NCBI GenBank assembly: GCA_019338205.1 | Contig: GCA_019338205.1_4761.1 | DNA length: 64,000 bases | Reading direction: 5' to 3' (one strand) | Origin: a phage | In this document: positions 1 to 64,000 of the stretch, piece after piece | Position numbering within the stretch: the first letter of the stretch is position 1 | Layout: each line of letters opens with the position of its first letter | Notes under the pieces: generated by a model | What the model was told of the DNA's origin: nothing | What the model saw: only the letters and a program-made list of their open reading frames with translations | Database searches by the model: none | Program-made: the position numbers and the translations under genes

Positions 1-220
1 TGCAAGTTATACGATGATCATAATTAGAATAACTAAATTCAATACCCTGTTTCATCATCTCGTGCATTTCTTCGTATGTGTGCCATTGGTTATCATGTTT
101 ACAAAACCAATGAGTACCATAGAGTTTAGGATCTTGTGCACGTAGACCATAGTAATGCTTTTGCATTGGGAACTTAGCTTTATTCATTGTATAATGCAGT
201 TTAATATTTACGCGTGCCAT
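1..220 (-). CDS. hypothetical protein, N-terminal part only (ORF runs off window start)
   Basis: ATG at 218-220 on minus strand, open frame to position 1 (MARVNIKLHYTMNKAKF...); not in ORF track because no stop inside window. Confidence 0.3.
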   Translation of the reverse strand, partial: MARVNIKLHYTMNKAKFPMQKHYYGLRAQDPKLYGTHWFCKHDNQWHTYEEMHEMMKQGIEFSYSNYDHRITC

Positions 221-465
221 TTTCTAGTTCCCCACATACCGAAAGTTGGATTATACACAAAATAGATAGCTTCGTCGATAGTCTTGAATCGTTTAGTGTC
301 ATTCATGAAGTTGATACCCTCCCATAGTTCATCGGTGTAATCGGCTAGTGATGAATGAGTATGATCGATGATCTCTCCAATCTTTTCACCGTTCGCGATC
401 ACATCCCAACCGCAAGGGGATACCTGAATTGCTTCACAATTATCTGTAAATTTACGACGTGCCAT
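208..465 (-). CDS. hypothetical protein (85 aa) on a promoter cassette downstream of baseplate gene 8
   Basis: ORF track; SD GGAGGA about 6 nt before ATG; own TTGACA/TATAAT promoter just upstream. Confidence 0.5.
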   Translation of the reverse strand: MARRKFTDNCEAIQVSPCGWDVIANGEKIGEIIDHTHSSLADYTDELWEGINFMNDTKRFKTIDEAIYFVYNPTFGMWGTRKWHA

Positions 466-494
466 AATTTATCCTCCGTTGTTTAGATGTGTGT

Positions 495-522
495 ATTATA
501 CCTTACCAAATAAGATTGTCAA
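495..522 (-). promoter_or_regulatory. sigma70-like early-type promoter TTGACA-N16-TATAAT (minus strand)
   Basis: minus-strand TTGACA at 517-522 and TATAAT at 495-500, followed by SD and ATG of ORF 208-465. Confidence 0.5.
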
Positions 523-534
523 CACCAAAAATGG

Positions 535-559
535 AAAAAGCCAACTCTCTCGAATTGGC
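535..559 (-). terminator. putative intrinsic terminator after gene 8 (hairpin with flanking A/T runs)
   Basis: stem gccaa/ttggc (540-544 with 555-559) flanked by A5 and T4 runs. Confidence 0.4.
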
Positions 560-575
560 TTTTAAAATCATACAC

Positions 576-1571
576 TTAGAACTCAAACAATACAGAAACA
601 AGTTCTGTTTGATCTAATGACCGAACGATAGGTTGTCGGTTTTCCATGTAGATCATTTCGCCTGAGTGTGGCTCTAAGTCTTGCGGTCGGTACTTATCTT
701 TGACCGCTTTAACGTCTGGATCGCTAGGGCGTGCTTTCTTTTCCAATGGGTTAAGGATAATGCTTAACTGACGGAAACCAGTATTACCCACTAACGCGGT
801 AGTTGGGAATTGCGCAGAGTCCATATAAGCCTGAAAACGCAAAGTTACTACTTTCAGCCGATAAAGCAGATTATAGTCATTATACCAGGTGATCACATTG
901 TCATAGCCCCAACGCGCCGGATCTTGTCGCAGTTCATCGGGGAACGGTACAACAATATGTTCATTGGTGCAACGGTTGATCGCCGCATCAGGTGGAATTG
1001 TGTACAGATATTCCCAACGATACCCATCACCCATATCAATAGAATCGCCCTTTCCTACAGGTGGCGCAATTGATTCATGAGTAGGTGTCCACTTTCCGCC
1101 CAACTTCAAACACTCTACTTTAGCGTCAATGCTTGAAATCGAGCAGTAACCGCGATCAGGAACATCGGTTACGCGATACACCATCCAGCCGCTACCAACA
1201 TCAGTTCGGTTATATGGTGCTGAGTTTACGACAACAATGTCATTGATAAAGAACGTGCGCGGGTTATCCTGTCCGGTATCACCCCAGTCTTTACGAGGGA
1301 TAACCGCATCAAGAAGTGATTTGTTAATCTTAACCGCCCCCATCATATGGGTCCACATGTCAACAACACCAGCCGTTGAATCGGTCGGATAAGGTGGGGC
1401 AAAGCCCACCTCTTTTTCGTTTTCTGACCACGGCTCCGAACGTCCAAACGTTCCATAAATTGTAATTTGATTTGCTCCATCGCCTACAGAATTATAGAAA
1501 TTCAGAAGTTTTTCCGTTCTGAATTGACTAGTAATGATTGAGCGATAGATCACACTATTTTCATTAGCCAT
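576..1571 (-). CDS. 8: baseplate wedge protein gp8
   Basis: 331 aa versus T4 gp8 334 aa; position after gene 7 in conserved order 53-5-6-7-8; start overlaps gene 7 stop. Confidence 0.75.
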   Translation of the reverse strand: MANENSVIYRSIITSQFRTEKLLNFYNSVGDGANQITIYGTFGRSEPWSENEKEVGFAPPYPTDSTAGVVDMWTHMMGAVKINKSLLDAVIPRKDWGDTGQDNPRTFFINDIVVVNSAPYNRTDVGSGWMVYRVTDVPDRGYCSISSIDAKVECLKLGGKWTPTHESIAPPVGKGDSIDMGDGYRWEYLYTIPPDAAINRCTNEHIVVPFPDELRQDPARWGYDNVITWYNDYNLLYRLKVVTLRFQAYMDSAQFPTTALVGNTGFRQLSIILNPLEKKARPSDPDVKAVKDKYRPQDLEPHSGEMIYMENRQPIVRSLDQTELVSVLFEF

Positions 1572-4500
1572 TAATTTTCCTCTGTGTCGGATTCTTCGGA
1601 TCGCGTGGATTCCCTATATTATCCTTCAACCGTTTATCTACAAGTTCACGGAACATAGAGAATGTTACCGCCGACTGGTCAAACAGTGGACTCATTGCAA
1701 ATCTTCGTTCGCTTGCTTTAAGTCCGTGGAACAATTCGCTGTTCTCCTGATCATATTCAGGGGGAACCGGAAATTCTTCACCAATTAAAGGTGAAGTCAA
1801 ATATAATGCTTTTCCGGTAAGCGGGTCAATCTTAATATTTCCATCAACATCAAGATCAGCAACACGATCAGGATACACGCTAGGCAATCCGCTGTCAAAC
1901 TTATAATTTTTCAGAGATTGAATTATAGTCTCGGTGTGCTTCATGCTCAACCCGCTGTTAATGAACATCGTAAGCAGGGTAACACCGATAAACCCAAAGC
2001 CGACAGGATGAACGAATCGCATTACATCATTTGCATAGCGCGAAACTGGCAATGCGCTTTTAATCTTCATGGTGTATTGGCTTCGTGAGCGGTTGATATA
2101 GTCGATTGAACTACTCAACAACTCTTTACCACGCACACCAACAAGGATCATCCCTTCAAACGCTGTTTTCTCTGATTTGATCACTTGACCTTCTTCGAAC
2201 CGCCCGATCAGGTTATGAATGGTTACTCGCCAGCGTAGGCGACCACCTTCATATTCCCTTTCAAGATACGTCACGTTAGCCCGTCCGGTTGGAGTATAAA
2301 TCGTGCGACCTACGATATCCTCGTCAATGTTCGTTGAACTAACAACAATATCATACTCTAGTCCGGCTTGTGATTCAACCTCAATTTCCACATCTTCATT
2401 ATAAAGTAACTTAAACAAGAACTTATAAGAAGCCTCCACGCCCTTAGTGGAATAAAAATCTGATTTGCGGGATTCAAAGAATCTTACTACCGCATCTCGC
2501 TTGTTTTTATCTGCATAGATGTTTCGTTTGTTCATCTCTGACCAAAGATACTCATATGCATCTTGCTCGCGTGGATATTTGTTTTTAATCAGATTTTTTA
2601 GTTTATTATAATATGTTCCTGAACCATCACTTAAGAATTGCAGATAATATTCAGAGAATTTTCTGAAATTTTCGTTCTCAAGCAAAAAGCTATCCGGTGT
2701 CATCTTATTCAGTAAAGGCCGCAAATCTGGATCTTGCTCTCGATCGTAGTGAACCGGAACCCAGGGAACCTCTCGGACCTGATTTTGCAGTTCAGCAACA
2801 AATGCTACATTTGTAGGCTTCCAATATACACCAACCTGATCACGAACGCGATAGTTAAATTGATAGAATCCTATGATCTCTCCTGTGTTTTTATGGAACA
2901 TTACACCGGATGCATATTGTTTGAATCCTTCAAATTTAACATTGTTAAGATAACAGGTCACGGTCCCTTTATCATAAACTTCTCGGTTGACCCTATTTTG
3001 GTCAAGAATGCCAGATGTATCAACTTCTTGAGTGTAGATAACCTCTGGATAAACAACCAACGGGCGATTATCATTTGTGATCCACACACGGACACCGTTT
3101 CGACGCATCCATGTATAATCGGCCTCATTATAATACGCTTGCGGTCCTAACTCCCAAATACGCAAATCATCATAACTTGCTCTGAAAGTAGTTTGATGTA
3201 TTTTCTTATCAGTTAGATAAGTTGGCTCCTGAGAATATTTTACAGCTTCGCCCAATTCATATTTCGCGGCAGTTTCTGGATCAGGTAAAATGCTTTCGAA
3301 GTGATGATTATAATGGCTTATGAACACCTCATCACCATTGGTTGACATATTACTGAACCCATGCTGAATATATTCCCTTTCCTGCGGAGTGTTGCCAAAT
3401 ACTCTCTGAAAAGACAGACCATCACTCCCTATCAAGTATACACCCGCATCATCTGACGGAACAACGTTTTCTGGTTTAGTTGGATCTTGATAACGCTGTT
3501 TAACTTCACCAGTAACAAATACAAGCAATTTACCGTCGATCACATCCATTTTCTGAATGACAGCTTTATCATTTCCTGTTACTCGAATAACATCAGGATC
3601 GAATATTTTTTCGCCAAACGTAGGCGAACCCTGTACGGTATCAACTGGAGTATTCTTAAGACGAATCCGGCGAATAACATCCTTAGCACCAACCCACAAA
3701 TAGTCATCACTACATGCCATAGCTTCGGCGTATTTTGTGGTGTCCCCTGTTAATCTGGAAAATACACCAAAGACCTCAACGTCAAAGCCTAAATCGTTCT
3801 CGTCACCAACCTTTGCAAAAGTGATCGTATCATCACTAAATCGAACATCGTCCGCGCTCCATCGAGTATCGCTCGCTTGTCGTCCGTAAAAGATTCGATC
3901 ATATCCTAAAACGTAAGTAGTGGTTTTAGACTGATAAACGCATGTACGGGAAACCGGATTGCCTACACGGTCATTAAAAGCCTTGTATGCTTTCCATGAT
4001 TGGCCTTTATCGTTCGACACCTTCACAATCGGCTGGAACCGTTCGAAAAGGTACAAAACACCGTTCATTTCCGCTAACATAGTGCGGTTTATATCAGTAC
4101 AAACTTTTTCTATGTGGTCCTGTATTTCATGAAAGTTCTCATCAACTACAATGTAGTTTGAGATATTTGTCATGTTTGCATATTCAGGACTAAAGACAAA
4201 ATCTTCCTTCATCAATGATGCTTGAATCAGGTCAGTATTAAACTTGACATACTCTCGATTATCGTATGTAAATTTTTCCTTTATAAACTCGTTTGCAAGG
4301 TTGAACTCTCGCATCATAGAAAAATTATATGCGTTTGTTTTAAATGTCTGAAACTCTTCTGTCTCAACCCATTTACTTTGTTCAAATCCTTCTGCGGCTA
4401 CTGCTACACGAAACTTGTAATAATATTCTGGAAAAAGGTTTTTATCCTCAAACCAGTTTTGGTCGGCAGTATATCCCAGGTTTACCCAGCTTAACTCATC

Positions 4501-4650
4501 GACGGGGATGATCTCCCCGTCTCGTGTTCTGGTTTCGGCTAACTCCACAAAATAAAAGAAGTTTTCGCCTACGTCATCCCATGTGATATACGCCTGATTA
4601 GCAGACAATTTTTCTATTGTCAAGCTAGTTACACTAGGCGCTTTAATCAT
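1564..4650 (-). CDS. 7: baseplate wedge protein gp7
   Basis: 1028 aa versus T4 gp7 1032 aa; synteny between genes 6 and 8; overlapping stop/start. Confidence 0.8.
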   Translation of the reverse strand: MIKAPSVTSLTIEKLSANQAYITWDDVGENFFYFVELAETRTRDGEIIPVDELSWVNLGYTADQNWFEDKNLFPEYYYKFRVAVAAEGFEQSKWVETEEFQTFKTNAYNFSMMREFNLANEFIKEKFTYDNREYVKFNTDLIQASLMKEDFVFSPEYANMTNISNYIVVDENFHEIQDHIEKVCTDINRTMLAEMNGVLYLFERFQPIVKVSNDKGQSWKAYKAFNDRVGNPVSRTCVYQSKTTTYVLGYDRIFYGRQASDTRWSADDVRFSDDTITFAKVGDENDLGFDVEVFGVFSRLTGDTTKYAEAMACSDDYLWVGAKDVIRRIRLKNTPVDTVQGSPTFGEKIFDPDVIRVTGNDKAVIQKMDVIDGKLLVFVTGEVKQRYQDPTKPENVVPSDDAGVYLIGSDGLSFQRVFGNTPQEREYIQHGFSNMSTNGDEVFISHYNHHFESILPDPETAAKYELGEAVKYSQEPTYLTDKKIHQTTFRASYDDLRIWELGPQAYYNEADYTWMRRNGVRVWITNDNRPLVVYPEVIYTQEVDTSGILDQNRVNREVYDKGTVTCYLNNVKFEGFKQYASGVMFHKNTGEIIGFYQFNYRVRDQVGVYWKPTNVAFVAELQNQVREVPWVPVHYDREQDPDLRPLLNKMTPDSFLLENENFRKFSEYYLQFLSDGSGTYYNKLKNLIKNKYPREQDAYEYLWSEMNKRNIYADKNKRDAVVRFFESRKSDFYSTKGVEASYKFLFKLLYNEDVEIEVESQAGLEYDIVVSSTNIDEDIVGRTIYTPTGRANVTYLEREYEGGRLRWRVTIHNLIGRFEEGQVIKSEKTAFEGMILVGVRGKELLSSSIDYINRSRSQYTMKIKSALPVSRYANDVMRFVHPVGFGFIGVTLLTMFINSGLSMKHTETIIQSLKNYKFDSGLPSVYPDRVADLDVDGNIKIDPLTGKALYLTSPLIGEEFPVPPEYDQENSELFHGLKASERRFAMSPLFDQSAVTFSMFRELVDKRLKDNIGNPRDPKNPTQRKING

Positions 4651-6551
4651 TGAGCAATTGCCTCCAGACTAATAGTTGTGTACTGAGGACGGAGATCGTT
4701 TTCAAACACGATCAAAGAACCGTCTTTAGTAAAGATGTTATCAGCAATCGGTTTAGCTATCAACTCAATATATGAACCAGTAAAGCGATCGCTATTGATA
4801 TTCAGTTTACCCAGATCCCATGAAATAAGGTCTTCATAATGCTGAACCTCTCCAACCTCAAAGTATAGGTCCGCACCGTCGATAACCTCTTTATCAAAAT
4901 CAGTGCCGGAATAGTGCGGTAAAGCGATTGCAGAACCAACAGGGAAAGGTCCAACCAGCAATTTAGCTAAACCGGATTCTTTGTTCATTTCTGTACTTAC
5001 ATAATGGATCGGATATTGCTTGTCGTCCTTTTCGAAGTTGAACGAACTAGACTTGATTCCGCTCTTATACTGGTTTAAAAACTTGATTCCGGCCATAGGT
5101 GCTTTATAGAAGTTGTCGATCTCTCGAACCATCTCGATTTCTGCACTAGAACCTATCACAGATACATCAGCTTTGTCAATACGAGCAAGCATTTTAGACT
5201 TACTAAATGTCTGGTTAAAAATTTCCACTTCGTCGGTATAATATGCATCAATCTGATCAATAACCGCACCGCGCAACCACTGCTCTGATTCTGACAAGTC
5301 ATTGATTGAATAGGAAACTTTAATATTCTGTTTAATATACAGATAGTTAGGGTCAATGATGCTCGGCGTGATAGGGGCAAGATTATATTTTGCCAGATAA
5401 TCCCGCATATCTTCTTTTTGAACAGTTGTCAAACGCAAGCCAGATTTAGGCTTAACAGCAACAAAAGCATAACCCGGTTTTTCTCGGTCGGTGAAACATT
5501 GTACCGCCTGAACAATACTACCAAAACGGCTAGACACAAAAGCCTCATAGTCGGAAGCAGTTACACAACGACGCTGAGATTCACGCATTACCGGAGCAAG
5601 TTCACGGATACGTTCGATTGATTCAGGATCACCACCACCATCTGCACCGACATAATCACGATCATTTGTCGGATTCTCAATAATTTTAACAATAGAGATA
5701 GATGCAAGGGTATCCGCATATGTAAAATTAACTGAACCGTTTGCTTCCGCGCCCTTAGTGCTAATATATTCGATAACAATATTAGCACCAGTTGACGGCT
5801 TAAGTCCACCAATATAATTTGCTTCCAGCGCCCCGCCAGCAGCAGATAAAGTTGATTCACCTTCACCAAAGAAGATTTCTGTATGACCGTCTACGGTTTC
5901 ACGCATATAGAAAATATTACTAGCGCCAGTTGCATTAACAATACTTTCTCGCGTCCAGTCTTTCCATTCAGCACCGTCTACCCACAACTTAACCTGAGCG
6001 CGGTCAATATCTGGATCGCGGATCAGAATTTGTTTCTTCGGATCAAATAACATTTCTGTACGAACAATACGACCTTGCGCGACTTTAAGCATAGGAGTAT
6101 ATAAACCATTTGAACCTAAAACGCTCACAACGTCTTCTGTAGTAACAAACGGATAAGACGTCTGGTGGTCCACACTTGCAATAAATTTAGTTCCTCGTGG
6201 GATTCGAATACTTGCCGGATTTCGCGGATGTGTTACGTGCAACATAATTGTAGTCGATGCACTAGTTTTACTTGCTGGCAAATATCCTAAATCTTGCGCG
6301 GCTTGAACAACTGAACTACGCTTAATTGCCGTTCTGATAAAAGATTCATATAGAGCGGCGTTGGCGAATTGCTGAATATAAAGGGTATTATATGCGAGCA
6401 AGTCCATCAATACGTTAATACCAGCACCATTAAAATCAAAATCTTTAAATTCTTCCTGGTTTCTCATCCAGTCTGTTAATGTGCTTTTAATTTCATCAAA
6501 CGTAGCAGCATTAAAAATATCAGGAATTTGTGTAATCTTTTGCTTTGTCAT
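4647..6551 (-). CDS. 6: baseplate wedge protein gp6
   Basis: 634 aa versus T4 gp6 660 aa; synteny downstream of 5.4. Confidence 0.8.
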
Positions 6552-6862
6552 TTTATGAATACCTTCGGTGATGCCATAGCGACGGTATCGCCACAGCTAA
6601 TACGATCTGCCATTTGAATTGCTTTCTTTCCGGTAACAAATACTTTCGGGGTACTGGCGACCGTAGTTCCCCCGTGTGTATCATAAGGCTTTGTTGTTTT
6701 TGTATGTGGTGTAATTGGGTCTCCTTCGACTAATACAGGGATACCCTCAACAAATACCTTAGATTGAGTTGCATTAATTATTGTCGGACCGTAATTACCA
6801 TGTCCAGTAGTTTTTGCTTTGTCATATGATAAACCAGCCATCAAAACCCCATCTTCATACAT
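6548..6862 (-). CDS. 5.4: gp5.4-like PAAR-repeat tail spike tip protein
   Basis: 104 aa, small beta-rich protein with PAAR-like G/P/H-rich sequence directly upstream of gene 6, as for T4 gp5.4. Confidence 0.65.
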
Positions 6863-7418
6863 CGTTTAATTTGTTAACTTTTGAATCTCTAGATAATGCA
6901 GCGGTGTTATAGGCAATCGCAGCGTCAATTTCATTATCAAATAGACCTAAACGGATTCGTTTTCCATTGGCTCTAATTCTAGCTTCCCACTTTTTGGAAT
7001 TTTTATTCCAATTAACACCAATATATGAAGATGTGCAATCGGATTGTTTATTTTGGTTGTACATTTGTTGAGTAACGGTTGCTGGTCTTAAATTGCTAAC
7101 TCGGTCGTCAAGGGAGTTTGTGTTAATATGATCTATTTGTAGTGGTTTTCTCGGAGTGTGTCCGTGATGCATATGATAAACAACATGAGACCTCTGAAAC
7201 TCTTTACCATCAACAGCAAGTCTCCAATATCTATATCCACATGGATTTATCTTCAATCCACCAACTAGACTTCCGGCTTTAGAACGTCCACGAGAGAACC
7301 TTCTATAAACCTTTCCGTCAACTTCATAAAATAGTTCATGTAGTCTATTATATAAAATTTCATCTTCTTTGGTGTAATGAATTACTTCAATCATATTATC
7401 CCTCACTTCTTCTAACAT
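6855..7418 (-). CDS. HNH homing endonuclease with C-terminal AP2 DNA-binding domain
   Basis: HNH motif (HMHHGH...IDHIN.N..DDR.SNLR) and AP2-like segment ([43 protein letters not shown]); true start probably internal ATG near 7394. Confidence 0.8.
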
Positions 7419-7965
7419 AATCTCTTAACTGTTTACTCCACACATCCCAATTTCCAAAAACGGTTTGAGTATAAACTTTCTCTATTGTGTGTTCGGTTAC
7501 TACCGGAGGCGGATTAGTTTCACCAGCACCCTCTCGGCTACTGGAACCACCACTATTTCCTTCACCAGAACCACCAGAAGACTCTGAAACAGATTGGATA
7601 TAGGTTAGGGTTACTTTATAAGTATAAACCTCCTGTAGACGTGTAGGAGCGTTAAAATAATATAGATCTGCGGTAGTTGGATCTGGTAAATCATCAAAAC
7701 TTCCGGCAGATTTTTTAATTCTATCTTTCGTTATATATTTAAGAGAATCCGCGCCAAGCGAAAAACTATCCAGATACTCACCAGATATTTTAGTTTCTTC
7801 AACGGTAACGCCCTTATTAGGGCGATACTCGCTGATCTTAAACTCTTTAATCGTGTATGTGGTATTTGCATCTGGTGGCGTTGCTTTATAAGAGAACACC
7901 ACCTCAAAGATTTCTCGCTCGCTGATATCCTCCAATTTTGAACTCATCGGAAGAATTTCAACCAT
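7396..7965 (-). CDS. gp5.1-like hypothetical protein
   Basis: 189 aa ORF immediately downstream of gene 5 on same strand; position corresponds to T4 5.1. Confidence 0.45.
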   Translation of the reverse strand: MVEILPMSSKLEDISEREIFEVVFSYKATPPDANTTYTIKEFKISEYRPNKGVTVEETKISGEYLDSFSLGADSLKYITKDRIKKSAGSFDDLPDPTTADLYYFNAPTRLQEVYTYKVTLTYIQSVSESSGGSGEGNSGGSSSREGAGETNPPPVVTEHTIEKVYTQTVFGNWDVWSKQLRDYVRRSEG

Positions 7966-7973
7966 TAGTTACC

Positions 7974-9773
7974 TCACCCAAGATCAATACGGCTACCATC
8001 AATTTTAACTGTACCAGATGCAATATCTTTAACGCTTGCACCACAATTACGGGACCAGTCACCATTAACCTGATCTGATTTAGTGCCATTGACGGTCATA
8101 TTAAAATTACCCTCAACGGTTAAATCATAGTTACCTTTAATTGTTTCGGTAGTGTTACCCTCGATCATTAATTCAGCATTACCCTTGACGTTAGCCGTCA
8201 AATTGGCGTCAAGCTGCGCGGTAACATCACCTACAACATGCATATTTGCAGTACCTTCAACGGTCTGATTAACATTGCCACGAATAAATTCAGTGACGTT
8301 ACCATCAACGGTTTGCATCACATTACCCATATAATAAACTTGCGCGTCACCTTCAACAACAACTTGCAGATTGCCTTTAACGTTGACTTTGCGACCTTGC
8401 TTAACGATCAAATAATCATCACCTTCAATCTTTTCTACCCTCGTTCCGTCCGGTCTGGTTTCTTCAAATGTACCAGAAGGATGTTTACGATGATAACGCT
8501 CGTGAGAAGGAGTATCATCAATCTCGATAATATGACCGCTCTCTGACTCGTACACATGGTTATATGGATACCTTGCAGAATACGAACTCTTAGGCTCTTT
8601 AAACATGATTCGTGTGTCTTGTGGGGTAAACGGTGCTTCTGGGTCTTCTTCTGCTCTCTGCGTCTTATAGGCAGCAATACGGGCATTTCTCAAACGTGCT
8701 CTCGGATCATCTGAAACAGTTTCCTCTTTCTTAGGAGCAATTACGCCATATGATTCTAAGTTGCCAGTAAGAATAATTTTAGAAACACGGCTGGAGCGTC
8801 CTGGAGTTTGATTAGCCCATACTGATTGACGTAATCCATCATAGGCTTGTTTCCATTCTTCCGCTAACATCGCAGCAAGACTATTCTTAAATTTACCCAA
8901 TCCACCAACGCCCATTTGAAACGCCATATTTTCTAATGCCATACGACGTGAGGCATTACATTTATTATAGACAGGTGCAATTCGTGGATGTTTGCGCATA
9001 TCACGACGAGTCTTTTCTATATCGTCAGCAAATACTTTACTAACTTCTTCGGCGGTAAGTCTTCCGTTTGTAACTTCACGCCCTACCAGCTTAGAAAGTT
9101 CATTATTGATAATACCCAGATCACTGGTTTTCTTATAAATGATCAAATGCCCGATGCCTATTGTCGGATATCCTTCTGAATCAAGATACCATTTCTCGCG
9201 ATATCCCTCATCGCCCCGCAGCATTTTTTCTATTGTAAAATCAGGATTATCATCAACCGGAATTTGGTCTAATGGCTCGTCGTCTGGATTTACTGCAACT
9301 CCAGTGTTTTCATCTCGAATATAGACACTATCAGGTTTTGTTGTTTGTCCGGTTTCTGGGTTAATACCGCCACGAGCAAGAATATTAACATCATTACCAA
9401 TATAACGAGGATATGCACCAGAAGGGTCGCAAAAACCTTCTGTAGTGAGTGGTTTCTCTGTATATTGTCCGGCAATAGTACCCAGAATAACGCAGTTTAA
9501 ATAACGTTCATCTAAAGCCAAACCAAATACCATTGAACCTTCAACAATACCAGTAGGGCTTTGACCTATACCGGAGATCGCCGCGCTTGTAATATCTTGT
9601 ACTGGCGTAATCCATAATAGATCTTCGGTTGGAAGACCTTGAATGTCACCGTGTGCGGATAGCGAAGGATGTATACCATGAATCCTAACCTGAACACGCC
9701 CCAGCATTAATGGGTCTTCCCTGTTTTCTACAATTCCGGTAAACCATTTAACGGAGTTATTAAACATTAGCAT
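7974..9773 (-). CDS. 5: baseplate hub / tail-associated lysozyme gp5
   Basis: 599 aa; T4-lysozyme-like motif DSEGYPTIGIGHLI; C-terminal beta-helix repeats (VxGxxxxx); N-terminal OB-fold region; T4 gp5 is 575 aa. Confidence 0.9.
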   Translation of the reverse strand: MLMFNNSVKWFTGIVENREDPLMLGRVQVRIHGIHPSLSAHGDIQGLPTEDLLWITPVQDITSAAISGIGQSPTGIVEGSMVFGLALDERYLNCVILGTIAGQYTEKPLTTEGFCDPSGAYPRYIGNDVNILARGGINPETGQTTKPDSVYIRDENTGVAVNPDDEPLDQIPVDDNPDFTIEKMLRGDEGYREKWYLDSEGYPTIGIGHLIIYKKTSDLGIINNELSKLVGREVTNGRLTAEEVSKVFADDIEKTRRDMRKHPRIAPVYNKCNASRRMALENMAFQMGVGGLGKFKNSLAAMLAEEWKQAYDGLRQSVWANQTPGRSSRVSKIILTGNLESYGVIAPKKEETVSDDPRARLRNARIAAYKTQRAEEDPEAPFTPQDTRIMFKEPKSSYSARYPYNHVYESESGHIIEIDDTPSHERYHRKHPSGTFEETRPDGTRVEKIEGDDYLIVKQGRKVNVKGNLQVVVEGDAQVYYMGNVMQTVDGNVTEFIRGNVNQTVEGTANMHVVGDVTAQLDANLTANVKGNAELMIEGNTTETIKGNYDLTVEGNFNMTVNGTKSDQVNGDWSRNCGASVKDIASGTVKIDGSRIDLG

Positions 9774-9784
9774 AATTAATCACC

Positions 9785-10339
9785 TTACACATCAGCCTTT
9801 TCCATTTCTCGAATGAATGCGTTAATAAATTGTTTAATTTGTGTAGGGTCTATGATCTTGATCTTGCGTCGTTCCTCATTGCGGAGGATCGCATCTTCCA
9901 GTGTGTCTACCGCCGATAATGCACCTTGAAACTGCAAATGACGATGATGAATATCCCCTTTATCATACCAATTGCTTGATCCTTTCGGATATTCTGTAAG
10001 ATTCCAATACTTGTTTCCGTCAATATCAACATGGTATAATACTTGATTTCCTCCTACATTTGCATATCGTTGTTCGGCTGATTCATATGCTGTCTCTTGA
10101 TCGGTGATCCAGTCATGAAACGGATCGTATACGTCATTAAGCATCAGCAAGATCCAGTAAAGTTGTTGGTTTCCGTATACTTCATATGCAACTTGTTCCG
10201 GTCGTGGACTACCTTGAATGTAATATGTTTGTATGTTATAATCAGAAATTATTGCGTTGAAATATGCGCGGTAATTGCGCACAATGTCAGTAATCATCTT
10301 GCCGTTGTATTCAATGGCAGGGAAGAAAGAAAAGAGCAT
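9785..10339 (-). CDS. 53: baseplate wedge protein gp53
   Basis: 184 aa; N-terminus MLFSFFPAIEY resembles T4 gp53 (MLFTFFDPIEY); directly upstream of gene 5. Confidence 0.8.
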   Translation of the reverse strand: MLFSFFPAIEYNGKMITDIVRNYRAYFNAIISDYNIQTYYIQGSPRPEQVAYEVYGNQQLYWILLMLNDVYDPFHDWITDQETAYESAEQRYANVGGNQVLYHVDIDGNKYWNLTEYPKGSSNWYDKGDIHHRHLQFQGALSAVDTLEDAILRNEERRKIKIIDPTQIKQFINAFIREMEKADV

Positions 10340-10371
10340 TTTATCACCCTCAATTGATAAATAGTATTATG

Positions 10372-10379
10372 TATTTATA
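10372..10379 (-). promoter_or_regulatory. T4-type late promoter TATAAATA for the 53-5-6-7-8 operon
   Basis: exact TATAAATA on minus strand about 33 nt upstream of gp53 ATG. Confidence 0.6.
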
Positions 10380-10394
10380 ATAAAGGGTGCTAAA

Positions 10395-11090
10395 ATGGAC
10401 TATCAAAAACATTATGATCGATTAATTGAACGCGCAAAGCATAGAACGCTTGAAGGATATAAAGAAAAACATCATATTATTCCTCGTTGTATGGGAGGCG
10501 ATGATAGTCCAGAAAATATAGTTGAGTTAACGGGGTCTGAACATTTTGTTGCTCATCAACTTTTAGCAAAAATGCATCCAACACATCACGGAATTGTACA
10601 TGCGGCGAAAATATTGATGGGGTCTACCAACTATAACAATAAACAATTTGAGTGGGTAAGAAAACTTGCGGTCGAGACTTCAAGAAAATTTCATACAGGA
10701 AGAAAAAGATCCGAAGAGACTAGACGCAGAATATCAGAAGCAACTAAAGGAAAGAGAAAAGGAATTAAATTATCTGAGGAACATCGACAGAAATTATCTG
10801 CTTCATTAAAAGGTAGAGTGTTTACAGAAGAACATAAAAGAAATATTGCGTCAAGAGAAATTACACAAGAATGGAGAGACAACATCTCTAAAGCGGGTAA
10901 GGGTAGAAAGTTGTCACAAGAAAACGTAGAGAAATGGAAACGTATTCATAACACGCCAGAAATGAAACAAAAATATAGTGAATTGTCAAAGTCTCGTCCG
11001 TATTTCACCTGTCCTCATTGTGAAAAAACAGCCAATCAGGGAAATTATGTTAGATGGCATGGTGACAACTGCAAGAAGAAGGTGGTATAA
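10395..11090 (+). CDS. HNH homing endonuclease with NUMOD3-like repeats
   Basis: HHIIPRCMGGDDSPENIVELTGSEHFVAH HNH motif; repeated GRKRSEETRRRIS / GIKLSEEHRQKLS modules; C-terminal CxxC...CxxxxxC. Confidence 0.8.
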   Translation: MDYQKHYDRLIERAKHRTLEGYKEKHHIIPRCMGGDDSPENIVELTGSEHFVAHQLLAKMHPTHHGIVHAAKILMGSTNYNNKQFEWVRKLAVETSRKFHTGRKRSEETRRRISEATKGKRKGIKLSEEHRQKLSASLKGRVFTEEHKRNIASREITQEWRDNISKAGKGRKLSQENVEKWKRIHNTPEMKQKYSELSKSRPYFTCPHCEKTANQGNYVRWHGDNCKKKVV

Positions 11091-11563
11091 TGGGTAATTG
11101 CAACACATATAAGGGTAAATATAGACCTGAAAACCCGGAGAAGTATAAAGGCGACCTGAAAAAAATCGTCTACAGGTCAAGTTGGGAATTACATATAATG
11201 AAATTTTTAGACCGCAATCCTAGAGTTGCAAAATGGGGATCTGAGACCGTAGTAATTCCTTATGAGTCATCAACAGACGGAAAAAGACACAGATACTTTA
11301 TGGATTTTTACGTTAAGTTTGATGATGGCAAGGAGCATTTATGGGAAGTTAAACCAGCTAAAGAGACAAGGCCACCGGAAAAGCCAAAAAGAATGACCGC
11401 GAAGACAAAGCAACGATATATGCATGAAGTATGGACATACACAAAAAATACTGAAAAATGGTTAGCTGCCGTGAAATTATGCCAAAAGCATAACATGGAG
11501 TTTAAGATCATAACCGAACATGCATTAAAGAAAGTGTTTGGCTTTAAAGGGCTTAACAAATAG
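11090..11563 (+). CDS. 4: head completion protein gp4 (PD-(D/E)XK-like fold)
   Basis: 157 aa versus T4 gp4 150 aa; divergent from gene 53 as in T4; motif FMDFYV...LWEVKP. Confidence 0.55.
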   Translation: MGNCNTYKGKYRPENPEKYKGDLKKIVYRSSWELHIMKFLDRNPRVAKWGSETVVIPYESSTDGKRHRYFMDFYVKFDDGKEHLWEVKPAKETRPPEKPKRMTAKTKQRYMHEVWTYTKNTEKWLAAVKLCQKHNMEFKIITEHALKKVFGFKGLNK

Positions 11564-11574
11564 AGGATAATATT

Positions 11575-12396
11575 ATGAGCGTATTTGAAATAATCACAGA
11601 AGACGAAAAGCCGTCTCCCCAAAAACGAAAGTCTAAACAGTGGGTCGAATTGGGTGTAGAATTTGCGAAAGCAAAAGCCAAAGGCATGACAGCTAAAGCA
11701 TTTGCAGATTCTAAGGGAATAGCCTATGCGACTTTCACTAAAAGTATGTCTCGTTATGCCAGCGAAATTAAAACAGCAATAGAAGTTGAAAAACTAAAAG
11801 GGAAAAGTGCAAAGGGTCTCAATAAGCAGCAACGCGCAATGATGATGATTAATGATTTTCGTGCGTCTATGCGTGCTGTATCAAAGAGTCGTCCTAAAGA
11901 AAAATCACAGGAATGGTTTACTAAAACAATAAAAGCGGGAATAAAGGGACACCAGATTGTAAAACCGCAAGTAGGGCGAATCTATACCTTTATGTATGAT
12001 GCTAAGTATAAAGACACTTTGCCATATTGGGATGTTTTCCCACTGATCATTTGTCTGGGTGATTCTAAGACAAAGGCGGGTAATACTGTAATGCTGGGTC
12101 TTAACTTACACTATGTAACGCCTAAAGCCCGTCAGCAGTTTCTGGAAGCACTTTTAAAGCAATATGCATCTACTCCTACCTTGAGTAATAAAACACGCTT
12201 AAAAATCAAATGGAGCGATGTAAAAGGTATGCGTGGTAGTGACCACATGATCAAAGCATATCTACCGGGACACATTAAAACAAAACTTGTTGAGATTAGC
12301 CCGAAAGACTGGAGCAATATTATCTACCTTAACACATATAAATTTGTTTCTAAAGGTAAAAACTATGATGCAAGGAAGGTGTGGAAGGATGCTTAA
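11575..12396 (+). CDS. 2: DNA end protector protein gp2
   Basis: 273 aa versus T4 gp2 274 aa; synteny 4-2-3; SD GAGGAT. Confidence 0.55.
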   Translation: MSVFEIITEDEKPSPQKRKSKQWVELGVEFAKAKAKGMTAKAFADSKGIAYATFTKSMSRYASEIKTAIEVEKLKGKSAKGLNKQQRAMMMINDFRASMRAVSKSRPKEKSQEWFTKTIKAGIKGHQIVKPQVGRIYTFMYDAKYKDTLPYWDVFPLIICLGDSKTKAGNTVMLGLNLHYVTPKARQQFLEALLKQYASTPTLSNKTRLKIKWSDVKGMRGSDHMIKAYLPGHIKTKLVEISPKDWSNIIYLNTYKFVSKGKNYDARKVWKDA

Positions 12397-13417
12397 TATT
12401 AATTCCGTGGGGAGCAATCCCCACGTTTATTATCTTCGTCAACCGGAAGAAATAGAATACAGAGTAAACAAGGTAACAAAATCTCCTAGAGAATTTGCGG
12501 ATAAAGTTATTGAAAGGTGTAAACTTGTCGACCATACATTCTTAGGATTTTCTGGAGAATGGAAAGGAAAATTGACTAGATCTGTTATCCAATGCAATAA
12601 GCATGGAACTGTCTATGATGTTTCCAGTAATAGTTTCTATGCTAAAAAGGTTATTGTTGGTTGCCCTCAATGTAGGGGAGTTATGACAGAAGAGGAAGCA
12701 ACCAAATTCATTGAAGAAAAATGTAAAGATCTTGATTATGAATTTTTGGGATTTGTTGGTGGCTGGAAATCACAAATTACTAAGATGATTCTTAGATGCA
12801 AGAAACATGACCATATTTGGAAGAATACAAAGTTCTTTGATTTTAAAAATCATGGTACATGTGGTTGTAAGAAATGTGCGGCTGAACAATTTAAGACGGA
12901 ATATGTCGTTCCCGTGGAAGATGCACTATCTAGAATAGAAGATAAATGTAAAAAGTTAGGGTATGAATATATAGGTGTCGATGGTGAATGGATAGGTACT
13001 GCAAATTCATGGATAAAACTTAAATGTACAAAACATGACGCAGAATTTTCTGTAAGATATTGTACGTTCAACAGAAATGCTAAAGGGTGTCCGAAATGTA
13101 GTTCTTCTGGCTATCGTCCATCTGAGATGGGATATTTTTATATCCAGACGTTAGATGATAAATTTATAAAGTTTGGTGTAACCAATGAATTACCGGAAAC
13201 CAGAATGAAACAACATATGCAGAAATCTAAGTTTGTTCACAAACTTGTTTACGTCAAACAAAGTGTTGATGGCTGGATTCCGTGGGAACTTGAAAAGGAA
13301 ATAAAGAGAACTTATCATTGTGGCGTTGTTGATAAATCCATGTTGAAAGATGGATACACAGAAACTTTACCAATCACGGAACTTGATAACATAATTAAAT
13401 TAGCTGATACATATTAA
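12389..13417 (+). CDS. putative endonuclease: three tandem Zn-ribbon-like repeats plus C-terminal GIY-YIG/T5orf172-like domain
   Basis: three ~57-aa repeats each with CxKH...GCPxC; C-terminal GYFYIQ...KFGVT...R..QH; inserted between genes 2 and 3; start taken at ATG 12389. Confidence 0.55.
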   Translation: MLNINSVGSNPHVYYLRQPEEIEYRVNKVTKSPREFADKVIERCKLVDHTFLGFSGEWKGKLTRSVIQCNKHGTVYDVSSNSFYAKKVIVGCPQCRGVMTEEEATKFIEEKCKDLDYEFLGFVGGWKSQITKMILRCKKHDHIWKNTKFFDFKNHGTCGCKKCAAEQFKTEYVVPVEDALSRIEDKCKKLGYEYIGVDGEWIGTANSWIKLKCTKHDAEFSVRYCTFNRNAKGCPKCSSSGYRPSEMGYFYIQTLDDKFIKFGVTNELPETRMKQHMQKSKFVHKLVYVKQSVDGWIPWELEKEIKRTYHCGVVDKSMLKDGYTETLPITELDNIIKLADTY

Positions 13418-13423
13418 AATTAA

Positions 13424-13446
13424 GCCCGTCATTGACGGGCTTTTTA
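13424..13446. terminator. bidirectional intrinsic terminator
   Basis: stem gcccgtc/gacgggc with 3-nt loop followed by TTTTT; A/T-rich on the other side. Confidence 0.6.
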
Positions 13447-13701
13447 TTATAGATCGATAGCATGAGCATAACCATGTAAGAAGTCTTTTAATTCTTCCTT
13501 ATTGGTAACACGCTGTAAAATCTCTAATGCCTTGTCGCGATCACGTAATGCACCTGAAAGGGATTTTATTTGGTCATCCCTTTCTGCAATCTGCTTAAGC
13601 AGATCTGTATTGCATTTAGACAAATAGAGAACTTCACCCCGCAATGTTGCCAATTCGTTATCCAGACGATCATAGAGTTTTAACAAAATGTCTTCTGTCA
13701 T
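13447..13701 (-). CDS. hypothetical coiled-coil protein (84 aa)
   Basis: ORF track; heptad-like charged sequence; SD-like GAGGAC upstream; only minus-strand ORF in this block. Confidence 0.35.
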   Translation of the reverse strand: MTEDILLKLYDRLDNELATLRGEVLYLSKCNTDLLKQIAERDDQIKSLSGALRDRDKALEILQRVTNKEELKDFLHGYAHAIDL

Positions 13702-13862
13702 AAGAAGTCCTCGTATAGTACCCGTTTTATTTATTACTGTATAAAAATATAGTTATTGGTTAAAATATAACCAAAACGAAGAAAGATCTTTAGAATAATA
13801 GAAAATTTGTTTCGGTTAAAAAGTAGTCAGTGCCTCCGGCACGTCGCAAAGCGACAATTGTT

Positions 13863-13870
13863 AATAAATA
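13863..13870 (+). promoter_or_regulatory. late-promoter-like element AATAAATA (7/8 match to TATAAATA) upstream of gene 3
   Basis: about 22 nt upstream of ATG 13892; imperfect match. Confidence 0.3.
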
Positions 13871-13891
13871 TTTTCATTTGAGGAATCAGTA

Positions 13892-14482
13892 ATGTCTAAT
13901 CTCTTTAACTATGCTAACCCCAGCAACTGGCAGATCAATATTCCAGATGGACAACTAACAAAAGGCTTTACTTTAAATGCTCAAGGTGTTACACTTCCGG
14001 CTATAACCATTCCACCGACTAAGCAAGTTGCTGGTCAATATGGTTTGGCGGTCGCTGATTATCCGTCTAGTCATGTGGAGTTTGACCCGTTGGTAGTCCG
14101 GTTTATTGTCGATGAGCATTTGGAAAGCTATCTAAACCTTTACACATGGATGCTTTCTATAGTAGACTACAATAACGGTAACTCCACTGCGTGGAAGGAT
14201 TCAATGCCGGAAGCCGTTCAAGTTCACATGATGGACAACGAACGCCGTAACATTGTGTGCACTTTTAACTTTTATGGTTGTTGGTGTTCACAATTGGGGG
14301 AACTTGAGTTAACATACACCGATGATATGCATGAATCTCTGGTATGTACTGCAATTCTTCCATTTAAAACGATGAGCATTGAACGTGATGGTCAGCTGAT
14401 CGTTCCTCGCCCAGCAATTCAGGCGGCGGATCGTCAGAGGGTGGAAGGTATTAAAGCTATGCACCCTGCTTTTAGAAAGTAA
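13892..14482 (+). CDS. 3: tail completion and sheath stabiliser protein gp3
   Basis: 196 aa; position between gene 2 and gene 1 as in T4. Confidence 0.5.
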   Translation: MSNLFNYANPSNWQINIPDGQLTKGFTLNAQGVTLPAITIPPTKQVAGQYGLAVADYPSSHVEFDPLVVRFIVDEHLESYLNLYTWMLSIVDYNNGNSTAWKDSMPEAVQVHMMDNERRNIVCTFNFYGCWCSQLGELELTYTDDMHESLVCTAILPFKTMSIERDGQLIVPRPAIQAADRQRVEGIKAMHPAFRK

Positions 14483-14497
14483 TAAGAGGCTTATATA

Positions 14498-15154
14498 ATG
14501 AAATTGATTGCACTTTGTGGTAAAAAGCGAGTAGGAAAAGATACTGCCGCGTTAATCATTGATGGACACAGTTATCAACTGGCAGCACCGATCAAAGAAA
14601 TCTTATGCGAATGTCAACCAGACTTAGGTCTGACTTATCTTGACTTTGACGGGTTAGGTCGTGACAGAGAAGCCGATCTAGGTATTGATACCTATACCGC
14701 GCATAAGTGGTTTATTCAGTGTCTGCTTATGCTAGATTCGAAGTATGGCGGTAGTTCCTTTACTTGTGATCGTCTGGCTGAGATTTACAAGGTCGTTAAT
14801 GAGATCGGCGAAAAACATAATAACGTCTGGTCTATTCGTCTCATGTTAACCACTCTCGGTACTGATATAATGGTTAACTTGATCAATCCGCTTTATTGGT
14901 GTAATCTCTTCGTGAATGAGTTTATGAAGCGCAAAAATGAAGAAGGGTATTTTGTAGTGGTTGATGTGCGTCAGCCTATTGAAATTGCTCTTATGCGTGC
15001 TATGGGTGCTAAGGTGTTGCATATTCAGCGTGATACTGGTATTGTATCGACTCACTCCACCGAAAAAGGAATTTTGCCTATTGACGGTGAAACAGTTATC
15101 ATAAATAATGGCACATTAGAAGAATTTGAAAGCGAGATTCTCGCGAACATTTAA
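14498..15154 (+). CDS. 1: deoxynucleoside monophosphate kinase gp1
   Basis: P-loop CGKKRVGKDT; WSIRLMLTTLGTDIMVN matches T4 gp1 region WSVRRLMQALGTDLIVN. Confidence 0.9.
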   Translation: MKLIALCGKKRVGKDTAALIIDGHSYQLAAPIKEILCECQPDLGLTYLDFDGLGRDREADLGIDTYTAHKWFIQCLLMLDSKYGGSSFTCDRLAEIYKVVNEIGEKHNNVWSIRLMLTTLGTDIMVNLINPLYWCNLFVNEFMKRKNEEGYFVVVDVRQPIEIALMRAMGAKVLHIQRDTGIVSTHSTEKGILPIDGETVIINNGTLEEFESEILANI

Positions 15155-15186
15155 TAAAAAGTTATCAACAAGTAGGAGATGTGAAT

Positions 15187-15447
15187 ATGTCCAATCAGCA
15201 TGAACAAATGATTAATGTCCTGAAAGTACGTCTGTTTGACACTCAAGAAAAGGCCGCATTCTTAGAAGGCCAACTGAAAGATCGTGAGCGTGTATTGATG
15301 GAACTGGTACGCATTCTGGGTATTCAGCCAGACGAAAACGGGACTGTTTCCCTTGATGCTATTGTCGAAGAAGTGAAAGCACTTCTCCCTAAAGACGAAG
15401 CAGCGGAAGACGCAGAAGAGGAAGTAGAACTGATCACGGAGGCTTGA
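15187..15447 (+). CDS. 57A: tail fibre assembly chaperone gp57A
   Basis: small acidic coiled-coil protein; LKVRLFDTQEKAA resembles T4 gp57A; SD AGGAG 8 nt upstream. Confidence 0.7.
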   Translation: MSNQHEQMINVLKVRLFDTQEKAAFLEGQLKDRERVLMELVRILGIQPDENGTVSLDAIVEEVKALLPKDEAAEDAEEEVELITEA

Positions 15448-15449
15448 TT

Positions 15450-15914
15450 ATGACCCCGTTTAGAGAATCCGTTAAAGGTACATATGCGGCGGTTAAATTC
15501 ACTGAGGATACACTAGACCGCATTGAAAAATTGCAGGAGTTCTACGATCTGCCTAATGCCGTTCCTCGTGATAAACTGCATAGCACTATCTTATATTCTC
15601 GTGTCTATGTTCCGTTTATCCCAGAAGAAGGGGAGAAGTTCTTAGGCTCTCTATGCCATCTGAAAGTGTTTGAAACTCAATCCGGTACTAATGCGCTTGT
15701 GCTGGCATTTGAAAGCGACTACATGCAATTCAGACACGATATCGGCACTGCTTTAGGTGCGACGTGGGATTATCCTGAATATGTACCGCATATCACGCTT
15801 TCTTATGATGTTGGTGCGCGTAAATTTGGCACTGACCTAGAGTTCGATTTAGAGATTGTCCGATCTCATGAGTATGTCGAAGATCTGGATCTGGAGTGGA
15901 CGACCAAACTGTAA
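15450..15914 (+). CDS. 57B: gp57B-like 2H phosphoesterase (Acb1-like anti-CBASS cyclic-oligonucleotide phosphodiesterase)
   Basis: two H-x-T/S-x motifs (HSTI, HITL) ~75 aa apart; 154 aa; syntenic with T4 57B next to 57A. Confidence 0.7.
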   Translation: MTPFRESVKGTYAAVKFTEDTLDRIEKLQEFYDLPNAVPRDKLHSTILYSRVYVPFIPEEGEKFLGSLCHLKVFETQSGTNALVLAFESDYMQFRHDIGTALGATWDYPEYVPHITLSYDVGARKFGTDLEFDLEIVRSHEYVEDLDLEWTTKL

Positions 15915-15921
15915 TTCTATA

Positions 15922-15950
15922 CCCCGAAAATTTTTCGGGGTTTTTTGTTT
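15922..15950 (+). terminator. intrinsic terminator
   Basis: ccccgaaaa/ttttcgggg hairpin followed by T-run. Confidence 0.7.
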
Positions 15951-15957
15951 TTAGTTG

Positions 15958-15986
15958 TTGACAACCATAAACGACTATAGCATAAT
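15958..15986 (+). promoter_or_regulatory. early promoter cassette (PeSL-type) TTGACA-N17-CATAAT
   Basis: TTGACA 15958-15963, CATAAT 15981-15986, conserved leader catcgaaacgaaacacac and ggagaatcaaaATG. Confidence 0.6.
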
Positions 15987-16023
15987 GCACATATCGAAAC
16001 GAAACACACTTAGGAGAATCAAA

Positions 16024-16404
16024 ATGATGATGATGATGTTTAAAGATAAATTCGAATGTCACTACACCCGTAACTTTGACTTAGTATCCCGCTACTACAT
16101 TCATAAAGAAACTGGCACGCAAGTAGTTCTTGAATCTCACAGCGAAGTAGGATTCGATTCAACAAAAGTAGCAATTAGTGCTCGCTTCTGGGATAACGGC
16201 AAATTTGCTTATATCGCTTGGAACGACGACGAAAATATAATTACAGTAGCTTTCGGTGATGACTACTACACTAAAAAGACTTTCGATAGTAAGCCATCAA
16301 ATGAATACCTGAAAGCGTATGTGCAGCACATGTTCCAACGTGTTCTGACCGGAATGGAAATCAATGTCATGAAAGACATTGTAGACGAAGTAAAATATTC
16401 TTAA
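16024..16404 (+). CDS. hypothetical early protein (starts MMMMMFKD)
   Basis: ATG after conserved cassette leader; ORF track frame. Confidence 0.5.
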   Translation: MMMMMFKDKFECHYTRNFDLVSRYYIHKETGTQVVLESHSEVGFDSTKVAISARFWDNGKFAYIAWNDDENIITVAFGDDYYTKKTFDSKPSNEYLKAYVQHMFQRVLTGMEINVMKDIVDEVKYS

Positions 16405-16410
16405 AAATAG

Positions 16411-16445
16411 TTGACAACATGAAACGGGGGTAGTAAGATACCCCC
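16411..16445 (+). promoter_or_regulatory. early promoter cassette with hairpin enclosing -10 (TTGACA-N17-TAAGAT)
   Basis: TTGACA 16411-16416; stem gggggta/taccccc 16426-16432 with 16439-16445 around TAAGAT. Confidence 0.5.
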
Positions 16446-16470
16446 ACAAACAAACGAAAGGAGAATCAAA

Positions 16471-16629
16471 ATGAAATTCATCGGTAAAACTTTTATGTTC
16501 GTAGCTGGTACTCTGTTTACTGCAACTCTGTTAGCTGGTGGCTTAGATATCTTTACTGCCTTTGAAACTTTCGGGTATACTGTAGCATCGGGTGCTCTCT
16601 TCGGATTGGGTTTAGCGATTAGCAAATAA
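16471..16629 (+). CDS. small hydrophobic membrane protein (52 aa)
   Basis: ATG after ggagaatcaaa leader; below ORF-track size cut-off; G/A-rich TM-like sequence. Confidence 0.45.
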   Translation: MKFIGKTFMFVAGTLFTATLLAGGLDIFTAFETFGYTVASGALFGLGLAISK

Positions 16630-16638
16630 GGTGATAAT

Positions 16639-16842
16639 ATGGAATTGGATATGGTTAAAGCAAAATTTATGGGTAAGGATAAGAGCGGTAAAACATTTGT
16701 TATTAATAGAACATTGTTTAGCTCTGACCTTAAGTGGGTAACACAACAATTTGCGGAAGTCAACGAGGCAGTTGTGACATGCTTCGTTGATGGTAAAAAA
16801 GTTTTTGAAATTGATCGTCGTGGGGTGTCTAATGATCGCTAA
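16639..16842 (+). CDS. hypothetical small protein (67 aa)
   Basis: ORF track. Confidence 0.4.
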   Translation: MELDMVKAKFMGKDKSGKTFVINRTLFSSDLKWVTQQFAEVNEAVVTCFVDGKKVFEIDRRGVSNDR

Positions 16843-17029
16843 ACTGTTTAGCAATACTTTGTTTCTGATTGCATTTGTTTTCTTTCTGTGTCTGATCATC
16901 GGTGTGATTGCAGTCGGTAGTTATTCCGGTATTACAATAGATGATTTTTGTATGTTGGTTTTCTTTTCAAGTGTTCCTACACTCCTGATCGCTGTATGTG
17001 GTGCTTTTAGATGGATCTGTGATCTATGA
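16832..17029 (+). CDS. small two-helix membrane protein
   Basis: hydrophobic ORF; start taken at ATG 16832 overlapping previous stop. Confidence 0.4.
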   Translation: MIAKLFSNTLFLIAFVFFLCLIIGVIAVGSYSGITIDDFCMLVFFSSVPTLLIAVCGAFRWICDL

Positions 17030-17136
17030 CTGAACAGGAACGAATGATGTTGATAGGTGGACCTGAGTTCACTAAATTTGATGCAATTCTTATTGCGTTT
17101 GGTTTTCTTATGATCTGTTGTATGGTGGCGCTATGA
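17026..17136 (+). CDS. small membrane protein (36 aa)
   Basis: ATGA start/stop overlaps on both sides; hydrophobic C-terminus. Confidence 0.3.
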   Translation: MTEQERMMLIGGPEFTKFDAILIAFGFLMICCMVAL

Positions 17137-17357
17137 GTAGTATAAAATATTTCGCTTTCTTGTGCTTTATGATGTTCTTTACATTCTTTGCATGTGTTTT
17201 CTTTACCTGGCTTGCTCATGTTGATAATGCAACCGGACCGTTTTACTTCTTCTGTGTATTGTCTGTGTTGACTGGTGCTCTTGTTACGTGGATGATTCGA
17301 GATTGTTACGGAATGTATAAGTTTGAAAAGACTCGACCGAAATGGGGCAAACGATGA
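17133..17357 (+). CDS. small two-helix membrane protein
   Basis: ATGA overlap with upstream ORF; two hydrophobic segments. Confidence 0.4.
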   Translation: MSSIKYFAFLCFMMFFTFFACVFFTWLAHVDNATGPFYFFCVLSVLTGALVTWMIRDCYGMYKFEKTRPKWGKR

Positions 17358-17536
17358 AATTATTTGCGTGGCTAATTATTTTAAATGTAATTGTTAAGAC
17401 CTTTCTCGCTGGTCTGATGATGGCGCATAGCACGAAACCAGAAGAAGCATTAACGTATTTTGTTGCTTATGTGCTGGGATTCTTGCTTACTGCGTGGATG
17501 TGTGATGAATATCGAAGAATTGAGGTAAAACCATGA
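17354..17536 (+). CDS. small two-helix membrane protein
   Basis: ATGA overlap; two hydrophobic segments. Confidence 0.4.
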   Translation: MKLFAWLIILNVIVKTFLAGLMMAHSTKPEEALTYFVAYVLGFLLTAWMCDEYRRIEVKP

Positions 17537-17751
17537 AAATGACTTTTTATATCTTAGCAAGTATCATGCTTGTGATCTCTTCTGCATTATTTGCATTTCT
17601 TACCGTTTGGGGGATCTGTACTGATGCGAAGCCGTGGGATATCGTAGAAAATACGGTTATGTTTATTATTAGTGTCATGTGTCTTTTTGATGCATTTAAC
17701 TCTATCAAGGAAGAAGACCAAAAACGTCGCGATAGAAAGCGATATAAATAA
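17533..17751 (+). CDS. small membrane protein with basic C-terminus
   Basis: ATGA overlap; hydrophobic N-terminal two thirds, KRRDRKRYK tail. Confidence 0.4.
   Translation: MKMTFYILASIMLVISSALFAFLTVWGICTDAKPWDIVENTVMFIISVMCLFDAFNSIKEEDQKRRDRKRYK
17743..17750 (+). promoter_or_regulatory. T4-type late promoter TATAAATA
   Basis: exact TATAAATA overlapping the stop of ORF 17533-17751, facing a 150-nt ORF-free structured segment. Confidence 0.4.
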
Positions 17752-17756
17752 TAGTG

Positions 17757-17927
17757 AACTAAAGACAGCGCGGTTAGAATGATTTGGACGTCACCTAGCC
17801 GCATTTATTGCAGCGTATGGGCGATCCGGTACGCTAAAGCATTCACTTGCTAGGCCGCTAGCAGGTTGGAGACAAGGAAGATTCGCTACCTTCCCTATAA
17901 GCCACTCTTCGGAGTGGCTTTTTTATT
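17757..17927 (+). ncRNA. candidate small structured RNA (late-promoter to terminator unit)
   Basis: no ORF above 25 codons; hairpins agcgta/tacgct, gctag/ctagc, ggaag/cttcc; ends at strong terminator. Confidence 0.25.
17901..17927 (+). terminator. intrinsic terminator
   Basis: gccactc-ttcg-gagtggc hairpin followed by TTTTTTATT. Confidence 0.75.
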
Positions 17928-17952
17928 GCCTAAAATTTTTTTAAAAAAGTTG

Positions 17953-17981
17953 TTGACACCAGATCCGGCCTATAGCATAAT
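17953..17981 (+). promoter_or_regulatory. early promoter cassette TTGACA-N17-CATAAT
   Basis: TTGACA 17953-17958, CATAAT 17976-17981, conserved leader. Confidence 0.6.
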
Positions 17982-18027
17982 ACACCCATCGAAACGAAAC
18001 ACACTTTCTTAAACGGAGAATCAAATT

Positions 18028-18213
18028 ATGGCACGTCGCATCACTAAAGCACTGAAAGCAGTAAGCAAAGAAAACGTAGTAGCTATTCTGGTAATCTGGG
18101 GTTATAACGAAGAATCCGCTAAACAGAAAGTTGAAGCAGGGTTTGAACTGGCAGTAAAAGCAATGCCGAATGATGACTCTGTAGGACTGGCAAACTATAT
18201 TGCATATTTCTGA
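18028..18213 (+). CDS. hypothetical early protein (61 aa)
   Basis: ORF track; ATG after cassette leader. Confidence 0.45.
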   Translation: MARRITKALKAVSKENVVAILVIWGYNEESAKQKVEAGFELAVKAMPNDDSVGLANYIAYF

Positions 18214-18221
18214 TAAAAGTG

Positions 18222-18250
18222 TTGACAGGGGAGGATAACTCCCCTACAAT
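18222..18250 (+). promoter_or_regulatory. early promoter cassette with spacer hairpin (TTGACA-ggggag..ctcccc-TACAAT)
   Basis: TTGACA 18222-18227, inverted repeat in spacer, TACAAT 18245-18250. Confidence 0.55.
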
Positions 18251-18279
18251 ACAACCATCAACGAAACGGGAGAATCAAA

Positions 18280-18507
18280 ATGATTAACTTTAAAGACGCA
18301 GCAAAAGAAATTATCGACTTTGAGCGCGAACTGTTTGAGATTGAACCGCAGATGGGTAAAATGGAACTGGCTAACCAGATCTGGGCTACTAGACTGAATC
18401 CGACTGACCGCTTAGAGATCATGAACCTTGTAGGTGCAAGCGACATGAAAGGTGGTGCGATGGCTAAACTCCGTAAATGCACCGCATACATTGCAGAACA
18501 ACTTTAA
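18280..18507 (+). CDS. hypothetical early protein (75 aa)
   Basis: ORF track; cassette leader. Confidence 0.45.
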   Translation: MINFKDAAKEIIDFERELFEIEPQMGKMELANQIWATRLNPTDRLEIMNLVGASDMKGGAMAKLRKCTAYIAEQL

Positions 18508-26605: not shown

Positions 26606-26789
26606 AAATGATCTATATTCCGGTGATTGGGTGAAACGTCAGTCTGTGGAAAACGTAACATGTTTTCGTTGTTTCACTGAATACAATATAAAAACCGCTC
26701 CTGTTAGTGTTCCAACGACAGACGGGTATTATATTAAAGAACCGCATTGCCCTAAATGTAAATGTCGATTATATTGGAGTCATCTATGA
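26595..26789 (+). CDS. small Zn-ribbon protein (CxxC...CxxC)
   Basis: CFRCF...CPKCKC; ATG overlapping macro gene end. Confidence 0.4.
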   Translation: MTNKNDLYSGDWVKRQSVENVTCFRCFTEYNIKTAPVSVPTTDGYYIKEPHCPKCKCRLYWSHL

Positions 26790-27004
26790 AGAAGCCTAAT
26801 ACCGCTCACATGAAAGAAAACTGCCGATGTGTTAGATGTGGTTGGCCTATTATATTCACTTGCTGTAACGACGATATGCAGCGTTTACCGTGGGGAATGT
26901 GGGATTGGTGGATGTATTGCAGCAATAAAGGTTGCGACCATCATGAAGGTGAAGGAGTCTTTCAGGAAACACCTGATTGGGTGGAGGTGATAGAAAATGC
27001 TTGA
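26786..27004 (+). CDS. small Cys/Trp-rich protein
   Basis: CRCVRCGWPIIFTCCNDD...CSNKGCDHHEGEG. Confidence 0.4.
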   Translation: MKKPNTAHMKENCRCVRCGWPIIFTCCNDDMQRLPWGMWDWWMYCSNKGCDHHEGEGVFQETPDWVEVIENA

Positions 27005-27290
27005 GACTATCATTAATCTTGTTGTGTGGACTTTTATTTTCGTTATTGTTATTATGGCGGGTGTAGAGATTGTAAAACAATATCTATTGCAATCTCGAAA
27101 TAAACATGTTGTCGTTGATATGGACTCGCAAGGCAATAAGTTGATCCGGTTAGAAGATGGTCGGGAATATTGGGTCGGGTATCCCAAAACTCTGAAAGGG
27201 TTTATCCTTGCCATGAGCATTAACATCTTTTTCATTGGTATCTGGACTTATATCGGTTTAGGTCTTGTTGGATTTTTGGAGATTAATTAA
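26997..27290 (+). CDS. membrane protein (97 aa, two hydrophobic segments)
   Basis: ORF track; directly upstream of tk. Confidence 0.45.
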   Translation: MLETIINLVVWTFIFVIVIMAGVEIVKQYLLQSRNKHVVVDMDSQGNKLIRLEDGREYWVGYPKTLKGFILAMSINIFFIGIWTYIGLGLVGFLEIN

Positions 27291-27886
27291 TGGCGCAATT
27301 ATATTTCTACTATGCATCTATGAACGCTGGCAAATCAACTTCTCTGTTACAAAGTGCTTATAACTATACCGAACGTGATATGCGAGTATTAATTCTTAAG
27401 CCAGCGATTGATAATCGAGATTCAGAAAGTGAAGTCGTTTCCCGAATTGGCCTAAGTGCCCCAGCGATCACCTTCACTAAATCGGATGATCTTTTCGATT
27501 TGGTTTATCGTGAATCGTTAGGTAAGCGTAGACCGGATCGATGGCGTCCAGATGCAGTTTTTGTAGACGAAGCCCAATTTATGACTAAAGAGCATGTTTT
27601 AGGCTTGTGTGCGCTTGTTGATGATGCTAATATCCCTGTACTGTGCTATGGCCTTCGCACTGACTTTCAGGGCAATCTATTTGAAGGATCTGCGGCATTA
27701 ATGGCATTTGCTGATAAGCTGGTCGAAATGAAGGGTATTTGTCATTGTGGCAAGAAAGCGACTATGGTCCTTCGCGTAGATAAAGATGGTAATGTTATTC
27801 GCGATGGTGCTCAAATAGAAGTTGGTGCAGAGGATAAATATGTTTCGGTGTGCCGTAAACATTTTATTGACGGTACTACCAAATAA
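27290..27886 (+). CDS. tk: thymidine kinase
   Basis: MAQLYFYYASMNAGKSTSLLQSAYNY P-loop and C-terminal Cys cluster typical of Tdk. Confidence 0.95.
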   Translation: MAQLYFYYASMNAGKSTSLLQSAYNYTERDMRVLILKPAIDNRDSESEVVSRIGLSAPAITFTKSDDLFDLVYRESLGKRRPDRWRPDAVFVDEAQFMTKEHVLGLCALVDDANIPVLCYGLRTDFQGNLFEGSAALMAFADKLVEMKGICHCGKKATMVLRVDKDGNVIRDGAQIEVGAEDKYVSVCRKHFIDGTTK

Positions 27887-27913
27887 GAGTTAATCATAAA
27901 TAAAGCCCCAGAT

Positions 27914-27921
27914 TATAAATA
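27914..27921 (+). promoter_or_regulatory. T4-type late promoter TATAAATA (inside loop of 9-bp inverted repeat)
   Basis: exact TATAAATA; flanked by ccccagatt 27906-27914 and aatctgggg 27936-27944; 33 nt upstream of ATG 27954. Confidence 0.45.
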
Positions 27922-27953
27922 TAACTGAATATTTCAATCTGGGGGAATGACTT

Positions 27954-28256
27954 ATGTCATTTATTCGTAAAACTCTAACAGCGGCAATATGCTTGACTGC
28001 GGTCGGAAGTGTCAGTGCTGATCAATATGATCCAACTGGTGACTTTACTGATTATTTCGACGGCGCAATGATAGTATATGTAAACAAAATATCTCCTTCC
28101 ATTGAAACCAGCCAGAAATTTCATGCCCATATTATGAAGATGTATGCTCGTAGTAAATGTATGGATTCTAGGCAGTGTTTTATTATGGGTGGATATGCCG
28201 CACAACAATTTGTTCTGTTGCATAATATGGAGAATCGAGAACATGAAATTCAGTGA
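27954..28256 (+). CDS. secreted/periplasmic protein (100 aa)
   Basis: signal peptide ending VSA; downstream of late-promoter motif. Confidence 0.5.
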   Translation: MSFIRKTLTAAICLTAVGSVSADQYDPTGDFTDYFDGAMIVYVNKISPSIETSQKFHAHIMKMYARSKCMDSRQCFIMGGYAAQQFVLLHNMENREHEIQ

Positions 28257-28641
28257 TTTTCTAAAGACTTCCGAAGAGGGAAAGGCTAATAAAGTTGACC
28301 GCTTTATCGGTGAATGTCTGATGAGTGTTACTTATATGCATTCTGCGCATTTTGGGGTAACTGGTCCTGGATCTTATGCAAAACATAAGGCTCTAGAAGA
28401 GTTCTATCTTGAAATGCAAGAATTGGTTGATAATTTCACTGAAACCAATATTGGGATCACTGGTCGTTATCAGCCAAAGTTGGTCGTCCGCAAGGAGATT
28501 AGCGAAATTGCCTATTTGCAAGAGTTAACGCAAATGGCTAGTGAGATTTATAATGATGTTGATAGCTCGTTACAGAGTGTTTTAGACGATATCAAAGCTC
28601 TATGCTTTAAAACAATTTATAAACTCACTCGACTGGCTTAA
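28243..28641 (+). CDS. hypothetical protein (132 aa)
   Basis: ORF track frame; ATG 28243 with SD GGAG. Confidence 0.45.
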   Translation: MKFSDFLKTSEEGKANKVDRFIGECLMSVTYMHSAHFGVTGPGSYAKHKALEEFYLEMQELVDNFTETNIGITGRYQPKLVVRKEISEIAYLQELTQMASEIYNDVDSSLQSVLDDIKALCFKTIYKLTRLA

Positions 28642-28875
28642 TGTTAGTCACCGTGGGATGCATACCATAAGTAAAAGAATACTAGCATTAACACAACTAT
28701 TTGGCTTCCTCATACTTTCGCGTGTTCAATTACTGCCGAATCGGAAGACCCGTCTAAGACGAGGAAGGGTTATCATTGGAAAGGGATGGTGAATTGGTTA
28801 CTATGTTTAACTAGTTTAGCAAAGGTCGATTCAAACACTACTATACAAATGGACGTGAATAAAATATAATCAAAA

Positions 28876-28898
28876 GCCATCCGAAAGGGTGGCTTTTT
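28876..28898 (+). terminator. intrinsic terminator
   Basis: gccatcc-gaaa-gggtggc hairpin plus TTTTT. Confidence 0.65.
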
Positions 28899-28910
28899 CG
28901 TTTTTATGTG

Positions 28911-28939
28911 TTGACAACCGGAATAGGGTATAGCATAAT
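28911..28939 (+). promoter_or_regulatory. early promoter cassette TTGACA-N17-CATAAT
   Basis: TTGACA 28911-28916, CATAAT 28934-28939, conserved leader. Confidence 0.6.
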
Positions 28940-28968
28940 GCACACATCGACAACAAAGGAGAATCAAA

Positions 28969-29178
28969 ATGATTAATCCAGTAGCCGCAGCACTTGCTTC
29001 CGAAGAAACTTTGAAGTATATGGTAGAACATGCAGCAAAGAAAGGAGAAATTGTTACTGCCGATGAGATCGTAGAAACCATGCTCCGCGATCCGAATGGT
29101 AACACTGCAAAGTTTTTCGGTGATCATCTTAAACTGGCTTACAAAACAATTATGGAGACCGTGAAAAATGCAAAATGA
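28969..29178 (+). CDS. hypothetical early protein (69 aa)
   Basis: ORF track; cassette leader. Confidence 0.45.
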   Translation: MINPVAAALASEETLKYMVEHAAKKGEIVTADEIVETMLRDPNGNTAKFFGDHLKLAYKTIMETVKNAK

Positions 29179-29506
29179 TGTGATTGAAGTTATTATGAAT
29201 CAATACCGAAACCGGATTTGGTCTGGACGTATCAAAGAAGAAAAGGCAAAACGGATCATCGAAAAATATGCTGAAAAGACTAAGCAAGCGCCAACGGCTA
29301 ACAGAGTTATGATTCTTAAATGTCTGGTGCTTTCCGGTGACGATATGCCTATTGATGCAGAGACAGCCACCGATTTTCATAAGACCTATCGCCAGTGTGA
29401 TGTAATTTTTACTTCTGGCTTCGGTAGTTATGACTCTATTATGTGGAATTTAATGCACCTTGACGCAACGATCTGGGATGTACTTTCGGAGGAGGGTTAC
29501 AAATGA
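29168..29506 (+). CDS. hypothetical protein (112 aa)
   Basis: ORF track. Confidence 0.4.
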   Translation: MQNDVIEVIMNQYRNRIWSGRIKEEKAKRIIEKYAEKTKQAPTANRVMILKCLVLSGDDMPIDAETATDFHKTYRQCDVIFTSGFGSYDSIMWNLMHLDATIWDVLSEEGYK

Positions 29507-29853
29507 ACATTGACATTCAACGACTAATTGATCACCTTCACGCGGGAATACCTTATCATGGCGACGTTACCCGTGATATTCTTGATGTGTTGGAATATAC
29601 CCAGCAAGTGATCAACGAAAAGCAAGCATTAGAATCACGGATCGACGAGGCAATAGGAAACATTGCAACCGAAGATGAATTAGATAATCACTTTGGACCT
29701 GTTCTTGATGCTCTTATGGCTGCGCGTGATACCAAACTGAAACAGGATAAACAAGAATTTATCCTTGATGGTTTAGCTCGTTATCACAATGCAATTGATA
29801 TTATGAATAACCAGCATGATTATGCTATTAGTGTTTTGCGAGGTCTGGCATGA
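29503..29853 (+). CDS. hypothetical protein (116 aa)
   Basis: ORF track; ATGA overlap. Confidence 0.4.
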   Translation: MNIDIQRLIDHLHAGIPYHGDVTRDILDVLEYTQQVINEKQALESRIDEAIGNIATEDELDNHFGPVLDALMAARDTKLKQDKQEFILDGLARYHNAIDIMNNQHDYAISVLRGLA

Positions 29854-30134
29854 AAGACACAAACGAATTTAACTGTATTCAGGTAAGCCCGAATTTTATT
29901 GTTCCATCACTGGTGACTAAGCTGAATGGTCATATGGTCGCTTTGTCTTCCACACCGCCAGAATCAGGAAAGTTTATTACTATCGTAGTTTATGCGGGGC
30001 AAATTTTCTCTCATGATTGCTGCATGAAAAATGGTCAGTTGATGGTTGCAAATTATGACTACGGCGACCTTGAATGGGAAGTTTTAGGACTGGCTAAATG
30101 CGCTGAAATTCTGGGCTATATTCGATTAATTTAA
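29850..30134 (+). CDS. hypothetical protein (94 aa)
   Basis: ORF track; ATGA overlap. Confidence 0.4.
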   Translation: MKDTNEFNCIQVSPNFIVPSLVTKLNGHMVALSSTPPESGKFITIVVYAGQIFSHDCCMKNGQLMVANYDYGDLEWEVLGLAKCAEILGYIRLI

Positions 30135-30152
30135 ATTTTTTCTTAGAAAGTG

Positions 30153-30181
30153 TTGACAGCGATCCGGTGTCATTGCATAAT
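30153..30181 (+). promoter_or_regulatory. early promoter cassette TTGACA-N17-CATAAT
   Basis: TTGACA 30153-30158, CATAAT 30176-30181, conserved leader. Confidence 0.6.
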
Positions 30182-30222
30182 ACACCCATCGAAACGAGAT
30201 ACACTTTCTAGGAGAATCAAAA

Positions 30223-30444
30223 ATGGCAACTGTTAAAATTATCAAATCTTCCGCTGGTTTCGGTTTCATGCGTGGAGCTAAGTACCCGATGATTATTGAA
30301 AACGTTGCCATCGAAGATGGTATGGCTAAAGTGACCAGCCGTCAATTGTTCGAAGCTGGTGTTAAAACTGCTGAATCATGGGCGCTTCGTTACCCAAACA
30401 AAACTTGGTCTTTCTTCCTGAATGGAGAAGCAGAGGTCATCTAA
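30223..30444 (+). CDS. small protein, KIEIID-like paralog family
   Basis: VKIIKSSAGFGFMRGAKYPMIIE resembles ORFs at 32793, 33009, 33266. Confidence 0.45.
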   Translation: MATVKIIKSSAGFGFMRGAKYPMIIENVAIEDGMAKVTSRQLFEAGVKTAESWALRYPNKTWSFFLNGEAEVI

Positions 30445-30462
30445 GTAATATTATTAATCAAT

Positions 30463-30485
30463 GCCCCTTAAATGGGGCTTTTCTT
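30463..30485 (+). terminator. intrinsic terminator
   Basis: gcccc-ttaaat-ggggc hairpin plus TTTTCTT. Confidence 0.6.
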
Positions 30486-30498
30486 GTGAGGAAACTTT

Positions 30499-31278
30499 AT
30501 GGCAATATCTTCTGGATGGGTAGGATCATCTGCTGTGTCCGAGACTGGTCAACGGTGGATGAGCGCCGCAATGCAAGCTGTTCGCTTAGGTCGTCCGGCG
30601 TATATGTCGGCAATGGTCGGACGCTCTAAAGAGATTCATTATAGCATTGGCGCTAGTAATAGTTACAATAAAGATACGCTTATTAACTGGATGAAAGCAC
30701 AGTGATCTACTCCGGTAGTAATTACTATCACTGGTAATATTGTTTCCCAATCTACTGGCGTTCCTTGTCTTGACTTCCCTAGCTCGTTAACAAATGAATA
30801 TGTAACATTGATCATTAACTCCGGTGTTCATGTTTGGGGGCGTGGTGGTAATGGTGGCAATAACTCCGCTGGTGGTGCTGGTGGTAATGCAATAAATAAC
30901 GGAATTGGAACTAGATTACGTATTAACAACAATGGTGTTATCGCAGGCGGCGGTGGCGGTGGAGGTGGTGGGTATTATTCTCCTACGAAACCAATGAAAT
31001 TAACTTTTGGTGGTGGCGGCGGTCGTCCGTTTGGTGCTGCTGGTGGATCTGCCAACATGCAATCAGGCGCAACTGCTGGTACTATTTCCGCGCCAGGTAA
31101 AGGGTCTGTCAACGGTGTATATAATGGCGGTAACGGTGGTGATGCTGGCGGTGCTGGTGGTAAATGTAATATCCGTGGACAGGGATCGGAATATAATGGC
31201 GGTGCGGCTGGTAAGGCTGTTACTGGCAATGCCCCTCGCTGGGATAAAGTAGGCACGATCTACGGTGCTCGCGTGTAA
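30499..31278 (+). pseudogene. gp38-like glycine-rich tail fibre adhesin gene interrupted by in-frame TGA (pseudogene or readthrough)
   Basis: single 780-nt frame; stop TGA at 30703-30705; N-part GWVGSSAVSETGQRWM and Gly-rich C-part (GRGGNGG, GGGGGGGGG, FGGGGGRPFG) resemble T2-type gp38; downstream part has no ATG or SD. Confidence 0.5.
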
Positions 31279-31284
31279 TTTTAT

Positions 31285-31317
31285 GGGCTATCCTTCGGGA
31301 TAGCCTTTTTGTTTTTT
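31285..31317 (+). terminator. intrinsic terminator
   Basis: ggctatcc-ttcg-ggatagcc hairpin plus T-run. Confidence 0.75.
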
Positions 31318-31322
31318 GGGTG

Positions 31323-31350
31323 TTGACAATGAAAATCATAGTGCTATAAT
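31323..31350 (+). promoter_or_regulatory. early promoter cassette TTGACA-N16-TATAAT
   Basis: TTGACA 31323-31328, TATAAT 31345-31350. Confidence 0.6.
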
Positions 31351-31379
31351 GCACACATACCAACTAAGGAGAATCAAAG

Positions 31380-31670
31380 ATGACCGCTGAACAATTAATC
31401 AAACATATCCGCAACATTATTTGGGATCTGTCTGGTGATAAAGAGGAACAGGCTGAACGCATTTTAGCTAAACTCTATGAGCGCCGTGACCGTGGAGTAT
31501 CCGTAAAGAAAGTAGAAACTTTCAAAGAGTTATCTTTCATCGAAGCTAAAAAGGATGGATTAATTTATCAGTTGACAGATGGTTACTGGTGCTATGATAA
31601 TACTCGCTATGACACCGCGACTGATGCATTAAAAGCATGTAATGACCATCTTCGCAAAACTACCATTTGA
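31380..31670 (+). CDS. hypothetical early protein (96 aa)
   Basis: ORF track; cassette leader. Confidence 0.45.
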   Translation: MTAEQLIKHIRNIIWDLSGDKEEQAERILAKLYERRDRGVSVKKVETFKELSFIEAKKDGLIYQLTDGYWCYDNTRYDTATDALKACNDHLRKTTI

Positions 31671-31680
31671 GGATTATAAT

Positions 31681-31878
31681 ATGAGGGTTAAAACATTGGC
31701 TGATATGGATGAGATCGAGACTCAAGTACATGCGGCGCTAGTCGGTTATGAGTTCGGGCGATTCCTTAATAAGTTCCATGATTATAAATGCTTAAATTGT
31801 GGTGCTCATAACGTAATTGGTGCTTGCTGTATTAATCCTGTTATAGTACCATATAAAAGAAATGAAACAGAAGAGTGA
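31681..31878 (+). CDS. small Cys-containing protein
   Basis: ATG 31681 with SD GAGGAT; CLNCGAHNVIGACC. Confidence 0.4.
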   Translation: MRVKTLADMDEIETQVHAALVGYEFGRFLNKFHDYKCLNCGAHNVIGACCINPVIVPYKRNETEE

Positions 31879-31888
31879 GGAACATAGA

Positions 31889-32107
31889 ATGAAGACCAAC
31901 GAATCAGTAATACCGCCAGCTTTCGGTCGCATTCCTATAGTTATCACAAAGTCAAATATGTCTTTCGTTGAGGTTGGCGAGCGTACACACATAACAACGA
32001 TGCACGGAAAACAGTATATTTGGTCATCTTTCTGTAAATCGTATGAGCTTTTAAGCTGGGCGATTGATGTATGGAAAATTGAATATGAAGTAATTACAGA
32101 AGAGTGA
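31889..32107 (+). CDS. small protein, PAFG-ITKSN paralog family
   Basis: PAFGRIPIVITKSNMSFVEVGERTHITTM resembles C-terminus of next ORF. Confidence 0.45.
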   Translation: MKTNESVIPPAFGRIPIVITKSNMSFVEVGERTHITTMHGKQYIWSSFCKSYELLSWAIDVWKIEYEVITEE

Positions 32108-32117
32108 GGAATACAAA

Positions 32118-32552
32118 ATGAAAAAGTTGATGGCTACATTTCATGACATGCGAGATCTACCAGGTTTAGCACATATCGATTTTCCTGTTACTATGGAAGT
32201 GTCGGAATATGACGGTTATCATGATATTCTGTTCATTAAAAATACTGAGTTTATCCGCTTAGGCGCTAAACCTGCTGTGCTATACCCAGAAGGAAACCGG
32301 ACAGCGGTCAGAAAAACAAATTCTGTTAAATTGGCATTTAGTTCAGATGTTGACTTGGAACCAGCTTTCGGATATACTCCTGTCGAGATCACAAAATCGA
32401 ATACTTCTTTCGTGAAAGTAGGAGAGAAAACGCATATTTCAACTATGCAAGACGGTACACAATATCTATGGTCCGATTTCTGCCAGCGTTATGAGCGTTT
32501 ATCATGGGCTACCCGCTTATGGTGTGTTGAGTATAAGGAGATCACAAAATGA
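32118..32552 (+). CDS. protein with C-terminal PAFG-ITKSN domain
   Basis: C-terminal PAFGYTPVEITKSNTSFVKVGEKTHISTM...LSWA paralogous to previous ORF. Confidence 0.45.
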   Translation: MKKLMATFHDMRDLPGLAHIDFPVTMEVSEYDGYHDILFIKNTEFIRLGAKPAVLYPEGNRTAVRKTNSVKLAFSSDVDLEPAFGYTPVEITKSNTSFVKVGEKTHISTMQDGTQYLWSDFCQRYERLSWATRLWCVEYKEITK

Positions 32553-32803
32553 TCACCGGATATATTCCATATTCAACAACAAAACATATTGTCGGATTCG
32601 AAGACATAGAAAAGTCTTGCTTTCCTCTCAAGGTTGAAGTAGACTTTATTACAGCGAACGGGTGGGCTTATGTTACCGTAGAAGAAATGAAGCGCGTAGG
32701 GTGGGAAAACTGCATACACCTACCGCATCTTATCCTAGATGTTCGCGCTGGTGAAATTGATATTGCTGGAAAGATCTATGGAGACAATGTAAATGAAAAT
32801 TGA
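32549..32803 (+). CDS. hypothetical protein (84 aa)
   Basis: ORF track; ATGA overlap. Confidence 0.4.
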   Translation: MITGYIPYSTTKHIVGFEDIEKSCFPLKVEVDFITANGWAYVTVEEMKRVGWENCIHLPHLILDVRAGEIDIAGKIYGDNVNEN

Positions 32804-32990
32804 AATTATTGATGATGGTGGATTTTCTTTCATGAATGGCGTTAAACTTCCTATCATCGTGGAAGGTCGTCGTTATGGGCTTGATTATCTTGTAGAAACG
32901 CAGGAACTACAAAAAGCTGGCGTGCCAATTAAAGGTTATTTTCCTGAGTATGAATGGTGTTTTCGTGCAAATGAAGCCTGGGCGGTATAA
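32793..32990 (+). CDS. small protein, KIEIID paralog family
   Basis: MKIEIIDDGGFSFMNGVKLPIIVEG...YEWCF. Confidence 0.45.
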   Translation: MKIEIIDDGGFSFMNGVKLPIIVEGRRYGLDYLVETQELQKAGVPIKGYFPEYEWCFRANEAWAV

Positions 32991-33008
32991 CTAATTGAGG
33001 ATTATATT

Positions 33009-33266
33009 ATGAAGATTGAAATTATTGACCGTGCTGGGTATACTTTCATGGAAAAAGTTAAACTTCCTATCATTGTTGAAGGTCGACCCTTATGTCAAGG
33101 ATTCATGATAAAGACCAGAGAACTACGAAATGCGGGTGTTCCTGTTGAATCATGTTTCGGTGATGATTATGAATGGTGTTTCAGTGGTTTTCGTGCACAT
33201 AAAGTAAAAGAAGCACGAAAAGCGTCATGGTTTGCTCGCTTTAATAACTGGTTGAGGAATCTGTGA
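33009..33266 (+). CDS. small protein, KIEIID paralog family
   Basis: MKIEIIDRAGYTFMEKVKLPIIVEG...YEWCF. Confidence 0.45.
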   Translation: MKIEIIDRAGYTFMEKVKLPIIVEGRPLCQGFMIKTRELRNAGVPVESCFGDDYEWCFSGFRAHKVKEARKASWFARFNNWLRNL

Positions 33267-33604
33267 TGTGTGAAATGAAAAAGTATATGATTCTAAGTGA
33301 TTCAGGATACACCTTCTTACAAGGTATTGATAGTGACTCGCGTCCTATTGTATATGGAAAAGAACATCCGACCATTCTTGGGATCATTCTTGTTACGACA
33401 AGATCACTTCGTCGAGTGTCGGAAAGCCCATACCTACAAAACGTAAAGCAAGACCGAGAATGGGCTTTCGAGTTAGGTAAAGATCTTGTTGAGTGGGTAA
33501 ACTGTGAAGACAAGAACCAACGAAATCATGAAAGGAAGATTGCACGAAATGTACATAGAAAAAAACTTGATGAAATCAAAAACAGGATTCTACAATCAAT
33601 GTAA
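33266..33604 (+). CDS. protein with KIEIID-like N-domain and basic C-terminus
   Basis: YMILSDSGYTFLQGIDSDSRPIVYG; ATG 33266 with SD GAGGAA. Confidence 0.4.
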   Translation: MCEMKKYMILSDSGYTFLQGIDSDSRPIVYGKEHPTILGIILVTTRSLRRVSESPYLQNVKQDREWAFELGKDLVEWVNCEDKNQRNHERKIARNVHRKKLDEIKNRILQSM

Positions 33605-33824
33605 TAGGGTATTCATCGTCCTTCTGGATTCAGAAAACTATCCAGAACTCTCTAAAACGCGTTTTCCGTGCGTTGTTGAAGCACACAAGGCATATGCACC
33701 AGATAAACAGTTTATCGTTATGGCGAGCGAAATAGAGAGGTTAGGGGCGATCCCTAAACATGATGAATATGTGTTTCGTAAGGCGTTCTCTGTGCCTCAT
33801 TTTGGTGTAGAGTTAATTCACTAA
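33570..33824 (+). CDS. hypothetical protein (start uncertain)
   Basis: ORF track frame; overlaps previous gene; no clear SD. Confidence 0.3.
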   Translation: MKSKTGFYNQCNRVFIVLLDSENYPELSKTRFPCVVEAHKAYAPDKQFIVMASEIERLGAIPKHDEYVFRKAFSVPHFGVELIH

Positions 33825-33839
33825 AATCATAAAAAGTTG

Positions 33840-33868
33840 TTGACAGGGGATCGCGTATCCCCTATACT
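33840..33868 (+). promoter_or_regulatory. early promoter cassette with spacer hairpin (TTGACA-gggga.tcccc-TATACT)
   Basis: TTGACA 33840-33845; palindrome ggggatcgcgtatcccc fills the 17-nt spacer; TATACT 33863-33868. Confidence 0.55.
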
Positions 33869-33911
33869 ACACACATCAAAACGAAACACACTTTTCTTAA
33901 GGAGAATCAAA

Positions 33912-34190
33912 ATGAGCAACCTGTCTTTCGCTAAAGTAGAAATTTCCAAAACTCGCGGTGGCATCAAAATCAAAACTTCCAATATCACTTCCTGCCGTGG
34001 TTGCGTCCGGTTTGCGTTCGACTTGGCAGCGAAGCTGGGTATTAAAACCTTTACCGTTGAGAGCGGATCTAACTGGACCACTCTGATTGTTACTGCCGCT
34101 TGGATCAATGGTGAGTATGTAGAAAAGGCATACTTTGACATTTTCTATGACTACGAAGAAAAATGCTTTTATGCACTGCAAGACATGTAA
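33912..34190 (+). CDS. hypothetical early protein (92 aa)
   Basis: ATG after cassette leader. Confidence 0.45.
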   Translation: MSNLSFAKVEISKTRGGIKIKTSNITSCRGCVRFAFDLAAKLGIKTFTVESGSNWTTLIVTAAWINGEYVEKAYFDIFYDYEEKCFYALQDM

Positions 34191-34200
34191 GGAGGATAAT

Positions 34201-34509
34201 GTGACAACACAAGATATTGTTAATGTGCTTTATATCTGGACTACTGGTGCAATGATCTCGTATCTAGTATTCTGCTTGTACGCCAGATTCGACAAGGACA
34301 CCAAAGAGGTCGATACAGGAGCATTTTGTATTGCTGCAATCGTATGGCCTATAACGTGGACCGTGGTTGATATTGTTATGTGTTATAAGGGGCTGAAATG
34401 TTTTGGTTTGATGATTGCTGGTAAACCGGAAGCGAAGCCGCGCACGCATAAAGGATTCAGTCCAAAACCAGTCGATGACGGTCGATATAAACCGGAAGAA
34501 GATTTTTAA
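34201..34509 (+). CDS. membrane protein (GTG start)
   Basis: SD AGGAGG 5 nt before GTG 34201; hydrophobic core. Confidence 0.4.
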   Translation: MTTQDIVNVLYIWTTGAMISYLVFCLYARFDKDTKEVDTGAFCIAAIVWPITWTVVDIVMCYKGLKCFGLMIAGKPEAKPRTHKGFSPKPVDDGRYKPEEDF

Positions 34510-34516
34510 AAAACTG

Positions 34517-34545
34517 TTGACATGAAAATGCGGTTATCATATAAT
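34517..34545 (+). promoter_or_regulatory. early promoter cassette TTGACA-N17-TATAAT with hairpin around -10
   Basis: TTGACA 34517-34522, TATAAT 34540-34545, stem gcggt/accgc flanking. Confidence 0.55.
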
Positions 34546-34579
34546 GACCGCATCAAATGAACGATGTGAGGATTATATT

Positions 34580-34888
34580 ATGTTTATCTCTTCTGCTACT
34601 CCAGTTAAAGTTTACGGCGAAACTGTGTATCTTCCGGCTGGCTATCGCTATGTTATCGTTGACCGTCACGGTGTAGTGTATGCTTTTAAAGGCCGTCCGG
34701 TTGAGATTGATTCTGAATACGGTACATGGGGATATAAAGCCGCATACATGGATATTCCTGATTTGGGAGTACGTTTAGGAAGATTTGATAATGATGTTAA
34801 ACCATGCTTGATTAAGTATGCATCCTATGGTAAAACTGTTAAACCAAATAGCGTCGGCTGGATTGATGACGGCGTTAACGTGAAATAA
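34580..34888 (+). CDS. hypothetical protein (102 aa)
   Basis: ATG with SD GAGGAT. Confidence 0.45.
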   Translation: MFISSATPVKVYGETVYLPAGYRYVIVDRHGVVYAFKGRPVEIDSEYGTWGYKAAYMDIPDLGVRLGRFDNDVKPCLIKYASYGKTVKPNSVGWIDDGVNVK

Positions 34889-34902
34889 TGTGAGGTGAAT
34901 TT

Positions 34903-35196
34903 ATGCTGTCTACTCGTAAAATGGTTGTTGGTGTCGCTGAAAATGCTTTAGAAATCGCTGATGAGGCTTTGACCGTCGCTTATGTTCGACGTGAAGAATT
35001 GCTATTGAAACACGCGGATCTATTGGTTGAACGGAAAGAGACTATGAAAGCTGGTAAAAGCACGCTCGCGATTGCCATTAAACTATCTGATAGTGAAGAT
35101 GAGATCGTGGAGATCCACACTAAGATCAAGGAAGTAGAAAAATACTCTGAAATGCTGCGACATAATCTTGATGAATTAGGGGTAAATCATGGCTAA
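34903..35196 (+). CDS. hypothetical protein (97 aa)
   Basis: ORF track. Confidence 0.4.
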   Translation: MLSTRKMVVGVAENALEIADEALTVAYVRREELLLKHADLLVERKETMKAGKSTLAIAIKLSDSEDEIVEIHTKIKEVEKYSEMLRHNLDELGVNHG

Positions 35197-35410
35197 GTTA
35201 CGATCTGGACGAGTTTTAACGCTGGCTGAACTGAAAGAAAAAGGTTTAGACCCTGATTCTGTAGGTATTAGACCTATTAATTACATTCTGTTTCTAGAGG
35301 GTAAACTCTTTACTAATGCTCATCCAGCATTAAATGCACCACATTTTTATAAGTGCAATGACTTTAACGGCTATATCGTTCCAGAATATTTCTTAGAATT
35401 TGATGATTAG
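35189..35410 (+). CDS. hypothetical protein (73 aa)
   Basis: ORF track. Confidence 0.4.
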   Translation: MAKLRSGRVLTLAELKEKGLDPDSVGIRPINYILFLEGKLFTNAHPALNAPHFYKCNDFNGYIVPEYFLEFDD

Positions 35411-35696
35411 TATAAAACACTCACCGACCGGAAAGGGGTCGGTGATCTTCAATGATGATAAACCGTTAATCTTAATTCGAAATGGTGACTGGACATTACA
35501 TTATACCCGTGTTACTATCCATTCACCGCCTAAAGAGATTCAACGGGAATTGGTTAGGATTGCCCTAACCGATAAGCATAAAGAGGCGGTGGGCTATTCT
35601 CTTTTGAAGTTGGGTGTTGACTTTCCTTTCGAGTATACGCTAACATTCAGAGAGCAGTCAGTGAAGCTAACAGAGATTCTATTCTCTGAGATATGA
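35400..35696 (+). CDS. hypothetical protein (98 aa)
   Basis: ORF track. Confidence 0.4.
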   Translation: MMISIKHSPTGKGSVIFNDDKPLILIRNGDWTLHYTRVTIHSPPKEIQRELVRIALTDKHKEAVGYSLLKLGVDFPFEYTLTFREQSVKLTEILFSEI

Positions 35697-35706
35697 GGAT
35701 TATATA

Positions 35707-36138
35707 ATGGTTTATCCAACTCCTAGTAAGATTTACATTGACGATACTCATTTTCTTGTTGAAATTATGGGTATCAAGTTTAGCGGTAATGTTAAAATTG
35801 TAGAATGGGAATTACACGGTCAACCTGTAACCGATTATGACCATTATATCCCTTTCGGTGGCGATGATAACTTTGTTTCATTTGACCATGAAGGTTACAT
35901 GAACTTTGAGCAAGACGATGTACCTTTGTATCTGGCAATGATGGATATTCCTATTAAAACAGAATATACAGAGGGCGATTGCGATTGTTGCGGATACTAC
36001 AGCGTAACAGATATTAAGCTGCCATCCGGTAAAGAACTTTACAAAGAGGATCATTTCGGAAACTGCAATTTTCCTTGCGGCTGGCAAGAATTTTTCGAAC
36101 TTGTAGAGATTGAGCGAACTTATTTGAGGAAGGGATAA
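35707..36138 (+). CDS. hypothetical Cys-rich protein (143 aa)
   Basis: ORF track; SD GAGGAT. Confidence 0.45.
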   Translation: MVYPTPSKIYIDDTHFLVEIMGIKFSGNVKIVEWELHGQPVTDYDHYIPFGGDDNFVSFDHEGYMNFEQDDVPLYLAMMDIPIKTEYTEGDCDCCGYYSVTDIKLPSGKELYKEDHFGNCNFPCGWQEFFELVEIERTYLRKG

Positions 36139-36950
36139 TGAAGAAAGCATTAGGTTTAATTCCCTATACTGGCAATAAGGAAAAGCTATTGCCAGGTGTT
36201 AGTAAGTATTTCCCTAAGCACTATAACCGCTTTGTTGATGCCTTTTGTGGCGGCTTGAGCGTGTCTCTGTACGTCGAAGGTGATGTGCTAGCTAATGACT
36301 ATGACCATCGTTTAATTGACGCTTACAAGGCCATTGATGCGTGTCCTGATCCGGTTTCTACAATCAAGCGGATTATTTCCGAGAATGGTTTGTCTCGTGA
36401 TGATAAAGATGCTTACATGGCATTCCGTAAGAAGTATAACGAGAATCCAGATCCGCTATCGCTGTTTGTGTTGATTCAGCATAGTTTTAGCAACATTAAC
36501 CGCCATAATCGCAAAGGTGAATTTAATGCTAACTTTGGTCGCCGGACTTTTAACGAAAACGCGGTAGAGCGTGTCCTGAATTTTAAAGAAGAAAACAAAG
36601 ATGGTCGAATCAATTTTACTTCTGGACGATATGACGAGATCGAGATCTTGCCAGGTGATTTCGTTTATTTGGACCCGCCGTACCTTATCACTTCTGCTGA
36701 ATATAATAAGTTCTGGAGTGACGAGGAAGAGATTAAATTCTATCGGTGGGTAGAATCTATTATGGCGCGTGGTTTTCAGTTTGGTATCAGTAATGTCACG
36801 CATCATAAGGGAAATGTAAATGATCATCTTCTTGACTTTATCAAGCGGAATGATTTAAACTGCGTCCTGTTGAATAAGACCTATTGCCTAGACCGTTCAG
36901 GCGGCAAGTCTTCTGATACGCAAGAAGTTTATGTAACTAACGTAGATTGA
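36138..36950 (+). CDS. dam: DNA adenine methyltransferase (Dam, N6-adenine)
   Basis: FCGGLSV SAM-binding motif and DPPY catalytic motif. Confidence 0.9.
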   Translation: MKKALGLIPYTGNKEKLLPGVSKYFPKHYNRFVDAFCGGLSVSLYVEGDVLANDYDHRLIDAYKAIDACPDPVSTIKRIISENGLSRDDKDAYMAFRKKYNENPDPLSLFVLIQHSFSNINRHNRKGEFNANFGRRTFNENAVERVLNFKEENKDGRINFTSGRYDEIEILPGDFVYLDPPYLITSAEYNKFWSDEEEIKFYRWVESIMARGFQFGISNVTHHKGNVNDHLLDFIKRNDLNCVLLNKTYCLDRSGGKSSDTQEVYVTNVD

Positions 36951-36958
36951 GGTATAAT

Positions 36959-37240
36959 ATGGTAGAAATTTTTGGTTTTGAAGGTTACAACTGTAAGTAT
37001 TGCCAGAATGCAAAGCGCCTTTGTGAATCGCGTAAGATCCCTTACATCTACATTCCGGTTAATGATGGTGTGGACGAAAACGGTCGCCCTGTAAAGATTG
37101 ATTCTATCATTGCCGATATTCAGGATCGCGCAGGGGTAGAAGTTATTGCCACCATGCCGCAGATTTTCTATGATGGTGATTATATTGGTGGCTTTGATGA
37201 GTTCCGATCCTTTGTAGTCAAAAACAAGATTCATGGTTAA
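36959..37240 (+). CDS. nrdC: glutaredoxin-like protein NrdC
   Basis: CKYC active site; MPQIFYDGDYIGGFDEF glutaredoxin motif. Confidence 0.8.
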   Translation: MVEIFGFEGYNCKYCQNAKRLCESRKIPYIYIPVNDGVDENGRPVKIDSIIADIQDRAGVEVIATMPQIFYDGDYIGGFDEFRSFVVKNKIHG

Positions 37241-37264
37241 ATACCTTCTTTGGAGGGTGAATTT

Positions 37265-37738
37265 ATGTTACTGACTGCTAAGAGTGCTAAAGAGTACAAA
37301 CAAGAACTATTCGAAAAACAGGGGGGCATTTGCCCCCTTTGTCAATTGCCACTTTTTGAGGATATGAGCAAAAACCATCTTGACCACGACCACGATCTAG
37401 ATGGTAAAGGTCAAGGCCGCGTAAGAGGATTGCTTCATTCGTGTTGTAACCGCTTAGAAGGATCGTTGACCGGAGACTTTAAACGGTTTGGTGTTGGTGC
37501 TTTAGGTGCTGACTTCGTTGTTTGGGCTACAAACTATGTTAATTACATCAAAGGAGACTACACCAACAATCATTTACATCCTCAATATGCTGTTGATAAA
37601 GTAAAACGATTTTCACGCTTGACACGCGCGGAGATGGTTGCTATTATGGACGCAGAAGGTTTCGATTACTGCGACGCTGATACACGAGAAGAGATCACGA
37701 AGAAGTATAAGAAACAATTTATACAAAGATTAAGATAG
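37265..37738 (+). CDS. 49: endonuclease VII (Holliday junction resolvase, gp49)
   Basis: MLLTAKS...CPLCQ...NHLDHDHDLDG...VRGLLHSCCN matches T4 endo VII. Confidence 0.9.
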   Translation: MLLTAKSAKEYKQELFEKQGGICPLCQLPLFEDMSKNHLDHDHDLDGKGQGRVRGLLHSCCNRLEGSLTGDFKRFGVGALGADFVVWATNYVNYIKGDYTNNHLHPQYAVDKVKRFSRLTRAEMVAIMDAEGFDYCDADTREEITKKYKKQFIQRLR

Positions 37739-37741
37739 TAG

Positions 37742-37770
37742 TTGACAATAAGAAATGGGAGTAGTAAAAT
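37742..37770 (+). promoter_or_regulatory. early promoter cassette with hairpin enclosing -10 (TTGACA-N17-TAAAAT)
   Basis: TTGACA 37742-37747; gggagt/actccc stem around TAAAAT 37765-37770. Confidence 0.5.
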
Positions 37771-37801
37771 ACTCCCATCTAATCAAGAAGGAGAATCAAC
37801 A

Positions 37802-38074
37802 ATGCGTAAGATGTTTAAATCCGGTGTGGCCTATGTTTTTAAATCTGAGCAAGCACGTAAAGACTTCCTAGAGGATGACTACGAAGGATTGAAAGATACC
37901 TACGAAGTCATCAAGAATGGGTTTACTGTTCTTAAAGTGTCACCTATTGGTTATGTAAGTGAAATCTCGGTTGATGGGAAAACATATACCGCTAAAGACT
38001 TTGATCCGCGTTGGGAATTTATGCTTCTTCCGTGTGACCGCATTCTGTTTCGTGCTGTTCAATTAGTGAAATGA
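37802..38074 (+). CDS. single-domain member of nrdD-flanking multigene family
   Basis: GFTVLKV...W...DRILFRAV module shared with ORFs 38089-46583. Confidence 0.5.
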   Translation: MRKMFKSGVAYVFKSEQARKDFLEDDYEGLKDTYEVIKNGFTVLKVSPIGYVSEISVDGKTYTAKDFDPRWEFMLLPCDRILFRAVQLVK

Positions 38075-38088
38075 TAGAGGATTATATT

Positions 38089-38649
38089 ATGGTACAGAAA
38101 ACATACAAAGTATATTCGGTTAAGTCACCCAATGACGCTGTTTTTGAACGAGGTCGTTACTATACTTTCCGTAGTGCAGAAACAGTCGCAGAATTTATCA
38201 AACGATGTCCGCAACATAATAAGTTCTTGTATGACGTGCTTTGTAACGGCTTTAAAGTTCTCACTGTTGATGCGATGGGGCGTGTGTATCTGGTAGAAAC
38301 TCATGAGTATGAAGGTGCATCTGTTCTGATTGCTGCAAACGAGCGAAAATACTTTAAACGCATCACTAAAAAGCAGTTTGAAGAAATGAAACCAATTAAG
38401 AAAGAAGAATCTCTGGAAGATCTGATTAACTTGTTTGCGAAGTCTTCTTTGGTATCATTGACGCTGGAAGATTTTAGCTTTGATAATCAGCTATACTTTA
38501 AAAATGCCGATGACTTGAAAGATTTTCTGATTGAGAATAAACCTAAGCTAGAAACCTATATCAAAGGTGAGATTAAGCGCATGGAACATCAAGCAAAATA
38601 TAGCGCAGATAAAGTAGCTGAACTGAAAGAGATCCAAAGGTCACTTTAA
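38089..38649 (+). CDS. nrdD-flanking multigene family protein (beta-module plus helical tail)
   Basis: GFKVLTVD...ERKYFKRI module; C-terminal LKDFL...PKL helical segment. Confidence 0.5.
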   Translation: MVQKTYKVYSVKSPNDAVFERGRYYTFRSAETVAEFIKRCPQHNKFLYDVLCNGFKVLTVDAMGRVYLVETHEYEGASVLIAANERKYFKRITKKQFEEMKPIKKEESLEDLINLFAKSSLVSLTLEDFSFDNQLYFKNADDLKDFLIENKPKLETYIKGEIKRMEHQAKYSADKVAELKEIQRSL

Positions 38650-38652
38650 CGC

Positions 38653-38681
38653 TTGACATGATGAAACGGGAGTAGTAAGAT
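38653..38681 (+). promoter_or_regulatory. early promoter cassette with hairpin enclosing -10 (TTGACA-N17-TAAGAT)
   Basis: TTGACA 38653-38658; gggagt/actccc stem around TAAGAT 38676-38681. Confidence 0.5.
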
Positions 38682-38712
38682 ACTCCCATCTAAACAACGA
38701 GAGGATTATATT

Positions 38713-39891
38713 ATGGCTAAATTCTTTGAAGGGCATTACTACGCATTCCGTGAAGGCGGTAAAGATGAGTTTCTAGACTTTTCTCGCTATTCAATTACTC
38801 TGACCGATACTTCGCGCCGTGGTCATATTCGGGTTGCTGAAATTGTAGAAAAGGGCTTTAAAGTATTAGAAAAAGATGACCACGGTCATGTTGTTACTAT
38901 TGAAGCTGGAGATGTAGTTTATTCCGCTGAGGATATCGTTTATTATTGGGCTACTATGATTATGCACAATGAGCGCAAATACTTTAAACGCATCTCAAAA
39001 GAGGCATACGAAGCGATGAACAAGAAAGAGGATGCAATGCCGACTTACTTTGAAAAAGGTAAATGTTATTCGTTTACCCCGGAAGGTTTGCAAGAATTTA
39101 AGCGATTCTGGGGAGAGCATGATCCAGAGCACAAAGAAGCCATGAAACTTGTTGATTTTGTCGAATATGGCTTTTTAGTTGAAGAAGAATTGCACGGATC
39201 GGCTACCATGATCACCGCGAAAGGTGAAACTGTTAAGGCGGATCGTTTTTGTGACCAATGGAATTGCTTGTTTGACGGTAGCGAATTTGAATACTTCGCG
39301 GAAATCACGCGAGTTGAATATGTCCGTATGCAAGAGCGTGGTCAGAGATTTAAAGTAGGCGAACGATACAAGCCAAATCCACATAATTTGCCTCATTGGT
39401 TTAATACTGAAACCGTATCCAGTCATGTTATTGAAATTATTAAAACGCTGGAACATGGATTTAAGGTAACTAAAGTAGATTCTTTCGGAAGTGTTGACGC
39501 TGTTGAAGTTGATGGTGTAGAATATACTCCTAAATCTTTCGGGCTTTGCTGGTATCACCTGATCAGCAATGATGAACGTTATTACTTTGTTGAACTGCCA
39601 TCTGAACCGGAAGAAGCACTAGAAGATCATGATCATCTGTCTGAACTGGTTAAGCTGTTTGGTGATCTGCCGGATGGTGTAGGGGTGGCGGTAATGGGTG
39701 AAGGTGCTGTTATCCGAAACCTGAAAGACTTTAAAAAGTTCTTGATTGACATGCTGCCTAAACTTGATGATAATCTCGATAAAGATATTCAGAATCGCAA
39801 AGAAATTGTTAAAGATACTGAAAAAGAGATCGAAGAGATTCGAGCAATTCGCCAGAAGGTGAAAGCAGTAAAGAAAAAAGTTAGTTCTTGA
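38713..39891 (+). CDS. nrdD-flanking multigene family protein with three tandem modules
   Basis: three internal repeats each ending (E/D)R(K/Y)YF..(I/L) plus C-terminal LKDFKKFL...PKL helical tail. Confidence 0.5.
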   Translation: MAKFFEGHYYAFREGGKDEFLDFSRYSITLTDTSRRGHIRVAEIVEKGFKVLEKDDHGHVVTIEAGDVVYSAEDIVYYWATMIMHNERKYFKRISKEAYEAMNKKEDAMPTYFEKGKCYSFTPEGLQEFKRFWGEHDPEHKEAMKLVDFVEYGFLVEEELHGSATMITAKGETVKADRFCDQWNCLFDGSEFEYFAEITRVEYVRMQERGQRFKVGERYKPNPHNLPHWFNTETVSSHVIEIIKTLEHGFKVTKVDSFGSVDAVEVDGVEYTPKSFGLCWYHLISNDERYYFVELPSEPEEALEDHDHLSELVKLFGDLPDGVGVAVMGEGAVIRNLKDFKKFLIDMLPKLDDNLDKDIQNRKEIVKDTEKEIEEIRAIRQKVKAVKKKVSS

Positions 39892-39915
39892 CATGCGAAG
39901 GGAGTATGCTATAAT
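39888..39915 (+). promoter_or_regulatory. early promoter cassette TTGACA-N16-TATAAT flanked by gggagt/actccc
   Basis: TTGACA 39888-39893 overlaps upstream stop; TATAAT 39910-39915 inside hairpin loop. Confidence 0.55.
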
Positions 39916-39945
39916 ACTCCCACTTAACAACGAGAGGATTATATT

Positions 39946-40440
39946 ATGTGGGTACAAGATGTTTGGTATACTGTAACTAAAGAAAACCTTGACGCATTCA
40001 GCGACCAATCTTGCGCTAATAGCTCAATTGCTGATATTCTTGAAGATGTGTTTGGTGGTGTAGATAAAATTCGTTTTAAAGTTGTTGTTAATTCTATGGG
40101 GTGTGTAAAAGACCTATATACCGATGATAAAGACCTTGATCTTAAACTTCATCTTCGTATTGATAATGCAAGTCTAGGTTATTGGTTTGAAGATAACGAG
40201 TATGAATACTTCACACCAGCAATTAAAGTTTTTGCAACTAAACTGGAAGCTGTACTAAATCTCCGACCAATTAATGTTGACGGTTACATTATCAAAAATA
40301 TTCAGGAGTGGGATTCATATCTAGATCAGATTATCCGAAATAGTAAGCAGGAAGCCGCTAATAAGAAGCGACAAGAGATCAAACAACTGAAAGCTGAACT
40401 GGAAGCGGCGGAAAAAGAATTAGCAGAACTGGTAAAATAA
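39946..40440 (+). CDS. hypothetical protein with C-terminal coiled coil (possible family member)
   Basis: ORF track; C-terminal helical/coiled-coil segment similar to family tails. Confidence 0.4.
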   Translation: MWVQDVWYTVTKENLDAFSDQSCANSSIADILEDVFGGVDKIRFKVVVNSMGCVKDLYTDDKDLDLKLHLRIDNASLGYWFEDNEYEYFTPAIKVFATKLEAVLNLRPINVDGYIIKNIQEWDSYLDQIIRNSKQEAANKKRQEIKQLKAELEAAEKELAELVK

Positions 40441-40450
40441 CTATCAACGA

Positions 40451-40471
40451 GCGGGAGAAATCCCGCTTTTT
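40451..40471 (+). terminator. intrinsic terminator
   Basis: gcggga-gaaa-tcccgc hairpin plus TTTTT. Confidence 0.7.
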
Positions 40472-40484
40472 CATAGGTGATACA

Positions 40485-42347
40485 ATGGAAAAACTAATCA
40501 AAGACATTACAGAGATCGCAACGGGTAAAGAAAACGAAGTAAGCAAAGAGAACGCGAACAAAGACGCGCGAACATTCCCGACACGTCGAGATCTGATTGC
40601 TGGTGCTGTGTCTAAACAGATTGCTAAAACCGTGTTACCTGAGCACATCTATAAAGCGCATGTAGACGGTGATATTCATTATCATGATATGGATTATGCA
40701 CCCGCTATGCCGTTTACTAACTGCTGTCTTGTTAATCTAAAAGACATGTTAGAGAATGGTTTTAAATTGGGTAGCGCACAAATCGAAAGTCCGAAATCAA
40801 TCGGCGTTGCTTGTGCTGTAACCGCTCAAATTATCGCACAGGTGGCAAGTCATCAATATGGCGGGACCACAATTGCAAATATCGATCAGGTGTTAGCGCC
40901 GTATGTTGAGAAAACATATCATAAACACCTTGCTGATGCCGAAACCTACGGAATCAAAGCTAATACTCTCTATGCACAAGAGAAGACAGAAAAAGAAACG
41001 CTAGACGGATATCAGGCGTTGGAATATGAGATCAACACTTTGTTCTCTACCAACGGTCAAACACCTTTTGTGACTTTAACCTTTGGTATGGGTACTAGCT
41101 GGGAAGAAAAACTGATTCAGAAAGCGATCTTGAAAGTTAGAATTAAAGGTTTAGGTAAAGATGGTATAACTCCGGTGTTTCCTAAGCTGGTGATGTTCTT
41201 AGAAGAAGGATTAAACCTTAAACCGGAAGATCCGAACTACGACATTAAGCAACTTGCATTGGAATGTTCTAGTAAGCGTCTTTACCCTGATTATATCTCT
41301 GCGAAGAATAACCGTAGTATCACCGGATCTAGTGTTCCGGTTAGCCCGATGGGTTGTCGTAGCTTCCTGGGTGTGTGGCATAATGAGAAAGACGAGGAAG
41401 TATTAGACGGACGTAATAACTTAGGTGTTGTGACTCTGAATCTTCCGCGTATTGCCCTTATTGCCTCGCGTCGTGCTGGTAAAGCGTCTGTAATGCGCAG
41501 AATTGAGCTATTCGAACAAGAGCTAGCTAATCGTATGCCTATTTGCTTTGATGCGCTCATGAGTCGCGTAGACGCTTTAAAAGGGGCTAAAGCCAATGTT
41601 GCTCCGGTGCTGTATACAGAAGGTGCATTTTTCCGTATTCATCAAAACGATGAAATTTTGGAAGTGCTGAAAGATGGTCGCGCTAGTATCTCTCTTGGAT
41701 ATATTGGTTTACATGAGGTATTGAGCGTCCTGTTTGGTGTTCATCCGTTTGATTCGGAAGATGCGCAGCGATACGGTAAACATATTCTTAAGATCTTGCG
41801 TCATTATACTGAAAAATGGAAGGATGAAACCGGACTTGGGTTTAGTCTTTACGGTACGCCAGCCGAGAGCCTTTGCTATCGATTTAATCGACTGGATCGA
41901 GAGCAATTTGGTATTGTTAAGGGTGCTACCGATAAAGACTGGTACACTAACTCATTCCACCTTGACGTAGACCGGAAAGTCACACCATTTGAGAAAATCG
42001 ACTTTGAGAAAGATTATCACTGGCTGGCGTCCGGTGGCATGATCTCTTATGTTGAGTTCCCAGACATGAAAAACAACCTGAAAGGTCTTGAAACTGTAGT
42101 AGACTATGCAATGGATAAATTGCACTACTTCGGTGTTAATACTCCTTCTGATGTATGTCATGTATGCGGATCTAATAAGGAAATGAGAGCGACCGAGTCT
42201 GGTTTTGTTTGCCCTGATTGCGGCAATGACAATCTGGAAAAGATGAATGTTATCCGTCGCGTTAGTGGATATCTTGGATCTGTTGATCTGCGTCCATTTA
42301 ACCACGGGAAACATTCCGAGATGGTAAACCGCGTTAAGCACATGTAA
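40485..42347 (+). CDS. nrdD: anaerobic ribonucleoside-triphosphate reductase NrdD (intron-less)
   Basis: 620 aa; C-terminal Zn ribbon CHVCG...CPDCG and glycyl radical motif RVSGYLG. Confidence 0.93.
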   Translation: MEKLIKDITEIATGKENEVSKENANKDARTFPTRRDLIAGAVSKQIAKTVLPEHIYKAHVDGDIHYHDMDYAPAMPFTNCCLVNLKDMLENGFKLGSAQIESPKSIGVACAVTAQIIAQVASHQYGGTTIANIDQVLAPYVEKTYHKHLADAETYGIKANTLYAQEKTEKETLDGYQALEYEINTLFSTNGQTPFVTLTFGMGTSWEEKLIQKAILKVRIKGLGKDGITPVFPKLVMFLEEGLNLKPEDPNYDIKQLALECSSKRLYPDYISAKNNRSITGSSVPVSPMGCRSFLGVWHNEKDEEVLDGRNNLGVVTLNLPRIALIASRRAGKASVMRRIELFEQELANRMPICFDALMSRVDALKGAKANVAPVLYTEGAFFRIHQNDEILEVLKDGRASISLGYIGLHEVLSVLFGVHPFDSEDAQRYGKHILKILRHYTEKWKDETGLGFSLYGTPAESLCYRFNRLDREQFGIVKGATDKDWYTNSFHLDVDRKVTPFEKIDFEKDYHWLASGGMISYVEFPDMKNNLKGLETVVDYAMDKLHYFGVNTPSDVCHVCGSNKEMRATESGFVCPDCGNDNLEKMNVIRRVSGYLGSVDLRPFNHGKHSEMVNRVKHM

Positions 42348-42353
42348 TTTTCA

Positions 42354-42384
42354 GCCGATCCGAAAGGGTCGGCTTTTTCGTTTT
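42354..42384 (+). terminator. intrinsic terminator
   Basis: gccgatcc-gaaag-ggtcggc hairpin plus TTTTTCGTTTT. Confidence 0.7.
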
Positions 42385-42390
42385 GGGGTG

Positions 42391-42418
42391 TTGACAACCT
42401 GATTAGCTAATGTATAAT
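42391..42418 (+). promoter_or_regulatory. early promoter cassette TTGACA-N16-TATAAT
   Basis: TTGACA 42391-42396, TATAAT 42413-42418, leader tcacatcgaaaacaacgagagg. Confidence 0.6.
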
Positions 42419-42447
42419 GCTCACATCGAAAACAACGAGAGGACAAC

Positions 42448-42990
42448 ATGATGATGATGTTTTGTGTACTGAGCAAAGAAGTTAAACTTCGTAAACTGGA
42501 AATTGGCGATGGTGTTGTTGTTAAAATGCACGCTAGCACATTGGCTAGTTTTAATTTAAAGGAAAGTTTTTTTATTAGAGGAACGGTGGTTAATATCTGC
42601 TGGAGTCAATGCGAAGGAATCCGTAGCTTTTGCGTAATTGACGATGATAATAACCTGTATGTGATTCGCTATCATAATAATTCTGTATTGGTCTATACCG
42701 ACAATTCACGAGAATTATATACTCTTGAATTTGTTAAGCGTACTGATTGCGACCTATTTGTTCGTGCTTATGAAGAAGATGGCTGTTTTGCGACTGAAAC
42801 AGAAACAAATGAATATGTTCCTATGGAAGTAGGGGCAGAAATTAAACACAAGATCACGGATCGTATTTTTAAGGTTGTGGCGGTTGCTCATACTCAATTT
42901 GTAGCGCAAGCGCCGGATGAAGAATTTATTATCTACAATATTGGTAATGCAAGTTCTCATTTTCATAATGTACTATATCGCGACCTTTGA
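42448..42990 (+). CDS. hypothetical early protein (starts MMMMFCVL)
   Basis: ORF track; cassette leader. Confidence 0.5.
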   Translation: MMMMFCVLSKEVKLRKLEIGDGVVVKMHASTLASFNLKESFFIRGTVVNICWSQCEGIRSFCVIDDDNNLYVIRYHNNSVLVYTDNSRELYTLEFVKRTDCDLFVRAYEEDGCFATETETNEYVPMEVGAEIKHKITDRIFKVVAVAHTQFVAQAPDEEFIIYNIGNASSHFHNVLYRDL

Positions 42991-43007
42991 TAATGTGTGA
43001 GGTGAAT

Positions 43008-43529
43008 ATGAAATCATTAAACCGTAAGCGTAAAGCACAACGACACAAAGAACGAGCTAAAAAGATTGCTATTGAACTCTGTGAGCGTGAGGATAGCTAT
43101 TTGTCTACTGGTCGTTTGTATACATTCCATGCATTGATTGATGGTAAGCCAGTGTTGCATAATCATGATTGCTTGGCACTGTTTCACGAGATCGAACCAA
43201 TCCATCGTGAATGTGATGACAACAAAGCAAAAGGTCAATATTTCCTTACGTGTTCGTGTGGTCATGCTGGTTGTGCTGGATATTGGGAACCTGTTACTAT
43301 CCGTGAGAAAAATGATACCATTCAATGGGTCGCCCGTACCCGCGATGGTTATGATAAAGGTGCTGATGGTACTGGCGATAACGTAGTTTACTTTAATCGT
43401 GATTGGTATTATATGGCGCGATGTATGATCCTGTTTTATCTTGACTCGATGCCGTATGAATATTTCAGTTTCCAGAATGGGACCGAACTGACAGGGAAGG
43501 AATGGTCTGAATACATTCGAAAAATTTAA
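43008..43529 (+). CDS. hypothetical Cys/His-rich protein (173 aa)
   Basis: ORF track frame; ATG 43008. Confidence 0.45.
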   Translation: MKSLNRKRKAQRHKERAKKIAIELCEREDSYLSTGRLYTFHALIDGKPVLHNHDCLALFHEIEPIHRECDDNKAKGQYFLTCSCGHAGCAGYWEPVTIREKNDTIQWVARTRDGYDKGADGTGDNVVYFNRDWYYMARCMILFYLDSMPYEYFSFQNGTELTGKEWSEYIRKI

Positions 43530-43538
43530 AATAAATGC

Positions 43539-43567
43539 TTGACGGGGATCGCGAGATCCCCTATACT
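43539..43567 (+). promoter_or_regulatory. early promoter cassette with spacer palindrome (TTGACG-gggatcgcgagatccc-TATACT)
   Basis: TTGACG 43539-43544; spacer palindrome; TATACT 43562-43567. Confidence 0.55.
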
Positions 43568-43609
43568 ATATTCATCAAGACGAGATACAACTTTACAGGA
43601 GAATCAAAT

Positions 43610-43762
43610 ATGTGGACTTTACTGATTTGGGAAACTGAAAACGCACAAGTAGAAATCCGTGAATACGAATACCTAAGCCCAGCTTATCTATTAGCATCTC
43701 GCGGTGGTTACTATAAAGCGCAGATTGTAAACGAGTTCGGGGTGATTGAATATGAGTTCTGA
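43610..43762 (+). CDS. small protein (50 aa)
   Basis: ATG after ggagaatcaaat leader. Confidence 0.4.
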   Translation: MWTLLIWETENAQVEIREYEYLSPAYLLASRGGYYKAQIVNEFGVIEYEF

Positions 43763-44255
43763 TACATACGGCAAACTACGCTATGCCGATATTAAAGATT
43801 GTGATATGGTTAACGGTGAGGGAGTGAGAGTCTCCCTTTACGTTACCGGATGTTCACACGCATGTGATGGTTGCTTTAATGCTAGCCTACTCAATCCTAA
43901 GAACGGGGAACCATTCACCGATGATACAATGGGATTGATTCTGGATCTGCTTAGACCTGATTTTATTCAGGGGCTAACATTCTTAGGTGGCGATCCACTG
44001 TATAAACGCAATTTAAAGGGTGTACAGCGGATCATCGATGAAGTAAAATCATGGATGCCAAATAAAGATATTTGGCTATGGTCTGGTTATACCCTTGACC
44101 AATTGAATGATGAGCAAAGAAAAATTGTAGAATCAGTTGACATGTTCATTGATGGGCGTTATATTAAAGATATGCCAACGAAGAAGCCGTGGCGGGGGTC
44201 TGACAATCAAGTACAATACAAGATTGTTAATAGTATTCCAGTGAAAATTATTTGA
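43752..44255 (+). CDS. nrdG: anaerobic ribonucleotide reductase activating protein NrdG (radical SAM)
   Basis: CSHACDGC (C-x3-C-x2-C) radical-SAM cluster motif; 167 aa. Confidence 0.9.
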   Translation: MSSDTYGKLRYADIKDCDMVNGEGVRVSLYVTGCSHACDGCFNASLLNPKNGEPFTDDTMGLILDLLRPDFIQGLTFLGGDPLYKRNLKGVQRIIDEVKSWMPNKDIWLWSGYTLDQLNDEQRKIVESVDMFIDGRYIKDMPTKKPWRGSDNQVQYKIVNSIPVKII

Positions 44256-44265
44256 GGTGATTATT

Positions 44266-44793
44266 ATGAAATGGGAAGTTGGTAAAACTTACAAGATTGA
44301 ATGCGAAGCGTCGAAAGCCGAACTAACTAAATTTTCGTCGTCTATTAACAGATGTATTGTTGACTTGTTGGCTGGTCGCCCGTTTAGGGTAGAAGACCTT
44401 GACGATGATGGTGATGTTAGAGAAATTACTGTTATTGGTAGTAATTTCGACTCTATGACGTTAAAAGAATCCCCTATTGGCTGTTCCGGCGTGTGGTTTT
44501 GGTCGGGTGAGCGTCGTTTCTTTACCGAAGTTACTATTGAACCTAAGATTCCAGATTCGGAAGAAAAAGAAGAAGACCTAACTTTAGAACGCCTGGGTCT
44601 GCTTATGGAAGCCTACGACATTCAGTTGATCGATAAGATGGGGTTACATAATAGCATTGCCAAAATTACTACCCTAGAAGGTATTAAGAGCGTACTGGAT
44701 GGTATGCCTAGCCGGATCGGTGCTATCCGAGAATACAAACAAACGCGCGACCGTATGATCCAATTAGAATCACGTATCAAAAATGAGAGATGA
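44266..44793 (+). CDS. KWEVGKTY-family protein (nrdD-flanking multigene family)
   Basis: MKWEVGKTY...RPFRV...WFWSGERRFFTEV plus helical tail. Confidence 0.5.
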   Translation: MKWEVGKTYKIECEASKAELTKFSSSINRCIVDLLAGRPFRVEDLDDDGDVREITVIGSNFDSMTLKESPIGCSGVWFWSGERRFFTEVTIEPKIPDSEEKEEDLTLERLGLLMEAYDIQLIDKMGLHNSIAKITTLEGIKSVLDGMPSRIGAIREYKQTRDRMIQLESRIKNER

Positions 44794-44797
44794 TATT

Positions 44798-45262
44798 ATG
44801 AAATGGGAAGTTGGTAAAACCTATGCGTGGAAAGATGTAAAAGATGCAAACCAATTTTTTAAATGGTATGATGTTGATTATTTGAAATATCTGAGATTAC
44901 CGTTTAAAGTTGCGTCGGTTGATGCGAAAAAAGGATACGTGCGGTCTGTATATCTTCATGATGGAACTTATATGAGTTCAACCGATGTAGGTCTATCTTG
45001 TTGGTTTCTGGATCATGACCGTAGCAGATTTGAAGAAATTATTATTCCAGAAGAATCTAAATTAATTGATCTTCTCAAGTTGGCGATGGATAATTATAAA
45101 ATCCGCTTTGAATGCAAATCACATGCGGCTATCGGTGCTAACGCATTGCGTCATATCTCCAGTTTTGAAGAGTTGAAAGATTTTCTTGACAAAATGCCGG
45201 AAAGAGTGCAAGCTATACAGGAAGCAGAGAAAGCATTAAACGAACTTGATAAAATCGGTTAA
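44798..45262 (+). CDS. KWEVGKTY-family protein
   Basis: MKWEVGKTYAWKD...CWFLDHDRSRFEEI plus tail ELKDFLDKMPERV. Confidence 0.5.
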   Translation: MKWEVGKTYAWKDVKDANQFFKWYDVDYLKYLRLPFKVASVDAKKGYVRSVYLHDGTYMSSTDVGLSCWFLDHDRSRFEEIIIPEESKLIDLLKLAMDNYKIRFECKSHAAIGANALRHISSFEELKDFLDKMPERVQAIQEAEKALNELDKIG

Positions 45263-45274
45263 GGGGAATATATT

Positions 45275-46099
45275 ATGAAATGGGAAATTGGTAAAACTTA
45301 CACCTGGAAAGACGAAAACGCTAAAACTGAGTTTATTACTAACGGAGAAGGTGTTCTTTCTCCACTTAACAGCGATATTAGTGCAGCTATTGGTGACAAG
45401 CCATTTACCATCATCGAGATCGAGGGTAACGGTTGGATTGATGCAATAGAGCTAGACGGTGTTTATCATACGGCGAAAACTGCTACAGGAAAAGACATTT
45501 GGACTGCAACATATTTCTTTAGTCCATTCGATAGAAAATTCTTTCGTGAAGTTGAAGAAGTTCCCCAGAAATGGGAAGTTGGTAAAACTTATACTTGGAA
45601 AGATGTGAATGCTATGACAGACTTCTGCCATTATGCTGAAAACGCATCTAACCTTAATTATGTTATTGCACGAGCAATAAATTATAGACCTTTTACTGTT
45701 AAAAATGTTCGTCCATGTGGGCAAATTGATGTAATTGAAATTGATGGTAAAGACCATACTCTAATGAGCGCAACCGAAGATAGAGACCATAAAGGAACTA
45801 GCTGGTTTATTGATTCTGATAGAAAATTCTTTCGTGAAGTAGAAGAATTGGAAGTTATAACCACTGATTCTAAGATCGTTGGACAGTTGAAACGTCTGTT
45901 TAGTAGTCGTTACGGCCTGACAATGGTTAAATTTGGCGAAGCAAATGAAGGTAAAACCTTTGAACGTTTCGATGATTTCATTGCGGCACTTGACAAGATG
46001 GATGAAATCATGCAAGATCGCCAGAAGATTAAAGACCTTCAAGAAGACATTAAACGTCGTGAAGTTGAATTTTTGATTGGTAAAGAGCGAGGTTGGTAA
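45275..46099 (+). CDS. KWEVGKTY-family protein with two tandem modules
   Basis: two copies of KWE(I/V)GKTYTWKD...DRKFFREVEE module plus helical tail. Confidence 0.5.
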   Translation: MKWEIGKTYTWKDENAKTEFITNGEGVLSPLNSDISAAIGDKPFTIIEIEGNGWIDAIELDGVYHTAKTATGKDIWTATYFFSPFDRKFFREVEEVPQKWEVGKTYTWKDVNAMTDFCHYAENASNLNYVIARAINYRPFTVKNVRPCGQIDVIEIDGKDHTLMSATEDRDHKGTSWFIDSDRKFFREVEELEVITTDSKIVGQLKRLFSSRYGLTMVKFGEANEGKTFERFDDFIAALDKMDEIMQDRQKIKDLQEDIKRREVEFLIGKERGW

Positions 46100-46100
46100 T

Positions 46101-46583
46101 ATGTTTGTTGCTGGCGTGACCTATCAGTGGAAAGATAAGAAAACGAGAGAAGATTTTGCAAACTTTAGCGTTGCAAATGATGCAATAGCAGAGTTTATAG
46201 GCGACCGTCCATTTAAAGTTATCGCATTTGATCACCATGCATCGGATGTTGATTATGTTTCTGCGATTGAAATTGATGGCACGGTATACACCTGCTGCAA
46301 TGTTGATGATGTACGGGAATACGCGCACAACTGGTTTTTGCAATCAGAAGAACGTCATTTTAAAGTGGTATCGGCAGAACTGACCACTGATGCAATGTTG
46401 GAACAATTTTTCAACAACTACGAAGTTTCTGTACGTCGATACGGTGAAGAGGAAGTATTTAAAATTGATGACTATAATCAGTTTAAACGAGTATTCGCCA
46501 CTAAGATCCAACGTGATATTGAACGCGAGAAGCGCATTAAGGAACTGGAAGAAGAACTAGAAAGATTAAAGGCTGAGAAATGA
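46101..46583 (+). CDS. KWEVGKTY-family protein (divergent)
   Basis: GVTYQWKD...RPFKV...NWFLQSEERHFKVV plus coiled-coil tail. Confidence 0.5.
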   Translation: MFVAGVTYQWKDKKTREDFANFSVANDAIAEFIGDRPFKVIAFDHHASDVDYVSAIEIDGTVYTCCNVDDVREYAHNWFLQSEERHFKVVSAELTTDAMLEQFFNNYEVSVRRYGEEEVFKIDDYNQFKRVFATKIQRDIEREKRIKELEEELERLKAEK

Positions 46584-46849
46584 TCGAGATATACGGTATA
46601 CCGAAAGAGGCTTATCATTGTTATGGTTGTATTAGTGCAATGAAGCTACTGGATGATCTGGGTATTCCGTATACACTTAAACCAGTATTCAAGCCGGTCG
46701 GGGTTGACATTATTCCCGACCGTGATATGATTGAAGAACTGGCGGGGAGGCTAAACTCAAAGAGCCTCCGGTTTGTATACCCCCAGATATTCATTGACAA
46801 CGAGCACATTGGAGGCTATAAAGAACTGAGGGCGATTTATGATTATTGA
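46580..46849 (+). CDS. nrdH: glutaredoxin-like protein NrdH
   Basis: CYGC active site; PQIFIDNEHIGGY glutaredoxin motif. Confidence 0.8.
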   Translation: MIEIYGIPKEAYHCYGCISAMKLLDDLGIPYTLKPVFKPVGVDIIPDRDMIEELAGRLNSKSLRFVYPQIFIDNEHIGGYKELRAIYDY

Positions 46850-46997
46850 GAATTTAGTTTCGGTGTTCATTATTGCTTTATTTGCTATAATGACTTTACC
46901 GTTGAAGAAGTGTAAGCACTGTAACGGAACAGGATTGCGTGGTGATGGGTGTTGCGCTCATTGTCATGGATCTGGTAAAGTAAGTATCATTAAGTAA
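46839..46997 (+). CDS. small membrane-anchored protein with DnaJ-type CxxCxGxG zinc-finger repeats (52 aa)
   Basis: ATG overlapping nrdH end; TM helix then CKHCNGTG...CAHCHGSG; below ORF-track cut-off. Confidence 0.35.
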   Translation: MIIENLVSVFIIALFAIMTLPLKKCKHCNGTGLRGDGCCAHCHGSGKVSIIK

Positions 46998-47018
46998 TTC
47001 TTGAGTGAGGAATATATT

Positions 47019-47306
47019 ATGTTAGTACACAATGCAATCGCACACATGGTTTATTCTCGATTTGGGCGCATGGAAGAAATCAATATTACCGACGCAGATT
47101 TAGATCTGATGCAAGTCGAAGGCCAGACATATCTGAAAAATAACGGCGTGAATATCGGTAAAGCGCGTGTGCGTGAATTGTTAGTTGAATATATTCTCTC
47201 TGAATTTGGCATTAGTGCTTTCGGTGTGAAAGAGATTGCACCTAAGCGCGAAATTTCTGATAAAATGATCAAGAAATGCCAGAAAGCACGACGTAAGGGT
47301 TTCTAA
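47019..47306 (+). CDS. hypothetical protein (95 aa)
   Basis: ATG 47019 with SD GAGGAA. Confidence 0.45.
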   Translation: MLVHNAIAHMVYSRFGRMEEINITDADLDLMQVEGQTYLKNNGVNIGKARVRELLVEYILSEFGISAFGVKEIAPKREISDKMIKKCQKARRKGF

Positions 47307-48775
47307 TGAAGATTGAAACATTAATTGCATTGCCAGCGGCGGGGAAAACTGATGCTATACTTTCCCACGTCCTAGAGACAAAAGAAAAAGCGGTTATTGC
47401 TTCGCCATCTCGTGTTTTAAGTGAACAATCTTACAATAAGTTTAAAAGAATGGGCGGTCGTGCTGTCTTGATTGATAGCACAAGACTAAGAAGCCTTAAG
47501 ACAGTGCAAGCGTCGATAATGCAATCAGTTAAAGACGGTGCTGATGTGATATTCATTACACATACAGCGTTATCTAATATGGAACGTTCAAAAATGTTTG
47601 GTGAATATGCTCTTTACATTGATGAAGTTCCTCAACTGGTTGAATTTAATGAGTATCCGTTTAAGTCTAATCTTGAACTTATCACGAAGCATTGCGAACC
47701 AATCGCCGACGAATCGGAATGCCTACAGAACTTAGTTCTAAAAGACTCTGAGAAGGCCGTTATCAAAGAAAAGATAGAAAGTGCAAAGGATGGTACTGAT
47801 ATGATCGATTCTTCTCTTAGAGGGCTTTATGAGGCGTTATTAGAGAAGAAAATCAACGTTATGGTAAAACATAACGAAGGACACCGGAAGAATGGGTCGA
47901 AAATTGTTTTCTTGAACGATAACAAACACGGTACGTGGGGAGACTTTAAAAAGGTTACGATAGCATGTGCAAATCTCTTTGATACATATAGCGGGAAGTA
48001 TCTACGATACTATGCAAATTGCGATTTTGTTCCGAGTGCGCTAGAATCCAGACTATATTTCAAAGAGTATAAAAATACAGATAGAGTTAATATCATCCTT
48101 ATGACGGACTCTGAACGATGGTCGCGTCACCAGTCAGAAACAAACAATACCTTTGAACGTCTTGTTGATATGGTTAAAAATGAATGTGGCGATGACTTCA
48201 TTTATACCGTGAATCGGGACCGAGAAGCGTGTACAAATGGTATTGGTGAGCGGATACCTTACGGATCTTATGGTCTTAACTCTTACATTCATCATAAAAA
48301 TGTTGCTGTGATGTTCAGCTTTAACCCGCAACGATGGGAGATTGATATTTTAAAAGGTCTTGCTAATAGTTGTGATCTCCCGACAAACGAGTTTTTGAAA
48401 GCGCGTCATGTGTCTGATTATCTGGAACCAGCATTTCAATTATGTTTGCGTTGTAACCTGAGAGACAACGAGAGCAAGGAGAATGTTAATCTATATGTTC
48501 CTGATTTGGCGTTGGTAGATTATCTAAAAACGTTTCTACCTGATGCCAATGTAATAACAGACCGAATGATTCCGCTAGAATGTGGTGAGCGTAAAGGGCG
48601 AAAATCATTTAAAAAGATGTTCGATTTTAACGAGCAAGAGAATGCAAGATTTAACGGATTTAAGTACCGCATGAAGAAAAAGGGAAAAACTCTTGATCCG
48701 TCTGACGGTGAATCTGTAGAGATGGTTAGAGTGTGGATAACTAAGCAAAGAAAGTATAATGGTAATGGGGAATAG
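47306..48775 (+). CDS. P-loop NTPase of unknown function (489 aa)
   Basis: Walker A LPAAGKTDA and Walker B ALYIDEVP; no counterpart recognised at this position in T4. Confidence 0.55.
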   Translation: MKIETLIALPAAGKTDAILSHVLETKEKAVIASPSRVLSEQSYNKFKRMGGRAVLIDSTRLRSLKTVQASIMQSVKDGADVIFITHTALSNMERSKMFGEYALYIDEVPQLVEFNEYPFKSNLELITKHCEPIADESECLQNLVLKDSEKAVIKEKIESAKDGTDMIDSSLRGLYEALLEKKINVMVKHNEGHRKNGSKIVFLNDNKHGTWGDFKKVTIACANLFDTYSGKYLRYYANCDFVPSALESRLYFKEYKNTDRVNIILMTDSERWSRHQSETNNTFERLVDMVKNECGDDFIYTVNRDREACTNGIGERIPYGSYGLNSYIHHKNVAVMFSFNPQRWEIDILKGLANSCDLPTNEFLKARHVSDYLEPAFQLCLRCNLRDNESKENVNLYVPDLALVDYLKTFLPDANVITDRMIPLECGERKGRKSFKKMFDFNEQENARFNGFKYRMKKKGKTLDPSDGESVEMVRVWITKQRKYNGNGE

Positions 48776-48815
48776 CCCGAAAGGGTTATTTCCTAAATAA
48801 TAGCGAGGGTGCGAA

Positions 48816-49349
48816 GTGTCTGATTATGTAAACAATAAAGAGCTTTACGAAGAAATTTGCCGTTGGAAACAACAAATTGCAGCAGAAGGTCGGCAAGTTC
48901 CAATGAGCGATCAAATCGGCCTAGCAATTATGCAAATCTCTAAAAATCTATCACGTCGTTTTAACTTTTCTGGTTATAGTCAAACATGGCGCGAAGAAAT
49001 GATCGACGACGGAATCGAAGCGGCGGTCAAGGGTTTGATTAATTTTGACGAGACAAAGTATAAAAATCCTCATGCTTACATCACGCAAGCGTGCTTTAAT
49101 GCTTTTGTACAGCGCATTAAAAAAGAGAGAACAGCGACAGCCGCAAAATACAAATATTTTGTGCATCATGTATATGACGAACGCGACGCTGATATGTGCC
49201 AGATTGCTGATGAGGCATTCATACAGGACATTTACGATAAAATCAACAACTACGAGGAATCGGTCAATAAACCGAAAGCGCCAAAGGTTGAAGATGTATT
49301 GACCGAGGAATTGCCTAGCCTGGACCAATTTTATGAGATTGAAAATTAA
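48816..49349 (+). CDS. 55: late transcription sigma factor gp55
   Basis: 177 aa; [16 protein letters not shown]-terminus typical of gp55; position between nrdH and gene 47. Confidence 0.85.
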
Positions 49350-49566
49350 CATTTCCCGTTTGCTGGAAGAAGCAGAGTTTGAAACTGACCTTGTGCCGTA
49401 TTTCGCCAAATTATTTTTGAGAGATTGCGGCGTTCCGGTGATTATCGATCCGTGCAATATCAAATCACCGGATCTTGAGGTCTTTACGGGTACAATCTCA
49501 CATAGCTATAATGTATCAGAAGATGAATTTTCTTTAATAATTGATTATATCCCAGAAGGAAAATAA
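49333..49566 (+). CDS. hypothetical protein (77 aa)
   Basis: ORF track. Confidence 0.4.
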
Positions 49567-49567
49567 C

Positions 49568-49855
49568 ATGACTTACGATGAACAGCATGACCAGATTGCA
49601 GTGAATGAAGTAGACAAAGTACAAGCAGAACTAGAGGCTAAAGCCGCTAAGAAAGCGGAAAAGATCTTGCGTAAGAACTCGCGAGAGATTGCACGCCTTA
49701 AGCGGTGGGCTGAACAAGCTATCATCGATGATAACCGTGATGCGTATATCTACGCTATCGGAAAGTTACGTGATATCTATAAACAGCCACACACGCCAGA
49801 ACTGCTTTCTGCTATGTGGATTAGTACACGGCAAACGGTATTAAGTATGCTGTAA
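49568..49855 (+). CDS. hypothetical protein (95 aa)
   Basis: ORF track frame; ATG 49568. Confidence 0.4.
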   Translation: MTYDEQHDQIAVNEVDKVQAELEAKAAKKAEKILRKNSREIARLKRWAEQAIIDDNRDAYIYAIGKLRDIYKQPHTPELLSAMWISTRQTVLSML

Positions 49856-49866
49856 TGGCTTTATAA

Positions 49867-49900
49867 GGGAGACTCCGAAAGGGGTTTCCCTTTTTATTTT
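49867..49900 (+). terminator. intrinsic terminator
   Basis: gggagac/gtttccc stem with one G-U pair, then TTTTTATTTT. Confidence 0.6.
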
Positions 49901-49945
49901 TCTATGATATAGTGAGAGCATCGAAAACGAAGAGAGGAAGAGACT

Positions 49946-50971
49946 ATGAAAATTTTGCTTTTAGGTGATCTGCATACTGGCATCGGTGGCGATGATCCGT
50001 GGGTGCATGAATATATTTTAGACACGATCAAGAAAGCGGTTGATTATTCTAAAGAAAACGGTATTAAGATATGGATTCAAACAGGGGATTGGTTTGATTG
50101 TCGCAAGGCTATCACACATGAAACCATGAAATTTAACCGTACTAAGGTCATCCCATTACTGGAAGAGGCAGGAATCACCTGTTATATCACGGTCGGGAAT
50201 CATGATATGTTTAAGCGCAATAAGATCCAGCCTAACTCGCCGCGTGAAGTGTTAAGCCAGTATGATTGCATTAAGGTTATTGATAAGCCGGAAACAGTTA
50301 CCTTTGATGGGGTATCATTCGACCTGTTCCCGTGGTTTTGTGATGACAATAAATCCGAGGTTTTAGAGTTTATTCAAAATTCATTCAGCGAATATTGTGT
50401 AGGCCATTGGGAGTTGTCCGGCTACTATTTCTATAAAGGGTTAAAATCCGAAGGTTATAGCGCGGACTTCCTCAAGAAATACCGTGAAGTGTTTTCCGGT
50501 CACTTTCATACTATCAGTGATGGCGGTAACGTAACGTATATAGGTACACCATACACACTAACGGCGGGTGACGAAAACGATCCGCGTGGTTTTTGGGTAT
50601 TCGATACAGATACACACAAAAAGGAGTTTATCCAGAATGACAAAACTTATCATGTGCGTATCACTTACCCGTCAGATGATAAAATCGATGTAGAACGCTT
50701 TAAAGGGCTTAGTGTGCGCCTAATTGCAACGGTCGCTGATAATGGGTTAACTAAGTTAGAAAGCGCGTTAGAGGCCGTTGTACACAAGCTAAAAGTGGTC
50801 CATAAGCTGGAGAGTAGCGCATCACAGGAAACAGGTGTTATTGAAGTTAAAAGCACTATTCAGATGGTCTATGAATATCTGGAAGAACAAAACCTAGAAC
50901 CGGAAGAACTTGCGGCAGTTAAGCGTATCTCTGATGAACTTTTAGCCGAAGTAAATAGCGCAAAAAGTTAG
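49946..50971 (+). CDS. 47: recombination endonuclease subunit gp47 (Mre11/SbcD-like)
   Basis: phosphoesterase motifs GDLH, GNHD, GHFH; 341 aa versus T4 339 aa. Confidence 0.93.
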   Translation: MKILLLGDLHTGIGGDDPWVHEYILDTIKKAVDYSKENGIKIWIQTGDWFDCRKAITHETMKFNRTKVIPLLEEAGITCYITVGNHDMFKRNKIQPNSPREVLSQYDCIKVIDKPETVTFDGVSFDLFPWFCDDNKSEVLEFIQNSFSEYCVGHWELSGYYFYKGLKSEGYSADFLKKYREVFSGHFHTISDGGNVTYIGTPYTLTAGDENDPRGFWVFDTDTHKKEFIQNDKTYHVRITYPSDDKIDVERFKGLSVRLIATVADNGLTKLESALEAVVHKLKVVHKLESSASQETGVIEVKSTIQMVYEYLEEQNLEPEELAAVKRISDELLAEVNSAKS

Positions 50972-51000
50972 TTGACGCGGGGAGAAATCCCCGTTATACT
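50972..51000 (+). promoter_or_regulatory. early promoter cassette with spacer hairpin (TTGACG-cgggga.tccccg-TATACT)
   Basis: TTGACG 50972-50977, TATACT 50995-51000. Confidence 0.55.
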
Positions 51001-51025
51001 CTCTAAAAATTGATGGGAGGTTATT

Positions 51026-51277
51026 ATGATTACTGACACACTGAAAGAATTTAACGCAAGTTTAGAGAAGTTTACTAAGATCCGAGTTTTTGAGGTTGTT
51101 CGGAATGGTCAACATATGCTATCCTTCCGTTCTAATTACGGGATGTGGACACATGATGAAATTCCTTTCGACCGAGACAATATCACTAGACTGGAACTAG
51201 CAACCATCGTATCCCGTAAGGTTGCTGATATTACCCAGAATGTTATTGCTCGTGGGTCTATGGAGTCTGTACGATGA
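51026..51277 (+). CDS. hypothetical protein (83 aa)
   Basis: ORF track. Confidence 0.45.
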   Translation: MITDTLKEFNASLEKFTKIRVFEVVRNGQHMLSFRSNYGMWTHDEIPFDRDNITRLELATIVSRKVADITQNVIARGSMESVR

Positions 51278-51591
51278 AAACACTTGCACAAAAAGTAATG
51301 GAATTTAATGCAGCGTTGCCTATGTTTGCTCGCCGTAAGGGGATCTCCGTTGATGTATGGTATTCCAAAGAGCATGAAGAAGTTCGGATGATGCTCGAAA
51401 AGCGACTCACTGACACTACCGTTAAGTGTAAGTTTCGCTCTATTCCTCGCGATGAAATAGAATTTGATGAAAGCTATTACTTTACGCTGCGTCATGTGCT
51501 GAAACAAGCAATGGATGAACTTTTAGAAGACCTGAAACAATATGAGATTGAAGGGGGAACATATTATGAATACGACTATGGTCGCGGCTGA
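51274..51591 (+). CDS. hypothetical protein (105 aa)
   Basis: ORF track; ATGA overlap. Confidence 0.45.
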   Translation: MKTLAQKVMEFNAALPMFARRKGISVDVWYSKEHEEVRMMLEKRLTDTTVKCKFRSIPRDEIEFDESYYFTLRHVLKQAMDELLEDLKQYEIEGGTYYEYDYGRG

Positions 51592-52138
51592 TCCAGATAA
51601 ATTGGTAATGCAACATTTTATTACGCTGTTGCATAACTACACGATAAAACAATCACATTACAAGAATCCGATTTATGGTTATCTGAAAGCGAATATTTCA
51701 TCTACGTGGGGTCAGCCAGTGGTTAAGCTGTATTATGATGATGGTTATCATCGTTATCTTAAAGTGATACATCCACAAGAATTGATGATCAATATGGATA
51801 TGGGCGTATTTGTAAAAGACAAAGTAGAATCCATTATTAAGAGTGTGGTTGGTGAATATAATCCGATTGTATATGGTGCTTTCGTACAGTGGAAACAATC
51901 CAGCAAGTATTATTTTCCGAATACTCCATTGACGTTAACAGGTTGGATCTCTGTCATGCATAGTGGGGTATTCCTGGAAGCGTCAGAGACAATGTATAAA
52001 GGGTATATTCTCCCACATCGACTGGTGAAGTGTGATTATCGCTTGACTGTAGGTGAATTTCGCGATATTCTGGAACAACAAGCGGAAGACCTGCAAGGTG
52101 AAATTGAAGAATTTTTAGAGGAACATAAACTAAAATGA
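51566..52138 (+). CDS. hypothetical protein (190 aa)
   Basis: ORF track frame; ATG 51566. Confidence 0.45.
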   Translation: MNTTMVAADPDKLVMQHFITLLHNYTIKQSHYKNPIYGYLKANISSTWGQPVVKLYYDDGYHRYLKVIHPQELMINMDMGVFVKDKVESIIKSVVGEYNPIVYGAFVQWKQSSKYYFPNTPLTLTGWISVMHSGVFLEASETMYKGYILPHRLVKCDYRLTVGEFRDILEQQAEDLQGEIEEFLEEHKLK

Positions 52139-52398
52139 TTCTATCGATGACCTACCTTAGACACAGGGTTATAGAAGGTCTTCGCGAATATCTGGCATTG
52201 AATAAAGGGATTTATGTTGATCCCTTTATGACATATGATCCTGCGACACTGGATTATGTGATCATGTTGCCAGATCGCAGAGACACATTAGTTAAAGTGA
52301 AGGCGGCAAGTGTTTACAACATTGATGAAGATGTGTTAGCATTTAATATTATGGAATGTGTGATTGCGGAGTGGATTAATGGCAAAGTTAAATTTTAA
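52135..52398 (+). CDS. hypothetical protein (87 aa)
   Basis: ORF track; ATGA overlap. Confidence 0.4.
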   Translation: MILSMTYLRHRVIEGLREYLALNKGIYVDPFMTYDPATLDYVIMLPDRRDTLVKVKAASVYNIDEDVLAFNIMECVIAEWINGKVKF

Positions 52399-54061
52399 AA
52401 CCTTGCGCTATCAAAATATAATGAGCGTTGGTGCTGAACCTGTAGAGATTCAGCTAGACGGATTCAAAAAGACACTAATCACTGGCGTTAACGGTGCTGG
52501 TAAATCAACAATGATCGAGGCGCTTTGCTTTGTGTTGTTCGGTAAACCGTTTCGTAGTATCAAGAAAGGCCAATTGATTAACAGCGTCAACAAAAAGAAA
52601 CTGTTAGTCGAAGTCTGGTTTGAACTGGACGGGAAAGAGTTTTATATCAAACGTGGTCAAAAGCCGGAAGTATTCGAAGTGCATCGCGACGGTCAAAAGA
52701 TCGACGAGAGCGCAAGCACCAAAGACTTTCAGGAATATTTTGAAGGTATCATAGGCATGAACCTAGCCAGCTTCAAACAGATCGTTGTTTTAGGCACTGC
52801 TGGTTATGTTCCGTTTATGAGTCTTCCGGCAGCGGGTCGCCGTAAACTGGTCGAGGATTTGCTTGATATTGCTACGCTAGGCGAAATGGATAAACTGAAT
52901 AAAGCGTATGTGCGCGAGATTACCCAGAATATCCAAATGCAGGAAATGAAAGCTAATCACGTTCAGCAACAAATCAACACTCATAAAAAGTACATAGAAG
53001 ACGCTAGCAAGGCGAGTGCCGAGAATCTCCAGCGTTTACAGAATATGTATGATAAAGAGGTGGAATCGGCTAAAGCATTTAAAGCCGAAGAAACTCGCTT
53101 GACCGATGAGCTATTGGCTGTTGTTATGCCGGAAGATCCTAGCGCGGCATTGGCTAAAATTAATACGGCTATCGCACAGATTGGTGCGCAGATCCAGAAC
53201 TTTGACCGTGTTATTCATATGCATGAGAAAGGAGGGATCTGTCCTACGTGCACACAACCGATCATTCAGGGTAATGATCAAGCGGTGCGCGAGCAAAAAG
53301 CACAAGCAGAACATAAGCTGTCTCTGATTGACGAGAAGCGCGTAGAATACGCAGAGAAAGCCAATTCTTTCCAGACAGCACAAACTAAGGTCTTGGAAAT
53401 TAAACGCGCTATAGAGTCACAGAGAGCTAATTTAACGGCATCTGTAGGTCGGGCTAAACAGATCCAGAAAGCAATTCAGGAATTACAAAAAGAAAGGGTT
53501 GACAATTCCGAAGAACTTGCTAAACTGGAACACGAACTGGTAGAGATCACTAATGAAAAATCAAAACTAGTTCTTGAAAAATATCACCGTGGATTTGTAA
53601 CAGAAATGTTGAAGGATTCCGGTGTTAAGGCGTCTATCGTCAAGAAATATATTCCATATTTCAATGATCGGATTGCGTATTATCTTGATATCATGGAAGC
53701 GGATTATATCTTTACGCTAGATGAAGAGTTTAACGAAACAATCAAATCACGGGGGCGTGAATCGTTTTCGTATACATCGTTCAGTCAAGGCGAAAAGGCA
53801 CGTATTGACCTTGCGATGCTCTTTACATGGCGTGATGTTGCTGGTAAAGTATCTGGTACTAATATTTCTTTGTTGGTACTCGACGAAATTTATGATGGGG
53901 CTACTGACGTTCAGGGCGTAAAAGCACTTGATTCCATCATTGACAAGTTAGATGATAACGTGTATATTATCAGCCATCGTGACCATAACCCTGATGATTT
54001 TAGCCGTCATCTCAAGATGGTTAAACGTGGGCGATTCACTGAAATGAATGTTAACATTTGA
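52379..54061 (+). CDS. 46: recombination endonuclease subunit gp46 (Rad50/SbcC-like ATPase)
   Basis: Walker A GVNGAGKST, CPTC zinc hook, Walker B LLVLDE; about 560 aa. Confidence 0.93.
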   Translation: MAKLNFKTLRYQNIMSVGAEPVEIQLDGFKKTLITGVNGAGKSTMIEALCFVLFGKPFRSIKKGQLINSVNKKKLLVEVWFELDGKEFYIKRGQKPEVFEVHRDGQKIDESASTKDFQEYFEGIIGMNLASFKQIVVLGTAGYVPFMSLPAAGRRKLVEDLLDIATLGEMDKLNKAYVREITQNIQMQEMKANHVQQQINTHKKYIEDASKASAENLQRLQNMYDKEVESAKAFKAEETRLTDELLAVVMPEDPSAALAKINTAIAQIGAQIQNFDRVIHMHEKGGICPTCTQPIIQGNDQAVREQKAQAEHKLSLIDEKRVEYAEKANSFQTAQTKVLEIKRAIESQRANLTASVGRAKQIQKAIQELQKERVDNSEELAKLEHELVEITNEKSKLVLEKYHRGFVTEMLKDSGVKASIVKKYIPYFNDRIAYYLDIMEADYIFTLDEEFNETIKSRGRESFSYTSFSQGEKARIDLAMLFTWRDVAGKVSGTNISLLVLDEIYDGATDVQGVKALDSIIDKLDDNVYIISHRDHNPDDFSRHLKMVKRGRFTEMNVNI

Positions 54062-54278
54062 CAGAGTAACGCAGCCGGAGTTAGAATTGTATACCTTAAT
54101 CAATCTATATTCCGGTGAAGAATATGTAGTTAGTATGGGGGATATGAAAAACAGCATATACAGCGATGCAGACATAACAAAAATGTTGTCTTGTCGTCAT
54201 CATGAGTTTATGCTGGTCCCCAACTTTGATAAACTCGATTACCCTGATGCTGGGGTTGCAACAAACTTTAGAACGTGA
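54048..54278 (+). CDS. hypothetical small protein (start uncertain)
   Basis: ORF track only. Confidence 0.25.
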   Translation: MLTFDRVTQPELELYTLINLYSGEEYVVSMGDMKNSIYSDADITKMLSCRHHEFMLVPNFDKLDYPDAGVATNFRT

Positions 54279-54308
54279 TATACTGATTTTATTTTGGAGA
54301 TTAATATT

Positions 54309-54686
54309 ATGACTACTTCCGCAAACCTGGCTAAAATTACTGTAGCAGACATTCAGAACAAGAAAACCAGTCTCGAATTTGACCGAGCAATGAACAAGAT
54401 CCGTAAAGCGTGGGTACTACAAATGCCGGAAAGCGAGAAAGCTAAAATGAAGGTTATCCCACAGCAAGCACGCTTTGAACTGTACGCGCATATTGATGAT
54501 ATGGTGCAAAAAGAATGGATCGCGGCAATGCGCAAGTATTACGATGATTCAATTGCTAAAGGTGCTAAAACTATTCGAGGTAAAGATATTCTCGAAAAAG
54601 GTTATCAGATTGACACTGATGAACTGCTGATTGAAGCCGCTAGCGTAGTAGTAACTCGTCTGATCGCAATTGCTGATGGGAAGTGA
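54309..54686 (+). CDS. hypothetical protein, possibly RpbA-like
   Basis: 125 aa between genes 46 and 45 where T4 has rpbA/45.2; no motif support. Confidence 0.35.
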   Translation: MTTSANLAKITVADIQNKKTSLEFDRAMNKIRKAWVLQMPESEKAKMKVIPQQARFELYAHIDDMVQKEWIAAMRKYYDDSIAKGAKTIRGKDILEKGYQIDTDELLIEAASVVVTRLIAIADGK

Positions 54687-54690
54687 TAGA

Positions 54691-55068
54691 ATGAAACGTA
54701 TGAGCTTAAAAGAACAAATGCTATTCATCCTACAAAATAGTAAATTATGTCATATTCCGTTTGACTATATCAAAGATAATGATGTAATGAACTACCGTCA
54801 CAGGATAGAGTGTATTGAGTGGTATTTTGTCCTAGATAAATTTGTTGATGATGTGATTCGTCGTAAACTTGCGTTTGATGTTCGTGGTGATCTGGTATAT
54901 CTCGACGGAAAAAAGACCGCAAAGAATCCTGTTACTGTCTATGCTCTGCAACAATACTTGACAGCTTACATTGGATTGAAGTATACTCACTCATCCGATA
55001 AGGAAGCCGAGAAAAAATTTATCGAAAGAATGCTAAAGATTCAAAATGAGCACGAAGTAAACCCATAA
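54691..55068 (+). CDS. hypothetical protein (125 aa)
   Basis: ORF track frame; ATG 54691. Confidence 0.35.
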   Translation: MKRMSLKEQMLFILQNSKLCHIPFDYIKDNDVMNYRHRIECIEWYFVLDKFVDDVIRRKLAFDVRGDLVYLDGKKTAKNPVTVYALQQYLTAYIGLKYTHSSDKEAEKKFIERMLKIQNEHEVNP

Positions 55069-55098
55069 TTAATTGATTAACATGATAAAGGTGATTTG

Positions 55099-55785
55099 AT
55101 GAAACTGACTAAAGAAACCATTGCTACCCTGAAAAACTTTTCCGCTATTAACCCAGGTATCATCCTGAAAAAAGGAAACGTCCTGATCACCAAAAACATG
55201 ACAAACGTTGTATATGGTGAAGCGACTCTGAATCAAGAACTGGAACACGAAATTGGGATCTATGATCTTAACTCTTTCTTGGGTATTCTGAATCTGGTAG
55301 GCGATGAAGCAGATATTACGGTTGATGACCGCACCGGAAACATTCGTGTGTCTAATGATCGTCTGAAAATTAATTATCCTGGTGCTAGTGCTGCCGCCAT
55401 CGTATCACCGAAAGGCCGAGTTACTCCACCTGCAAGCGATGTAGATTACGAACTGAGCAACGACGATCTGAAACAGCTTATGAAAATGAGCAATCAGCTT
55501 AAAGTGGATCGCCTTGAATTTCTTCCGATTGATGGTCGTCTGATGATCAAAGGCTGGGAAGAGATTGACAAAAATAATCCGAATGAGATGTTTTGTCTTG
55601 ATATGGGCGAATATACCGGAACCGCAGACTTCCATTTCTTTATTCGTAAAGATAACATGAAACTGGTTGCTACTGACTTCGGCGATTACAAACTTAGCTT
55701 CACTCGCCGTAAGGCTGTATGGCTGGCAAGTGAAACCGTATCTTATATGATCGCGTGTGACCTTGACTCCAGCTACACCGACTAA
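55099..55785 (+). CDS. 45: sliding clamp gp45
   Basis: MKLTKETIATLKNFSAINPGIILK matches T4 gp45 N-terminus. Confidence 0.95.
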   Translation: MKLTKETIATLKNFSAINPGIILKKGNVLITKNMTNVVYGEATLNQELEHEIGIYDLNSFLGILNLVGDEADITVDDRTGNIRVSNDRLKINYPGASAAAIVSPKGRVTPPASDVDYELSNDDLKQLMKMSNQLKVDRLEFLPIDGRLMIKGWEEIDKNNPNEMFCLDMGEYTGTADFHFFIRKDNMKLVATDFGDYKLSFTRRKAVWLASETVSYMIACDLDSSYTD

Positions 55786-55797
55786 TATAATGATTGT

Positions 55798-55817
55798 GGG
55801 GAGTGTAAATACTCCCC
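55798..55817 (+). other. stem-loop between genes 45 and 44 (ggggagt-gtaaat-actcccc)
   Basis: perfect 7-bp stem, weak GTTTT tail; same gggagt/actccc arms as promoter cassette hairpins. Confidence 0.4.
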
Positions 55818-55850
55818 GTTTTAATGATGTAATTTGTGAGAGGTGATTAT

Positions 55851-56825
55851 ATGCTGAGTGTTAATGAAAATGAGTTTCAGTGGGAACAGAAATACCGTCC
55901 GAAATCAATTTCTGAATGTATTCTGCCGGAAGCAGATAAAAAGATCTTCGCGCAGATTGTTAAGCAAGGCCGAATCCCTTCTATGATCCTGCATAGCCCA
56001 TCGCCAGGTACTGGTAAAACAACCGTTGCTAAGGCGCTTTGCGAAGATGTGGGTGTTGATTATCTGTTTGTTAACGGCGCAGATTGTAAGATTGATTTTA
56101 TCCGCGATGAGATTACACGCTTTGCGCAGAGTGTATCACTCGATGAAGAAAAAAGAGAAAAAGGCAAAGTTGTTATTATCGATGAGTATGACCGAGCGGG
56201 GCTAGCTGATGCTCAAAGACACTTGCGTAGTTTCTCTGAGGCATACTCAAACAACGTGACATTCATTATCACAGCAAACGATCTAGAAGGTATTATCCCA
56301 GCGTTACGATCTCGATTTGACCCCATCACGTTTGGATCTCCGACTAAAGATGATCAGCTTCGCATGATGAAAGAAATGATCGTCCGGTGTAAAGCAATTC
56401 TTGATAAAGAAGGTGTACCAGTAGAAGAAATGCGCGTATTAGCGGAATTGGTTAAGCAGAACTTCCCAGACTTCCGGCGCGTAATGAAACTTTTGGACCG
56501 CTACGCTAAACACGGTAAAATTGATGCTGGCGTATTGAGTATGGTTATCGAAAGTAGCAATACCGAAGTAACCGATGTGGTGGAAGCACTTAAAACTAAA
56601 CAGTTTGCTAATGTGCGTAAACTTGCACCACGCTATACCAATACATACGCTCAATTTGTCAAGAAACTTTATAATGAGTTGTATACTCAAGTTAAGCCAG
56701 CTTCTATTATTCGTCTGACCGAGATTATCGGTGAAAATAATCAGATGTTTGCGCACGCGGCTGATAAAGAGATTCACATTGTCTTTTTGTTAATGCAATT
56801 AATGGTTGAATTGGAGTTCGTATAA
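55851..56825 (+). CDS. 44: clamp loader large subunit gp44 (AAA+)
   Basis: Walker A PSPGTGKTT, Walker B VIIIDEYD. Confidence 0.95.
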   Translation: MLSVNENEFQWEQKYRPKSISECILPEADKKIFAQIVKQGRIPSMILHSPSPGTGKTTVAKALCEDVGVDYLFVNGADCKIDFIRDEITRFAQSVSLDEEKREKGKVVIIDEYDRAGLADAQRHLRSFSEAYSNNVTFIITANDLEGIIPALRSRFDPITFGSPTKDDQLRMMKEMIVRCKAILDKEGVPVEEMRVLAELVKQNFPDFRRVMKLLDRYAKHGKIDAGVLSMVIESSNTEVTDVVEALKTKQFANVRKLAPRYTNTYAQFVKKLYNELYTQVKPASIIRLTEIIGENNQMFAHAADKEIHIVFLLMQLMVELEFV

Positions 56826-57403
56826 TGTTAGGTCAATTTTTCGGTGAAGATGATACACAATTAAACGAGCATGAAATTGCATGGCGCTCTCGTGATTGGG
56901 AAAAGGTGTCTGAATTAGCGGATACATTCACCGAGAAAACCGACAATGCATTATTTGCTCTGATGGATCATATCACCTTAGATAAACAGCGCGTTAATGT
57001 TGGGAACAATTCTGCATACAATCAGAGATGGATTAATACCGCTCTTTCCCAGCACGCAGATTGTCTATATAGCGCGTATGTGATGAATTTAATCGGTCAT
57101 GGCCTCCCAGATCAAATGCATTTTGATTATCTCTTACAGAGTATTTCTAAGGGGAAACGATACGGTAAATGGGCTAAAATAACAGAAGAATTGGACCAAA
57201 AATTGGTTTTAATGGCAGTGGCGAAAGCATATTGTGTAAATATGGATGACGCCCGGTTTTATCTCGATTTGGCTAATGAAAAGGGATATATGGACAAGTT
57301 ATTGAAGCACATTAAACCGTATGCGACCGATGAACTTTTGGCGGGTGTTACTAAGAATCAGACAGAAAGGAAACGACTTAAAAAGATTATAGAAAGGTGG
57401 TAA
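56825..57403 (+). CDS. 62: clamp loader small subunit gp62
   Basis: 192 aa directly after gene 44 with ATGA-type coupling. Confidence 0.85.
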   Translation: MLGQFFGEDDTQLNEHEIAWRSRDWEKVSELADTFTEKTDNALFALMDHITLDKQRVNVGNNSAYNQRWINTALSQHADCLYSAYVMNLIGHGLPDQMHFDYLLQSISKGKRYGKWAKITEELDQKLVLMAVAKAYCVNMDDARFYLDLANEKGYMDKLLKHIKPYATDELLAGVTKNQTERKRLKKIIERW

Positions 57404-57404
57404 A

Positions 57405-57767
57405 ATGATTGAAATTAATTTGATTAGTCCTGAAAACTTCCTTAAAATTAAGGAAACTTTAACCCGCTGCGGCATTGCCAACAATCGTGACAAGACACTG
57501 TATCAGTCTTGTCATATTCTCCAGAAGAAAGGGCGCTATTACATCGTTCATTTCAAGGAGTTGTTGAAATTAGATGGTCGTAGTGTTAAAATGACGTGGG
57601 AAGATGAATTGCGCCGTAATAACATTGCAAAACTTCTTGCGCAGTGGAATCTATGCACCCTGATTGATAGTGATTTTGAAACTACCGAAGTTAATAATTT
57701 CCGTGTACTGTCTTTTAAACAGAAAGAAGAGTGGACGCTGATCGAGAAATATCAGATCGGGCGATAA
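57405..57767 (+). CDS. regA: translational repressor RegA
   Basis: MIEINLISPENFLKIKETLTRCGIANNRDKTLYQSCHILQKKGRYYIVHFKE close to T4 RegA. Confidence 0.95.
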   Translation: MIEINLISPENFLKIKETLTRCGIANNRDKTLYQSCHILQKKGRYYIVHFKELLKLDGRSVKMTWEDELRRNNIAKLLAQWNLCTLIDSDFETTEVNNFRVLSFKQKEEWTLIEKYQIGR

Positions 57768-57788
57768 GATACTGATGGGATAGGGGTA

Positions 57789-57817
57789 TTGACAAACTAA
57801 GTCGATTCCCCTATAAT
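57789..57817 (+). promoter_or_regulatory. sigma70-like promoter TTGACA-N17-TATAAT upstream of gene 43
   Basis: TTGACA 57789-57794, TATAAT 57812-57817. Confidence 0.55.
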
Positions 57818-57849
57818 GAGTGTCTTTCGTAAGTGAAGGAGTTTATATT

Positions 57850-60528
57850 ATGTATTTTCTGTCATGTGAGCGAGTAGGTGATAAGATCTACGAGCGTTAT
57901 ATTGATTATGCTGGACAAGAACAAGAGCGTTACGTTGAATATACGCCAACATTATTTCATCATGCCGCGCCTGGTATGGTTACGAATTATAAAGATATCT
58001 ATGGCAAGCCTTGCATTGCTAAAAAATTCCCATCTATGAACGAGGCCAACAAATGGCGTAAAAAGATGGGAGAAATGGGGCAAGAGGCACTAGGGATGGA
58101 TGATTTTATCATCTCCTATCTGTCCGATACATATAAAGGCGAGATTCGATATGACCGAAATAAAATCCGTGTAGCGTGGGTTGATATTGAGGTCACTGCC
58201 CCAGAATTTCCTAAACCAGAAGAAGCGAAATATCCTATCGATGCAATTACGCATTATGATTCCGTACATGATCGTTTCTTTGTATTTGATTTGAAAGGAA
58301 AAAACGGTGAAATCTGGGAAGCAAGCAAGTCTATTCTTCGACCTGATATTGTGGAGCGCGTTGTTTATAACGTTTATGACACAGAAGATGAATTGCTGTT
58401 AGAATACATCCGATTCTTTGAGGAAAACCGACCCGTTGGTTTCACTGGCTGGAACACAGAAACATTCGATATTCCATATATCATTAAGCGTATCAGCAAT
58501 AAGTTTGGAAGTCGAACGGCAAACCGTTTAAGCCCGTGCGGTAAGATTAAATCCCGAATCTCACAGGATGATTTTGGCAACGAGCGTGAAGCATTTACGA
58601 TCATGGGGATCGAAAGCCTTGATTATATTGACCTGTACAAGAAATTTAGCTTTACGACTCAACCAACATATGCGTTAGATTATGTTGCTGAATATGAGAC
58701 AGGAATCGGTAAGGTTGATTATGATGGTCCGTTAAAGAAATTGCGTGATGACAATCATCAACTTTACATCGATTATAACATCGGCGACGTTGATCGTGTG
58801 CTGGCGATTGATAAAAAGCGTGGATTTATCGATCTTGTGTATAGTCTATGTTTCTATGCAAAGATTAAATTTAACCATGTTTATAACCCGATGAAAGTAT
58901 GGGATGCTATCATCTTCGGATCTCTGAAAGCTGAGGGTAAAGTAGTACCGGAAAATAAGATACAGCCTAAGCAGACTTATCCGGGCGCATTCGTAAAAGA
59001 ACCTGTGCCGAATGCTTACCGTTGGATGATGAGCTTTGACTTAACAAGTCTGTACCCATCTATTATTCGACAGGTTAATATTTCTCCTGAAACAATCGCT
59101 GGATCTTTTGATGCTGCACCGATGCACGAGTATATCAATAAAACTGCACCACGTCCGAGTGATGAGTATTCTTGCTCGCCTAACGGATGGATGTATAGAA
59201 AAGATATTCATGGTATCGTACCGATTGAGATTAAAAAGGTATTCGATCAGCGTAAGCAGTACAAAAACATGATGTTGGCATGTGATCGCAATGCTGAACT
59301 ATGTAAAGCGATTCTACACGATGAAAATCATGTTTATGGGGGAACCATTAGCTATAGCGTTGAAGTGCGTCACGACTTTGATGAAGCGTTTAAATCGATG
59401 CTTTCTGAATTAAGTAAAGATGCCTTAGAGAAATTGCTGGAAGAATGTAAAGACGAGTCGATCTTGTGCAATACAAACCAGCTTTCTCGAAAAGTTTTGA
59501 TTAACTCCCTTTATGGTGCGTTGGGGAATCCTAAATTCCGTTTTTATGATCTCCGTAACGCTAGTGCGATCACCTTGTTTGGTCAGCTTGCAATTCAGTG
59601 GATTGAGCGTAAGATTAACGAATACTTAAACGAGCTTTGCGGAACAACCGATTTTGCATATGTTCGTTATTGTGATACTGACTCCGTTTATGTGCTGGTT
59701 AACAATGTTGTTGATAAGGTTGGCGGGGAAGACCGTTTCGACGATACCGAAAAACTTGTTGACTTCCTTGATAATTTCGGTAAACATCGAATGGAACCGA
59801 TTATCGACAAAGGATATCGCGAGTTATGCGAGTACATGAACAACTACGAGCACTTGATGTTTATGGACCGCGAGGCAATTGCTGGTCCTCCGTTGAAATC
59901 TGCGGGTATCGGTGGATTCTGGACTGGTAAAAAGCGTTATGCTCTTAATGTTTGGGATATGGAAGGAACGCGCTTTGCTGAACCTAAGCTAAAAATCATG
60001 GGCTTGGAAACGCAACGTAGCTCTACACCTAAAGCATGTCAGAAATCACTGAAAGAATGTATTCGCCGTATGTTGCAGGAAGGGGAAGAATCGCTACAGA
60101 AATACTACGGTATTTTTGAGCAAGAATTTAGAAAACTTGACTATCTTGAGGTTGCTGCGGTATCATCTGCAAACAACCTACAGAAATACAGCGATTCAAA
60201 CGGGTATCCGATTAAGGGTTGTCCGTATGCGGTTAAGAGTGTATTGTGTTATAATCGTAATGCTCGAAAATTCGGACTAGATCCGATTCGTGAAGGCGAG
60301 AAGGTTATGATTGTACCGCTTAAAGATCGAAATCCGTTTGGAGAAATCTGTTTTGGTTGGTTGTCTGGTACTCGTATTCCTCCAGAAATTGAATCAGAGG
60401 TGTTGAAGTGGTTGGACTGGCCTTTGTTGTTTAATAAGACTTTCGTCAAACCACTGGAGAACATTACCACGGCTGCAAAGCTGCAATATGAAAAGGTGGC
60501 ATCGCTCACGGACCTGTTTGACATTTAA
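57850..60528 (+). CDS. 43: DNA polymerase gp43 (family B)
   Basis: N-terminus and exo/pol motifs (FDIEV, YNIGDVD, SLYPSII, YCDTDS) align with T4 gp43; SD AAGGAG. Confidence 0.97.
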   Translation: MYFLSCERVGDKIYERYIDYAGQEQERYVEYTPTLFHHAAPGMVTNYKDIYGKPCIAKKFPSMNEANKWRKKMGEMGQEALGMDDFIISYLSDTYKGEIRYDRNKIRVAWVDIEVTAPEFPKPEEAKYPIDAITHYDSVHDRFFVFDLKGKNGEIWEASKSILRPDIVERVVYNVYDTEDELLLEYIRFFEENRPVGFTGWNTETFDIPYIIKRISNKFGSRTANRLSPCGKIKSRISQDDFGNEREAFTIMGIESLDYIDLYKKFSFTTQPTYALDYVAEYETGIGKVDYDGPLKKLRDDNHQLYIDYNIGDVDRVLAIDKKRGFIDLVYSLCFYAKIKFNHVYNPMKVWDAIIFGSLKAEGKVVPENKIQPKQTYPGAFVKEPVPNAYRWMMSFDLTSLYPSIIRQVNISPETIAGSFDAAPMHEYINKTAPRPSDEYSCSPNGWMYRKDIHGIVPIEIKKVFDQRKQYKNMMLACDRNAELCKAILHDENHVYGGTISYSVEVRHDFDEAFKSMLSELSKDALEKLLEECKDESILCNTNQLSRKVLINSLYGALGNPKFRFYDLRNASAITLFGQLAIQWIERKINEYLNELCGTTDFAYVRYCDTDSVYVLVNNVVDKVGGEDRFDDTEKLVDFLDNFGKHRMEPIIDKGYRELCEYMNNYEHLMFMDREAIAGPPLKSAGIGGFWTGKKRYALNVWDMEGTRFAEPKLKIMGLETQRSSTPKACQKSLKECIRRMLQEGEESLQKYYGIFEQEFRKLDYLEVAAVSSANNLQKYSDSNGYPIKGCPYAVKSVLCYNRNARKFGLDPIREGEKVMIVPLKDRNPFGEICFGWLSGTRIPPEIESEVLKWLDWPLLFNKTFVKPLENITTAAKLQYEKVASLTDLFDI

Positions 60529-60545
60529 GATAAAGTGTGTATAAT
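60518..60545 (+). promoter_or_regulatory. sigma70-like promoter TTGACA-N16-TATAAT overlapping gene 43 stop
   Basis: TTGACA 60518-60523, TATAAT 60540-60545, followed by short hairpin. Confidence 0.5.
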
Positions 60546-60589
60546 GGCGGGTGTTGGGTTACGATACCCACCAATGTGAGAAATATATT

Positions 60590-60778
60590 ATGAGAGACAT
60601 TGAAAAGATTAAACGTGAACGTGAGGAAGGCATAGAGCATTTCAAGAAAGTTCACGGAAATCACAGCAACGAAGTATTTGTGACGATCAATGTTGATGCG
60701 ATGAAAAAGTTAATTCAAGAGCACTACAAAGATCGAATAACAATGAAGCAATTAAAGTATTACGGATTAACTGAATAG
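60590..60778 (+). CDS. hypothetical small protein (62 aa)
   Basis: ORF track frame; ATG 60590. Confidence 0.4.
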   Translation: MRDIEKIKREREEGIEHFKKVHGNHSNEVFVTINVDAMKKLIQEHYKDRITMKQLKYYGLTE

Positions 60779-60789
60779 AGGTATTAATA

Positions 60790-61860
60790 ATGTCTGTACT
60801 GGAAAAACTGAAAAAGAACTCTACCCTGAAAACTACTGCGGTACTGTCTAAATCCAGCTTCTTTAACGAAAAAACAAATACTCGCACTAAGATCCCGATG
60901 CTGAATATTGCGTTTTCAGGTGATCTTAAAAAGGGCTTTCAATCTGGTCTGATTTTCTTTGCTGGTCCGTCTAAGCACTTTAAATCAAACATGGGATTAA
61001 CTTGTGTTAGTGCATACATGAAACAGAATCCTGATGCGGCGTGTTTGTTCTTTGATTCTGAGTTCGGTATTACACCCGCTTATCTTGAATCTATGGGTGT
61101 AGATCCTGATCGCGTGGTGCATGTTCCAATCAAGAACATCGAAGAACTTAAATTTGAAATCATGAACCAGCTTGAGCAAATTACCCGTGAAGATAAAGTG
61201 ATCATCTTTATTGACTCAATCGGTAACTTAGCAAGTAAAAAAGAAGTTGAAGACGCGATTAATGAGAAATCCGCACAGGATATGACGCGAGCGAAAGCAC
61301 TTAAAGGCTTGTTCCGTATGGTTACGCCGTATCTGACTATGAATGATATCCCGTGCATCGCTATTAACCACACTTACGAAACGCAAGAAATGTTTAGTAA
61401 GACCGTTATGTCCGGCGGTACGGGCGCGATGTATTCAGCCAATGAAGTTTTCATTATTGGTCGTCGTCAGCAGAAAGAAGGAACCGAAATTACTGGTTAT
61501 GATTTTATCCTGAATGCGGAAAAATCACGAACCGTTAAAGAAAAATCGAAGTTCCCGATTAGCGTAACATTTAGCGGTGGCATCGATCCTTATTCTGGCT
61601 TGCTGGAATTGGCTGTAGAGTTAGGTTGGGTAGTGAAACCGTCAAACGGCTGGTATTCTCGTTCCATCCTGAATACTGAGACCGGAGAGATGGAAACCGA
61701 AGAACGCAAGTTCCGTGCTAAAGAAACCAATAGCATTGAGTTCTGGAAACCACTTCTGACAAACGATAAGTTTAACGAAGCAATCAACGATCATTATAAG
61801 CTGGGGCAAGTGATCAGCGACGAAGCAGTTGACAAAGAAATCGAAGATATGTTAGCATAA
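60790..61860 (+). CDS. uvsX: RecA-like recombinase UvsX
   Basis: FFNEKTNTRTKIPMLNIAFSG...GPSKHFKSN...CIAINHTYETQEMFSKTVM aligns with T4 UvsX. Confidence 0.97.
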   Translation: MSVLEKLKKNSTLKTTAVLSKSSFFNEKTNTRTKIPMLNIAFSGDLKKGFQSGLIFFAGPSKHFKSNMGLTCVSAYMKQNPDAACLFFDSEFGITPAYLESMGVDPDRVVHVPIKNIEELKFEIMNQLEQITREDKVIIFIDSIGNLASKKEVEDAINEKSAQDMTRAKALKGLFRMVTPYLTMNDIPCIAINHTYETQEMFSKTVMSGGTGAMYSANEVFIIGRRQQKEGTEITGYDFILNAEKSRTVKEKSKFPISVTFSGGIDPYSGLLELAVELGWVVKPSNGWYSRSILNTETGEMETEERKFRAKETNSIEFWKPLLTNDKFNEAINDHYKLGQVISDEAVDKEIEDMLA

Positions 61861-61915
61861 CAATGGTAGTAAAGGGGCTACGTGCCCCTTTTTCATATCT
61901 AGAGAGGATTATATT

Positions 61916-62233
61916 ATGGATAAGAAACCAACAAGTTTAGAAGAAGCACACAGCTTGATTCAAGAAGCAATGAAGACAGTTATTCAGGAATTGATAATTG
62001 TTGATGAAGAGGGAGAACATCATATTGTCTATATTCATAATGTTGAATACGATCCAGACACTAAAGGTATTATGGTCGACTACTCCACGCCGTCAGATCG
62101 TGATGTGGTATATCCACACGTCATTAAGGCGTTAACCGCGCAGATCAAAGAAGCAGAAGAAAAGTTGAAAAAAGAAACTTTCTGGTATAAACTCAAGACC
62201 TTTGTTATGCGTGTAGTTGGGGGCTATGTATGA
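61916..62233 (+). CDS. 40: gp40-like head vertex assembly chaperone
   Basis: 105 aa between uvsX and gene 41 as in T4; hydrophobic C-terminus. Confidence 0.45.
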   Translation: MDKKPTSLEEAHSLIQEAMKTVIQELIIVDEEGEHHIVYIHNVEYDPDTKGIMVDYSTPSDRDVVYPHVIKALTAQIKEAEEKLKKETFWYKLKTFVMRVVGGYV

Positions 62234-63642
62234 TTAAAACTATCTTTTCACAGTTGATTTACAATGGCGCATTCTTTACGAATGTATGGCCTCACCTTAA
62301 AGCGGACTACTTCACCGAAGACGAAGAAAAACTGATTTATAAGCTGATTAAAAAGCACGTAGACGAATATTCCAATATTCCTACGCCAACTGCATTACAG
62401 ATTGCTTTAGACAAGGAGAGAGGCAATCAGACAACATATGAAGGGGCTAAAACTCTTCTTGATTCGCTTGAGAATACACCGGAAGACCTTGATTGGTTAA
62501 TGAAGGAAACCGAAAAATTTATTCGTGACCGCGCTATGTATAATGCAATGTCACGGGCGCTAGAGATTCAGGCGAACGCACAACTACCAAAAGAGAAACA
62601 GAATAAGAAATTGCCGAGTGAGGGTGCTATCCCTGAGATCATGCAGGAAGCACTATCCATTACGTTTGATTCTGATGTAGGTCATGACTGGTTTAATGAC
62701 TTTGAAAAACGATTCTTGCTATATCAGACTAAGGCGAATAAGATCCCGTTTAAGCTGCCGATGTTGAATAAAATCACGAAAGGAGGGGCGGAAAGAAAAA
62801 CGCTAAATGTGTTGCTTGCTGGTGTAAACGTTGGTAAATCGCTTGGCTTGTGTTCTCTTGCTGCGGATTATATGGAATGTGGTTATGATGTATTGTATAT
62901 CTCAATGGAGATGGCAGAGCATGTCGTAGCCAAACGTATCGACGCAAACTTGCTTGACATTACATTAGATGAATTGGATAATGGTAATGTTTCTTTTGCG
63001 GAATATTCCGCACGTATGAAGCGTGTTAAGAATAAGAAGATCGGGGATCGTCCGGTTGGAAAATTGATGATCAAGCAGTATCCGACTGGTGGCGCAAACT
63101 CCAATCACTTTGAGGCGTTAATGAATGAATTGCGACTCAAGAAACAGTTTAAACCTGATGTTGTGATTGTTGACTATCTGGGGATTTGCGCATCGTCTCG
63201 CTTGCGTGTATACTCTGAAAATAGTTACACACTAGTTAAGGCGATTGCGGAAGAACTGCGAGGATTTTTTGTTAAGTGGGATGTTGTTGGTTGGACTGCG
63301 GCACAGACTACCCGCGAGGGTTGGGATGCTTCCGACCTTAACATGAGTGATACCGCTGAATCAGCAGGTCTTCCGGCTACTGCCGACTTTATGTTGGGTG
63401 TTATCGAAACCGAAGACCTGGCTAAAATGGGCGTCCAACTCATGAAGCAGATCAAGTCTCGTTACGGTGATAAGAACTATTATTCACGGTTTAACGTTGG
63501 TGTGAAGAAAGGCAATCAGCGTTGGTATGAAGTACCAAACCAGATCGCAGATCAGGAGAATGCACAAGTTAAACCACAAAGCGCACAGCAAGCCGAGAAA
63601 CGAGAAAAACTCGACGAGCTAGCAAATAACATGACTTTCTAA
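62230..63642 (+). CDS. 41: replicative DNA helicase gp41 (DnaB-like)
   Basis: Walker A GVNVGKSLG, Walker B VVIVDYLG; 470 aa versus T4 475. Confidence 0.95.
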   Translation: MIKTIFSQLIYNGAFFTNVWPHLKADYFTEDEEKLIYKLIKKHVDEYSNIPTPTALQIALDKERGNQTTYEGAKTLLDSLENTPEDLDWLMKETEKFIRDRAMYNAMSRALEIQANAQLPKEKQNKKLPSEGAIPEIMQEALSITFDSDVGHDWFNDFEKRFLLYQTKANKIPFKLPMLNKITKGGAERKTLNVLLAGVNVGKSLGLCSLAADYMECGYDVLYISMEMAEHVVAKRIDANLLDITLDELDNGNVSFAEYSARMKRVKNKKIGDRPVGKLMIKQYPTGGANSNHFEALMNELRLKKQFKPDVVIVDYLGICASSRLRVYSENSYTLVKAIAEELRGFFVKWDVVGWTAAQTTREGWDASDLNMSDTAESAGLPATADFMLGVIETEDLAKMGVQLMKQIKSRYGDKNYYSRFNVGVKKGNQRWYEVPNQIADQENAQVKPQSAQQAEKREKLDELANNMTF

Positions 63643-63648
63643 TAAAAT

Positions 63649-63664
63649 GCGCCCTACGGGGCGC
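63649..63664 (+). other. GC hairpin after gene 41 (gcgccc-tacg-gggcgc)
   Basis: perfect 6-bp stem immediately after stop, no U tract. Confidence 0.3.
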
Positions 63665-63692
63665 TGGTGAATGATTTGATAGGAGATATAAC

Positions 63693-64000
63693 ATGATCGC
63701 TAATGCTTTACCGCCAAAATGGATCGTAAGTCGCTTTTATACTCTCAAGGAAGGTAACGCACCTGATGGTCGTCCGATCCGAGATCTGTTTCTGGAGATG
63801 ACTACAGCCGAAGCACAGTTTTATAATGATCTGACAGACGATAAGCCATTTCTCGTAAATTCGGTGGACCTTGATGGCAATGTCACATCAATCATCACAC
63901 ATGGTGGGGGAGTGAAAAATATTACTTCTCTGCGTGATCACGGTTGGGAAATTGCTTGTGTATTTCCTGCGGATGTACGCGGATTCTTTGATGAGGTATC
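63693..64000 (+). CDS. hypothetical protein, N-terminal part (runs off window end)
   Basis: ATG 63693 with SD AGGAG; open to window end. Confidence 0.4.
   Translation, partial: MIANALPPKWIVSRFYTLKEGNAPDGRPIRDLFLEMTTAEAQFYNDLTDDKPFLVNSVDLDGNVTSIITHGGGVKNITSLRDHGWEIACVFPADVRGFFDEV

Follow-up and report, generated by a model that had tools for sequence, protein, structure and literature searches.

Identification of the Repeated Modules

The window, the whole stretch of 64,000 nucleotides of phage DNA analyzed here, carries a module of 70–110 bp that is repeated across it. Judged by their sequence, these modules are very probably promoter-early stem-loops (PeSLs) of the RB49/phi1 type, which initiate early transcription and occasionally recombine. 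PeSL modules have already been published, and the observation in the window thus concerns a known system. By nucleotide comparison the window derives from a Krischvirus, an RB49-like T4-type coliphage, and shows 95.8–97.4% identity to RB49, Phi1 and E26 and 96–97% to GEC-3S. The homing-endonuclease insertions form a set particular to this phage, and its gp38 contains an opal codon.

The pattern TTGACA-N15-19-YATAAT was found 12 times in the window versus an expectation of 0.22, and 0 of 100 shuffled sequences reached 12 matches. Eleven matches lie on the plus strand within 15958–60545 and one on the minus strand (522–495). A repeat search recovered the module as families D1–D4. Copies were aligned and an nhmmer profile spanning −25 to +50 around the −35 box was built. 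The profile search revealed one sequence family of 17 robust copies with E ≤ 8e-8, while the next site, 57789, scored E = 0.064. Sixteen robust copies are located on the plus strand (15958 to 43611) and one on the minus strand in the baseplate gene cluster (463–563), the latter being the sole copy outside the profile seed. In leave-one-out searches 16/17 copies were recovered with E ≤ 5e-4; for the copy at 43539 the value was 1.7. Five looser promoter/hairpin sites were also recorded (25114, 50972, 55763, 57789 and 60518, the last ending at 60592), two of which, 25114 and 55763, gave no match in the profile search of the window. A further candidate at 35617 was dropped, being located within an ORF.

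Robust copies
15921–16029, plus strand: terminator hairpin 15921–15941 and T-run; −35 TTGACA at 15958; −10 CATAAT ending at 15986; leader; GGAGAATCAAA; ATG 16027 (ORF125 homolog); terminator and promoter annotated in GEC-3S
16411–16473, plus strand: −35 at 16411; −10 TAAGAT within hairpin GGGGGTA/TACCCCC (16426–16445); GGAGAATCAAA; ATG 16471
17899–18030, plus strand: upstream terminator 17899–17920; −35 at 17953; CATAAT; full leader CATCGAAACGAAACACAC; GGAGAATCAAA; ATG 18028
18219–18282, plus strand: −35 at 18222; spacer hairpin GGGGAG..CTCCCC; −10 TACAAT; GGAGAATCAAA; ATG 18280
18915–18988, plus strand: −35 at 18915; −10 CATAAT within hairpin GGGTGTAT/ATACACCC (18923–18953); ATG 18986; heads a long operon up to 24271
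24272–24331, plus strand: −35 at 24272; −10 TAATAT within hairpin GGGGGTA/TACCCCC (24287–24306); ATG 24329 (ORF095, then regB)
28872–28971, plus strand: upstream terminator 28872–28897; −35 at 28911; CATAAT; GGAGAATCAAA; ATG 28969
30153–30225, plus strand, upstream of ORF080, left border of the ORF080+gp38 cassette: −35 at 30153; CATAAT; weak spacer hairpin; GGAGAATCAAA; ATG 30223; used in the phiS junction
31285–31382, plus strand, downstream of gp38, right border of the gp38 cassette: terminator 31285–31306; −35 at 31323; TATAAT; GGAGAATCAAA; ATG 31380 (ORF078)
33840–33914, plus strand: −35 at 33840; spacer hairpin GGGGAT..ATCCCC (33845–33863); −10 TATACT; GGAGAATCAAA; ATG 33912
34517–34582, plus strand: −35 at 34517; TATAAT within hairpin TGCGGTTATCA/TGACCGCA (34528–34553); Shine-Dalgarno (SD) GAGG; ATG 34580
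37742–37804, plus strand, left partner of the KFS-EC deletion: −35 at 37742; −10 TAAAAT within hairpin ATGGGAGTA/TACTCCCAT (37755–37778); ATG 37802
38653–38715, plus strand, right partner of the KFS-EC deletion: −35 at 38653; −10 TAAGAT within hairpin GGGAGTA/TACTCCC (38668–38687); SD GAGG; ATG 38713 (frd.2)
39888–39948, plus strand: −35 at 39888; 16-nt spacer; TATAAT within hairpin GGGAGTAT/ATACTCCC (39900–39921); ATG 39946
42353–42453, plus strand, downstream of nrdD: terminator 42353–42374; −35 at 42391; TATAAT; ATG 42448/42451
43539–43611, plus strand, the most divergent copy: −35 TTGACG at 43539; spacer hairpin GGGGATC..GATCCCC (43544–43561); TATACT; GGAGAATCAAA; ATG 43609
463–563, minus strand, between the gp8 and ORF140 homologs in the baseplate gene cluster: terminator 563–536; −35 at 522–517; TATAAT 500–495; ATG 465–463; E = 3e-9; promoter and terminator annotated in GEC-3S

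Looser sites
25114–25179, plus strand, gap between regB and vs.1: TTGACT-17-TATTAT; SD GGAG; ATG 25177; promoter annotated in GEC-3S
50972–51028, plus strand: TTGACG; spacer hairpin CGGGGAGAAATCCCCG; TATACT; ATG 51026
55763–55817, plus strand, beginning in the last codons of gp45: TTGACT-17-TATAAT; then hairpin 55798–55817
57789–57852, plus strand, upstream of the gp43 DNA polymerase gene: TTGACA-17-TATAAT; hairpin over −35 and spacer; ATG 57850; E = 0.064
60518–60592, plus strand, end of gp43: TTGACA-16-TATAAT; hairpin 3' of the −10; ATG 60590 (ORF025 homolog)

The 16 robust plus-strand copies and the five looser sites amount to 21 sites in 15958–60545, so the figure of about 20 recurrences given in an earlier note on this DNA stands. 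That note also mentioned a copy inside the baseplate operon. It exists (463–563), lying beyond the interval 15958–60545 and on the opposite strand. The copy described next to the gp38-like gene was found as well: 31323 is situated downstream of gp38, and 30153 borders the ORF080+gp38 cassette on its left.

All copies are intergenic; 55763 and 60518 begin within the final codons of gp45 and gp43, respectively. The hairpin at 55798–55817 looks like the gp45 terminator; in G2248 a terminator is annotated after the sliding-clamp gene. For the 16 robust plus-strand copies and 25114, the distance between the stop codon upstream and the −35 box is either 0–44 bp or 200–270 bp with non-coding remnant DNA, and the −10 box precedes the start codon by 28–46 bp. 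The region upstream of the copies is AT-rich (70% versus 60%). The view that each copy drives one to several small ORFs was too narrow, since some modules stand at the front of operons that comprise 9 to about 20 genes and include the known functions regB, tk, dam, endoVII, nrdD and nrdG. The near-consensus sigma-70 promoter of each intergenic unit would be read by unmodified host RNA polymerase right after infection.

Relationship to PeSLs and Other Cassette Systems

All features that define PeSLs at the sequence level according to Arbiol et al. 2010 (PMC2839356) and Comeau et al. 2014 (PMC4122927) are found in the window copies. The profile built from the window only was also run against the Phi1 genome, where it detected 41 sites (E ≤ 1e-3); the early-gene strand carries 40 of these. 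Among the matches are the experimentally tested gaps 206/205, 193/191, 210/209 and 212/210, the last two of which flank ORF210. Since the window profile matches tested Phi1 PeSLs, there is little doubt that the modules of the window are PeSLs too. For phi1, 52 PeSLs were reported, and promoter activity, terminator activity and mini-circles were described for PeSLs of RB49/phi1 (PMC2839356). The RB49 early-promoter consensus was confirmed via 5'-end mapping (PMC1524935), and early promoter use of the RB49/phi1 homologs was shown by 5'-end mapping and lacZ fusions (PMC2839356, PMC1524935).

The RB49/phi1 PeSLs (Arbiol, Comeau, Kutateladze, Adamia, Krisch 2010, Genome Biol Evol 2:140; PMC2839356) belong to the same genus, and their loci are orthologous to those of the window at 95–100% identity. 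The anatomy is the same, namely TTGACA-N16-18-(T/C)ATAAT preceded by an AT-rich region, a Gn-loop-Cn stem-loop that can occupy several alternative positions, SD and ATG. They likewise prefer hyperplastic regions; g43 has PeSLs on both sides (PMC2839356), and these flanking copies are present in the window. No essential difference from the window copies was apparent. The match to PeSLs of RB49/phi1/JSE-type phages proposed in the earlier note is thus supported by close kinship, by the defining features and by the profile matches to tested Phi1 PeSLs.

PeSL-like elements of T4/PST and KVP40/nt-1 (Comeau, Arbiol, Krisch 2014; PMC4122927) also combine a promoter with a stem-loop in hyperplastic regions. 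They adjoin genes that differ between close relatives, and the same mini-circle/recombination model was proposed for them (PMC4122927). However, their consensus sequences are TTTACW...TAYWAT and TTGYVH...TAWWAT and their stems are AT-richer (PMC4122927); they are analogs and not sequence homologs of the window copies. Lambdoid morons and integron cassettes resemble the modules in that a small accessory gene with its own promoter and/or terminator lies between resident genes. To our knowledge, morons have no flanking conserved linker repeats, unlike PeSL-bordered genes. The comparison with morons and integron cassettes was made by the PeSL authors (PMC2839356). Integron cassettes differ by their integrase/attC-type site, neither of which these authors identified in RB49/phi1, where mobility was proposed to occur via homologous/microhomologous recombination between regulatory sequences (PMC2839356).

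In six relatives each copy is kept at the orthologous site with 88–100% identity wherever the fetched locus reaches the site. The sole exception is 31323 in G2248, where the 42-bp leader alone aligns. Promoters and terminators are annotated in GEC-3S at the same sites as the window copies. The repetition itself, and nothing beyond it, would fit an artefact of assembly or duplication, or a miniature mobile element that has spread recently. This explanation is almost certainly wrong. It is refuted by the conservation of orthologous sites in independently sequenced relatives, by the identity of just about 45% between paralogous copies in an alignment anchored on the −35 box, and by the exact placement of the copies between stop codon and start codon. 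Moreover, the module sequences as read show nothing like terminal inverted repeats or target duplications. The alternative that the earlier note had raised, assembly duplication or absence from related phages, is thereby set aside.

Hairpins and Terminators

A stable G-rich hairpin is part of every copy and can occupy several alternative positions. The mean best hairpin energy was −13.1 kcal/mol, and random segments of 130 nt gave −9.2 (p = 1.4e-6). An intrinsic terminator had been described ahead of most copies. This was not confirmed: an upstream hairpin with a T-run is present in only 6/17 copies (15958, 17953, 28911, 31323, 42391 and 522 on the minus strand), and the remaining 11/17 carry the hairpin inside the promoter, either in the spacer or over the −10 box. 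The G-run/C-run stem would insulate the unit from transcription arriving from upstream. Canonical intrinsic-terminator geometry occurs in the six upstream copies only. Since a sense-strand U-tract accompanies just 6/17 hairpins, the putative terminator role of the embedded class rests, by analogy, on one published construct, the phi1 PeSL211/210 stem-loop, which lowers lacZ expression to a degree similar to rrnB T1 (PMC2839356).

Embedded hairpins might instead not be mainly sense terminators; they could terminate transcription in the antisense direction, influence how the promoter opens, or form a cruciform/hairpin target for a structure-specific protein (e.g., endonuclease VII) that could start recombination. 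In Phi1, hairpins overlapping the −10 box are followed on the sense strand by a mean of 0.9 T in 8 nt, and it is the antisense strand that bears the T-run (mean 4.1; at least 5 T in 7/17); for Phi1 copies with the best hairpin over −35 and spacer the average is 5.4. The terminator scan of the window placed terminators on the minus strand at 16447–16424, 24309–24284 and 37780–37753. Among paralogs, stems over the −10 box are maintained via compensatory changes: paired cells make up 90%, double changes occur in 11 cells, none of 500 shuffles was as good, and slid controls gave 32–58%. A second stem register contains a switch from G-C to A-U. The compensatory changes indicate that the structure itself is selected. 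The KFS-EC crossover described below falls within a stem-loop, and a protein binding GGGG...CCCC was speculated on previously (PMC2839356). Against this stand the lacZ effect of the phi1 stem-loop, the lack of an evident source of antisense transcription into the early block and the phiS crossover, which lies in the SD block outside any hairpin. We therefore consider a mainly non-terminator function improbable and retain termination as the favored role of the embedded hairpins.

Leader and Translation Start

A conserved leader had been ascribed to all modules. The 18-nt leader CATCGAAACGAAACACAC was detected in 5 copies only, with up to 3 mismatches allowed. The start block GGAGAATCAAA, also described as shared, is exact in 9 copies, and its 9 occurrences all lie within PeSLs; the rest of the modules have no exact match. 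GGAG was found at 11/15 PeSL-proximal starts versus 17/68 internal starts (p = 7e-4).

GGAGAATCAAA agrees at 10/11 positions with GG*AGRAYARAA, the RegB/S1 consensus of T4 early mRNAs (Uzan and Miller 2010, PMC3014915). Like the RegB/S1 cleavage sites it forms part of an early cistron's translation initiation region, and regB is encoded in the window itself. The difference is position 8, C in GGAGAATCAAA and A in the consensus. Because GGAGAATCAAA nearly fits this consensus, in these 9 copies the RegB nuclease of the phage would probably silence the first cistron quickly.

Probable Recombination between Modules

In KFS-EC the two ORFs that separate PeSL37742 from PeSL38653 are missing, and the junction has one chimeric PeSL. 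This consists of the upstream part of PeSL37742 followed by the −10, leader and SD of PeSL38653, the crossover being located in the shared GGGAGTAGTAA. Similarly, phiS lacks ORF080+gp38 between PeSL30153 and PeSL31323; here PeSL30153 is joined to the ORF078 ATG inside the GGAGAATCAA block. Gp38 is missing in 13/59 relatives. Where gp38-less junctions were read (G2248, KMB43), a different PeSL core with the spacer hairpin CGGGGAGAAATCCCCG occupies the site, and the breakpoint lies immediately 3' of the −10 of PeSL31323. The same hairpin is present at window position 50972 and at Phi1 134556. These junctions and the gp38 losses support the suggestion that the copies mediate excision or swapping of cassettes.

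Nevertheless, the modules may be mere early promoters, terminators and ribosome-binding sites whose likeness stems from separate functional constraint, the junctions being ordinary microhomology events. The longest identical stretch between copies is short (median 10 bp, maximum 32 bp). The densest cluster, with five PeSLs at 15.9–19.0 kb, is structurally unchanged in 59/59 sequenced relatives. Furthermore, the roughly 15 indel events versus nine relatives are mostly homing-endonuclease insertions, tandem-paralog recombination or an internal gene deletion. The 28753–28823 difference beside PeSL28911 is an internal deletion in a 715-aa ORF between short repeats within the gene and not a PeSL event. 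Cassette content thus differs among relatives at PeSLs in KFS-EC, phiS and the gp38 variants, but most indels are unrelated to PeSLs. On the other hand, the KFS-EC and phiS breakpoints both lie in two PeSLs, and each junction is a working hybrid module. The CGGGGAGAAATCCCCG hairpin of the gp38-less phages recurs elsewhere, and inverse PCR revealed chimeric-PeSL mini-circles in RB49/phi1 (PMC2839356). A purely regulatory nature of the modules is therefore a possible but rather unlikely explanation, and we prefer occasional recombination between PeSLs.

The text of PMC2839356 contains 0 occurrences of gp38 and does not discuss the KFS-EC, phiS and gp38 loci. The chimeric-PeSL deletion junctions of KFS-EC and phiS and the presence or absence of the gp38 adhesin cassette are added here to the published system. 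With copies in direct orientation that share identical stretches of 10–32 bp, the recombination system of the phage would sometimes cross over between two of them. The genes in between would be lost and one chimeric PeSL left, as seen in two natural genomes; alternatively, a PeSL core may be swapped along with the adjacent gene cassette, as for gp38.

Phage and Gene Order

The region 15000-35000 of the window matched 120 phage records. The best match was Escherichia phage E26 (97.4% identity over 100% of the query), followed by GEC-3S, Phi1 and RB49 with 95.8-96.9% identity. All four are Krischvirus, that is, RB49-like, T4-type coliphages. The order of genes is that of Phi1 ORFs 143 down to about 22 and comprises the following blocks.

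1-10.3 kb, - strand: baseplate genes gp8-gp53
After 10.3 kb, + strand: early block from gp57A/57B to uvsX, including dmd, regB, tk, rI, gp38, dam and endoVII
Early block, continued, + strand: nrdD/G, gp55, gp47/46, gp45/44/62, regA, gp43 and uvsX

A Family of Intergenic Promoter Modules

The pattern TTGACA-N15-19-YATAAT occurred 12 times in the window at 0.22 expected matches, 11 times on the + strand between 15958 and 60545 and once on the - strand (at 522). An nhmmer profile spanning -25 to +50 around the -35 hexamer recovered 17 copies at E <= 8e-8, followed by a gap to site 57789 with E = 0.064. Since 16 of these copies had served as profile seeds, the search was repeated with each copy left out, and 16/17 were again recovered at E <= 5e-4, copy 43539 being marginal. 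All 17 robust copies, named here by the position of their -35 hexamer, possess TTGACA (TTGACG in 43539), a 16-17 nt spacer and a -10 hexamer whose second and sixth bases are A and T, respectively. A repeat search recovered the module as families of 4-7 copies each with a length of 61-68 nt; an Rfam search of the window returned no family. Sixteen robust copies on the + strand together with five looser sites (25114, 50972, 55763, 57789, 60518) give 21 elements between 15958 and 60545, in agreement with the estimate of about 20 in the earlier note.

All copies are located in intergenic gaps, although 55763 and 60518 begin within the final codons of gp45 and gp43, respectively. The ORF-rich block delimited by 57B and nrdG contains sixteen copies, and one is situated in the baseplate cluster, adjoining ORF140-143; g43 is flanked by looser copies. 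The distance from the preceding stop codon to the -35 hexamer is 0-44 bp, except for two copies where remnant DNA extends it to about 200-270 bp; 28-46 bp separate the -10 hexamer of the robust + strand copies from the start codon. The A+T content of positions -30 to -1 was 70% on average compared to 60% for the window; it was lower (47-57%) at most copies with a GC-rich terminator at this position.

Several details of the earlier note had to be corrected. Its conserved leader, 18 nt in length, is conserved in five copies only. An intrinsic terminator was said to precede most copies; an upstream hairpin followed by a T-run was found in only 6/17 (15958, 17953, 28911, 31323, 42391 and, on the - strand, 522). 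The copy reported inside the baseplate operon does exist between the gp8 and ORF140 homologs, but it is located at 463-563 on the - strand, outside the range 15958-60545 to which the copies had been assigned. The driven units are not confined to a few small ORFs: long operons of known genes stand behind some of the modules.

Three further candidates were evaluated. Candidate 35617 (TTGACT-18-TAACAT) is internal to the ORF065 homolog and is not a module. At 55763 promoter-like hexamers in the last gp45 codons are followed by an apparent gp45 terminator, and this candidate was kept as a looser site only. The third, TTGATA-16-TATAAT at 10354-10381, drives an inserted 231-aa ORF with a NUMOD3 motif located just downstream (10395-11090, + strand, between gp53 and gp4). 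It was not counted because it gave no profile match and overlaps the late-promoter motif TATAAATA of gp53 on the - strand (10372-10379). The NUMOD3 ORF is absent in 4/4 relatives whose fetched loci cover the site (Phi1, E26, GEC-3S, RB49).

A duplication during assembly would also produce repeated modules. Among the relatives whose fetched locus reaches each site, the copies were found at orthologous positions in E26, GEC-3S, RB49, JSE, G2248 and SFHK24 with 88-100% identity, the one exception being 31323 in G2248. Thus, assembly duplication is excluded.

Identity with Promoter-Early Stem-Loops

Promoter-early stem-loop elements (PeSLs) occupy the gap between two genes: the stop codon of the first is followed by an AT-rich stretch, a consensus sigma-70 promoter with a stem-loop and finally the Shine-Dalgarno (SD) sequence and initiation codon of the second (Arbiol et al. 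2010, PMC2839356). The stem-loop, often of the type polyG...polyC, has one of five locations: ahead of the -35 hexamer, on it, within the spacer, on the -10 hexamer or behind it. Phi1 was found to contain 52 PeSLs and RB49 51; most are in hyperplastic regions, in front of ORFans, and the few in core modules adjoin plastic genes, for example on both sides of g43 (PMC2839356). For RB49-type phages the consensus TTGACA-N17-TATAAT with a Gn-loop-Cn stem was given (Comeau et al. 2014, PMC4122927). The window copies display every one of these sequence-level features, namely promoter, AT-rich upstream region, hairpin and intergenic placement, and they share the preference for hyperplastic regions.

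The whole Phi1 genome, assembled from four fetched pieces, was searched with a profile made from the window copies only. This search revealed 41 sites at E <= 1e-3, with 40 of the 41 on the early-gene strand, compared to the 52 published PeSLs; at E <= 1 the number was 48. The matches include 122046-122102 (PeSL206/205) and 118769-118837 (in the 193/191 gap) as well as the PeSLs flanking ORF210 (123209-123278 and 123603-123665), all with E <= 5e-8. The matched gaps 206/205, 193/191, 210/209 and 212/210 hold PeSLs that were tested for promoter, terminator or mini-circle activity. Furthermore, promoter, -35, -10 and terminator features are entered at orthologous positions in the GenBank file for GEC-3S. 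The GEC-3S annotation and the Phi1 matches indicate that the elements were already known and that the identification as PeSLs in the earlier note was correct. With these elements a class known from the literature has been found again, in a phage that hardly differs from those for which it was described.

Fusions of PeSL206/205 to lacZ yielded about 13,000 Miller units, a strong promoter activity (PMC2839356). The early-promoter consensus of RB49 agrees with 5' ends mapped by Desplats et al. 2002, as cited in PMC1524935, and RB49 possesses neither motA nor middle promoters (PMC1524935). PeSL promoters together with read-through probably account for all pre-late transcription. Transcription is predicted to start approximately 7 nt downstream of each -10 hexamer, at the A of CATCGAAAC and similar sequences. 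Early promoters of T4 itself carry GTTTAC at -35 and an extended upstream and -10 context, which the window copies lack; like RB49 and unlike T4 they carry TTGACA, with G rather than T at -33. The window promoters probably work like T4 early promoters and in sequence belong to the RB49-type class.

Stem-Loops and Translation Start Blocks

A hairpin was present in every copy, with energies between -8 and -18 kcal/mol. The best hairpins averaged -13.1 kcal/mol compared to -9.2 kcal/mol in 150 segments of 130 nt drawn at random (Mann-Whitney p = 1.4e-6), and hairpins at <= -12 kcal/mol were present in 76% of the copies versus 17% of the random segments. In the 17 robust copies the hairpin is located upstream in six, in the -35/-10 spacer in four and across the -10 hexamer in seven; the looser sites 55763 and 60518 carry it downstream of the -10.

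The -10-spanning hairpins fall into two registers. Register 1 comprises nine distinct copies, taken from both the window and Phi1, and 90% of its cells were paired, a percentage that is partly circular since register members were picked for hairpin formation. Both sides had changed in 3/9 pairs, giving 11 double-change cells and stem variants such as GGGTGTAT/ATACACCC, GGGAGTAT/ATACTCCC and GCGGTTA/TAACCGC. The observed value was reached by 0/500 shuffles, and slid controls yielded 32-58%. Register 2 (twelve copies, likewise 90% of cells paired and selected in the same way) showed one G-C to A-U switch with a G-U intermediate. Since different sequences keep the same stem, selection acts on the stem-loop structure itself.

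Among the Phi1 copies, intrinsic-terminator geometry on the sense strand was confined to the upstream class, whose hairpins are followed by a mean of 6.3 T in the next 8 nt of the sense strand. For the class overlapping the -10 hexamer this number was 0.9 T on the sense versus 4.1 T on the antisense strand. In the window the canonical geometry was present in six copies, and the embedded hairpins possess no sense-strand U-tract. For the embedded hairpins a terminator role is suggested by the published construct, in which the stem-loop of Phi1 PeSL211/210 reduced lacZ expression like rrnB T1 (PMC2839356).

The SD core GGAG was found at 11/15 PeSL-proximal starts versus 17/68 internal starts (Fisher p = 7e-4), and all nine occurrences of the 11-mer GGAGAATCAAA are in PeSLs. 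In early genes of T4 the region of translation initiation holds the strong RegB/S1 cleavage consensus GG*AGRAYARAA (PMC3014915). The block GGAGAATCAAA agrees with it at 10/11 positions, and regB is encoded in the window. From this match we infer that the first cistron behind most PeSLs may be a RegB target, with a predicted cut at GG^AGAATCAAA; if true, expression of this cistron would be brief.

A second recurrent initiation block, GAGGATTATATTATG, occurs at internal and some PeSL-proximal cistrons, for example at 19909, 31669, 32997, 34568, 38701, 39934 and 47007. It is distinct from the GGAGAATCAAA block and has no GGAG core for RegB. The SD region of regB itself (24659-24669, GGATAATAAAA) contains GGAU rather than GGAG, in agreement with the literature, where RB49 is singled out among T4-type phages for having GGAU at the regB autoregulatory site.

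Recombination between PeSLs

The longest identical stretch between two copies measures 32 bp (17953 and 18915) and the median is 10 bp; the PeSL copies are poor substrates for homologous recombination. Comparison with nine relatives over 14-62 kb revealed about 15 indel events. Most are homing-endonuclease insertions, situated beside the endolysin gene, beside nrdC.11, in the dam/nrdC gap and inside nrdD and g43. Others result from unequal recombination of tandem paralogs (19509-19904, 31894-33008, 45560-45812). Enrichment of breakpoints near PeSLs was not significant in the nine genomes, with 2 of about 15 events compared to about 10% of the sequence lying <= 100 bp from a PeSL. Therefore, presence and absence were surveyed in the 59 Krischvirus records of the collection.

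In this survey the cluster of five PeSLs at 15.9-19.0 kb was intact in one aligned piece in 59/59 records. Three observations are in line with the mini-circle model of PeSLs, in which a crossover between two copies removes or inserts the ORFs lying between them and leaves a single chimeric PeSL; the third, the absence of gp38 from 13/59 records, is described under the gp38 locus. Phage KFS-EC does not contain the ORF060+ORF059 cassette (window 37802-38649) and carries a single chimeric PeSL at the junction: upstream region and -35 context derive from PeSL37742, -10, leader and SD from PeSL38653, and the crossover falls within the shared GGGAGTAGTAA of the stem-loop. Phage phiS has lost ORF080+gp38, its PeSL30153 promoter and leader being joined to the start codon of ORF078 by a crossover within the shared block GGAGAATCAA (30153 x 31323). 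These natural junctions bear out the suggestion of the earlier note that cassettes can be deleted by recombination between copies, of which fixed products are seen at two of the closely spaced pairs in the window, roughly nine in number. PeSL-to-PeSL recombination is real but infrequent and is one among several sources of plasticity in the window.

An indel at 28753-28823 beside PeSL28911 (the equivalent of Phi1 ORF84.1) had been considered PeSL-linked; alignment revealed an internal deletion of a 715-aa ORF. The apparently non-coding DNA at 28642-28870 is the remnant of this ORF, which is intact in G2248 and SFHK24 and had no Pfam match. The remnant retains about 120 nt of the 5' end (diverged) and about 45 nt of the 3' end, with approximately 2 kb lost between short internal repeats AAAGGTCGATT.

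Tandem paralog families of small genes are located at 19505-19899, 31862-33266 and 44257-46099 (repeat families D5, D8, D9 and D13). Their copy number varies among relatives by unequal recombination, in the window as frequently as PeSL events occur. Between the gp5.4 and gp5.1 homologs (6855-7418, - strand) lies a 187-aa ORF with HNH_3 and AP2 domains, which is absent from Phi1, E26 and RB49; GEC-3S carries a different HNH gene at this position. The ORF resembles a homing endonuclease gene placed within the baseplate operon. An insertion of approximately 1 kb with low GC content (0.36) at 12409-13417 (+ strand) is, among the compared genomes, common only to Phi1 (ORF130.1); its product shows two matches to the CapR homology domain (PF21817, E = 9e-15).

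The gp38 Locus

The long-tail-fibre adhesin gp38 is a host-range determinant of RB49-like phages. In the window its gene is located far from g37, between PeSL30153 and PeSL31323 and between terminators at 30463-30478 and 31285-31306. It is a late-function gene inside the early block, and no late promoter TATAAATA was found upstream of or near it. Three states of this locus occur in sequenced Krischviruses. The first is the full cassette. In the second, gp38 is absent (13/59 records) and the PeSL core is swapped. In the two junctions of this kind that were read, G2248 and KMB43, the ORF080 stop codon is directly followed by a PeSL with the different core TTGACA-CGGGGAGAAATCCCCG-TATAAT, joined to the resident leader CATACCAACTAAGGAGAATCAAA; the spacer hairpin CGGGGAGAAATCCCCG also occurs in PeSLs at window 50972 and Phi1 134556. 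In the third, ORF080+gp38 has been lost by a clean crossover between two PeSLs.

The gp38 segment (approximately 30610-31280) was the only part of 28-48 kb that matched phages outside the 59 Krischvirus records. It shares 78-87% nucleotide identity with phages some of which are annotated or named Tequatrovirus and with other non-Krischvirus T-even types. This distribution suggests that the adhesin cassette is exchanged horizontally. It is possible, though we regard it as rather doubtful, that in Krischvirus gp38 is a PeSL-bounded mobile cassette inside the early-gene block, which PeSL recombination captures, loses and exchanges between genera. The structure-conserved -10 hairpin could be the start site of gp38 recombination.

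The gp38 homolog of the window (30499-31278) contains an in-frame TGA at codon 69 (30703-30705). This codon is GGA or GGG (Gly) in 6/6 relatives, from which the window differs by a single G-to-T change. The TGA may represent a real nonsense mutation in a host-range gene, read-through or a sequencing error.

Phage G2248 (positions 9325-13314 of the fetched locus), which has no gp38 at the PeSL locus, encodes a longer gp37 (1014 aa). Between gp37 and the ORF252 homolog and holin there are three additional ORFs, each about 100 aa long and without a Pfam match. These ORFs may form an alternative fibre-tip module that makes gp38 dispensable.

Implications

A model reading the raw sequence alone was able to identify phage elements of regulation and recombination that belong to a published class. 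What the present analysis adds is modest: chimeric junctions in natural genomes, the polymorphism of the gp38 cassette, covariation in the -10 hairpin and the match to the RegB consensus. The densest PeSL cluster, frozen in all relatives surveyed, marks the limits of the PeSL model, and homing endonucleases and paralog recombination explain more of the gene-content differences in the window than PeSLs do. PeSLs are among the few concrete candidates for the "linker" sequences in Botstein's modular theory of phage evolution. The earlier basis of the PeSL model was a single pair of phages and circles detected by PCR; the KFS-EC and phiS junctions provide independent, population-level support, to which the presence/absence polymorphism of gp38 adds. 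If gp38 is indeed exchanged by PeSL recombination, PeSLs would drive host-range switching, beyond the turnover of ORFans.

Follow-up and report, generated by a model that had tools for sequence, protein, structure and literature searches.

What do the six very small, hydrophobic reading frames that follow one another between positions 16471 and 17751 of a coliphage genome encode, and what would their products do during infection? The DNA analysed here (a stretch of 64 kb, referred to as the window) comes from a Krischvirus, that is, an RB49-like, T4-type coliphage; members of this genus are used in phage therapy. Small orphan early genes number in the hundreds in T4-type phages, and those few whose role has been worked out (Imm, Sp, Dmd, TifA, AdfA and Acb1) are exclusion or counter-defence factors. 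The proteins of the locus were already annotated as hypothetical (RB49 ORF124 and ORF122-118), and no functional study of RB49 ORF118-124 was found in the literature. The operon offers a compact, deletable target, in which six conserved membrane ORFans are physically tied to dmd in every member of the genus.

Organisation of the unit around dmd

Six plus-strand reading frames had been placed by the initial annotation at 16471, 16832, 17026, 17133, 17354 and 17533, and all six are present at these starts, with lengths of 52, 65, 36, 74, 60 and 72 aa (p1 to p6, respectively); the size range of 36-72 aa given for them has to be extended to 36-74 aa on account of p4. The same annotation described an uninterrupted chain of six genes linked by ATGA or TGATG overlaps. 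In fact, the chain comprises seven genes, with a non-hydrophobic one, dmd (16639-16842, + strand; 67 aa, GRAVY -0.32), sitting between the first and second ORFs. Four ATGA start/stop overlaps do occur, at 17026, 17133, 17354 and 17533, and are kept in all 22 aligned relatives with the sole exception of Phi1 (ATA at 17026), but dmd interrupts the chain, p1 and dmd are separated by a 9-nt gap that carries its own GGTGA, and no TGATG junction exists within the window. The start of p2 lies inside or adjoining the dmd stop, the two genes overlapping by 11 nt (1 nt in 64-aa dmd variants), and this overlap is likewise kept across relatives.

The most informative single gene of the interval is dmd. 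Its product matches the Dmd profile PF17587 at 54.2 bits (cut-off 27; 1.9e-14), with residues 4-62 aligned to positions 2-60 of 60, so that family membership by sequence extends over the full length; the ORF also falls into PHROG 2102 (E 3.8e-30) and its product is 45% identical to T4 Dmd over 60 aa. By these sequence measures the ORF is dmd, and its product is predicted to act as an antitoxin that neutralises host RnlA/LsoA. The gene has a dN/dS of 0.30 and a polymorphic C-terminus (64, 67 or 69 aa, with a truncation to 56 aa in MIZ5), the polymorphism being attributable to slippage in a G run at 16818-16821. Both dmd and the conserved RNA 3' of p6, described below, had been overlooked in the initial annotation.

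The unit is headed by a PeSL-type early promoter cassette (16411-16470, + strand; promoter scan 10/12) that is conserved in relatives, and the GEC-3S record annotates a promoter at the same site. Within it, a -35 element, TTGACA (16411-16416), is followed after a 17-nt spacer by a sigma70-type -10 element, TAAGAT (16434-16439), and a G5/C5 stem-loop (GGGGG...CCCCC, 16424-16447) overlaps the -10 box and precedes an AAGGAG Shine-Dalgarno sequence and the ATG. These are the defining features of PeSL elements, namely a sigma70 consensus, a polyG/polyC stem-loop overlapping the -10 box and then a Shine-Dalgarno sequence and ATG (PMC2839356), and the cassette also has their repetition in hyperplastic regions, its 3' part belonging to a repeat family (D2, 67% identity) common to other cassettes. 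It resembles the RB49/phi1 PeSL and ORFan cassettes (PMC2839356) in its promoter make-up, in the ORFans behind the promoter and in its hyperplastic setting. However, typical cassettes contain one or two ORFs and are variably present, whereas the 16411 cassette contains seven genes and a conserved RNA and is fixed in all sequenced members.

The interval reads in the order PeSL promoter, p1, dmd, p2, p3, p4, p5, p6, structured RNA and terminator, and the promoter type points to early expression of this tightly packed stretch of about 1.5 kb as one transcription unit. The proposal that a single cassette promoter serves all of it holds insofar as, downstream of the PeSL promoter at 15958, the promoter scan detected just one sigma70-type promoter before the operon begins (16411-16439), and the terminator scan found no plus-strand terminator upstream of 17899. 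Read-through from the 15958 promoter is nevertheless possible, because the promoter stem-loop is not a plus-strand terminator, which qualifies the word 'single'.

Overlapping stop and start codons, the pattern expected of a coupled operon, are found at five successive junctions (the dmd/p2 overlap and the four ATGA overlaps), and translational coupling of dmd through p6, by re-initiation of the same ribosomes, is likely on this sequence evidence. ATGA-type overlaps are also found genome-wide, at 13 of the 112 same-strand junctions in the window, so that a single one is ordinary and the unusual part is the occurrence of four in a row. Because such overlaps are frequent in the genome, coupling need not mean a common function.

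Six conserved genes for predicted small membrane proteins

All six proteins are hydrophobic, with GRAVY values of +0.32 to +1.75 and with one or two 19-residue windows each in which the Kyte-Doolittle mean is at least 1.6. The one or two transmembrane (TM) helices originally predicted for each agree with these windows, with the charge pattern and with the AlphaFold2 hairpins obtained for p4 and p6. Hydropathy and the positive-inside charge pattern predict that five of the products are helical hairpins of N-in/C-in topology with a short acidic periplasmic loop and that the sixth, p3, is a single tail-anchored helix; the six ORFs would thus encode very small inner-membrane proteins.

The first of them, p1 (RB49 ORF124; 16471-16629, + strand; PHROG 16462, function unknown), has a clear hydrophobic segment at residues 7-24 and a second, glycine-rich segment at residues 37-51, with basic termini and an acidic loop. 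Hairpins with two TM helices are predicted for p2 (ORF122; 16832-17029, + strand; PHROG 17225) and p5 (ORF119; 17354-17536, + strand; PHROG 15717), and one C-terminal TM helix is predicted for p3 (ORF121; 17026-17136, + strand; PHROG 15282), the start of which is annotated inconsistently among genomes (29, 36 or 41 aa). The predicted two-TM hairpin of p4 (ORF120; 17133-17357, + strand) carries a basic C-terminal tail (+7/-2) and is modelled by AlphaFold2 with helices at residues 3-31 and 35-67 (pLDDT 75). That of p6 (ORF118; 17533-17751, + strand), a gene preceded by a GAGGT Shine-Dalgarno sequence, has a highly charged C-terminal tail (+8/-4) and modelled helices at residues 2-29 and 34-71 (pLDDT 80).

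Searches of 5.8 and 1.8 billion proteins returned no homologues outside Krischvirus, and tblastn with the six proteins found matches in Krischvirus alone. Five of the six proteins were recovered by exact look-up in the 5.8-billion-protein collection, among which p6 is represented by just 6 clusters, all at least 82% identical, and for p4 an exhaustive HMMER search covering 1.84 billion representatives yielded only 2 true relatives. The six proteins have no significant Pfam, NCBIfam or PADLOC family matches, no functional assignment in the PHROG annotation and, by blastp, no paralogy among themselves. What NCBIfam and PADLOC did return was sub-threshold and driven by composition; this includes a similarity of p2 to CBASS 4TM effectors (E 0.12-0.86), which is a lead rather than evidence. 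When the AlphaFold2 hairpins of p4 and p6 were compared with viral structures by Foldseek, only generic, uncharacterised viral hairpins were retrieved (E at least 0.9).

Within the genus, the locus is present with the same set of genes in the same order in 59 of 59 Krischvirus records, and it is absent elsewhere among 50,697 phage records. Loss of the reading frames in related genomes had been named beforehand as an outcome that would speak against the claim; of 26 relatives, 25 keep all six frames intact, and dN/dS is below 1 (0.16, 0.54, 0.25, 0.08, 0.24 and 0.13 for p1 to p6, respectively). These in-frame values of 0.08-0.54 compare with values mostly above 1 in the off-frames, the narrowest difference being that of p2, for which the in-frame value (0.54) is barely below one off-frame (0.59). 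Codon-usage scores of the ORFs are positive, and by the substitution pattern every ORF is under purifying selection. The six ORFs are separate, genuine and conserved genes.

This evidence bears directly on the idea that mobile PeSL cassettes carry the ORFs along as dispensable passengers, which have little or no function and are kept by linkage to dmd. They are ORFans in a hyperplastic region of a kind for which PeSL-mediated shuffling has been documented in RB49/phi1 (Arbiol et al. 2010, PMC2839356), and in one metagenomic contig (L026) p4 is frameshifted and p6 has lost sequence at its end, as might be expected of such passengers. Against this stand the purifying selection on every ORF, the retention of the genes in every sequenced Krischvirus, and the lack of any indel in p2-p6 in the other 25 relatives even though dS reaches about 1; a mere passenger status is accordingly the least probable of the alternatives considered here. 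In p1, a divergent relative (L003) carries a 12-nt in-frame insertion.

The clustering of small TM genes in this part of the genome exceeds chance. In RB49, with genes called in this analysis, the run of five consecutive TM-positive genes has a permutation P of 0.005, and 13 TM-positive genes are found among 25 consecutive genes (P = 3e-5).

Conservation of the set is accompanied by considerable allelic variation. The most variable member, p2, occurs in five allele classes and has neither indels nor stops in 26 relatives even though nucleotide divergence reaches 22%, and its residue 41 is occupied by seven different amino acids; p5 has four allele classes, which reassort independently of its neighbours, and alleles of p2, p3, p5 and p6 are all reassorted between genomes. 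Allele reassortment and the seven-residue site of p2 are compatible with genes that face varying partners.

Such reassortment also weighs on the proposal that p2-p6 (perhaps also p1) assemble into a single hetero-oligomeric membrane complex whose proportions are fixed by translational coupling. The four consecutive ATGA overlaps and the dmd/p2 overlap, the promoter common to all and the identical set and order in all 59 records would each suit a complex of this kind. However, independent reassortment of p2, p3, p5 and p6 alleles would repeatedly break co-adapted interfaces, the members are not paralogous, and ATGA overlaps are frequent genome-wide, so that a single complex appears unlikely.

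A proposed early role at the host inner membrane

The locus lies between 57B and the endolysin gene. In this hyperplastic region the anti-CBASS gene acb1 (15450-15914; Pfam 1.5e-51) is found in addition to dmd, two genes upstream of the operon; there are no tRNA or tmRNA genes in the window. The six genes are lineage-restricted accessory genes of this region. Our preferred reading, to which we assign a probability of about one half, is that the interval is an early unit of genuine inner-membrane-protein genes whose products act early at the host inner membrane to protect the infection. With re-initiation by the same ribosomes at the overlapping stop and start codons from dmd to p6, the products would be made at the same time, within the first minutes of infection. 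They could then take either of two forms of action, blocking DNA entry by superinfecting phages in the manner of T4 Imm or counteracting host suicide effectors that act at the membrane.

The case for counter-defence or superinfection exclusion is strengthened by the presence of dmd in the operon and of Acb1 upstream, by the T4 dmd island with its spackle gene, and by the lack of an Imm or Sp homologue in RB49. In T4, the dmd-tifA-sp-adfA neighbourhood has been proposed to be an anti-TA island that also holds the exclusion gene sp (spackle), and for three of the dmd neighbours a role in counter-defence or exclusion has been proven (PMC9391042). The two loci share an orthologous dmd, an early promoter and co-transcribed small accessory genes. 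In contrast, the Krischvirus neighbours are unrelated in sequence to those of T4 and are predicted membrane proteins, whereas T4 TifA, AdfA and gp61.1 are soluble and Sp is periplasmic, and the T4 locus lies between genes 41 and 61 rather than between 57B and the endolysin gene. Kinship to the individual T4 dmd neighbours (61.4/TifA, Sp, 61.2/AdfA, 61.1 and gp40) was considered and rejected, as no similarity was found. Guilt by association is in any case a weak guide in T4-type hyperplastic regions, where unrelated ORFans are mixed.

A second T4 counterpart is positional. The T4 interval from 57B to e (trna.4, e.2, e.3, e.4) is the same hyperplastic map interval and likewise contains uncharacterised predicted membrane proteins, together with the small stable RNAs rnaC/rnaD, but its ORFs have no detectable sequence similarity to those described here and their products are longer (about 60-130 aa).

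A likeness in outline exists to T4 Imm, the superinfection immunity protein (83 aa). The product of an early gene, it is a very small protein of the inner membrane that has two hydrophobic helices and ends in a charged tail. The same outline is predicted for p2, p4, p5 and p6 from hydropathy and charge, from the AlphaFold2 hairpins and from the early type of the promoter. However, Imm has no sequence relationship to the six ORFs and differs in genomic position; tblastn of Imm against the RB49 genome and the window gave a best E of 4.6-8.8 and no homologue. No homologues of Imm, Imm.1 or Sp are detectable in RB49, the best tblastn match of Sp (E 0.049) lying inside gene 41. T4 Sp itself has no blastp match among the six ORFs, which contain no soluble domain and so do not share its arrangement of a signal peptide and a periplasmic domain. 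Because Krischvirus has no recognisable Imm or Sp, the six genes are reasonable first candidates for the exclusion of competitors or for surviving membrane-acting defences.

Two alternatives assign the same proteins to other membrane processes. The first is control of lysis, in which holin, antiholin or pinholin-like proteins would set lysis time or lysis inhibition. In this respect p2, p4, p5 and p6 have the outline of class II holins such as S21 of phage 21 (about 60-75 aa, two TM helices, N-in/C-in, charged C-terminal tail), p4 shows a sub-threshold match to Phage_holin_3_6 (PF07332; E 0.05), and the endolysin gene is located in the same region, some 4 kb further downstream. The p4 match, however, amounts to 14.1 bits against a Pfam cut-off of 28.4, the six ORFs fall outside holin sequence families, and Foldseek gave no significant match. 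The late expression and endolysin pairing of class II holins also appear to be missing, as the promoter is, judged from sequence, of the early sigma70-type PeSL class and the endolysin gene stands behind other promoters, and an early holin would kill the host prematurely. Lysis timing loses further support because the t holin, rI and both spanins are found elsewhere in RB49, and we consider it quite improbable.

The second alternative is a remodelling of host physiology unrelated to defence or exclusion, in which each protein, as small membrane proteins of bacteria do, would bind and modulate a larger partner in the host membrane, for example a transporter, sensor kinase, protease or respiratory complex. 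The size of the proteins and their single hairpins are typical features of small membrane regulators, and host takeover is compatible with early expression. Moreover, p4 is the most conserved member and almost invariant, its dN/dS of 0.08 suggesting a conserved host partner, and in this it looks more like a protein in a housekeeping interaction than one in an arms race. Homology to known regulators is nevertheless absent, the operon partners and neighbours are counter-defence genes, and restriction to a single genus combined with allele shuffling better suits accessory, conflict-type genes; remodelling thus remains a doubtful, though not negligible, explanation beside the protective role proposed above.

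A structured RNA behind p6

The most unexpected result lies outside the claim from which the analysis started. The approximately 170 nt 3' of p6 form a near-invariant five-hairpin RNA, previously unannotated, that is directly preceded by an exact T4-type late promoter motif. The body of this non-coding RNA, with four hairpins (17752-17898, + strand), occupies the 3' UTR of the operon, and its 17836-17898 segment is 98-100% identical even where the p6 genes of relatives are only 79-84% identical. The RNA folds with a minimum free energy of -65.2 kcal/mol (z = -4.19), and all but one of the variable base pairs across the whole element (17752-17930) still pair, with one compensatory change; covariation support is thin, because scans for more divergent copies gave few new loci.

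With a covariance model, the RNA was found in single copy in RB49 and in the window, and it is restricted to Krischvirus. No Rfam family was matched at its gathering score, the best scores of 20-24 bits (thresholds 47-100) being driven by the terminator hairpin. A relationship to T4 rnaC/rnaD, suggested by the syntenic interval, was rejected when the covariance model gave no match in the T4 tRNA region. A host origin or extensive complementarity to the host was likewise rejected, as matches to E. coli were confined to the terminator hairpin and to a few genomes.

The late promoter motif, TATAAATA (17743-17750, + strand), extends over the final codons of p6 (Tyr-Lys-stop) and was found in 26 of 27 sequences. 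The 64-kb window contains only three exact matches, this one included; RB49 has 14, and 12 of the other 13 precede a start codon by 28-45 nt, in most cases that of a virion gene. The arrangement is by sequence that of a T4-type late unit, with a -10 element shortly upstream of the RNA (17752-17925), which suggests that the motif may function as a late promoter and that the RNA is possibly also made as a separate late transcript. If transcribed as predicted, the conserved RNA and its late-promoter motif would constitute a gene dedicated to a small RNA, which is rare in virulent T4-type phages.

A bolder extension of the protective reading joins both halves of the locus into a two-level island specific to Krischvirus. 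In this scheme, the orphan hairpins would be new membrane-embedded inhibitors, acting either as decoys that poison the oligomerisation of host abortive-infection effectors which disrupt the membrane or as Imm-like blockers of DNA entry, and the 170-nt RNA would be a new phage small RNA, made both as the tail of the early operon transcript and separately, from a T4-type late promoter of its own. We regard this combination as speculative and, as a whole, rather unlikely.

Operon and RNA are both closed by an intrinsic terminator identified in the terminator scan (17899-17925, + strand), a 9-bp GC-rich hairpin followed by a T run, which is annotated in GEC-3S, G2248 and Makalu, is 96-100% identical in the compared relatives and doubles as the stem-loop of the next PeSL cassette.

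Gene layout of the p1-p6 unit

Six small ORFs, p1 (16471-16629, 52 aa), p2 (16832-17029, 65 aa), p3 (17026-17136, 36 aa), p4 (17133-17357, 74 aa), p5 (17354-17536, 60 aa) and p6 (17533-17751, 72 aa), are present on the plus strand at the starts proposed in the initial annotation, and all are hydrophobic, with GRAVY values of 0.32-1.75 and, in each, one or two 19-residue windows with a Kyte-Doolittle mean of at least 1.6. That annotation had described a chain of six overlapping genes encoding 36-72 aa, an observation that is real, yet was incompletely read. ATGA overlaps do join p2/p3, p3/p4, p4/p5 and p5/p6, and the minimum of 36 aa (p3) is correct, but p4 is longer than the proposed maximum and a seventh, non-hydrophobic gene, dmd (plus strand, 16639-16842, 67 aa, GRAVY -0.32), had been missed; because dmd intervenes, p1 is not joined to p2. 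The p1-dmd junction is a 9-nt spacer containing GGTGA, with no overlap; between dmd and p2 the overlap is 11 nt. ATGA-type overlaps are found at 13 of the 112 same-strand junctions in the window, so that one alone is ordinary for this genome and the unusual part is the succession of four. Shine-Dalgarno-like motifs precede p1, dmd, p2, p4, p5 and p6 at suitable distances; none was found for p3, whose initiation probably relies on its ATGA overlap or an internal ATGATG.

The promoter (16411-16439) combines a sigma70 consensus with a polyG/polyC stem-loop overlapping the -10 box, followed by a Shine-Dalgarno sequence and ATG, which is the make-up of the PeSL regulatory cassettes described in RB49 and phi1 by Arbiol et al., elements shown to be strong early promoters (PMC2839356). 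A plus-strand terminator search from 16447 to 17899 found none, and a promoter scan inside the unit gave no match above 9/12.

The identity of dmd is supported by Pfam PF17587 (54 bits versus a cut-off of 27), by PHROG 2102 and by 45% identity to T4 Dmd, an early protein that neutralises the host RnlA toxin (RNase LS) (PMC3014915). Its C-terminus varies among relatives (64, 67 or 69 aa, with a truncated form of 56 aa in phage MIZ5) owing to slippage by one base within a run of G or A residues just 5' of the p2 start; where the G run has gained one G, as in some relatives, the protein is 64 aa long and the dmd/p2 junction is a 1-nt TAATG overlap.

The interval 16400-17950 is matched at 94.6-97.5% nucleotide identity by 59 phage records, all from Krischvirus (RB49, phi1, JSE, GEC-3S and relatives, with E. 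coli and Shigella as hosts), and RB49 positions 12321-74350 are the collinear counterpart of the window. There, p1, dmd and p2-p6 are named ORF124, dmd (123), 122, 121, 120, 119 and 118; essentially every record annotates the seven as hypothetical proteins, with phage W115 listing putative membrane proteins. The six ORFs are thus already known, annotated orphans and not new as genes, and they are of a familiar kind, small early membrane proteins of a T4-type hyperplastic region.

Selection, orphan status and predicted membrane architecture

Conservation of the reading frames in related genomes, the check put forward with the initial annotation, was assessed in an alignment of 26 relatives, including four divergent ones (two at ~86%, L003 and L028, and one each at 90%, L030, and 94%, L027, identity), and the frames are conserved. 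Indels are absent from p2-p6 in 25 of these 26 relatives; several are seen in the non-coding parts, namely the promoter region and a single hairpin 3' of p6, and those in p1 and dmd of divergent relatives (12 nt and 6 nt) stay in frame. Nei-Gojobori dN/dS, calculated pairwise in the annotated frame, is 0.16 for p1, 0.30 for dmd, 0.54 for p2, 0.25 for p3, 0.08 for p4, 0.24 for p5 and 0.13 for p6, versus mostly 1.1-2.8 when the other two frames are read. The contrast is weakest for p2, with 0.59 in one off-frame; its annotated frame is open and free of indels at up to 22% nucleotide divergence, with mostly conservative hydrophobic exchanges. All six ORFs also score positively for codon usage under a model trained on long RB49 genes. 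That these ORFs are passengers is disfavoured by the purifying selection acting on them and by their universal retention. We put the probability that p1-p6 are real, early, co-expressed small membrane proteins at roughly 0.9. The only damaged copy of the locus among the relatives is in a metagenome contig (L026:3139-4676, MAVA01000028.1), where p4 is frameshifted by the loss of 1 nt and a deletion of 11-14 nt takes away the end of p6 plus the motif TATAAATA; the damage could reflect an error in sequencing or assembly, or a variant in decay.

The positive-inside charge pattern fits a hairpin with both termini cytoplasmic for p1, p2, p4, p5 and p6, whose predicted periplasmic loops are acidic and 8-12 residues long, with basic C-terminal tails in p4 (+7/-2) and p6 (+8/-4). 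The predicted p3 protein has a polar N-terminal half and a single C-terminal hydrophobic helix. AlphaFold2 models p6 (helices 2-29 and 34-71, pLDDT 80) and p4 (helices 3-31 and 35-67, pLDDT 75) as two-helix hairpins; for all six proteins topology and membrane insertion are predictions.

Matches to the six proteins in tblastn searches are confined to the 59 Krischvirus records. For p6, six clusters were found among 5.8 billion proteins, each at least 82% identical, and when 1.84 billion representatives were searched exhaustively with p4 in HMMER, two genuine relatives were recovered, along with two long repetitive proteins that are spurious matches. Each protein falls in its own small PHROG with no assigned function, no match above threshold was obtained in Pfam, NCBIfam or PADLOC, and Foldseek found no viral structure with E below 0.9. 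As judged from these comparisons, p1-p6 are orphan proteins. Paralogy among the six was also considered, and no relationship was detected.

At a distance threshold of 6%, p2 and p6 each fall into five allele classes, p5 into four and p3 into three, combined differently from phage to phage, so that the locus is a mosaic, consistent with gene-by-gene exchange or recombination in a hyperplastic region. In p4, which is almost invariant, and in the structured RNA element 3' of p6, a single class is seen apart from one outlier. A single obligate complex of the membrane proteins is disfavoured because the p2, p3, p5 and p6 alleles reassort independently among genomes. Residue 41 of p2 (codon 16952-16954), at the loop/TM2 boundary, is occupied by seven different amino acids in 26 sequences, and diversifying pressure is possibly acting on p2.

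Genomic neighbourhood and likely function

With a simple codon-usage caller, the complete RB49 genome yields 276 genes, close to its annotation, 33 of them with at least one predicted TM segment. Thirteen of these 33 lie within 25 consecutive genes, from the endolysin gene to 57B (permutation P = 3e-5), and the p2-p6 run of five has P = 0.005. Seven further small predicted membrane ORFs of this island (38-71 aa) form groups of three (19387-19899), one (20515-20673) and three (20920-21510) just upstream of the M15-peptidase endolysin (21539-21928). The 71-aa ORF at 21102-21317 has a holin-like outline, with holin matches below threshold.

Two genes upstream of the operon (15450-15914) is Acb1, an anti-CBASS phosphodiesterase (Pfam PF23474, E 1.5e-51), labelled gp57B or 'RNA ligase' in older records. 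Also upstream, 16024-16404 (RB49 ORF125) encodes a 126-aa protein that starts with five methionines and resembles T4 Gp30.7 weakly in Pfam, below threshold (E 0.0095).

The T4 dmd gene lies between genes 41 and 61 beside tifA (61.4, anti-ToxN), sp (61.3, spackle, superinfection exclusion) and adfA (61.2, anti-DarTG), a neighbourhood that Srikant et al. regard as an anti-TA island, naming the remaining neighbours as candidates (PMC9391042). The p1-p6 proteins are unrelated to these T4 neighbours. RB49 differs from T4 in having neither dmd nor sp at the 41-61 position and no imm beside gene 43, and tblastn of T4 Imm, Imm.1 and Sp against the whole RB49 genome gave no match. Its 41-61 region instead holds dc1, dc2, a homologue of gp61.1 and a pair of small ORFs; one of the pair (L032:11261-11404 in RB49, outside the window) encodes 47 aa with two predicted TM segments.

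The best-supported reading of this association and architecture, which we offer tentatively, is that p1-p6 are early inner-membrane accessory proteins that would protect the infection, either by Imm-like exclusion of superinfecting phages or by countering host effectors that act on the membrane. The functions proposed initially (superinfection exclusion, lysis timing or countering abortive infection) seem reasonable, but lysis control is disfavoured because the promoter is early and a complete T-type lysis set is present, RB49 carrying t, rI, rIIA/B and spanins. With its links to dmd and Acb1, in a genus that has no recognisable Imm or Sp, the locus is of value as a compact target for experiments, and it is also the site of an unannotated conserved RNA.

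Conserved RNA and late promoter motif 3' of p6

Between the p6 stop and the terminator's 3' boundary, a stretch of 174 nt (17752-17925) has no credible ORF and is far more conserved than the genes: 17836-17925 is 96-100% identical in the relatives compared, even where p6 is only 79-84% identical with dS ~1, 17752-17805 is 94-100% identical, and variation is limited to the apical part of one hairpin. The predicted fold has five hairpins, terminator included (MFE -65.2 kcal/mol, z = -4.19 versus shuffles). In a 12-sequence alignment, pairing is kept at all but one of the variable base pairs, with one GC-to-AU compensatory change; sequences this similar provide little evidence of covariation. The loops and linkers do not vary either, a pattern that suggests contacts dependent on sequence and not mere 3' protection. 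The element is single-copy and confined to Krischvirus; searches found no Rfam family at threshold, no tRNA, and no host counterpart beyond the terminator hairpin. A functional RNA is, by a modest degree, the favoured interpretation. Kinship to T4 rnaC/rnaD was examined with a covariance model, which finds no match in that T4 region. Some records annotate spurious small ORFs across the element.

An exact T4-type late promoter element, TATAAATA, lies at 17743-17750, overlapping the last p6 codons and preceding the RNA, and is present there in 26 of 27 sequences. Exact copies number three in the 64-kb window and 14 in RB49, where 12 of the other 13 precede a start codon by 28-45 nt (genes 53, 9, 18, 22, 23, 24, uvsW, 51, 34, ORF250, rI and gene 31). 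The RNA may be transcribed from both the early operon and the putative late promoter; it would then be made twice, once as the 3' portion of the operon mRNA and once by itself, as a transcript of ~170 nt. The sole other exact RB49 copy outside the 28-45 nt spacing (L033:44996-45003, RB49 94996-95003, outside the window) lies past gene 23, with ORF162, the next annotated ORF, 372 nt further on, and might mark another unannotated late transcript.

Follow-up and report, generated by a model that had tools for sequence, protein, structure and literature searches.

A conserved structured segment at the end of the dmd operon of Krischvirus phages is a candidate late small RNA

The window analysed here, a stretch of 64,000 nucleotides whose first letter is position 1, belongs to Krischvirus, the RB49/GEC-3S/JSE-like T4-type coliphages; the 601 nt around the element described below are 98–99% identical to kaaroe, JSE, GEC-3S, RB49, Phi1 and 54 other records. 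The window is oriented as the reverse complement of those GenBank Krischvirus records. On its + strand the genes gp3, gp1, 57A and 57B are followed by a terminator/sigma-70 promoter unit, two small ORFs, dmd and five small membrane ORFs; then come the element, a second terminator/promoter unit and more small early ORFs. The gene immediately upstream of the element, a 72-aa small membrane ORF (ORF72; 17533..17751, +; RB49p118 / GEC-3S BN201_0119; phrog_15168, unknown function), ends with the stop codon TAA at 17749–17751 and is the final cistron of the early operon that also carries dmd, an operon that extends from sigma-70 promoters at 15958 and 16411 to the terminator of the element. Downstream, as context outside the RNA, lies an A/T-rich UP-like tract with a sigma-70 early promoter (17927..17981, +), whose boxes TTGACA (17953–17958) and CATAAT (17976–17981) are separated by a 17-nt spacer and together give 11/12 matches; the promoter at 17953–17981 drives the next cassette (ORF 18028–18213). 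Terminator/promoter units of this kind are the PeSL (promoter-early stem-loop) cassettes described for RB49 and phi1 (Arbiol et al. 2010, PMC2839356), and the features that define them are found at the 3' end of the element only, namely a terminator hairpin (17899–17920) adjoining an A/T-rich tract with a strong sigma-70 promoter, at a cassette boundary in a hyperplastic region.

The distance between stop codon and terminator makes the layout of the element unusual within this genome. RB49 is 94.5% coding and has zero tRNA genes (PMC1524935). Eleven terminators are annotated in 50 kb of GEC-3S, nine of them placed 6–18 nt past the upstream stop codon; the two that follow long gaps are that of the element (151 nt) and one past the rI operon (235 nt). 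The rI-operon gap, which corresponds to positions 28642–28875 of the window, folds no better than chance (z = −1.5), has a plausible 44-aa ORF inside and is partly absent from Phi1, SSG23 and JK32.

Read from the sequence, the segment behind ORF72 is ORF-free and hairpin-rich, with five hairpins including the terminator. The preliminary description had proposed a fold prediction as one check of its reading; the 185 nt fold with an energy of −63.9 kcal/mol compared with −47.4 ± 4.2 kcal/mol for dinucleotide shuffles (z = −3.99), 0/200 shuffles fold as well as the element, and the predicted pair probabilities of the hairpins are 0.83–1.0. A predicted single-stranded 5' leader, GAACUAAAGACAGC (17756..17769, +), carries one polymorphic site, 17764, which is G, A or deleted. 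The largest hairpin, H1 (17770..17802, +), is composed of an 8-bp lower stem, an AA/C internal loop, a 4-bp upper stem and the loop UUGGAC, with pair probabilities of 0.9–1.0; its only variants are a U-A pair turned into U.G in phage Brandy and a single change in the loop (the divergent relative L033). Hairpin H2 (agcgta/tacgct; 17812..17835, +) has a 7-bp lower stem with a 0–2-nt bulge, and this stem shows covariation (G-C, G.U or A-U at one pair; A-U or G.U at another). Its apex (17819–17828) is hypervariable, with 0–2 extra nt and at least eight haplotypes, and always forms a 3-bp stem with a tetraloop (GCGA, GUGA, UUAA, UUGA or GUAA). Hairpin H3 (gctag/ctagc; 17846..17865, +) consists of 8 bp with an invariant stem and the loop GCCG, in which a single change was seen (phage JEP8). 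It is followed by a purine-rich single-stranded junction, UUGGAGACAA (17866..17875, +), which contains GGAG and is polymorphic only at 17873 (C to U), and by hairpin H4 (ggaag/cttcc; 17876..17894, +), which has 5 bp, the 9-nt loop AUUCGCUAC and a single A-U to G.U change (L033/L034). Two further helices were dropped: a 4-bp extension of H3 proposed by RNAalifold (columns 93–96/118–121) is broken in kaaroe, AV108 and MIZ6, and a 3-bp base of H2 from energy models is broken in several phages. The claim of at least three hairpins thus stood, the three named ones being H2, H3 and H4, and H1 had been missed.

The segment ends in an intrinsic terminator (17899..17926, +) made up of the stem-loop at 17899–17920, U6 at 17919–17924 and a final AU. 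Its stem has nine pairs, five of these G-C, and the loop UUCG. The strong terminator noticed at the outset (arms gccactc and gagtggc around ttcg, followed by TTTTTT; 17899–17924) is also found by a terminator scanner, and it is annotated as such in GEC-3S and Makalu. The stem is invariant; variation is seen in the loop, which has an inverted sequence in FL15 and an altered one in L039. The same structure is the stem-loop half of a PeSL cassette, and the AU-rich stretch CUAUAA precedes it. In Hfq/ProQ-type small RNAs the 3' module is formed by a terminator hairpin, a U tail of at least six residues and an A/U-rich single-stranded stretch in front; CUAUAA, the hairpin and UUUUUU follow this layout, which speaks for compatibility only.

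An exact copy of TATAAATA, the T4-type late-promoter (gp55) −10 element, is located at 17743..17750 (+), where it overlaps the Tyr-Lys-stop codons (TAT AAA TAA) of ORF72, just as the preliminary description had it overlap the stop of the last small membrane ORF. This copy is intact in 25 of 26 aligned relatives. The motif occurs three times in the 64 kb of the window, with 5.8 expected, and 14 times in the whole RB49 genome, with 14.0 ± 3.1 expected. None of the 14 RB49 copies is contained in a same-strand ORF, and 12 are followed, after 20–46 nt, by an ATG ORF of at least 100 aa; in the window, the two copies besides that at 17743 stand in front of gp53 and rI. Since TATAAATA is confined to promoter-like positions genome-wide, the copy at 17743 is probably an active late promoter. 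Two observations weigh against the earlier call of a late promoter that this genome-wide placement favours. The 17 RB49 late promoters predicted by a 43-nt HMM (Nolan et al. 2006) include none near RB49 position 58890, the nearest being at 48756 and 64518. Furthermore, in the metagenomic relative L018 a 14-nt deletion takes out TATAAATA together with the stop codon and leaves the structured part intact; this contig also has a 2-nt insertion nearby, and an assembly error is possible. By the T4 rule, which places the motif at −13 to −6, transcription is predicted to start at about 17756, giving an RNA of ~170 nt.

The element would thus belong to two transcripts. Because the early operon from 15958/16411 ends at its terminator, the element is bound to be transcribed in the early phase too, as a 3' UTR. 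On the early route it would be the 3' end of the dmd/small-membrane-protein operon mRNA made from the sigma-70 promoters, on the late route a discrete transcript from the gp55-type promoter TATAAATA, and both transcripts would stop at the one terminator. When the late form (17757–17926) was folded, H1–H4 and the terminator appeared, with an H4 probability of 0.85; when the early read-through context was folded, a helix between 17752–17760 and 17879–17888 replaced H4, which was left with a probability of 0.09. This long-range helix and H4 are mutually exclusive, and the helix is predicted to be possible only in the longer early transcript; the late RNA would fold with H4 intact. A literature search for Krischvirus RNA-seq or Northern data found none.

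The main rival to the small-RNA reading is that the element is a purely cis-acting 3' UTR of the early operon, acting as an exonuclease barrier, a processing site or a termination insulator, with TATAAATA incidental or minor; we regard this as possible, if on balance doubtful. The element necessarily ends the transcripts from 15958 and 16411, the read-through form is predicted to join the end of ORF72 to the H4 region by the long-range helix, and L018 keeps the structure without TATAAATA. In addition, no trans target above chance was found in phage sequences: exact complementarity to these sequences yielded 10–11-mers only (18 versus ~21 expected), and duplex energies with 323 phage translation-initiation regions were no better than those of shuffled RNA. 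However, the operon ends with terminators 6–18 nt past the stop, 9 of 11, do without such a UTR, and TATAAATA lies exactly at the position of a dedicated promoter, in keeping with its restriction to promoter-like positions elsewhere. Moreover, a stabiliser requires stems, not near-invariant loops and junctions; the near-invariance of these loops and junctions suggests sequence-specific recognition by a protein or an RNA.

To the extent that databases cover them, only Krischvirus genomes carry the element. It is present at full length in 59/59 GenBank Krischvirus records and in 11 metagenomic contigs (sources IMG/VR, JGI, ENA and Logan). Outside Krischvirus, a blastn 'distant' search of 50,697 phage records gave only terminator-only matches, and E. 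coli genomes likewise gave terminator-only matches to a common hairpin; exact 19–24-mers in IMG/VR, JGI metagenomes and GTDB genomes led only to Krischvirus-like contigs and random matches, and a search for the loop/junction pattern with free stems returned random matches only, one of them within an HNH gene. Among 5.8 billion proteins, ORF72 has no homologue below 82% identity. The next gene, ORF117 (18028–18213), is common to T1-like phages, where it is found in a different cassette.

Within the genus, the degree of conservation was compared between the element and its surroundings. Over positions 17842–17926, 46 of the 59 records match the window at 100% identity, and most others differ by one base. 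In an alignment of 11 genomes spanning 2.3 kb, none of these 85 nt varies, compared with 11–28% variable sites in the flanking ORFs and 4.8% in ORF117, the most conserved neighbour. Divergent relatives were drawn from IMG/VR (L004/L006), from metagenomes (L018, L021) and through ORF72 homologues of 82–92% identity (L033–L039); over the element no known relative falls below 93% identity. Among 26 distinct sequences the nucleotide diversity (pi) of the RNA without the H2 apex is 0.024; the values for ORF72 are 0.159 (third-codon positions) and 0.047 (first and second positions), so that the diversity of the element is ~6.7 times lower than that of the third-codon positions of the adjacent gene. 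This sample is biased, the records differing in the RNA having been deliberately chosen, and the true conservation contrast is therefore larger. The preliminary description had held that a region unconserved or unstructured in relatives would speak against it; the element turned out to be more conserved than the flanking genes.

Low diversity by itself would also suit a non-functional leftover, that is, a decayed gene or a spacer carried with the PeSL cassette and recently spread by recombination, a reading that we hold to be unlikely. PeSL-flanked cassettes are shuffled by recombination in RB49 and phi1 (PMC2839356), the neighbouring ORF117 is very uniform too, and the identity between the window and L006 is a mosaic in which some coding blocks are 95–99% identical; local recombination history could therefore contribute to the low diversity. 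A sweep predicts uniform identity, however, whereas the element combines an invariant frame with a hotspot of at least eight haplotypes at the H2 apex, which a recent sweep does not explain. A fold with z = −4 is unexpected for a decayed gene, and all stem changes keep pairing. The gap at 28642–28875, poorly folded and partly missing, behaves like junk, in contrast to the element, which is complete in 59/59 records.

The substitutions among relatives, which the preliminary description had proposed to examine by covariance analysis, bear out the fold in 23 aligned sequences: every stem substitution keeps its pair on the + strand and none disrupts a stem. In this alignment 99.5% of 1008 cells are standard pairs, compared with 27–47% when the 3' partners are slid by 1–3 columns. 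The H2 stem has A-U to G.U changes in kaaroe, L004 and L037 and a G-C to G.U change in UPWr_E1; one of its pairs passes from G-C to G.U (L033/L034) to A-U (L004, L037), and G.U, A-U and G-C are all seen in its upper stem. Pair 62:85 of the alignment occurs as G-C, G.U and A-U, and a further six changes turn A-U or G-C into G.U. The remaining changes fall in loops and junctions (17764, 17789, 17810, 17838, 17839, 17844, 17845, 17854, 17873 and 17895). The covariation score was matched by 1 of 500 shuffles. A double compensatory change is confined to one pair, and the stems of H3 and the terminator show no variation at all; the covariation support is therefore real but thin.

The direction of these changes indicates which strand folds. 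All are A to G or C to U opposite U or G, and the − strand would get A.C mismatches; pairing preserved on the + strand only points to a + strand RNA as the folded molecule rather than to an antisense RNA or a DNA cruciform. The same asymmetry makes it very unlikely that the locus acts at the DNA level, as a replication origin, a recombination hotspot or a protein-binding site whose palindromes work as double-stranded or cruciform DNA. Several palindromes are indeed perfect, for example H3, and the position at a cassette boundary would suit such a role; however, each G.U pair on the + strand is an A.C mismatch on the complement, so that cruciform symmetry is not maintained, and nothing connects the site with replication.

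The absence of any ORF above about 25 codons, as claimed at the outset, holds up to the terminator, where the segment contains a 24-aa ATG ORF (17779–17853); a 48-aa TTG ORF (17866–18012) starts within it and runs on across the terminator and the next promoter. In relatives the 24-aa ORF is interrupted by length differences (0, 1 or 2 nt) at the H2 apex and the 48-aa ORF by 1-nt indels in T and A runs; such frame-shifting indels among close relatives exclude the short ORFs as conserved peptides. A missed small protein gene is accordingly the least credible reading of all: both ORFs exist mechanically, the longer one is given as a CDS in some GenBank records, and a CDS is annotated at the element in Aragogtheria, FL15 and UPWr_E1, yet both frames are shifted by these indels, the longer ORF reads across a terminator and a promoter, and the substitutions in the element are without third-position periodicity. 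No RNA annotation of the element is present in any of the 59 GenBank Krischvirus records.

Searches for known RNA families gave no assignment. ARAGORN found no tRNA or tmRNA in the window, in agreement with the lack of cloverleaf features remarked on earlier, and Rfam 15 returned 0 families at gathering thresholds over the whole window. The best sub-threshold families in an E-value scan of 17400–18300 were EF3314_EF3315 (23.9 bits, 100 needed) and RNAI (22.8 bits, 47 needed), weak matches that arise from the hairpin-plus-terminator layout. The covariance model R1 detected no paralogue in the window or in the whole RB49 genome; a 22.6-bit match at 31180–31313 is the 3' end of a Gly-rich adhesin gene with its terminator. 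By inspection, mimicry of a T-loop or an anticodon by H4 and H1 was rejected, the loops being of 9 and 6 nt and without an equivalent of U54-A58. A programmed frameshift or read-through signal behind the stop codon was rejected as well, since the sequence lacks a slippery site and tolerates indels, both at 17764 and in L018. A RegB site was likewise set aside, the junction GGAGACAAGGA fitting the strong-site consensus GGAGRAYARAA at 8/11 positions only.

The element was then set against known systems. T4 RNAC and RNAD are two small stable RNAs of unknown function that accumulate late (PMC9697503; PMC3014915). They (species 1 and 2 RNAs; NC_000866 70908–71171) are short structured non-coding RNAs of a T4-type phage, as is predicted for the RNA of the element, with lengths of 119–139 nt compared with ~170 nt here, and both loci are situated a few kb downstream of genes 1, 57A and 57B in a non-essential region. 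RNAC and RNAD are classed as late (PMC9697503), and the RNA of the element is predicted to be late by its promoter motif. R1 has no match in T4 66000–76000 with E values allowed up to 10, and the element resembles neither rnaC nor rnaD in sequence or structure. Whereas the 3' end of T4 RNAC forms a tRNA-like T arm and acceptor stem, the element is without a T arm or tRNA features. T4 RNAC is also cut out of a tRNA precursor; unlike it, the element has no neighbouring tRNA genes and possesses its own promoter motif and intrinsic terminator. The element is not a member of the RNAC/RNAD family; these late, stable RNAs would be its closest functional analogues.

In its architecture the element resembles DapZ and MicL, bacterial small RNAs whose promoter lies in or at the end of the upstream gene and whose terminator is shared with the mRNA. 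Here too the motif overlaps the end of the upstream CDS, the body of the RNA is the 3' UTR, and a single intrinsic terminator with a U tail and an AU-rich stretch before it is shared, promoter activity being inferred. It differs from that type in that the internal promoter is a phage late (gp55) one, so that mRNA and small RNA are predicted to be made in different phases of infection, and in being longer and more structured than most such small RNAs. The likeness to a PeSL (PMC2839356) comprises the terminator hairpin (17899–17920) and the UP tract with the sigma-70 promoter (17927–17981), and GEC-3S annotates terminator plus promoter; a PeSL is the terminator/promoter unit only, and the ~145 nt of upstream hairpins of the element are outside any described PeSL.

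Taken together, these data lead us to give about even weight to the full proposition that 17756–17925 (+) encodes a ~170-nt structured non-coding RNA that is under selection and specific to Krischvirus. The sequence of late-promoter motif, structured ORF-free segment and terminator set out in the preliminary description is present, and its reading of the locus as a late small RNA is partly supported by this layout, by conservation and by pairing; it has to be qualified in that the element is also the 3' end of the early operon. Its mode of action would likely be that of a stable trans-acting small RNA sharing its terminator with the upstream mRNA. The invariant single-stranded junctions and loops would bind a protein or pair with an RNA, and the terminator hairpin, the U tail and the AU-rich stretch may serve as a stabilising or chaperone-binding 3' module.

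A more specific proposal, which we consider improbable, is that the RNA is a late-phase effector of a kind undescribed in T4-type phages, either a decoy for a host RNA-targeting defence or a regulator of the early-to-late switch; the H2 apex would then be a specificity determinant under diversifying selection, and the early and late forms would differ in activity. As context for the decoy idea, the element is in the same operon as the anti-RnlA/LsoA gene dmd.

The small-RNA reading also bears on annotation and on experiment. In several records the terminator and promoter are overlaid by spurious CDS calls, and their annotation can be corrected. Changing TAT AAA TAA to TAC AAG TAA would silence the promoter and leave the upstream protein unchanged, and with such a silent change early and late synthesis would be separable genetically.

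According to a 2010 review, no small RNA of T4 had been functionally characterised as a trans-acting regulator, and T4-related genomes might suggest candidates (PMC3014915). On the comparative evidence the element is most likely a new, genus-restricted candidate phage small RNA, previously unannotated. With one copy, defined ends and a presence in all sequenced members of the genus, whose phages are widely isolated for therapy, it offers a clean, testable candidate.

At the 5' side of the candidate small RNA, one relative, L018 (MAVA01000028.1), differs from window 17720-17756 by the loss of 14 nt (ATATAAATAATAGT), a deletion that takes out both the late-promoter motif and the stop codon of ORF72, the 72-aa membrane ORF directly upstream; an additional 2-nt insertion lies ~20 nt upstream of the deletion, and the structured region downstream is identical to that of the window. 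L018 represents either a natural promoter-less variant or an assembly error. At the 3' side, phage FL15 (L022) has CGAA, the reverse complement, in place of the terminator loop TTCG (window 17908-17911) on an unchanged stem, a clean hairpin-loop inversion. GenBank CDS calls in Aragogtheria, FL15, UPWr_E1, SSG23 and FL20 either span the terminator together with the sigma-70 promoter or run antisense to them (window 17866-18012 and 17930-18024; loci L008, L009, L011, L012 and L022); these calls are spurious, as frame-shifting indels in relatives show. Five independent metagenomic contigs (L004, L034, L035, L036 and L037) stop within ~150-250 nt of the 3' end of ORF72, on its downstream side, either at the terminator and the promoter of the PeSL (terminator stem-loop plus sigma-70 early promoter) cassette or shortly past them, as would be expected if the repeated sequence of PeSL promoters causes assemblies to break.

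The covariance model built from the candidate small RNA (R1) gave a single secondary match, at window 31180-31313 (22.6 bits). This region was rejected as a relative of the element, as it comprises the end of the coding sequence for a Gly-rich adhesin-like protein (window 30808-31278; gp38 in the RB49 annotation) and the terminator of that gene, GGGCTATCCTTCGGGATAGCC; the false positive illustrates the large share of the R1 score that stems from the terminator.

The sole other orphan copy of the late-promoter motif TATAAATA in the genome of Krischvirus RB49 (OZ035808.1; L041:10546-10920, outside the window) lies directly 3' of the terminator of gp23, the major capsid gene, and is followed by ~370 nt with only 45-46-aa ORFs and then by an ORF of 50 aa that is preceded by a strong SD. 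Searches of L041:10546-10920 against Rfam and model R1 returned no match; the segment may encode another non-coding RNA made late, or may serve as a long leader. A second long gap between a stop codon and a terminator (window 28642-28875; 235 nt in GEC-3S) sits 3' of the late-promoter-driven rI / rI.-1 operon (TATAAATA at 27914). Its folding is at chance level (z = -1.5), part of it is absent from Phi1, SSG23 and JK32, and it contains an unannotated hydrophobic 44-aa ATG ORF (28658-28792); rather than a conserved RNA, this gap probably represents a plastic spacer or a small gene that annotation has missed. Adjoining the gp53 late promoter divergently (TATAAATA at 10372-10379, - strand) is a 231-aa ORF (10395-11090) whose HNH motif and repeated 'GRK.SEE.R..IS'-type modules are consistent with a homing endonuclease.

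In the 5' UTRs that PeSL-driven early genes have in common, the SD region is GGAGAAUCAAA (window 18013-18023, with similar sequences at 18268-18278 and 28957-28967), which agrees with the RegB strong-site consensus GGAGRAYARAA (10 of 11 positions). The window also encodes a RegB homologue (GEC-3S BN201_0095), and on the strength of this match and this gene the PeSL-driven early mRNAs with GGAGAAUCAAA are likely RegB targets.

Follow-up and report, generated by a model that had tools for sequence, protein, structure and literature searches.

Examination of a 64-kb stretch of phage DNA (hereafter the window) identified a hairpin in the spacer between tk and rI that probably acts as a temporal gate, restricting translation of the antiholin gene rI to late transcripts. 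The 3' arm of this hairpin covers 4 of the 5 Gs of the rI Shine-Dalgarno (SD) sequence, a point absent from the earlier note on this DNA, and its 5' arm adjoins a T4-type late promoter, TATAAATA. We observed the structure and its overlap with the SD, a difference between long and short RNAs in the computed energy of the SD, the outlier status of rI for SD occlusion, and conservation of the helix with compensatory change. We infer from the arrangement of the locus where late transcription starts, that read-through RNA reaches rI, and that the two RNAs differ in their translation.

By sequence similarity, the window is assigned to Krischvirus, the RB49/JSE-like phages of the family Straboviridae. 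A 2-kb query around the element matched 59 phage records, mostly at 95-99% identity, and in 58 of these the match spanned at least 80% of the query. The records are those of RB49, JSE, phi1, GEC-3S and their relatives. Near the element every gene lies on the + strand (Table 1). The tk stop codon (27884-27886) is separated from rI by 67 nt. The gene downstream, previously described as encoding a secreted protein, is indeed of that kind: it is rI, encoding the exported RI antiholin (PF24205, 'T4-like virus antiholin', 3e-23; PHROG 1246 is titled 'lysis inhibition'). RI is the central regulator of T-even lysis inhibition. Since the start of rI.-1 overlaps the end of rI, rI.-1 is probably translationally coupled to rI and co-regulated with it. 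The late sigma factor is encoded in the window as well, by gene 55 (PHROG 234, 'late sigma transcription factor'), which is also annotated in JSE. Separately, an out-of-frame mini-ORF of 7 codons occupies 27947-27970, its ATG (27947) falling directly after the rI SD; in phage Skers a 13-nt deletion places this ATG in frame with rI, and RI there begins MTRKTL.

Table 1. Features of the tk-rI region and gene 55 (window coordinates).
Feature	Position	Strand	Basis or remark
tk (thymidine kinase)	27290..27886	+	Pfam PF00265, 1e-51; annotated tk in 59 Krischvirus records
5' arm (CCCCAGAUU), anti-SD strand	27906..27914	+	only on RNA starting upstream
T4-type late promoter TATAAATA, gp55-dependent, predicted	27914..27921	+	exact match
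Inner A-U helix, 27917-27922 with 27929-27934	27917..27934	+	MFE structure
Late transcription start, inferred ~27927	27925..27929	+	T4 late-promoter geometry
3' arm (AAUCUGGGG), overlaps rI Shine-Dalgarno	27936..27944	+	
rI Shine-Dalgarno GGGGG	27941..27945	+	8 nt before ATG; annotated ribosome-binding site in Makalu_002 record
Second small hairpin GAAUGAC-UUAU-GUCAUUU	27945..27962	+	rI AUG at loop/3'-arm junction
rI (antiholin, lysis-inhibition regulator; regulated gene)	27954..28256	+	Pfam PF24205, 3e-23; PHROG 1246, 2.7e-25
rI.-1 (DUF5856)	28243..28641	+	Pfam PF19174, 9.8e-21
First canonical intrinsic terminator downstream, end of tk-rI-rI.-1 unit	28872..28897	+	consensus scan
Gene 55 (late sigma factor recognising TATAAATA, needed in trans)	48816..49349	+	PHROG 234, 4.2e-63

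The element is built on a perfect 9-bp inverted repeat, as the earlier note had reported: CCCCAGATT (27906-27914) and AATCTGGGG (27936-27944) are 100% complementary, with 21 nt between the arms. The loop had likewise been said to open with an exact TATAAATA. The match is exact, but it begins one base earlier, its first T being the last base of the 5' arm, and the loop proper opens with ATAAATA. The distance to the gene holds, the rI ATG (27954) lying 33 nt past the last base of TATAAATA. On read-through RNA the hairpin is lengthened by an inner A-U helix whose sequence differs among relatives in an alignment of the element (alignment A4). The 89-nt RNA around the element folds at -25.2 kcal/mol, compared to -10.95 +/- 2.9 for its dinucleotide shuffles (z = -4.9), and none of 200 shuffles produced an equally stable fold.

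Judging from sequence and position, the copy of TATAAATA at 27914-27921 is very likely a true late promoter of the gp55 type. It is one of 3 exact copies in the 64 kb and lies in the non-coding tk-rI spacer, oriented toward rI. T4 is known to have a late promoter in its tk-rI.1 interval (Paddison et al. 1998, as cited in PMC2962797), and in the T4 sequence TATAAATA stands at precisely this place. The exact motif is also found upstream of rI.1 or rI in Karamvirus CC31, Cronobacter phage VP8, Serratia phage 4S and the Slopekvirus KP15. In RB49, a late promoter had been predicted on the - strand at 48714-48756 (Pl:48756; Nolan et al. 2006), and we mapped the RB49 TATAAATA to 48724-48731, inside this prediction. 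The claim that a late promoter lies here is thereby supported by positional homology with T4, by the motif in relatives, by the RB49 prediction and by the gene 55 of the window. By the same comparisons the promoter is not new, being homologous to the T4 tk-rI.1 late promoter and already predicted in RB49. Since T4 late promoters have their TATA box roughly one helical turn ahead of +1 (PMC2988020), late transcription would start at ~27927, inside the loop, past the 5' arm and ahead of the 3' arm. RB49-like phages are without MotA and middle promoters (PMC1524935).

Another exact copy of TATAAATA lies at 17743-17750, where it overlaps the stop codon of the ORF at 17533-17751. It is followed by ~165 nt of ORF-poor, GC-rich sequence with a predicted fold of -63.6 kcal/mol (z = -4.5), and a strong terminator (17899-17920, with a T-run) closes the stretch, which has no Rfam or tRNA match. 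We regard 17743-17920 as a candidate for a small RNA driven by a late promoter.

We computed partition functions for model transcripts with different 5' starts. GGGGG is the sole SD candidate for rI, and a non-canonical one. On read-through RNA (start at 27800 or 27887) the model gave this SD a probability of 0.02 of being unpaired and an opening cost of 15.5-16.0 kcal/mol, whereas on late RNA (start at 27925-27927) the corresponding values were 0.22-0.24 and 3.9-4.5 kcal/mol. The ~4 kcal/mol left on the late RNA is due to the second small hairpin (27945-27962), which is present on early and late RNA alike. The tk stop codon lies 19 nt before the 5' arm, so that a ribosome ending its translation of tk would not be expected to open the stem.

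To place rI among other genes, we ranked the 103 annotated genes of JSE, which is 98.5% identical here, by the cost of opening positions -14 to -5 in a 110-nt context. rI was first of the 103, at 20.3 kcal/mol, whereas the median was 3.5 and the 95th percentile 9.4. Next in the ranking came genes 53 and 4, an unnamed ORF, 49 and the endolysin gene; control of late translation by a hairpin is established for both 49 and the lysozyme gene e of T4 (PMC3014915).

Some of these genes deserve comment in their own right. The start of the endolysin gene (window 21506-21541, ATG 21539) is predicted to be occluded (9.4 kcal/mol, rank 6 of 103), and a near-consensus TCTAAATA lies 26 nt upstream of its ATG, which recalls the arrangement at T4 gene e. 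Between the divergent late genes 53 and 4, second and third for SD occlusion in JSE, the intergenic region (10340-10397) carries SDs that are mutually complementary (CACCCT / AGGGTG), and the resulting hairpin encloses a TATAAATA on the - strand (10372-10379). In the window, this divergent late-promoter region is separated from gene 4 (11090-11563) by a homing-endonuclease gene (10395-11090; PHROG 655, 5e-64; NUMOD3 motif). In JSE, gene 4 comes directly after the region, and the sequence serving there as its translation start region is used in the window by the endonuclease gene. In JSE itself, the annotation splits nrdD in two around a homing-endonuclease gene (9716-12338), and the translation start of this endonuclease is among the more occluded, ranking 7th.

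A hairpin around the AUG recurs at rI, with unrelated stems, in T4 (AGGCC-UUUAU-GGCCU), VP8 (GGGAC-UAU-GUCCC) and 4S (GGGCC-CUAU-GGUCC), and in these 3 phages it also takes in the SD. To judge from this recurrence, the AUG hairpin may be a conserved damper of RI translation.

Under the model that we favor, transcripts started upstream and encoding tk would run across the 67-nt spacer into the hairpin and rI, read-through that is expected from the lack of a terminator between the two genes. On such RNA the 5' arm (27906-27914) would pair with the 3' arm (27936-27944), burying 4 of the 5 SD Gs and keeping 30S subunits off, with the result that RI, along with the product of the overlapping rI.-1, would not be made from it. 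Once DNA replication permits late transcription, RNA polymerase carrying gp55 would start at the TATAAATA that adjoins the 5' arm; the late RNA, beginning at ~27927 without this arm, would expose the SD and allow rI to be translated. Since the T4 rI operon, which is without the upstream arm, has an early promoter as well as a late one (PMC2962797) and is transcribed early too, a strict early block would amount to a genus-specific difference in lysis inhibition. Also weighing against the gate are the non-canonical SD, the ~4 kcal/mol that the AUG hairpin still exacts on late RNA, the terminator label that one published annotation gives the hairpin, and a TransTerm terminator predicted upstream, between vs and tk.4, which could lessen the early RNA arriving at tk and rI. 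We also considered a putative regulated switch, in which a phage or host factor, or a condition linked to superinfection or slow growth, opens the SD on the read-through RNA. Such a switch strikes us as exceedingly improbable; if it existed, the antiholin and lysis inhibition could be inducible on demand, before or independently of late transcription.

We next consider how the element varies among relatives. The arms, the promoter and the SD were invariant in 10 aligned Krischvirus sequences, in which the variable parts were the 5' flank (in JK32) and the 3' part of the loop, in both sequence and length; all 59 phage records holding the element region cover at least 80% of it. More diverged relatives were reached by a protein search for RI homologues followed by contig look-ups in metagenome assemblies. 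The metagenomic homologues were 73-81% identical, and their contigs all showed tk then rI with the same element. In the metagenomic relatives examined, pairing and promoter were kept while loop and flank varied. Several of these lineages carry a C in place of G27905, or an extra inner A-U pair, extending the helix to 10-11 bp and covering all 5 SD Gs. In the most diverged lineage (L034) the stem has been rewritten as CCCCUAAGUUA / UAACUUGGGGG, with 2 double-sided compensatory pairs (G-C to A-U and A-U to G-C) and a U·G wobble. In alignment A4, 94% of cells were paired, compared to 34-52% when the partners were slid by 1-3 columns, and the observed covariation was reached in only 6 of 500 shuffles. 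These results point to maintenance of the helix by selection. The covariation support is modest, both compensatory pairs coming from the single lineage L034; the remaining stem positions are invariant and uninformative either way. One further contig (L030) begins 10 nt before the ATG and is uninformative for the stem. A viral-contig scan returned one near-identical locus and the one metagenome scan 3 close loci, and an RI alignment across nine genera contained no stretch conserved enough for searching.

These comparisons also bear on whether the palindrome is a functionless product of chance, perhaps the leftover arm of an ancestral terminator (…CCCC-TTTATAAATA in other genera). In 64 kb, chance alone would supply about 9 perfect 9-bp inverted repeats, and most positions of the stem show no variation at all among close relatives; both observations fit this explanation. 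The window holds 31 such repeats with loops of 3-30 nt, compared to 9.2 +/- 3.2 in Markov-1 simulations, and its 3 exact copies of TATAAATA compare to 5.8 expected; neither count is significant alone. One-mismatch variants of TATAAATA are depleted (90 versus 135 +/- 12 in dinucleotide shuffles), consistent with selection against stray late promoters in a mostly early region. Rather, the case for more than chance rests on position (the 3' arm falls on the rI SD within a 67-nt spacer), on the rank of rI for SD occlusion, and on conservation with compensatory change in diverged relatives. The z score of the fold, the retention of the arms while the neighboring flank and loop diverged, and the fact that one-sided changes lengthen the stem likewise argue against chance, which we hold to be very unlikely. 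Rfam at the gathering threshold gave no match anywhere in the window, and a tRNA scan of the whole window returned nothing.

The same variation speaks to a role at the level of DNA, in which a dimeric DNA-binding protein would use the repeat as its operator, or the repeat would form a cruciform, so modulating the late promoter. The repeat flanks the promoter symmetrically, and autorepression by I-TevI provides a precedent for a protein that occludes a T4 late promoter (PMC2988022). However, the arm-to-arm distance ranges from 18 to 23 nt across relatives, which argues against an operator of fixed spacing, and at the T·G positions of L034 and JK32 the arms can pair only as U·G in + strand RNA. 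Moreover, both half-sites of L034 change together, as base pairing, not a protein site, would predict, and no candidate binding protein is known. A DNA-level role thus appears more improbable still than chance. The U·G pairs and the variable spacing favor + strand RNA pairing over either a DNA operator or a - strand structure, and we found no basis for the suggestion in the earlier note that the structure occludes the late promoter; it is an RNA hairpin on transcripts arriving from upstream.

The earlier note had further proposed that the hairpin could be the terminator of tk. As an intrinsic terminator or attenuator, it would end early tk transcription, with the late promoter merely embedded in it. 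The record of phage G37-3 labels it as such on the basis of ARNOLD (-11.16), the sole call of this kind, and a GC-rich hairpin lies just upstream of the homologous late promoter in CC31, VP8, 4S and KP15. For RB43, the literature places a TransTerm terminator and a predicted late promoter in overlapping positions just ahead of rI, and insulation therefore looks recurrent. In the Krischvirus element, however, the stem is followed by GAAUGACUUAUG without a U-tract, the loop is 18-23 nt long, and our consensus terminator scan did not flag a hairpin between tk and rI. In RB49, the terminators of the published TransTerm list bracket the unit, falling between vs and tk.4 on one side and past the rI operon on the other, with none between tk and rI. 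A terminator would also leave unexplained why the 3' arm coincides with the SD and why pairing in relatives reaches the fifth SD G. We therefore judge termination unlikely, though it is the most probable of the alternatives to the gate, and annotation pipelines that label the element a terminator are probably wrong. A terminator acting on the - strand, where the A-rich 5' flank would become a U-rich tail, was rejected as unlikely: on the relevant side there are no - strand genes for >20 kb, and the U·G pairs would become C·A mismatches. Downstream, the terminator that closes the unit (28872-28897) matches by position the published RB49 terminator 'ORF084c<--rI' and is followed by a sigma-70-like promoter matching the predicted RB49 promoter Pe:47746. 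Of the early promoters predicted in RB49, Pe:52389 is the nearest.

Finally, the hairpin might serve RNA processing or stability, by protecting the 3' end of the tk mRNA once an endonuclease has cut it or by providing a nuclease entry site, and play no part in translating rI. In its favor, this stem-loop 3' of tk is stable and conserved, and T4-type phages process their polycistronic early RNAs extensively (PMC3014915); such a role is, moreover, compatible with the gate. On the other hand, helices of 9 and 6 bp fall short of what RNase III requires, the element contains no GGAG site for RegB, and the exact overlap with the SD, the promoter adjoining the 5' arm and the occlusion rank of rI would all go unexplained. 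We consider a role confined to processing or stability quite unlikely, less probable than termination and somewhat more so than chance.

If the gate operates as proposed, RB49-like phages would confine RI synthesis to the replication-coupled late phase by means of RNA structure. The model predicts that superinfection sensing and the onset of lysis inhibition occupy a different time window in Krischvirus, a genus often isolated for phage therapy, than in T4. A lysis-timing gene would also join the short list of T4-family genes with a late promoter inside an SD-masking hairpin. Our literature searches returned no report of this design for rI or for Krischvirus, and nothing on transcripts or lysis inhibition in RB49-like phages.

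Sister genera seem to insulate rI otherwise, with a hairpin and T-run ahead of the same promoter, and the contrast illustrates compactly how regulation can turn over while the promoter is conserved. In CC31, VP8, 4S and KP15 a GC-rich stem lies directly 5' of TATAAATA. In contrast to Krischvirus, both arms precede the promoter, a short T-run follows, and the downstream SD is untouched. These hairpins are plausibly terminator-like, insulating the rI operon from upstream transcription; a simple scan flagged none of the + strand hairpins of these 4 phages and called the - strand only in CC31 and VP8. A theme appears to recur: a late promoter drives the rI operon, which is shielded from transcription arriving from upstream, and Krischvirus seems to do the shielding at the level of translation. 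We speculate that the CCCC adjoining the Krischvirus promoter is a remnant of the 3' arm that such a hairpin had in an ancestor (…CTCCCC-TTTATAAATA).

The promoters of T4 (tk-rI.1) and RB49 (Pl:48756) share position, TATAAATA and orientation with that of the window. The T4 promoter precedes rI.1, a gene absent here, and does not lie in an SD-pairing hairpin; unlike the window, the T4 rI region has the late promoter without such an upstream arm. The RB49 prediction covered the promoter only and not the structure.

Late promoters inside SD-masking hairpins are known for T4 e, soc, 49, I-TevI, I-TevII, I-TevIII and segB and for Aeh1 mobE (PMC3014915, PMC2988022). A close parallel is gene e, where the hairpin has a 100-fold effect (PMC3014915). 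According to the review of the work of McPheeters et al. (PMC3014915), e is, like rI here, a lysis-related gene; it lies in an early unit, its SD is held in a helix on the long early RNA with TATAAATA within the region of the 5' strand, and its late RNA, without the 5' strand, is translated, an arrangement that we propose for rI as well. The 2 cases differ in that e encodes the endolysin and has two late promoters, whereas the gene here encodes the antiholin and has one, and in that here, as predicted from sequence, the first base of the promoter is the last base of the stem. In soc (capsid decoration), 49 (recombination) and the homing-endonuclease genes I-TevI, I-TevII, I-TevIII, segB and Aeh1 mobE, late genes are carried in early or middle polycistronic RNAs and translated only from late transcripts started inside the inhibitory hairpin. 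The design is the same as that proposed here, with no sequence similarity to the present element. In contrast to the soc, 49 and homing-endonuclease hairpins, the regulated helix here takes in the SD alone, the AUG being placed in a separate small hairpin. The design is thus known from T4, and its use at rI would be the addition.

Follow-up and report, generated by a model that had tools for sequence, protein, structure and literature searches.

In the gp38 adhesin of phage S16, an N-terminal helical bundle attaches the protein to the tip of gp37, and a short linker leads from this bundle to a β-helix and a polyglycine sandwich that bears the receptor-binding loops (PMC6851490, PMC12032242). 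The corresponding gene, g38, follows gene 37 in T2, T6, and S16, and is displaced from the gene 37 locus in RB49 (PMC3157838); RB49-like phages are reported to lack additional receptor-binding proteins (PMC9569957). In T2-type fibres g38 is essential: DT2 Δg38 forms plaques only if gp38 is provided in trans (PMC12892980), and survival of T6 g38 amber mutants requires reversion or suppression (PMC3157838). Here we analyse a stretch of phage DNA of 64,000 nucleotides (hereafter, the window) in which a g38 frame is broken by a single TGA codon, and we conclude that this stop is most likely a genuine and recent opal mutation in an otherwise regular g38.

By its sequence the window is a Krischvirus (RB49-like) coliphage genome. 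A 1.6-kb region and the 24-kb stretch that surrounds it show 88–97% nucleotide identity to genomes of this group, and no identical record for the region was present among the nucleotide matches to RB49-like phages. An intact g38 of 777–783 nt is annotated at the same locus in RB49, 011D4, GEC-3S, Whisky, E26, ELT4, PHB13, JK32, Sf20, Makalu_002, and JEP8, and the same arrangement around the gene recurs in ten further assembled contigs held by NCBI, ENA, and Logan. The window gene is situated between homologues of ORF080 and ORF078, downstream of tk (27290–27883) and rI (27954–28253) and at a distance from gene 37; this is the displaced locus of the RB49 type. Its upstream neighbour in all relatives is a small conserved ORF of 73 amino acids, the homologue of RB49 ORF080c (30223–30444, + strand). 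The initial annotation had called the gene an ectopic and possibly spare adhesin. Neither term is applicable, because every RB49-like relative examined holds g38 here between the same neighbours (see also PMC3157838) and because RB49-like phages are reported to be devoid of additional receptor-binding proteins (PMC9569957); a second gp38-like sequence was not found within the 64-kb window. We thus regard the window gene as the regular, single-copy long-tail-fibre adhesin gene at the site typical of the group. Comparison with the g38 genes of PHB13, 011D4, ELT4, E26, and GEC-3S shows the same locus, neighbours, promoter and terminator framing, and length (259–260 codons), whereas codon 69 is GGA or GGG in Krischvirus g38 and TGA in the window, which also carries a few private substitutions in the variable loops.

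The gene is framed by sequence elements that resemble those of early cassettes. A σ70-type early promoter-like site (TTGACA-17-CATAAT, 11 of 12 matches; 30153–30181, + strand) is located 5′ of the 73-amino-acid ORF and g38, and the GEC-3S record annotates a promoter at the equivalent position. Directly 5′ of the g38 ribosome-binding site is a terminator-like GC hairpin (30463–30478) with its T-run (30463–30484 in all, + strand), annotated as a terminator in GEC-3S, and a second terminator-like hairpin (9 bp, 31285–31306) with a T-run (31285–31316, + strand) is found 3′ of the gene, where both GEC-3S and Makalu_002 have an annotated terminator. The description of the gene as lying between two terminators near tk thus holds. 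A sequence motif matching a perfect σ70 promoter (12 of 12, with TG) follows at 31323–31350 on the + strand, and the hairpin and promoter-like site together (31285–31350) make up an element of the promoter-early stem-loop (PeSL) type bounding the cassette, as described for RB49 and phi1 (PMC4122927).

Although its product is a late virion protein, g38 shares its strand with early genes (27914–31350, + strand) and directly follows a terminator-like hairpin. No late-promoter motif was found near g38, the nearest on the + strand being TATAAATA at 27914, before rI; the same motif is present at 10372–10379, beside large − strand ORFs (576–10339) whose size and order suggest baseplate genes. The annotated relatives checked share this arrangement. 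The + strand has three copies of a 23-nt stretch, GCATAATACACCCATCGAAACGA (17975–17997, 18937–18959, and 30175–30197); each includes the −10 box and the beginning of the leader of an early-type promoter, in line with the repeated PeSL cassettes of RB49 and phi1. The small neighbouring ORFs include paralogous sets (30223–30444, 32793–32990, and 33009–33266; also 31862–32107 and 32118–32552). One set has the common N-terminus M..KIEIID..G..FM..VKLPIIVEG, and another shares ...ITKSN.SFV.VGE.THI.TM...Y.WS.FC..YE.LSWA....

Read directly from the sequence, the g38 frame runs from the ATG at 30499 to the TAA at 31276–31278 and is interrupted solely by the TGA at 30703–30705, in agreement with the single in-frame stop that had been noted previously. 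A Shine–Dalgarno sequence, GAGG (30488–30491, + strand), is positioned 7 nt 5′ of the start codon. The 5′ part of the gene (30499–30705, + strand) consists of 68 codons and the premature TGA, covers the N-terminal gp37-attachment region recognized by Pfam as Gp38_N, and appears in the ORF list as an ATG-initiated ORF of 68 amino acids. The 3′ part (30706–31278, + strand), composed of 190 codons and the TAA, encodes an intact β-helix and polyglycine receptor-binding domain and lacks a start of its own, the next canonical in-frame start in the list being the TTG at 30808. The peptides GWVGSSAVSETGQRWM, INWMKAQ, GRGGNGG, GGGGGGGGGYYSP, and FGGGGGRPFG are all found in this frame. In the ELT4 (L008, 472–1179) and JEP8 (L013, 470–1177) records, as well as in loci L023 and L024, the g38 coding sequence is called from a start downstream of the conserved ATG (708 nt in ELT4 and JEP8). 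The full 780-nt frame from the conserved ATG is nevertheless open, and such late-start calls would leave protein databases with a truncated N-terminal attachment domain.

When codon 69 is taken to be Gly, the conceptual product has 259 residues and was compared with gp38 proteins and profiles. Residues 45–259 match the Pfam GP38 family (PF05268) over the full profile (1–218 of 218) with an E-value of 1.3e-72, and residues 1–40 match Gp38_N (PF21721) with an E-value of 3.9e-18 (65.6 bits, against a cut-off of 25). The product also matches PHROG 2056, annotated as ‘tail fiber protein; host specificity’ (2.9e-102), and its residues 1–257 align end to end with residues 1–247 of S16 gp38 (PDB 6F45, chain D; E = 5.7e-50), which shares the Gly of codon 69. 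Alignment with the relatives shows that the glycine-rich motifs of the window protein are all conserved. The order of domains is that of S16, T2, and T6 gp38 (PF21721 and PF05268; 6F45 chain D), with an attachment region followed by the β-helix and the polyglycine sandwich; the differences are that g38 follows gene 37 in those three phages, whereas in the window, as in RB49, it occupies an early-type cassette region, and that the window frame is interrupted. The similarity to T2/T6-type gp38 proposed in the initial annotation is thus borne out. In every sequence feature tested except an unbroken frame, which in the window allele is cut by the TGA at codon 69, the gene corresponds to a T2/T6/S16-type gp38 adhesin and an orthologue of RB49 g38, and the allele is accordingly best described as a nonsense mutant of an orthologous g38.

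We extracted g38 from every relative locus retrieved. All 21 distinct relatives have the terminal stop only, and in each the conserved ...INWMKAQ is followed by Gly (GGA, except for GGG in E26). When the DNA is aligned with that of 011D4, RB49, and GEC-3S, the sole difference at this codon is GGA in the relatives versus TGA in the window, and in a multiple alignment of positions 28900–32600, T30703 is private to the window, with G in 16 of 16 aligned loci. The lesion thus corresponds to a single G-to-T substitution, as had been guessed from the codon itself, which converts Gly69 (GGA) to the opal codon TGA (30703–30705, + strand) and is private to the window genome. A 40-mer containing the TGA gave no match in a phage collection, although this test was too strict, given that the GGA control matched only 4 records; an exact 34-mer scan of IMG/VR likewise gave 0 matches, and a protein-based locus search of IMG/VR recovered 1 locus only. 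A literature search for natural gp38 nonsense alleles returned nothing relevant.

The initial annotation had also raised the possibility of an assembly error. The 68-residue product is on record at NCBI as EHU9813598.1 (‘hypothetical protein KZ558_000545 [Escherichia coli]’), from a contig of 165,715 bp, and it is also encoded on a Logan contig of run SRR15243799. That contig is 100% identical to positions 30181–31243 of the window, TGA included, and a second Logan contig of the same run is 100% identical to positions 31322–33883. The NCBI and Logan assemblies represent two assemblers and, apparently, one sequencing run; their agreement at 30703 indicates that the T was read from the data, and an assembly error is unlikely. 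When about 95 annotated E26 proteins were mapped onto positions 16.8–64 kb of the window, g38 alone contained an internal stop and none of the genes was split by a frameshift, and because no other lesion of either kind was seen, the quality of the consensus can be considered good. An artefact of sequencing or consensus calling, or a mixed population, with G as the true or majority base and T as an error or a minority variant, would draw on the origin of both contigs in what seems to be a single run, on an unexplained Logan contig end at 31243 that could hint at heterogeneity or low coverage, and on the location of the substituted base next to a GATC (Dam) site. Against this explanation stand the recovery of the same base by two different assemblers, the non-homopolymer context of the substitution, and the high consensus quality across the ~95 genes, and we consider it unlikely. 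The proximity of GATC would be relevant only with nanopore reads, and ~95 genes without a single frameshift speak against data from nanopore alone. A literature search on run SRR15243799 returned nothing relevant.

The Logan assembly of this run is in pieces of 1–2.5 kb in this region, with breaks at 30181 and 31322 that coincide with promoter elements (L004, L025). A further break, at 31243, falls within the 3′ end of g38; no repeat that would explain it was found in the window or its relatives, and it could reflect coverage or sample heterogeneity.

The sequence 3′ of the opal codon bears on its age. The ratio dN/dS in this part is 0.06 against PHB13 and 0.12–0.19 against other relatives, values within the 0.05–0.26 obtained for pairs of intact genes. 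The conceptual gp38 is 98.1% identical to that of PHB13 whereas the DNA is ~94% identical, so most differences between the two are synonymous, and an unusual-looking residue, N143, is also present in an intact relative of 261 amino acids (P0003). Because relaxed selection is not seen, the stop is judged to be recent, and g38 downstream of it shows no sign of decay in these comparisons. The earlier characterization of the gene as decaying is thus not sustained, there being one lesion only and a dN/dS of 0.06 beyond it. The distance from gene 37 and the flanking terminator-like hairpins could be taken to indicate an old pseudogene, a decaying spare adhesin whose role in receptor binding has passed to another protein. 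This locus, though, is the normal one for RB49-like phages (PMC3157838), the single lesion is followed by a reading frame with dN/dS of 0.06–0.19 and all glycine-rich motifs intact, the window has no other gp38-like sequence, and RB49-like phages are reported without additional receptor-binding proteins (PMC9569957). Long-standing loss of function is therefore very improbable.

The substitutions that distinguish the window from its relatives are unevenly distributed. Within positions 28900–32600, 11 of the 13 private substitutions are in g38, ten of them between 30913 and 31068, and those in g38 fall mostly in two clusters (30913–30930 and 31047–31068). The first 204 nt of g38 are identical to those of ELT4, and the receptor-binding part is nearest in protein sequence to PHB13. 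This mosaic pattern, usual for such adhesins, fits an exchange of segments with donors that have not been sampled.

We next consider whether full-length gp38 could be produced from this allele. No restart led by a Shine–Dalgarno sequence was found after the TGA: canonical in-frame starts are limited to TTG 30808, ATG 30994, and ATG 31057, and none of the three has such a sequence, consistent with the earlier remark that the downstream part lacks its own start signals. The 64-kb window contains no tRNA gene, suppressor tRNAs included, there is no Rfam match, and no stable RNA structure is predicted 3′ of the UGA (fold z = +0.29). The one route to the full-length protein that could be identified is the misreading of UGA by near-cognate Trp-tRNA. 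Coliphage Qβ produces its minor capsid protein, A1, through leaky readthrough of UGA. This precedent lends some appeal to programmed recoding of the window stop, whether by regulated UGA readthrough, selenocysteine insertion, or bypassing, that would yield a defined ratio of short to long product. The window, in contrast to Qβ A1, has neither a conserved stop nor a favourable context, and so gives no sign of design: a stop at codon 69 is seen in 0 of 21 relatives, the window provides no stable downstream structure, Rfam element, or suppressor tRNA, and the base that follows its UGA is U, which at the +4 position is reported to lower readthrough (PMC5289835). Programmed recoding is thus extremely unlikely. 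Of the earlier proposal of a readthrough product, unprogrammed leakiness is the part that stands. In reporters in E. coli K-12, UGA readthrough amounts to ~2% at 37°C and ~4% at 25°C (PMC10570021); because a U follows the stop, readthrough is probably below ~2% here.

The preferred reading, a recent opal mutation in the regular g38, leads to a simple model of its consequences. Translation from the normal ATG and Shine–Dalgarno sequence would mostly end after 68 residues, and the main product would be the N-terminal attachment module without the β-helix or the polyglycine receptor-binding domain. The 68-residue fragment includes the whole Gp38_N match and corresponds in the alignment to residues 1 to ~70 of S16 gp38, and a single-sequence AlphaFold model of it, at low confidence (pLDDT 58), gives three helices and puts the end of the third at residue 67. 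We infer that this product is an attachment module lacking the receptor-binding head. Misreading of UGA by host Trp-tRNA would give rise to rare full-length adhesin with Trp at position 69, the short fragment could compete with it for the fibre tips, and residual infectivity, if any, would stem from this leakiness. A rough estimate that assumes complete adhesin on 1–2% of fibres places at least one working fibre on ~10% of particles and three on ~1 in 10,000. The phage is thus probably strongly attenuated or defective in adsorption, or non-viable, on an ordinary host.

Precedents for adhesin loss come from T6 g38am and DT2 Δg38, which are conditional lethal or need gp38 in trans (PMC3157838, PMC12892980). 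The window allele likewise has a premature stop; those mutants, however, are laboratory amber and deletion alleles, whereas the window carries an opal codon in a genome assembled from the reads of a bacterial isolate. This origin also provides a point against our explanation, in that a phage with its sole adhesin knocked out should not propagate and yet was sufficiently abundant for a full-length contig to be assembled. This abundance calls for leakiness, complementation, or a very recent sweep. The ~100 kb of the genome beyond the window, gene 37 included, could conceivably encode a compensating change or another adhesin.

Short ORFs with Gp38_N alone also occur elsewhere. A search for homologues of the 68-residue fragment gave no more than 8 short proteins. 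Four of these (P0009, P0010, P0005, and P0011) were considered as parallels to the window allele and rejected, as each has Gp38_N alone and lies next to tail-fibre genes in a different context; of the four checked, three are on bacterial assembly contigs, one also with metabolic genes. The Gp38_N-only ORFs, of 51–100 amino acids (L014, 2501–2656; L015, 2501–2725; L016, 2501–2779; L017, 2501–2803; L018; and L019), are situated downstream of tail-fibre genes with Gp34_trimer and Peptidase_S74 domains, and those on NCBI records named E. coli or Shigella sonnei have as neighbours a transposase fragment in L014 or metabolic genes in L015. Such ORFs resemble what would be left of gp38-type adhesin genes in cryptic prophages.

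The provenance of the window also invites a selective reading, in which the opal allele is favoured in bacterial culture because a leaky, poorly adsorbing phage persists with its host in a carrier state, the 68-residue fragment perhaps capping gp37 in a dominant-negative manner. If so, the gp37 tips would be capped by abundant fragment, with a small number of complete adhesins arising from rare UGA readthrough, and such a knock-down would explain how a virulent T4-like genome came to be co-assembled with an E. coli isolate. The phage contig does derive from an assembly labelled as an ‘E. coli’ isolate, of the stop codons in E. coli UGA is the leakiest, and the window stop falls just after the region that aligns with the attachment part of S16 gp38 (see also the low-confidence three-helix model). 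These points are purely circumstantial, a stable carrier state has no support, and g38 is intact in every other Krischvirus contig that public assemblies and metagenomes yielded, making selection for the opal allele quite improbable.

The window is thus a case of a private, recent mutation and presents no new kind of gene or mechanism. The family, structure, and role of the gene and its unusual RB49-like position have all been published, the opal mutation is the only particular of this genome, and the finding has little general biological weight. It does have a practical side, in that annotation pipelines split the gene and record a 68-amino-acid ‘hypothetical protein’ (EHU9813598.1), such that gp38-based prediction of host range would overlook or misinterpret the gene. 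Should the phage from this isolate be viable, the allele would offer a natural measure of the minimal adhesin need of a T-even-type phage, a small but testable question.
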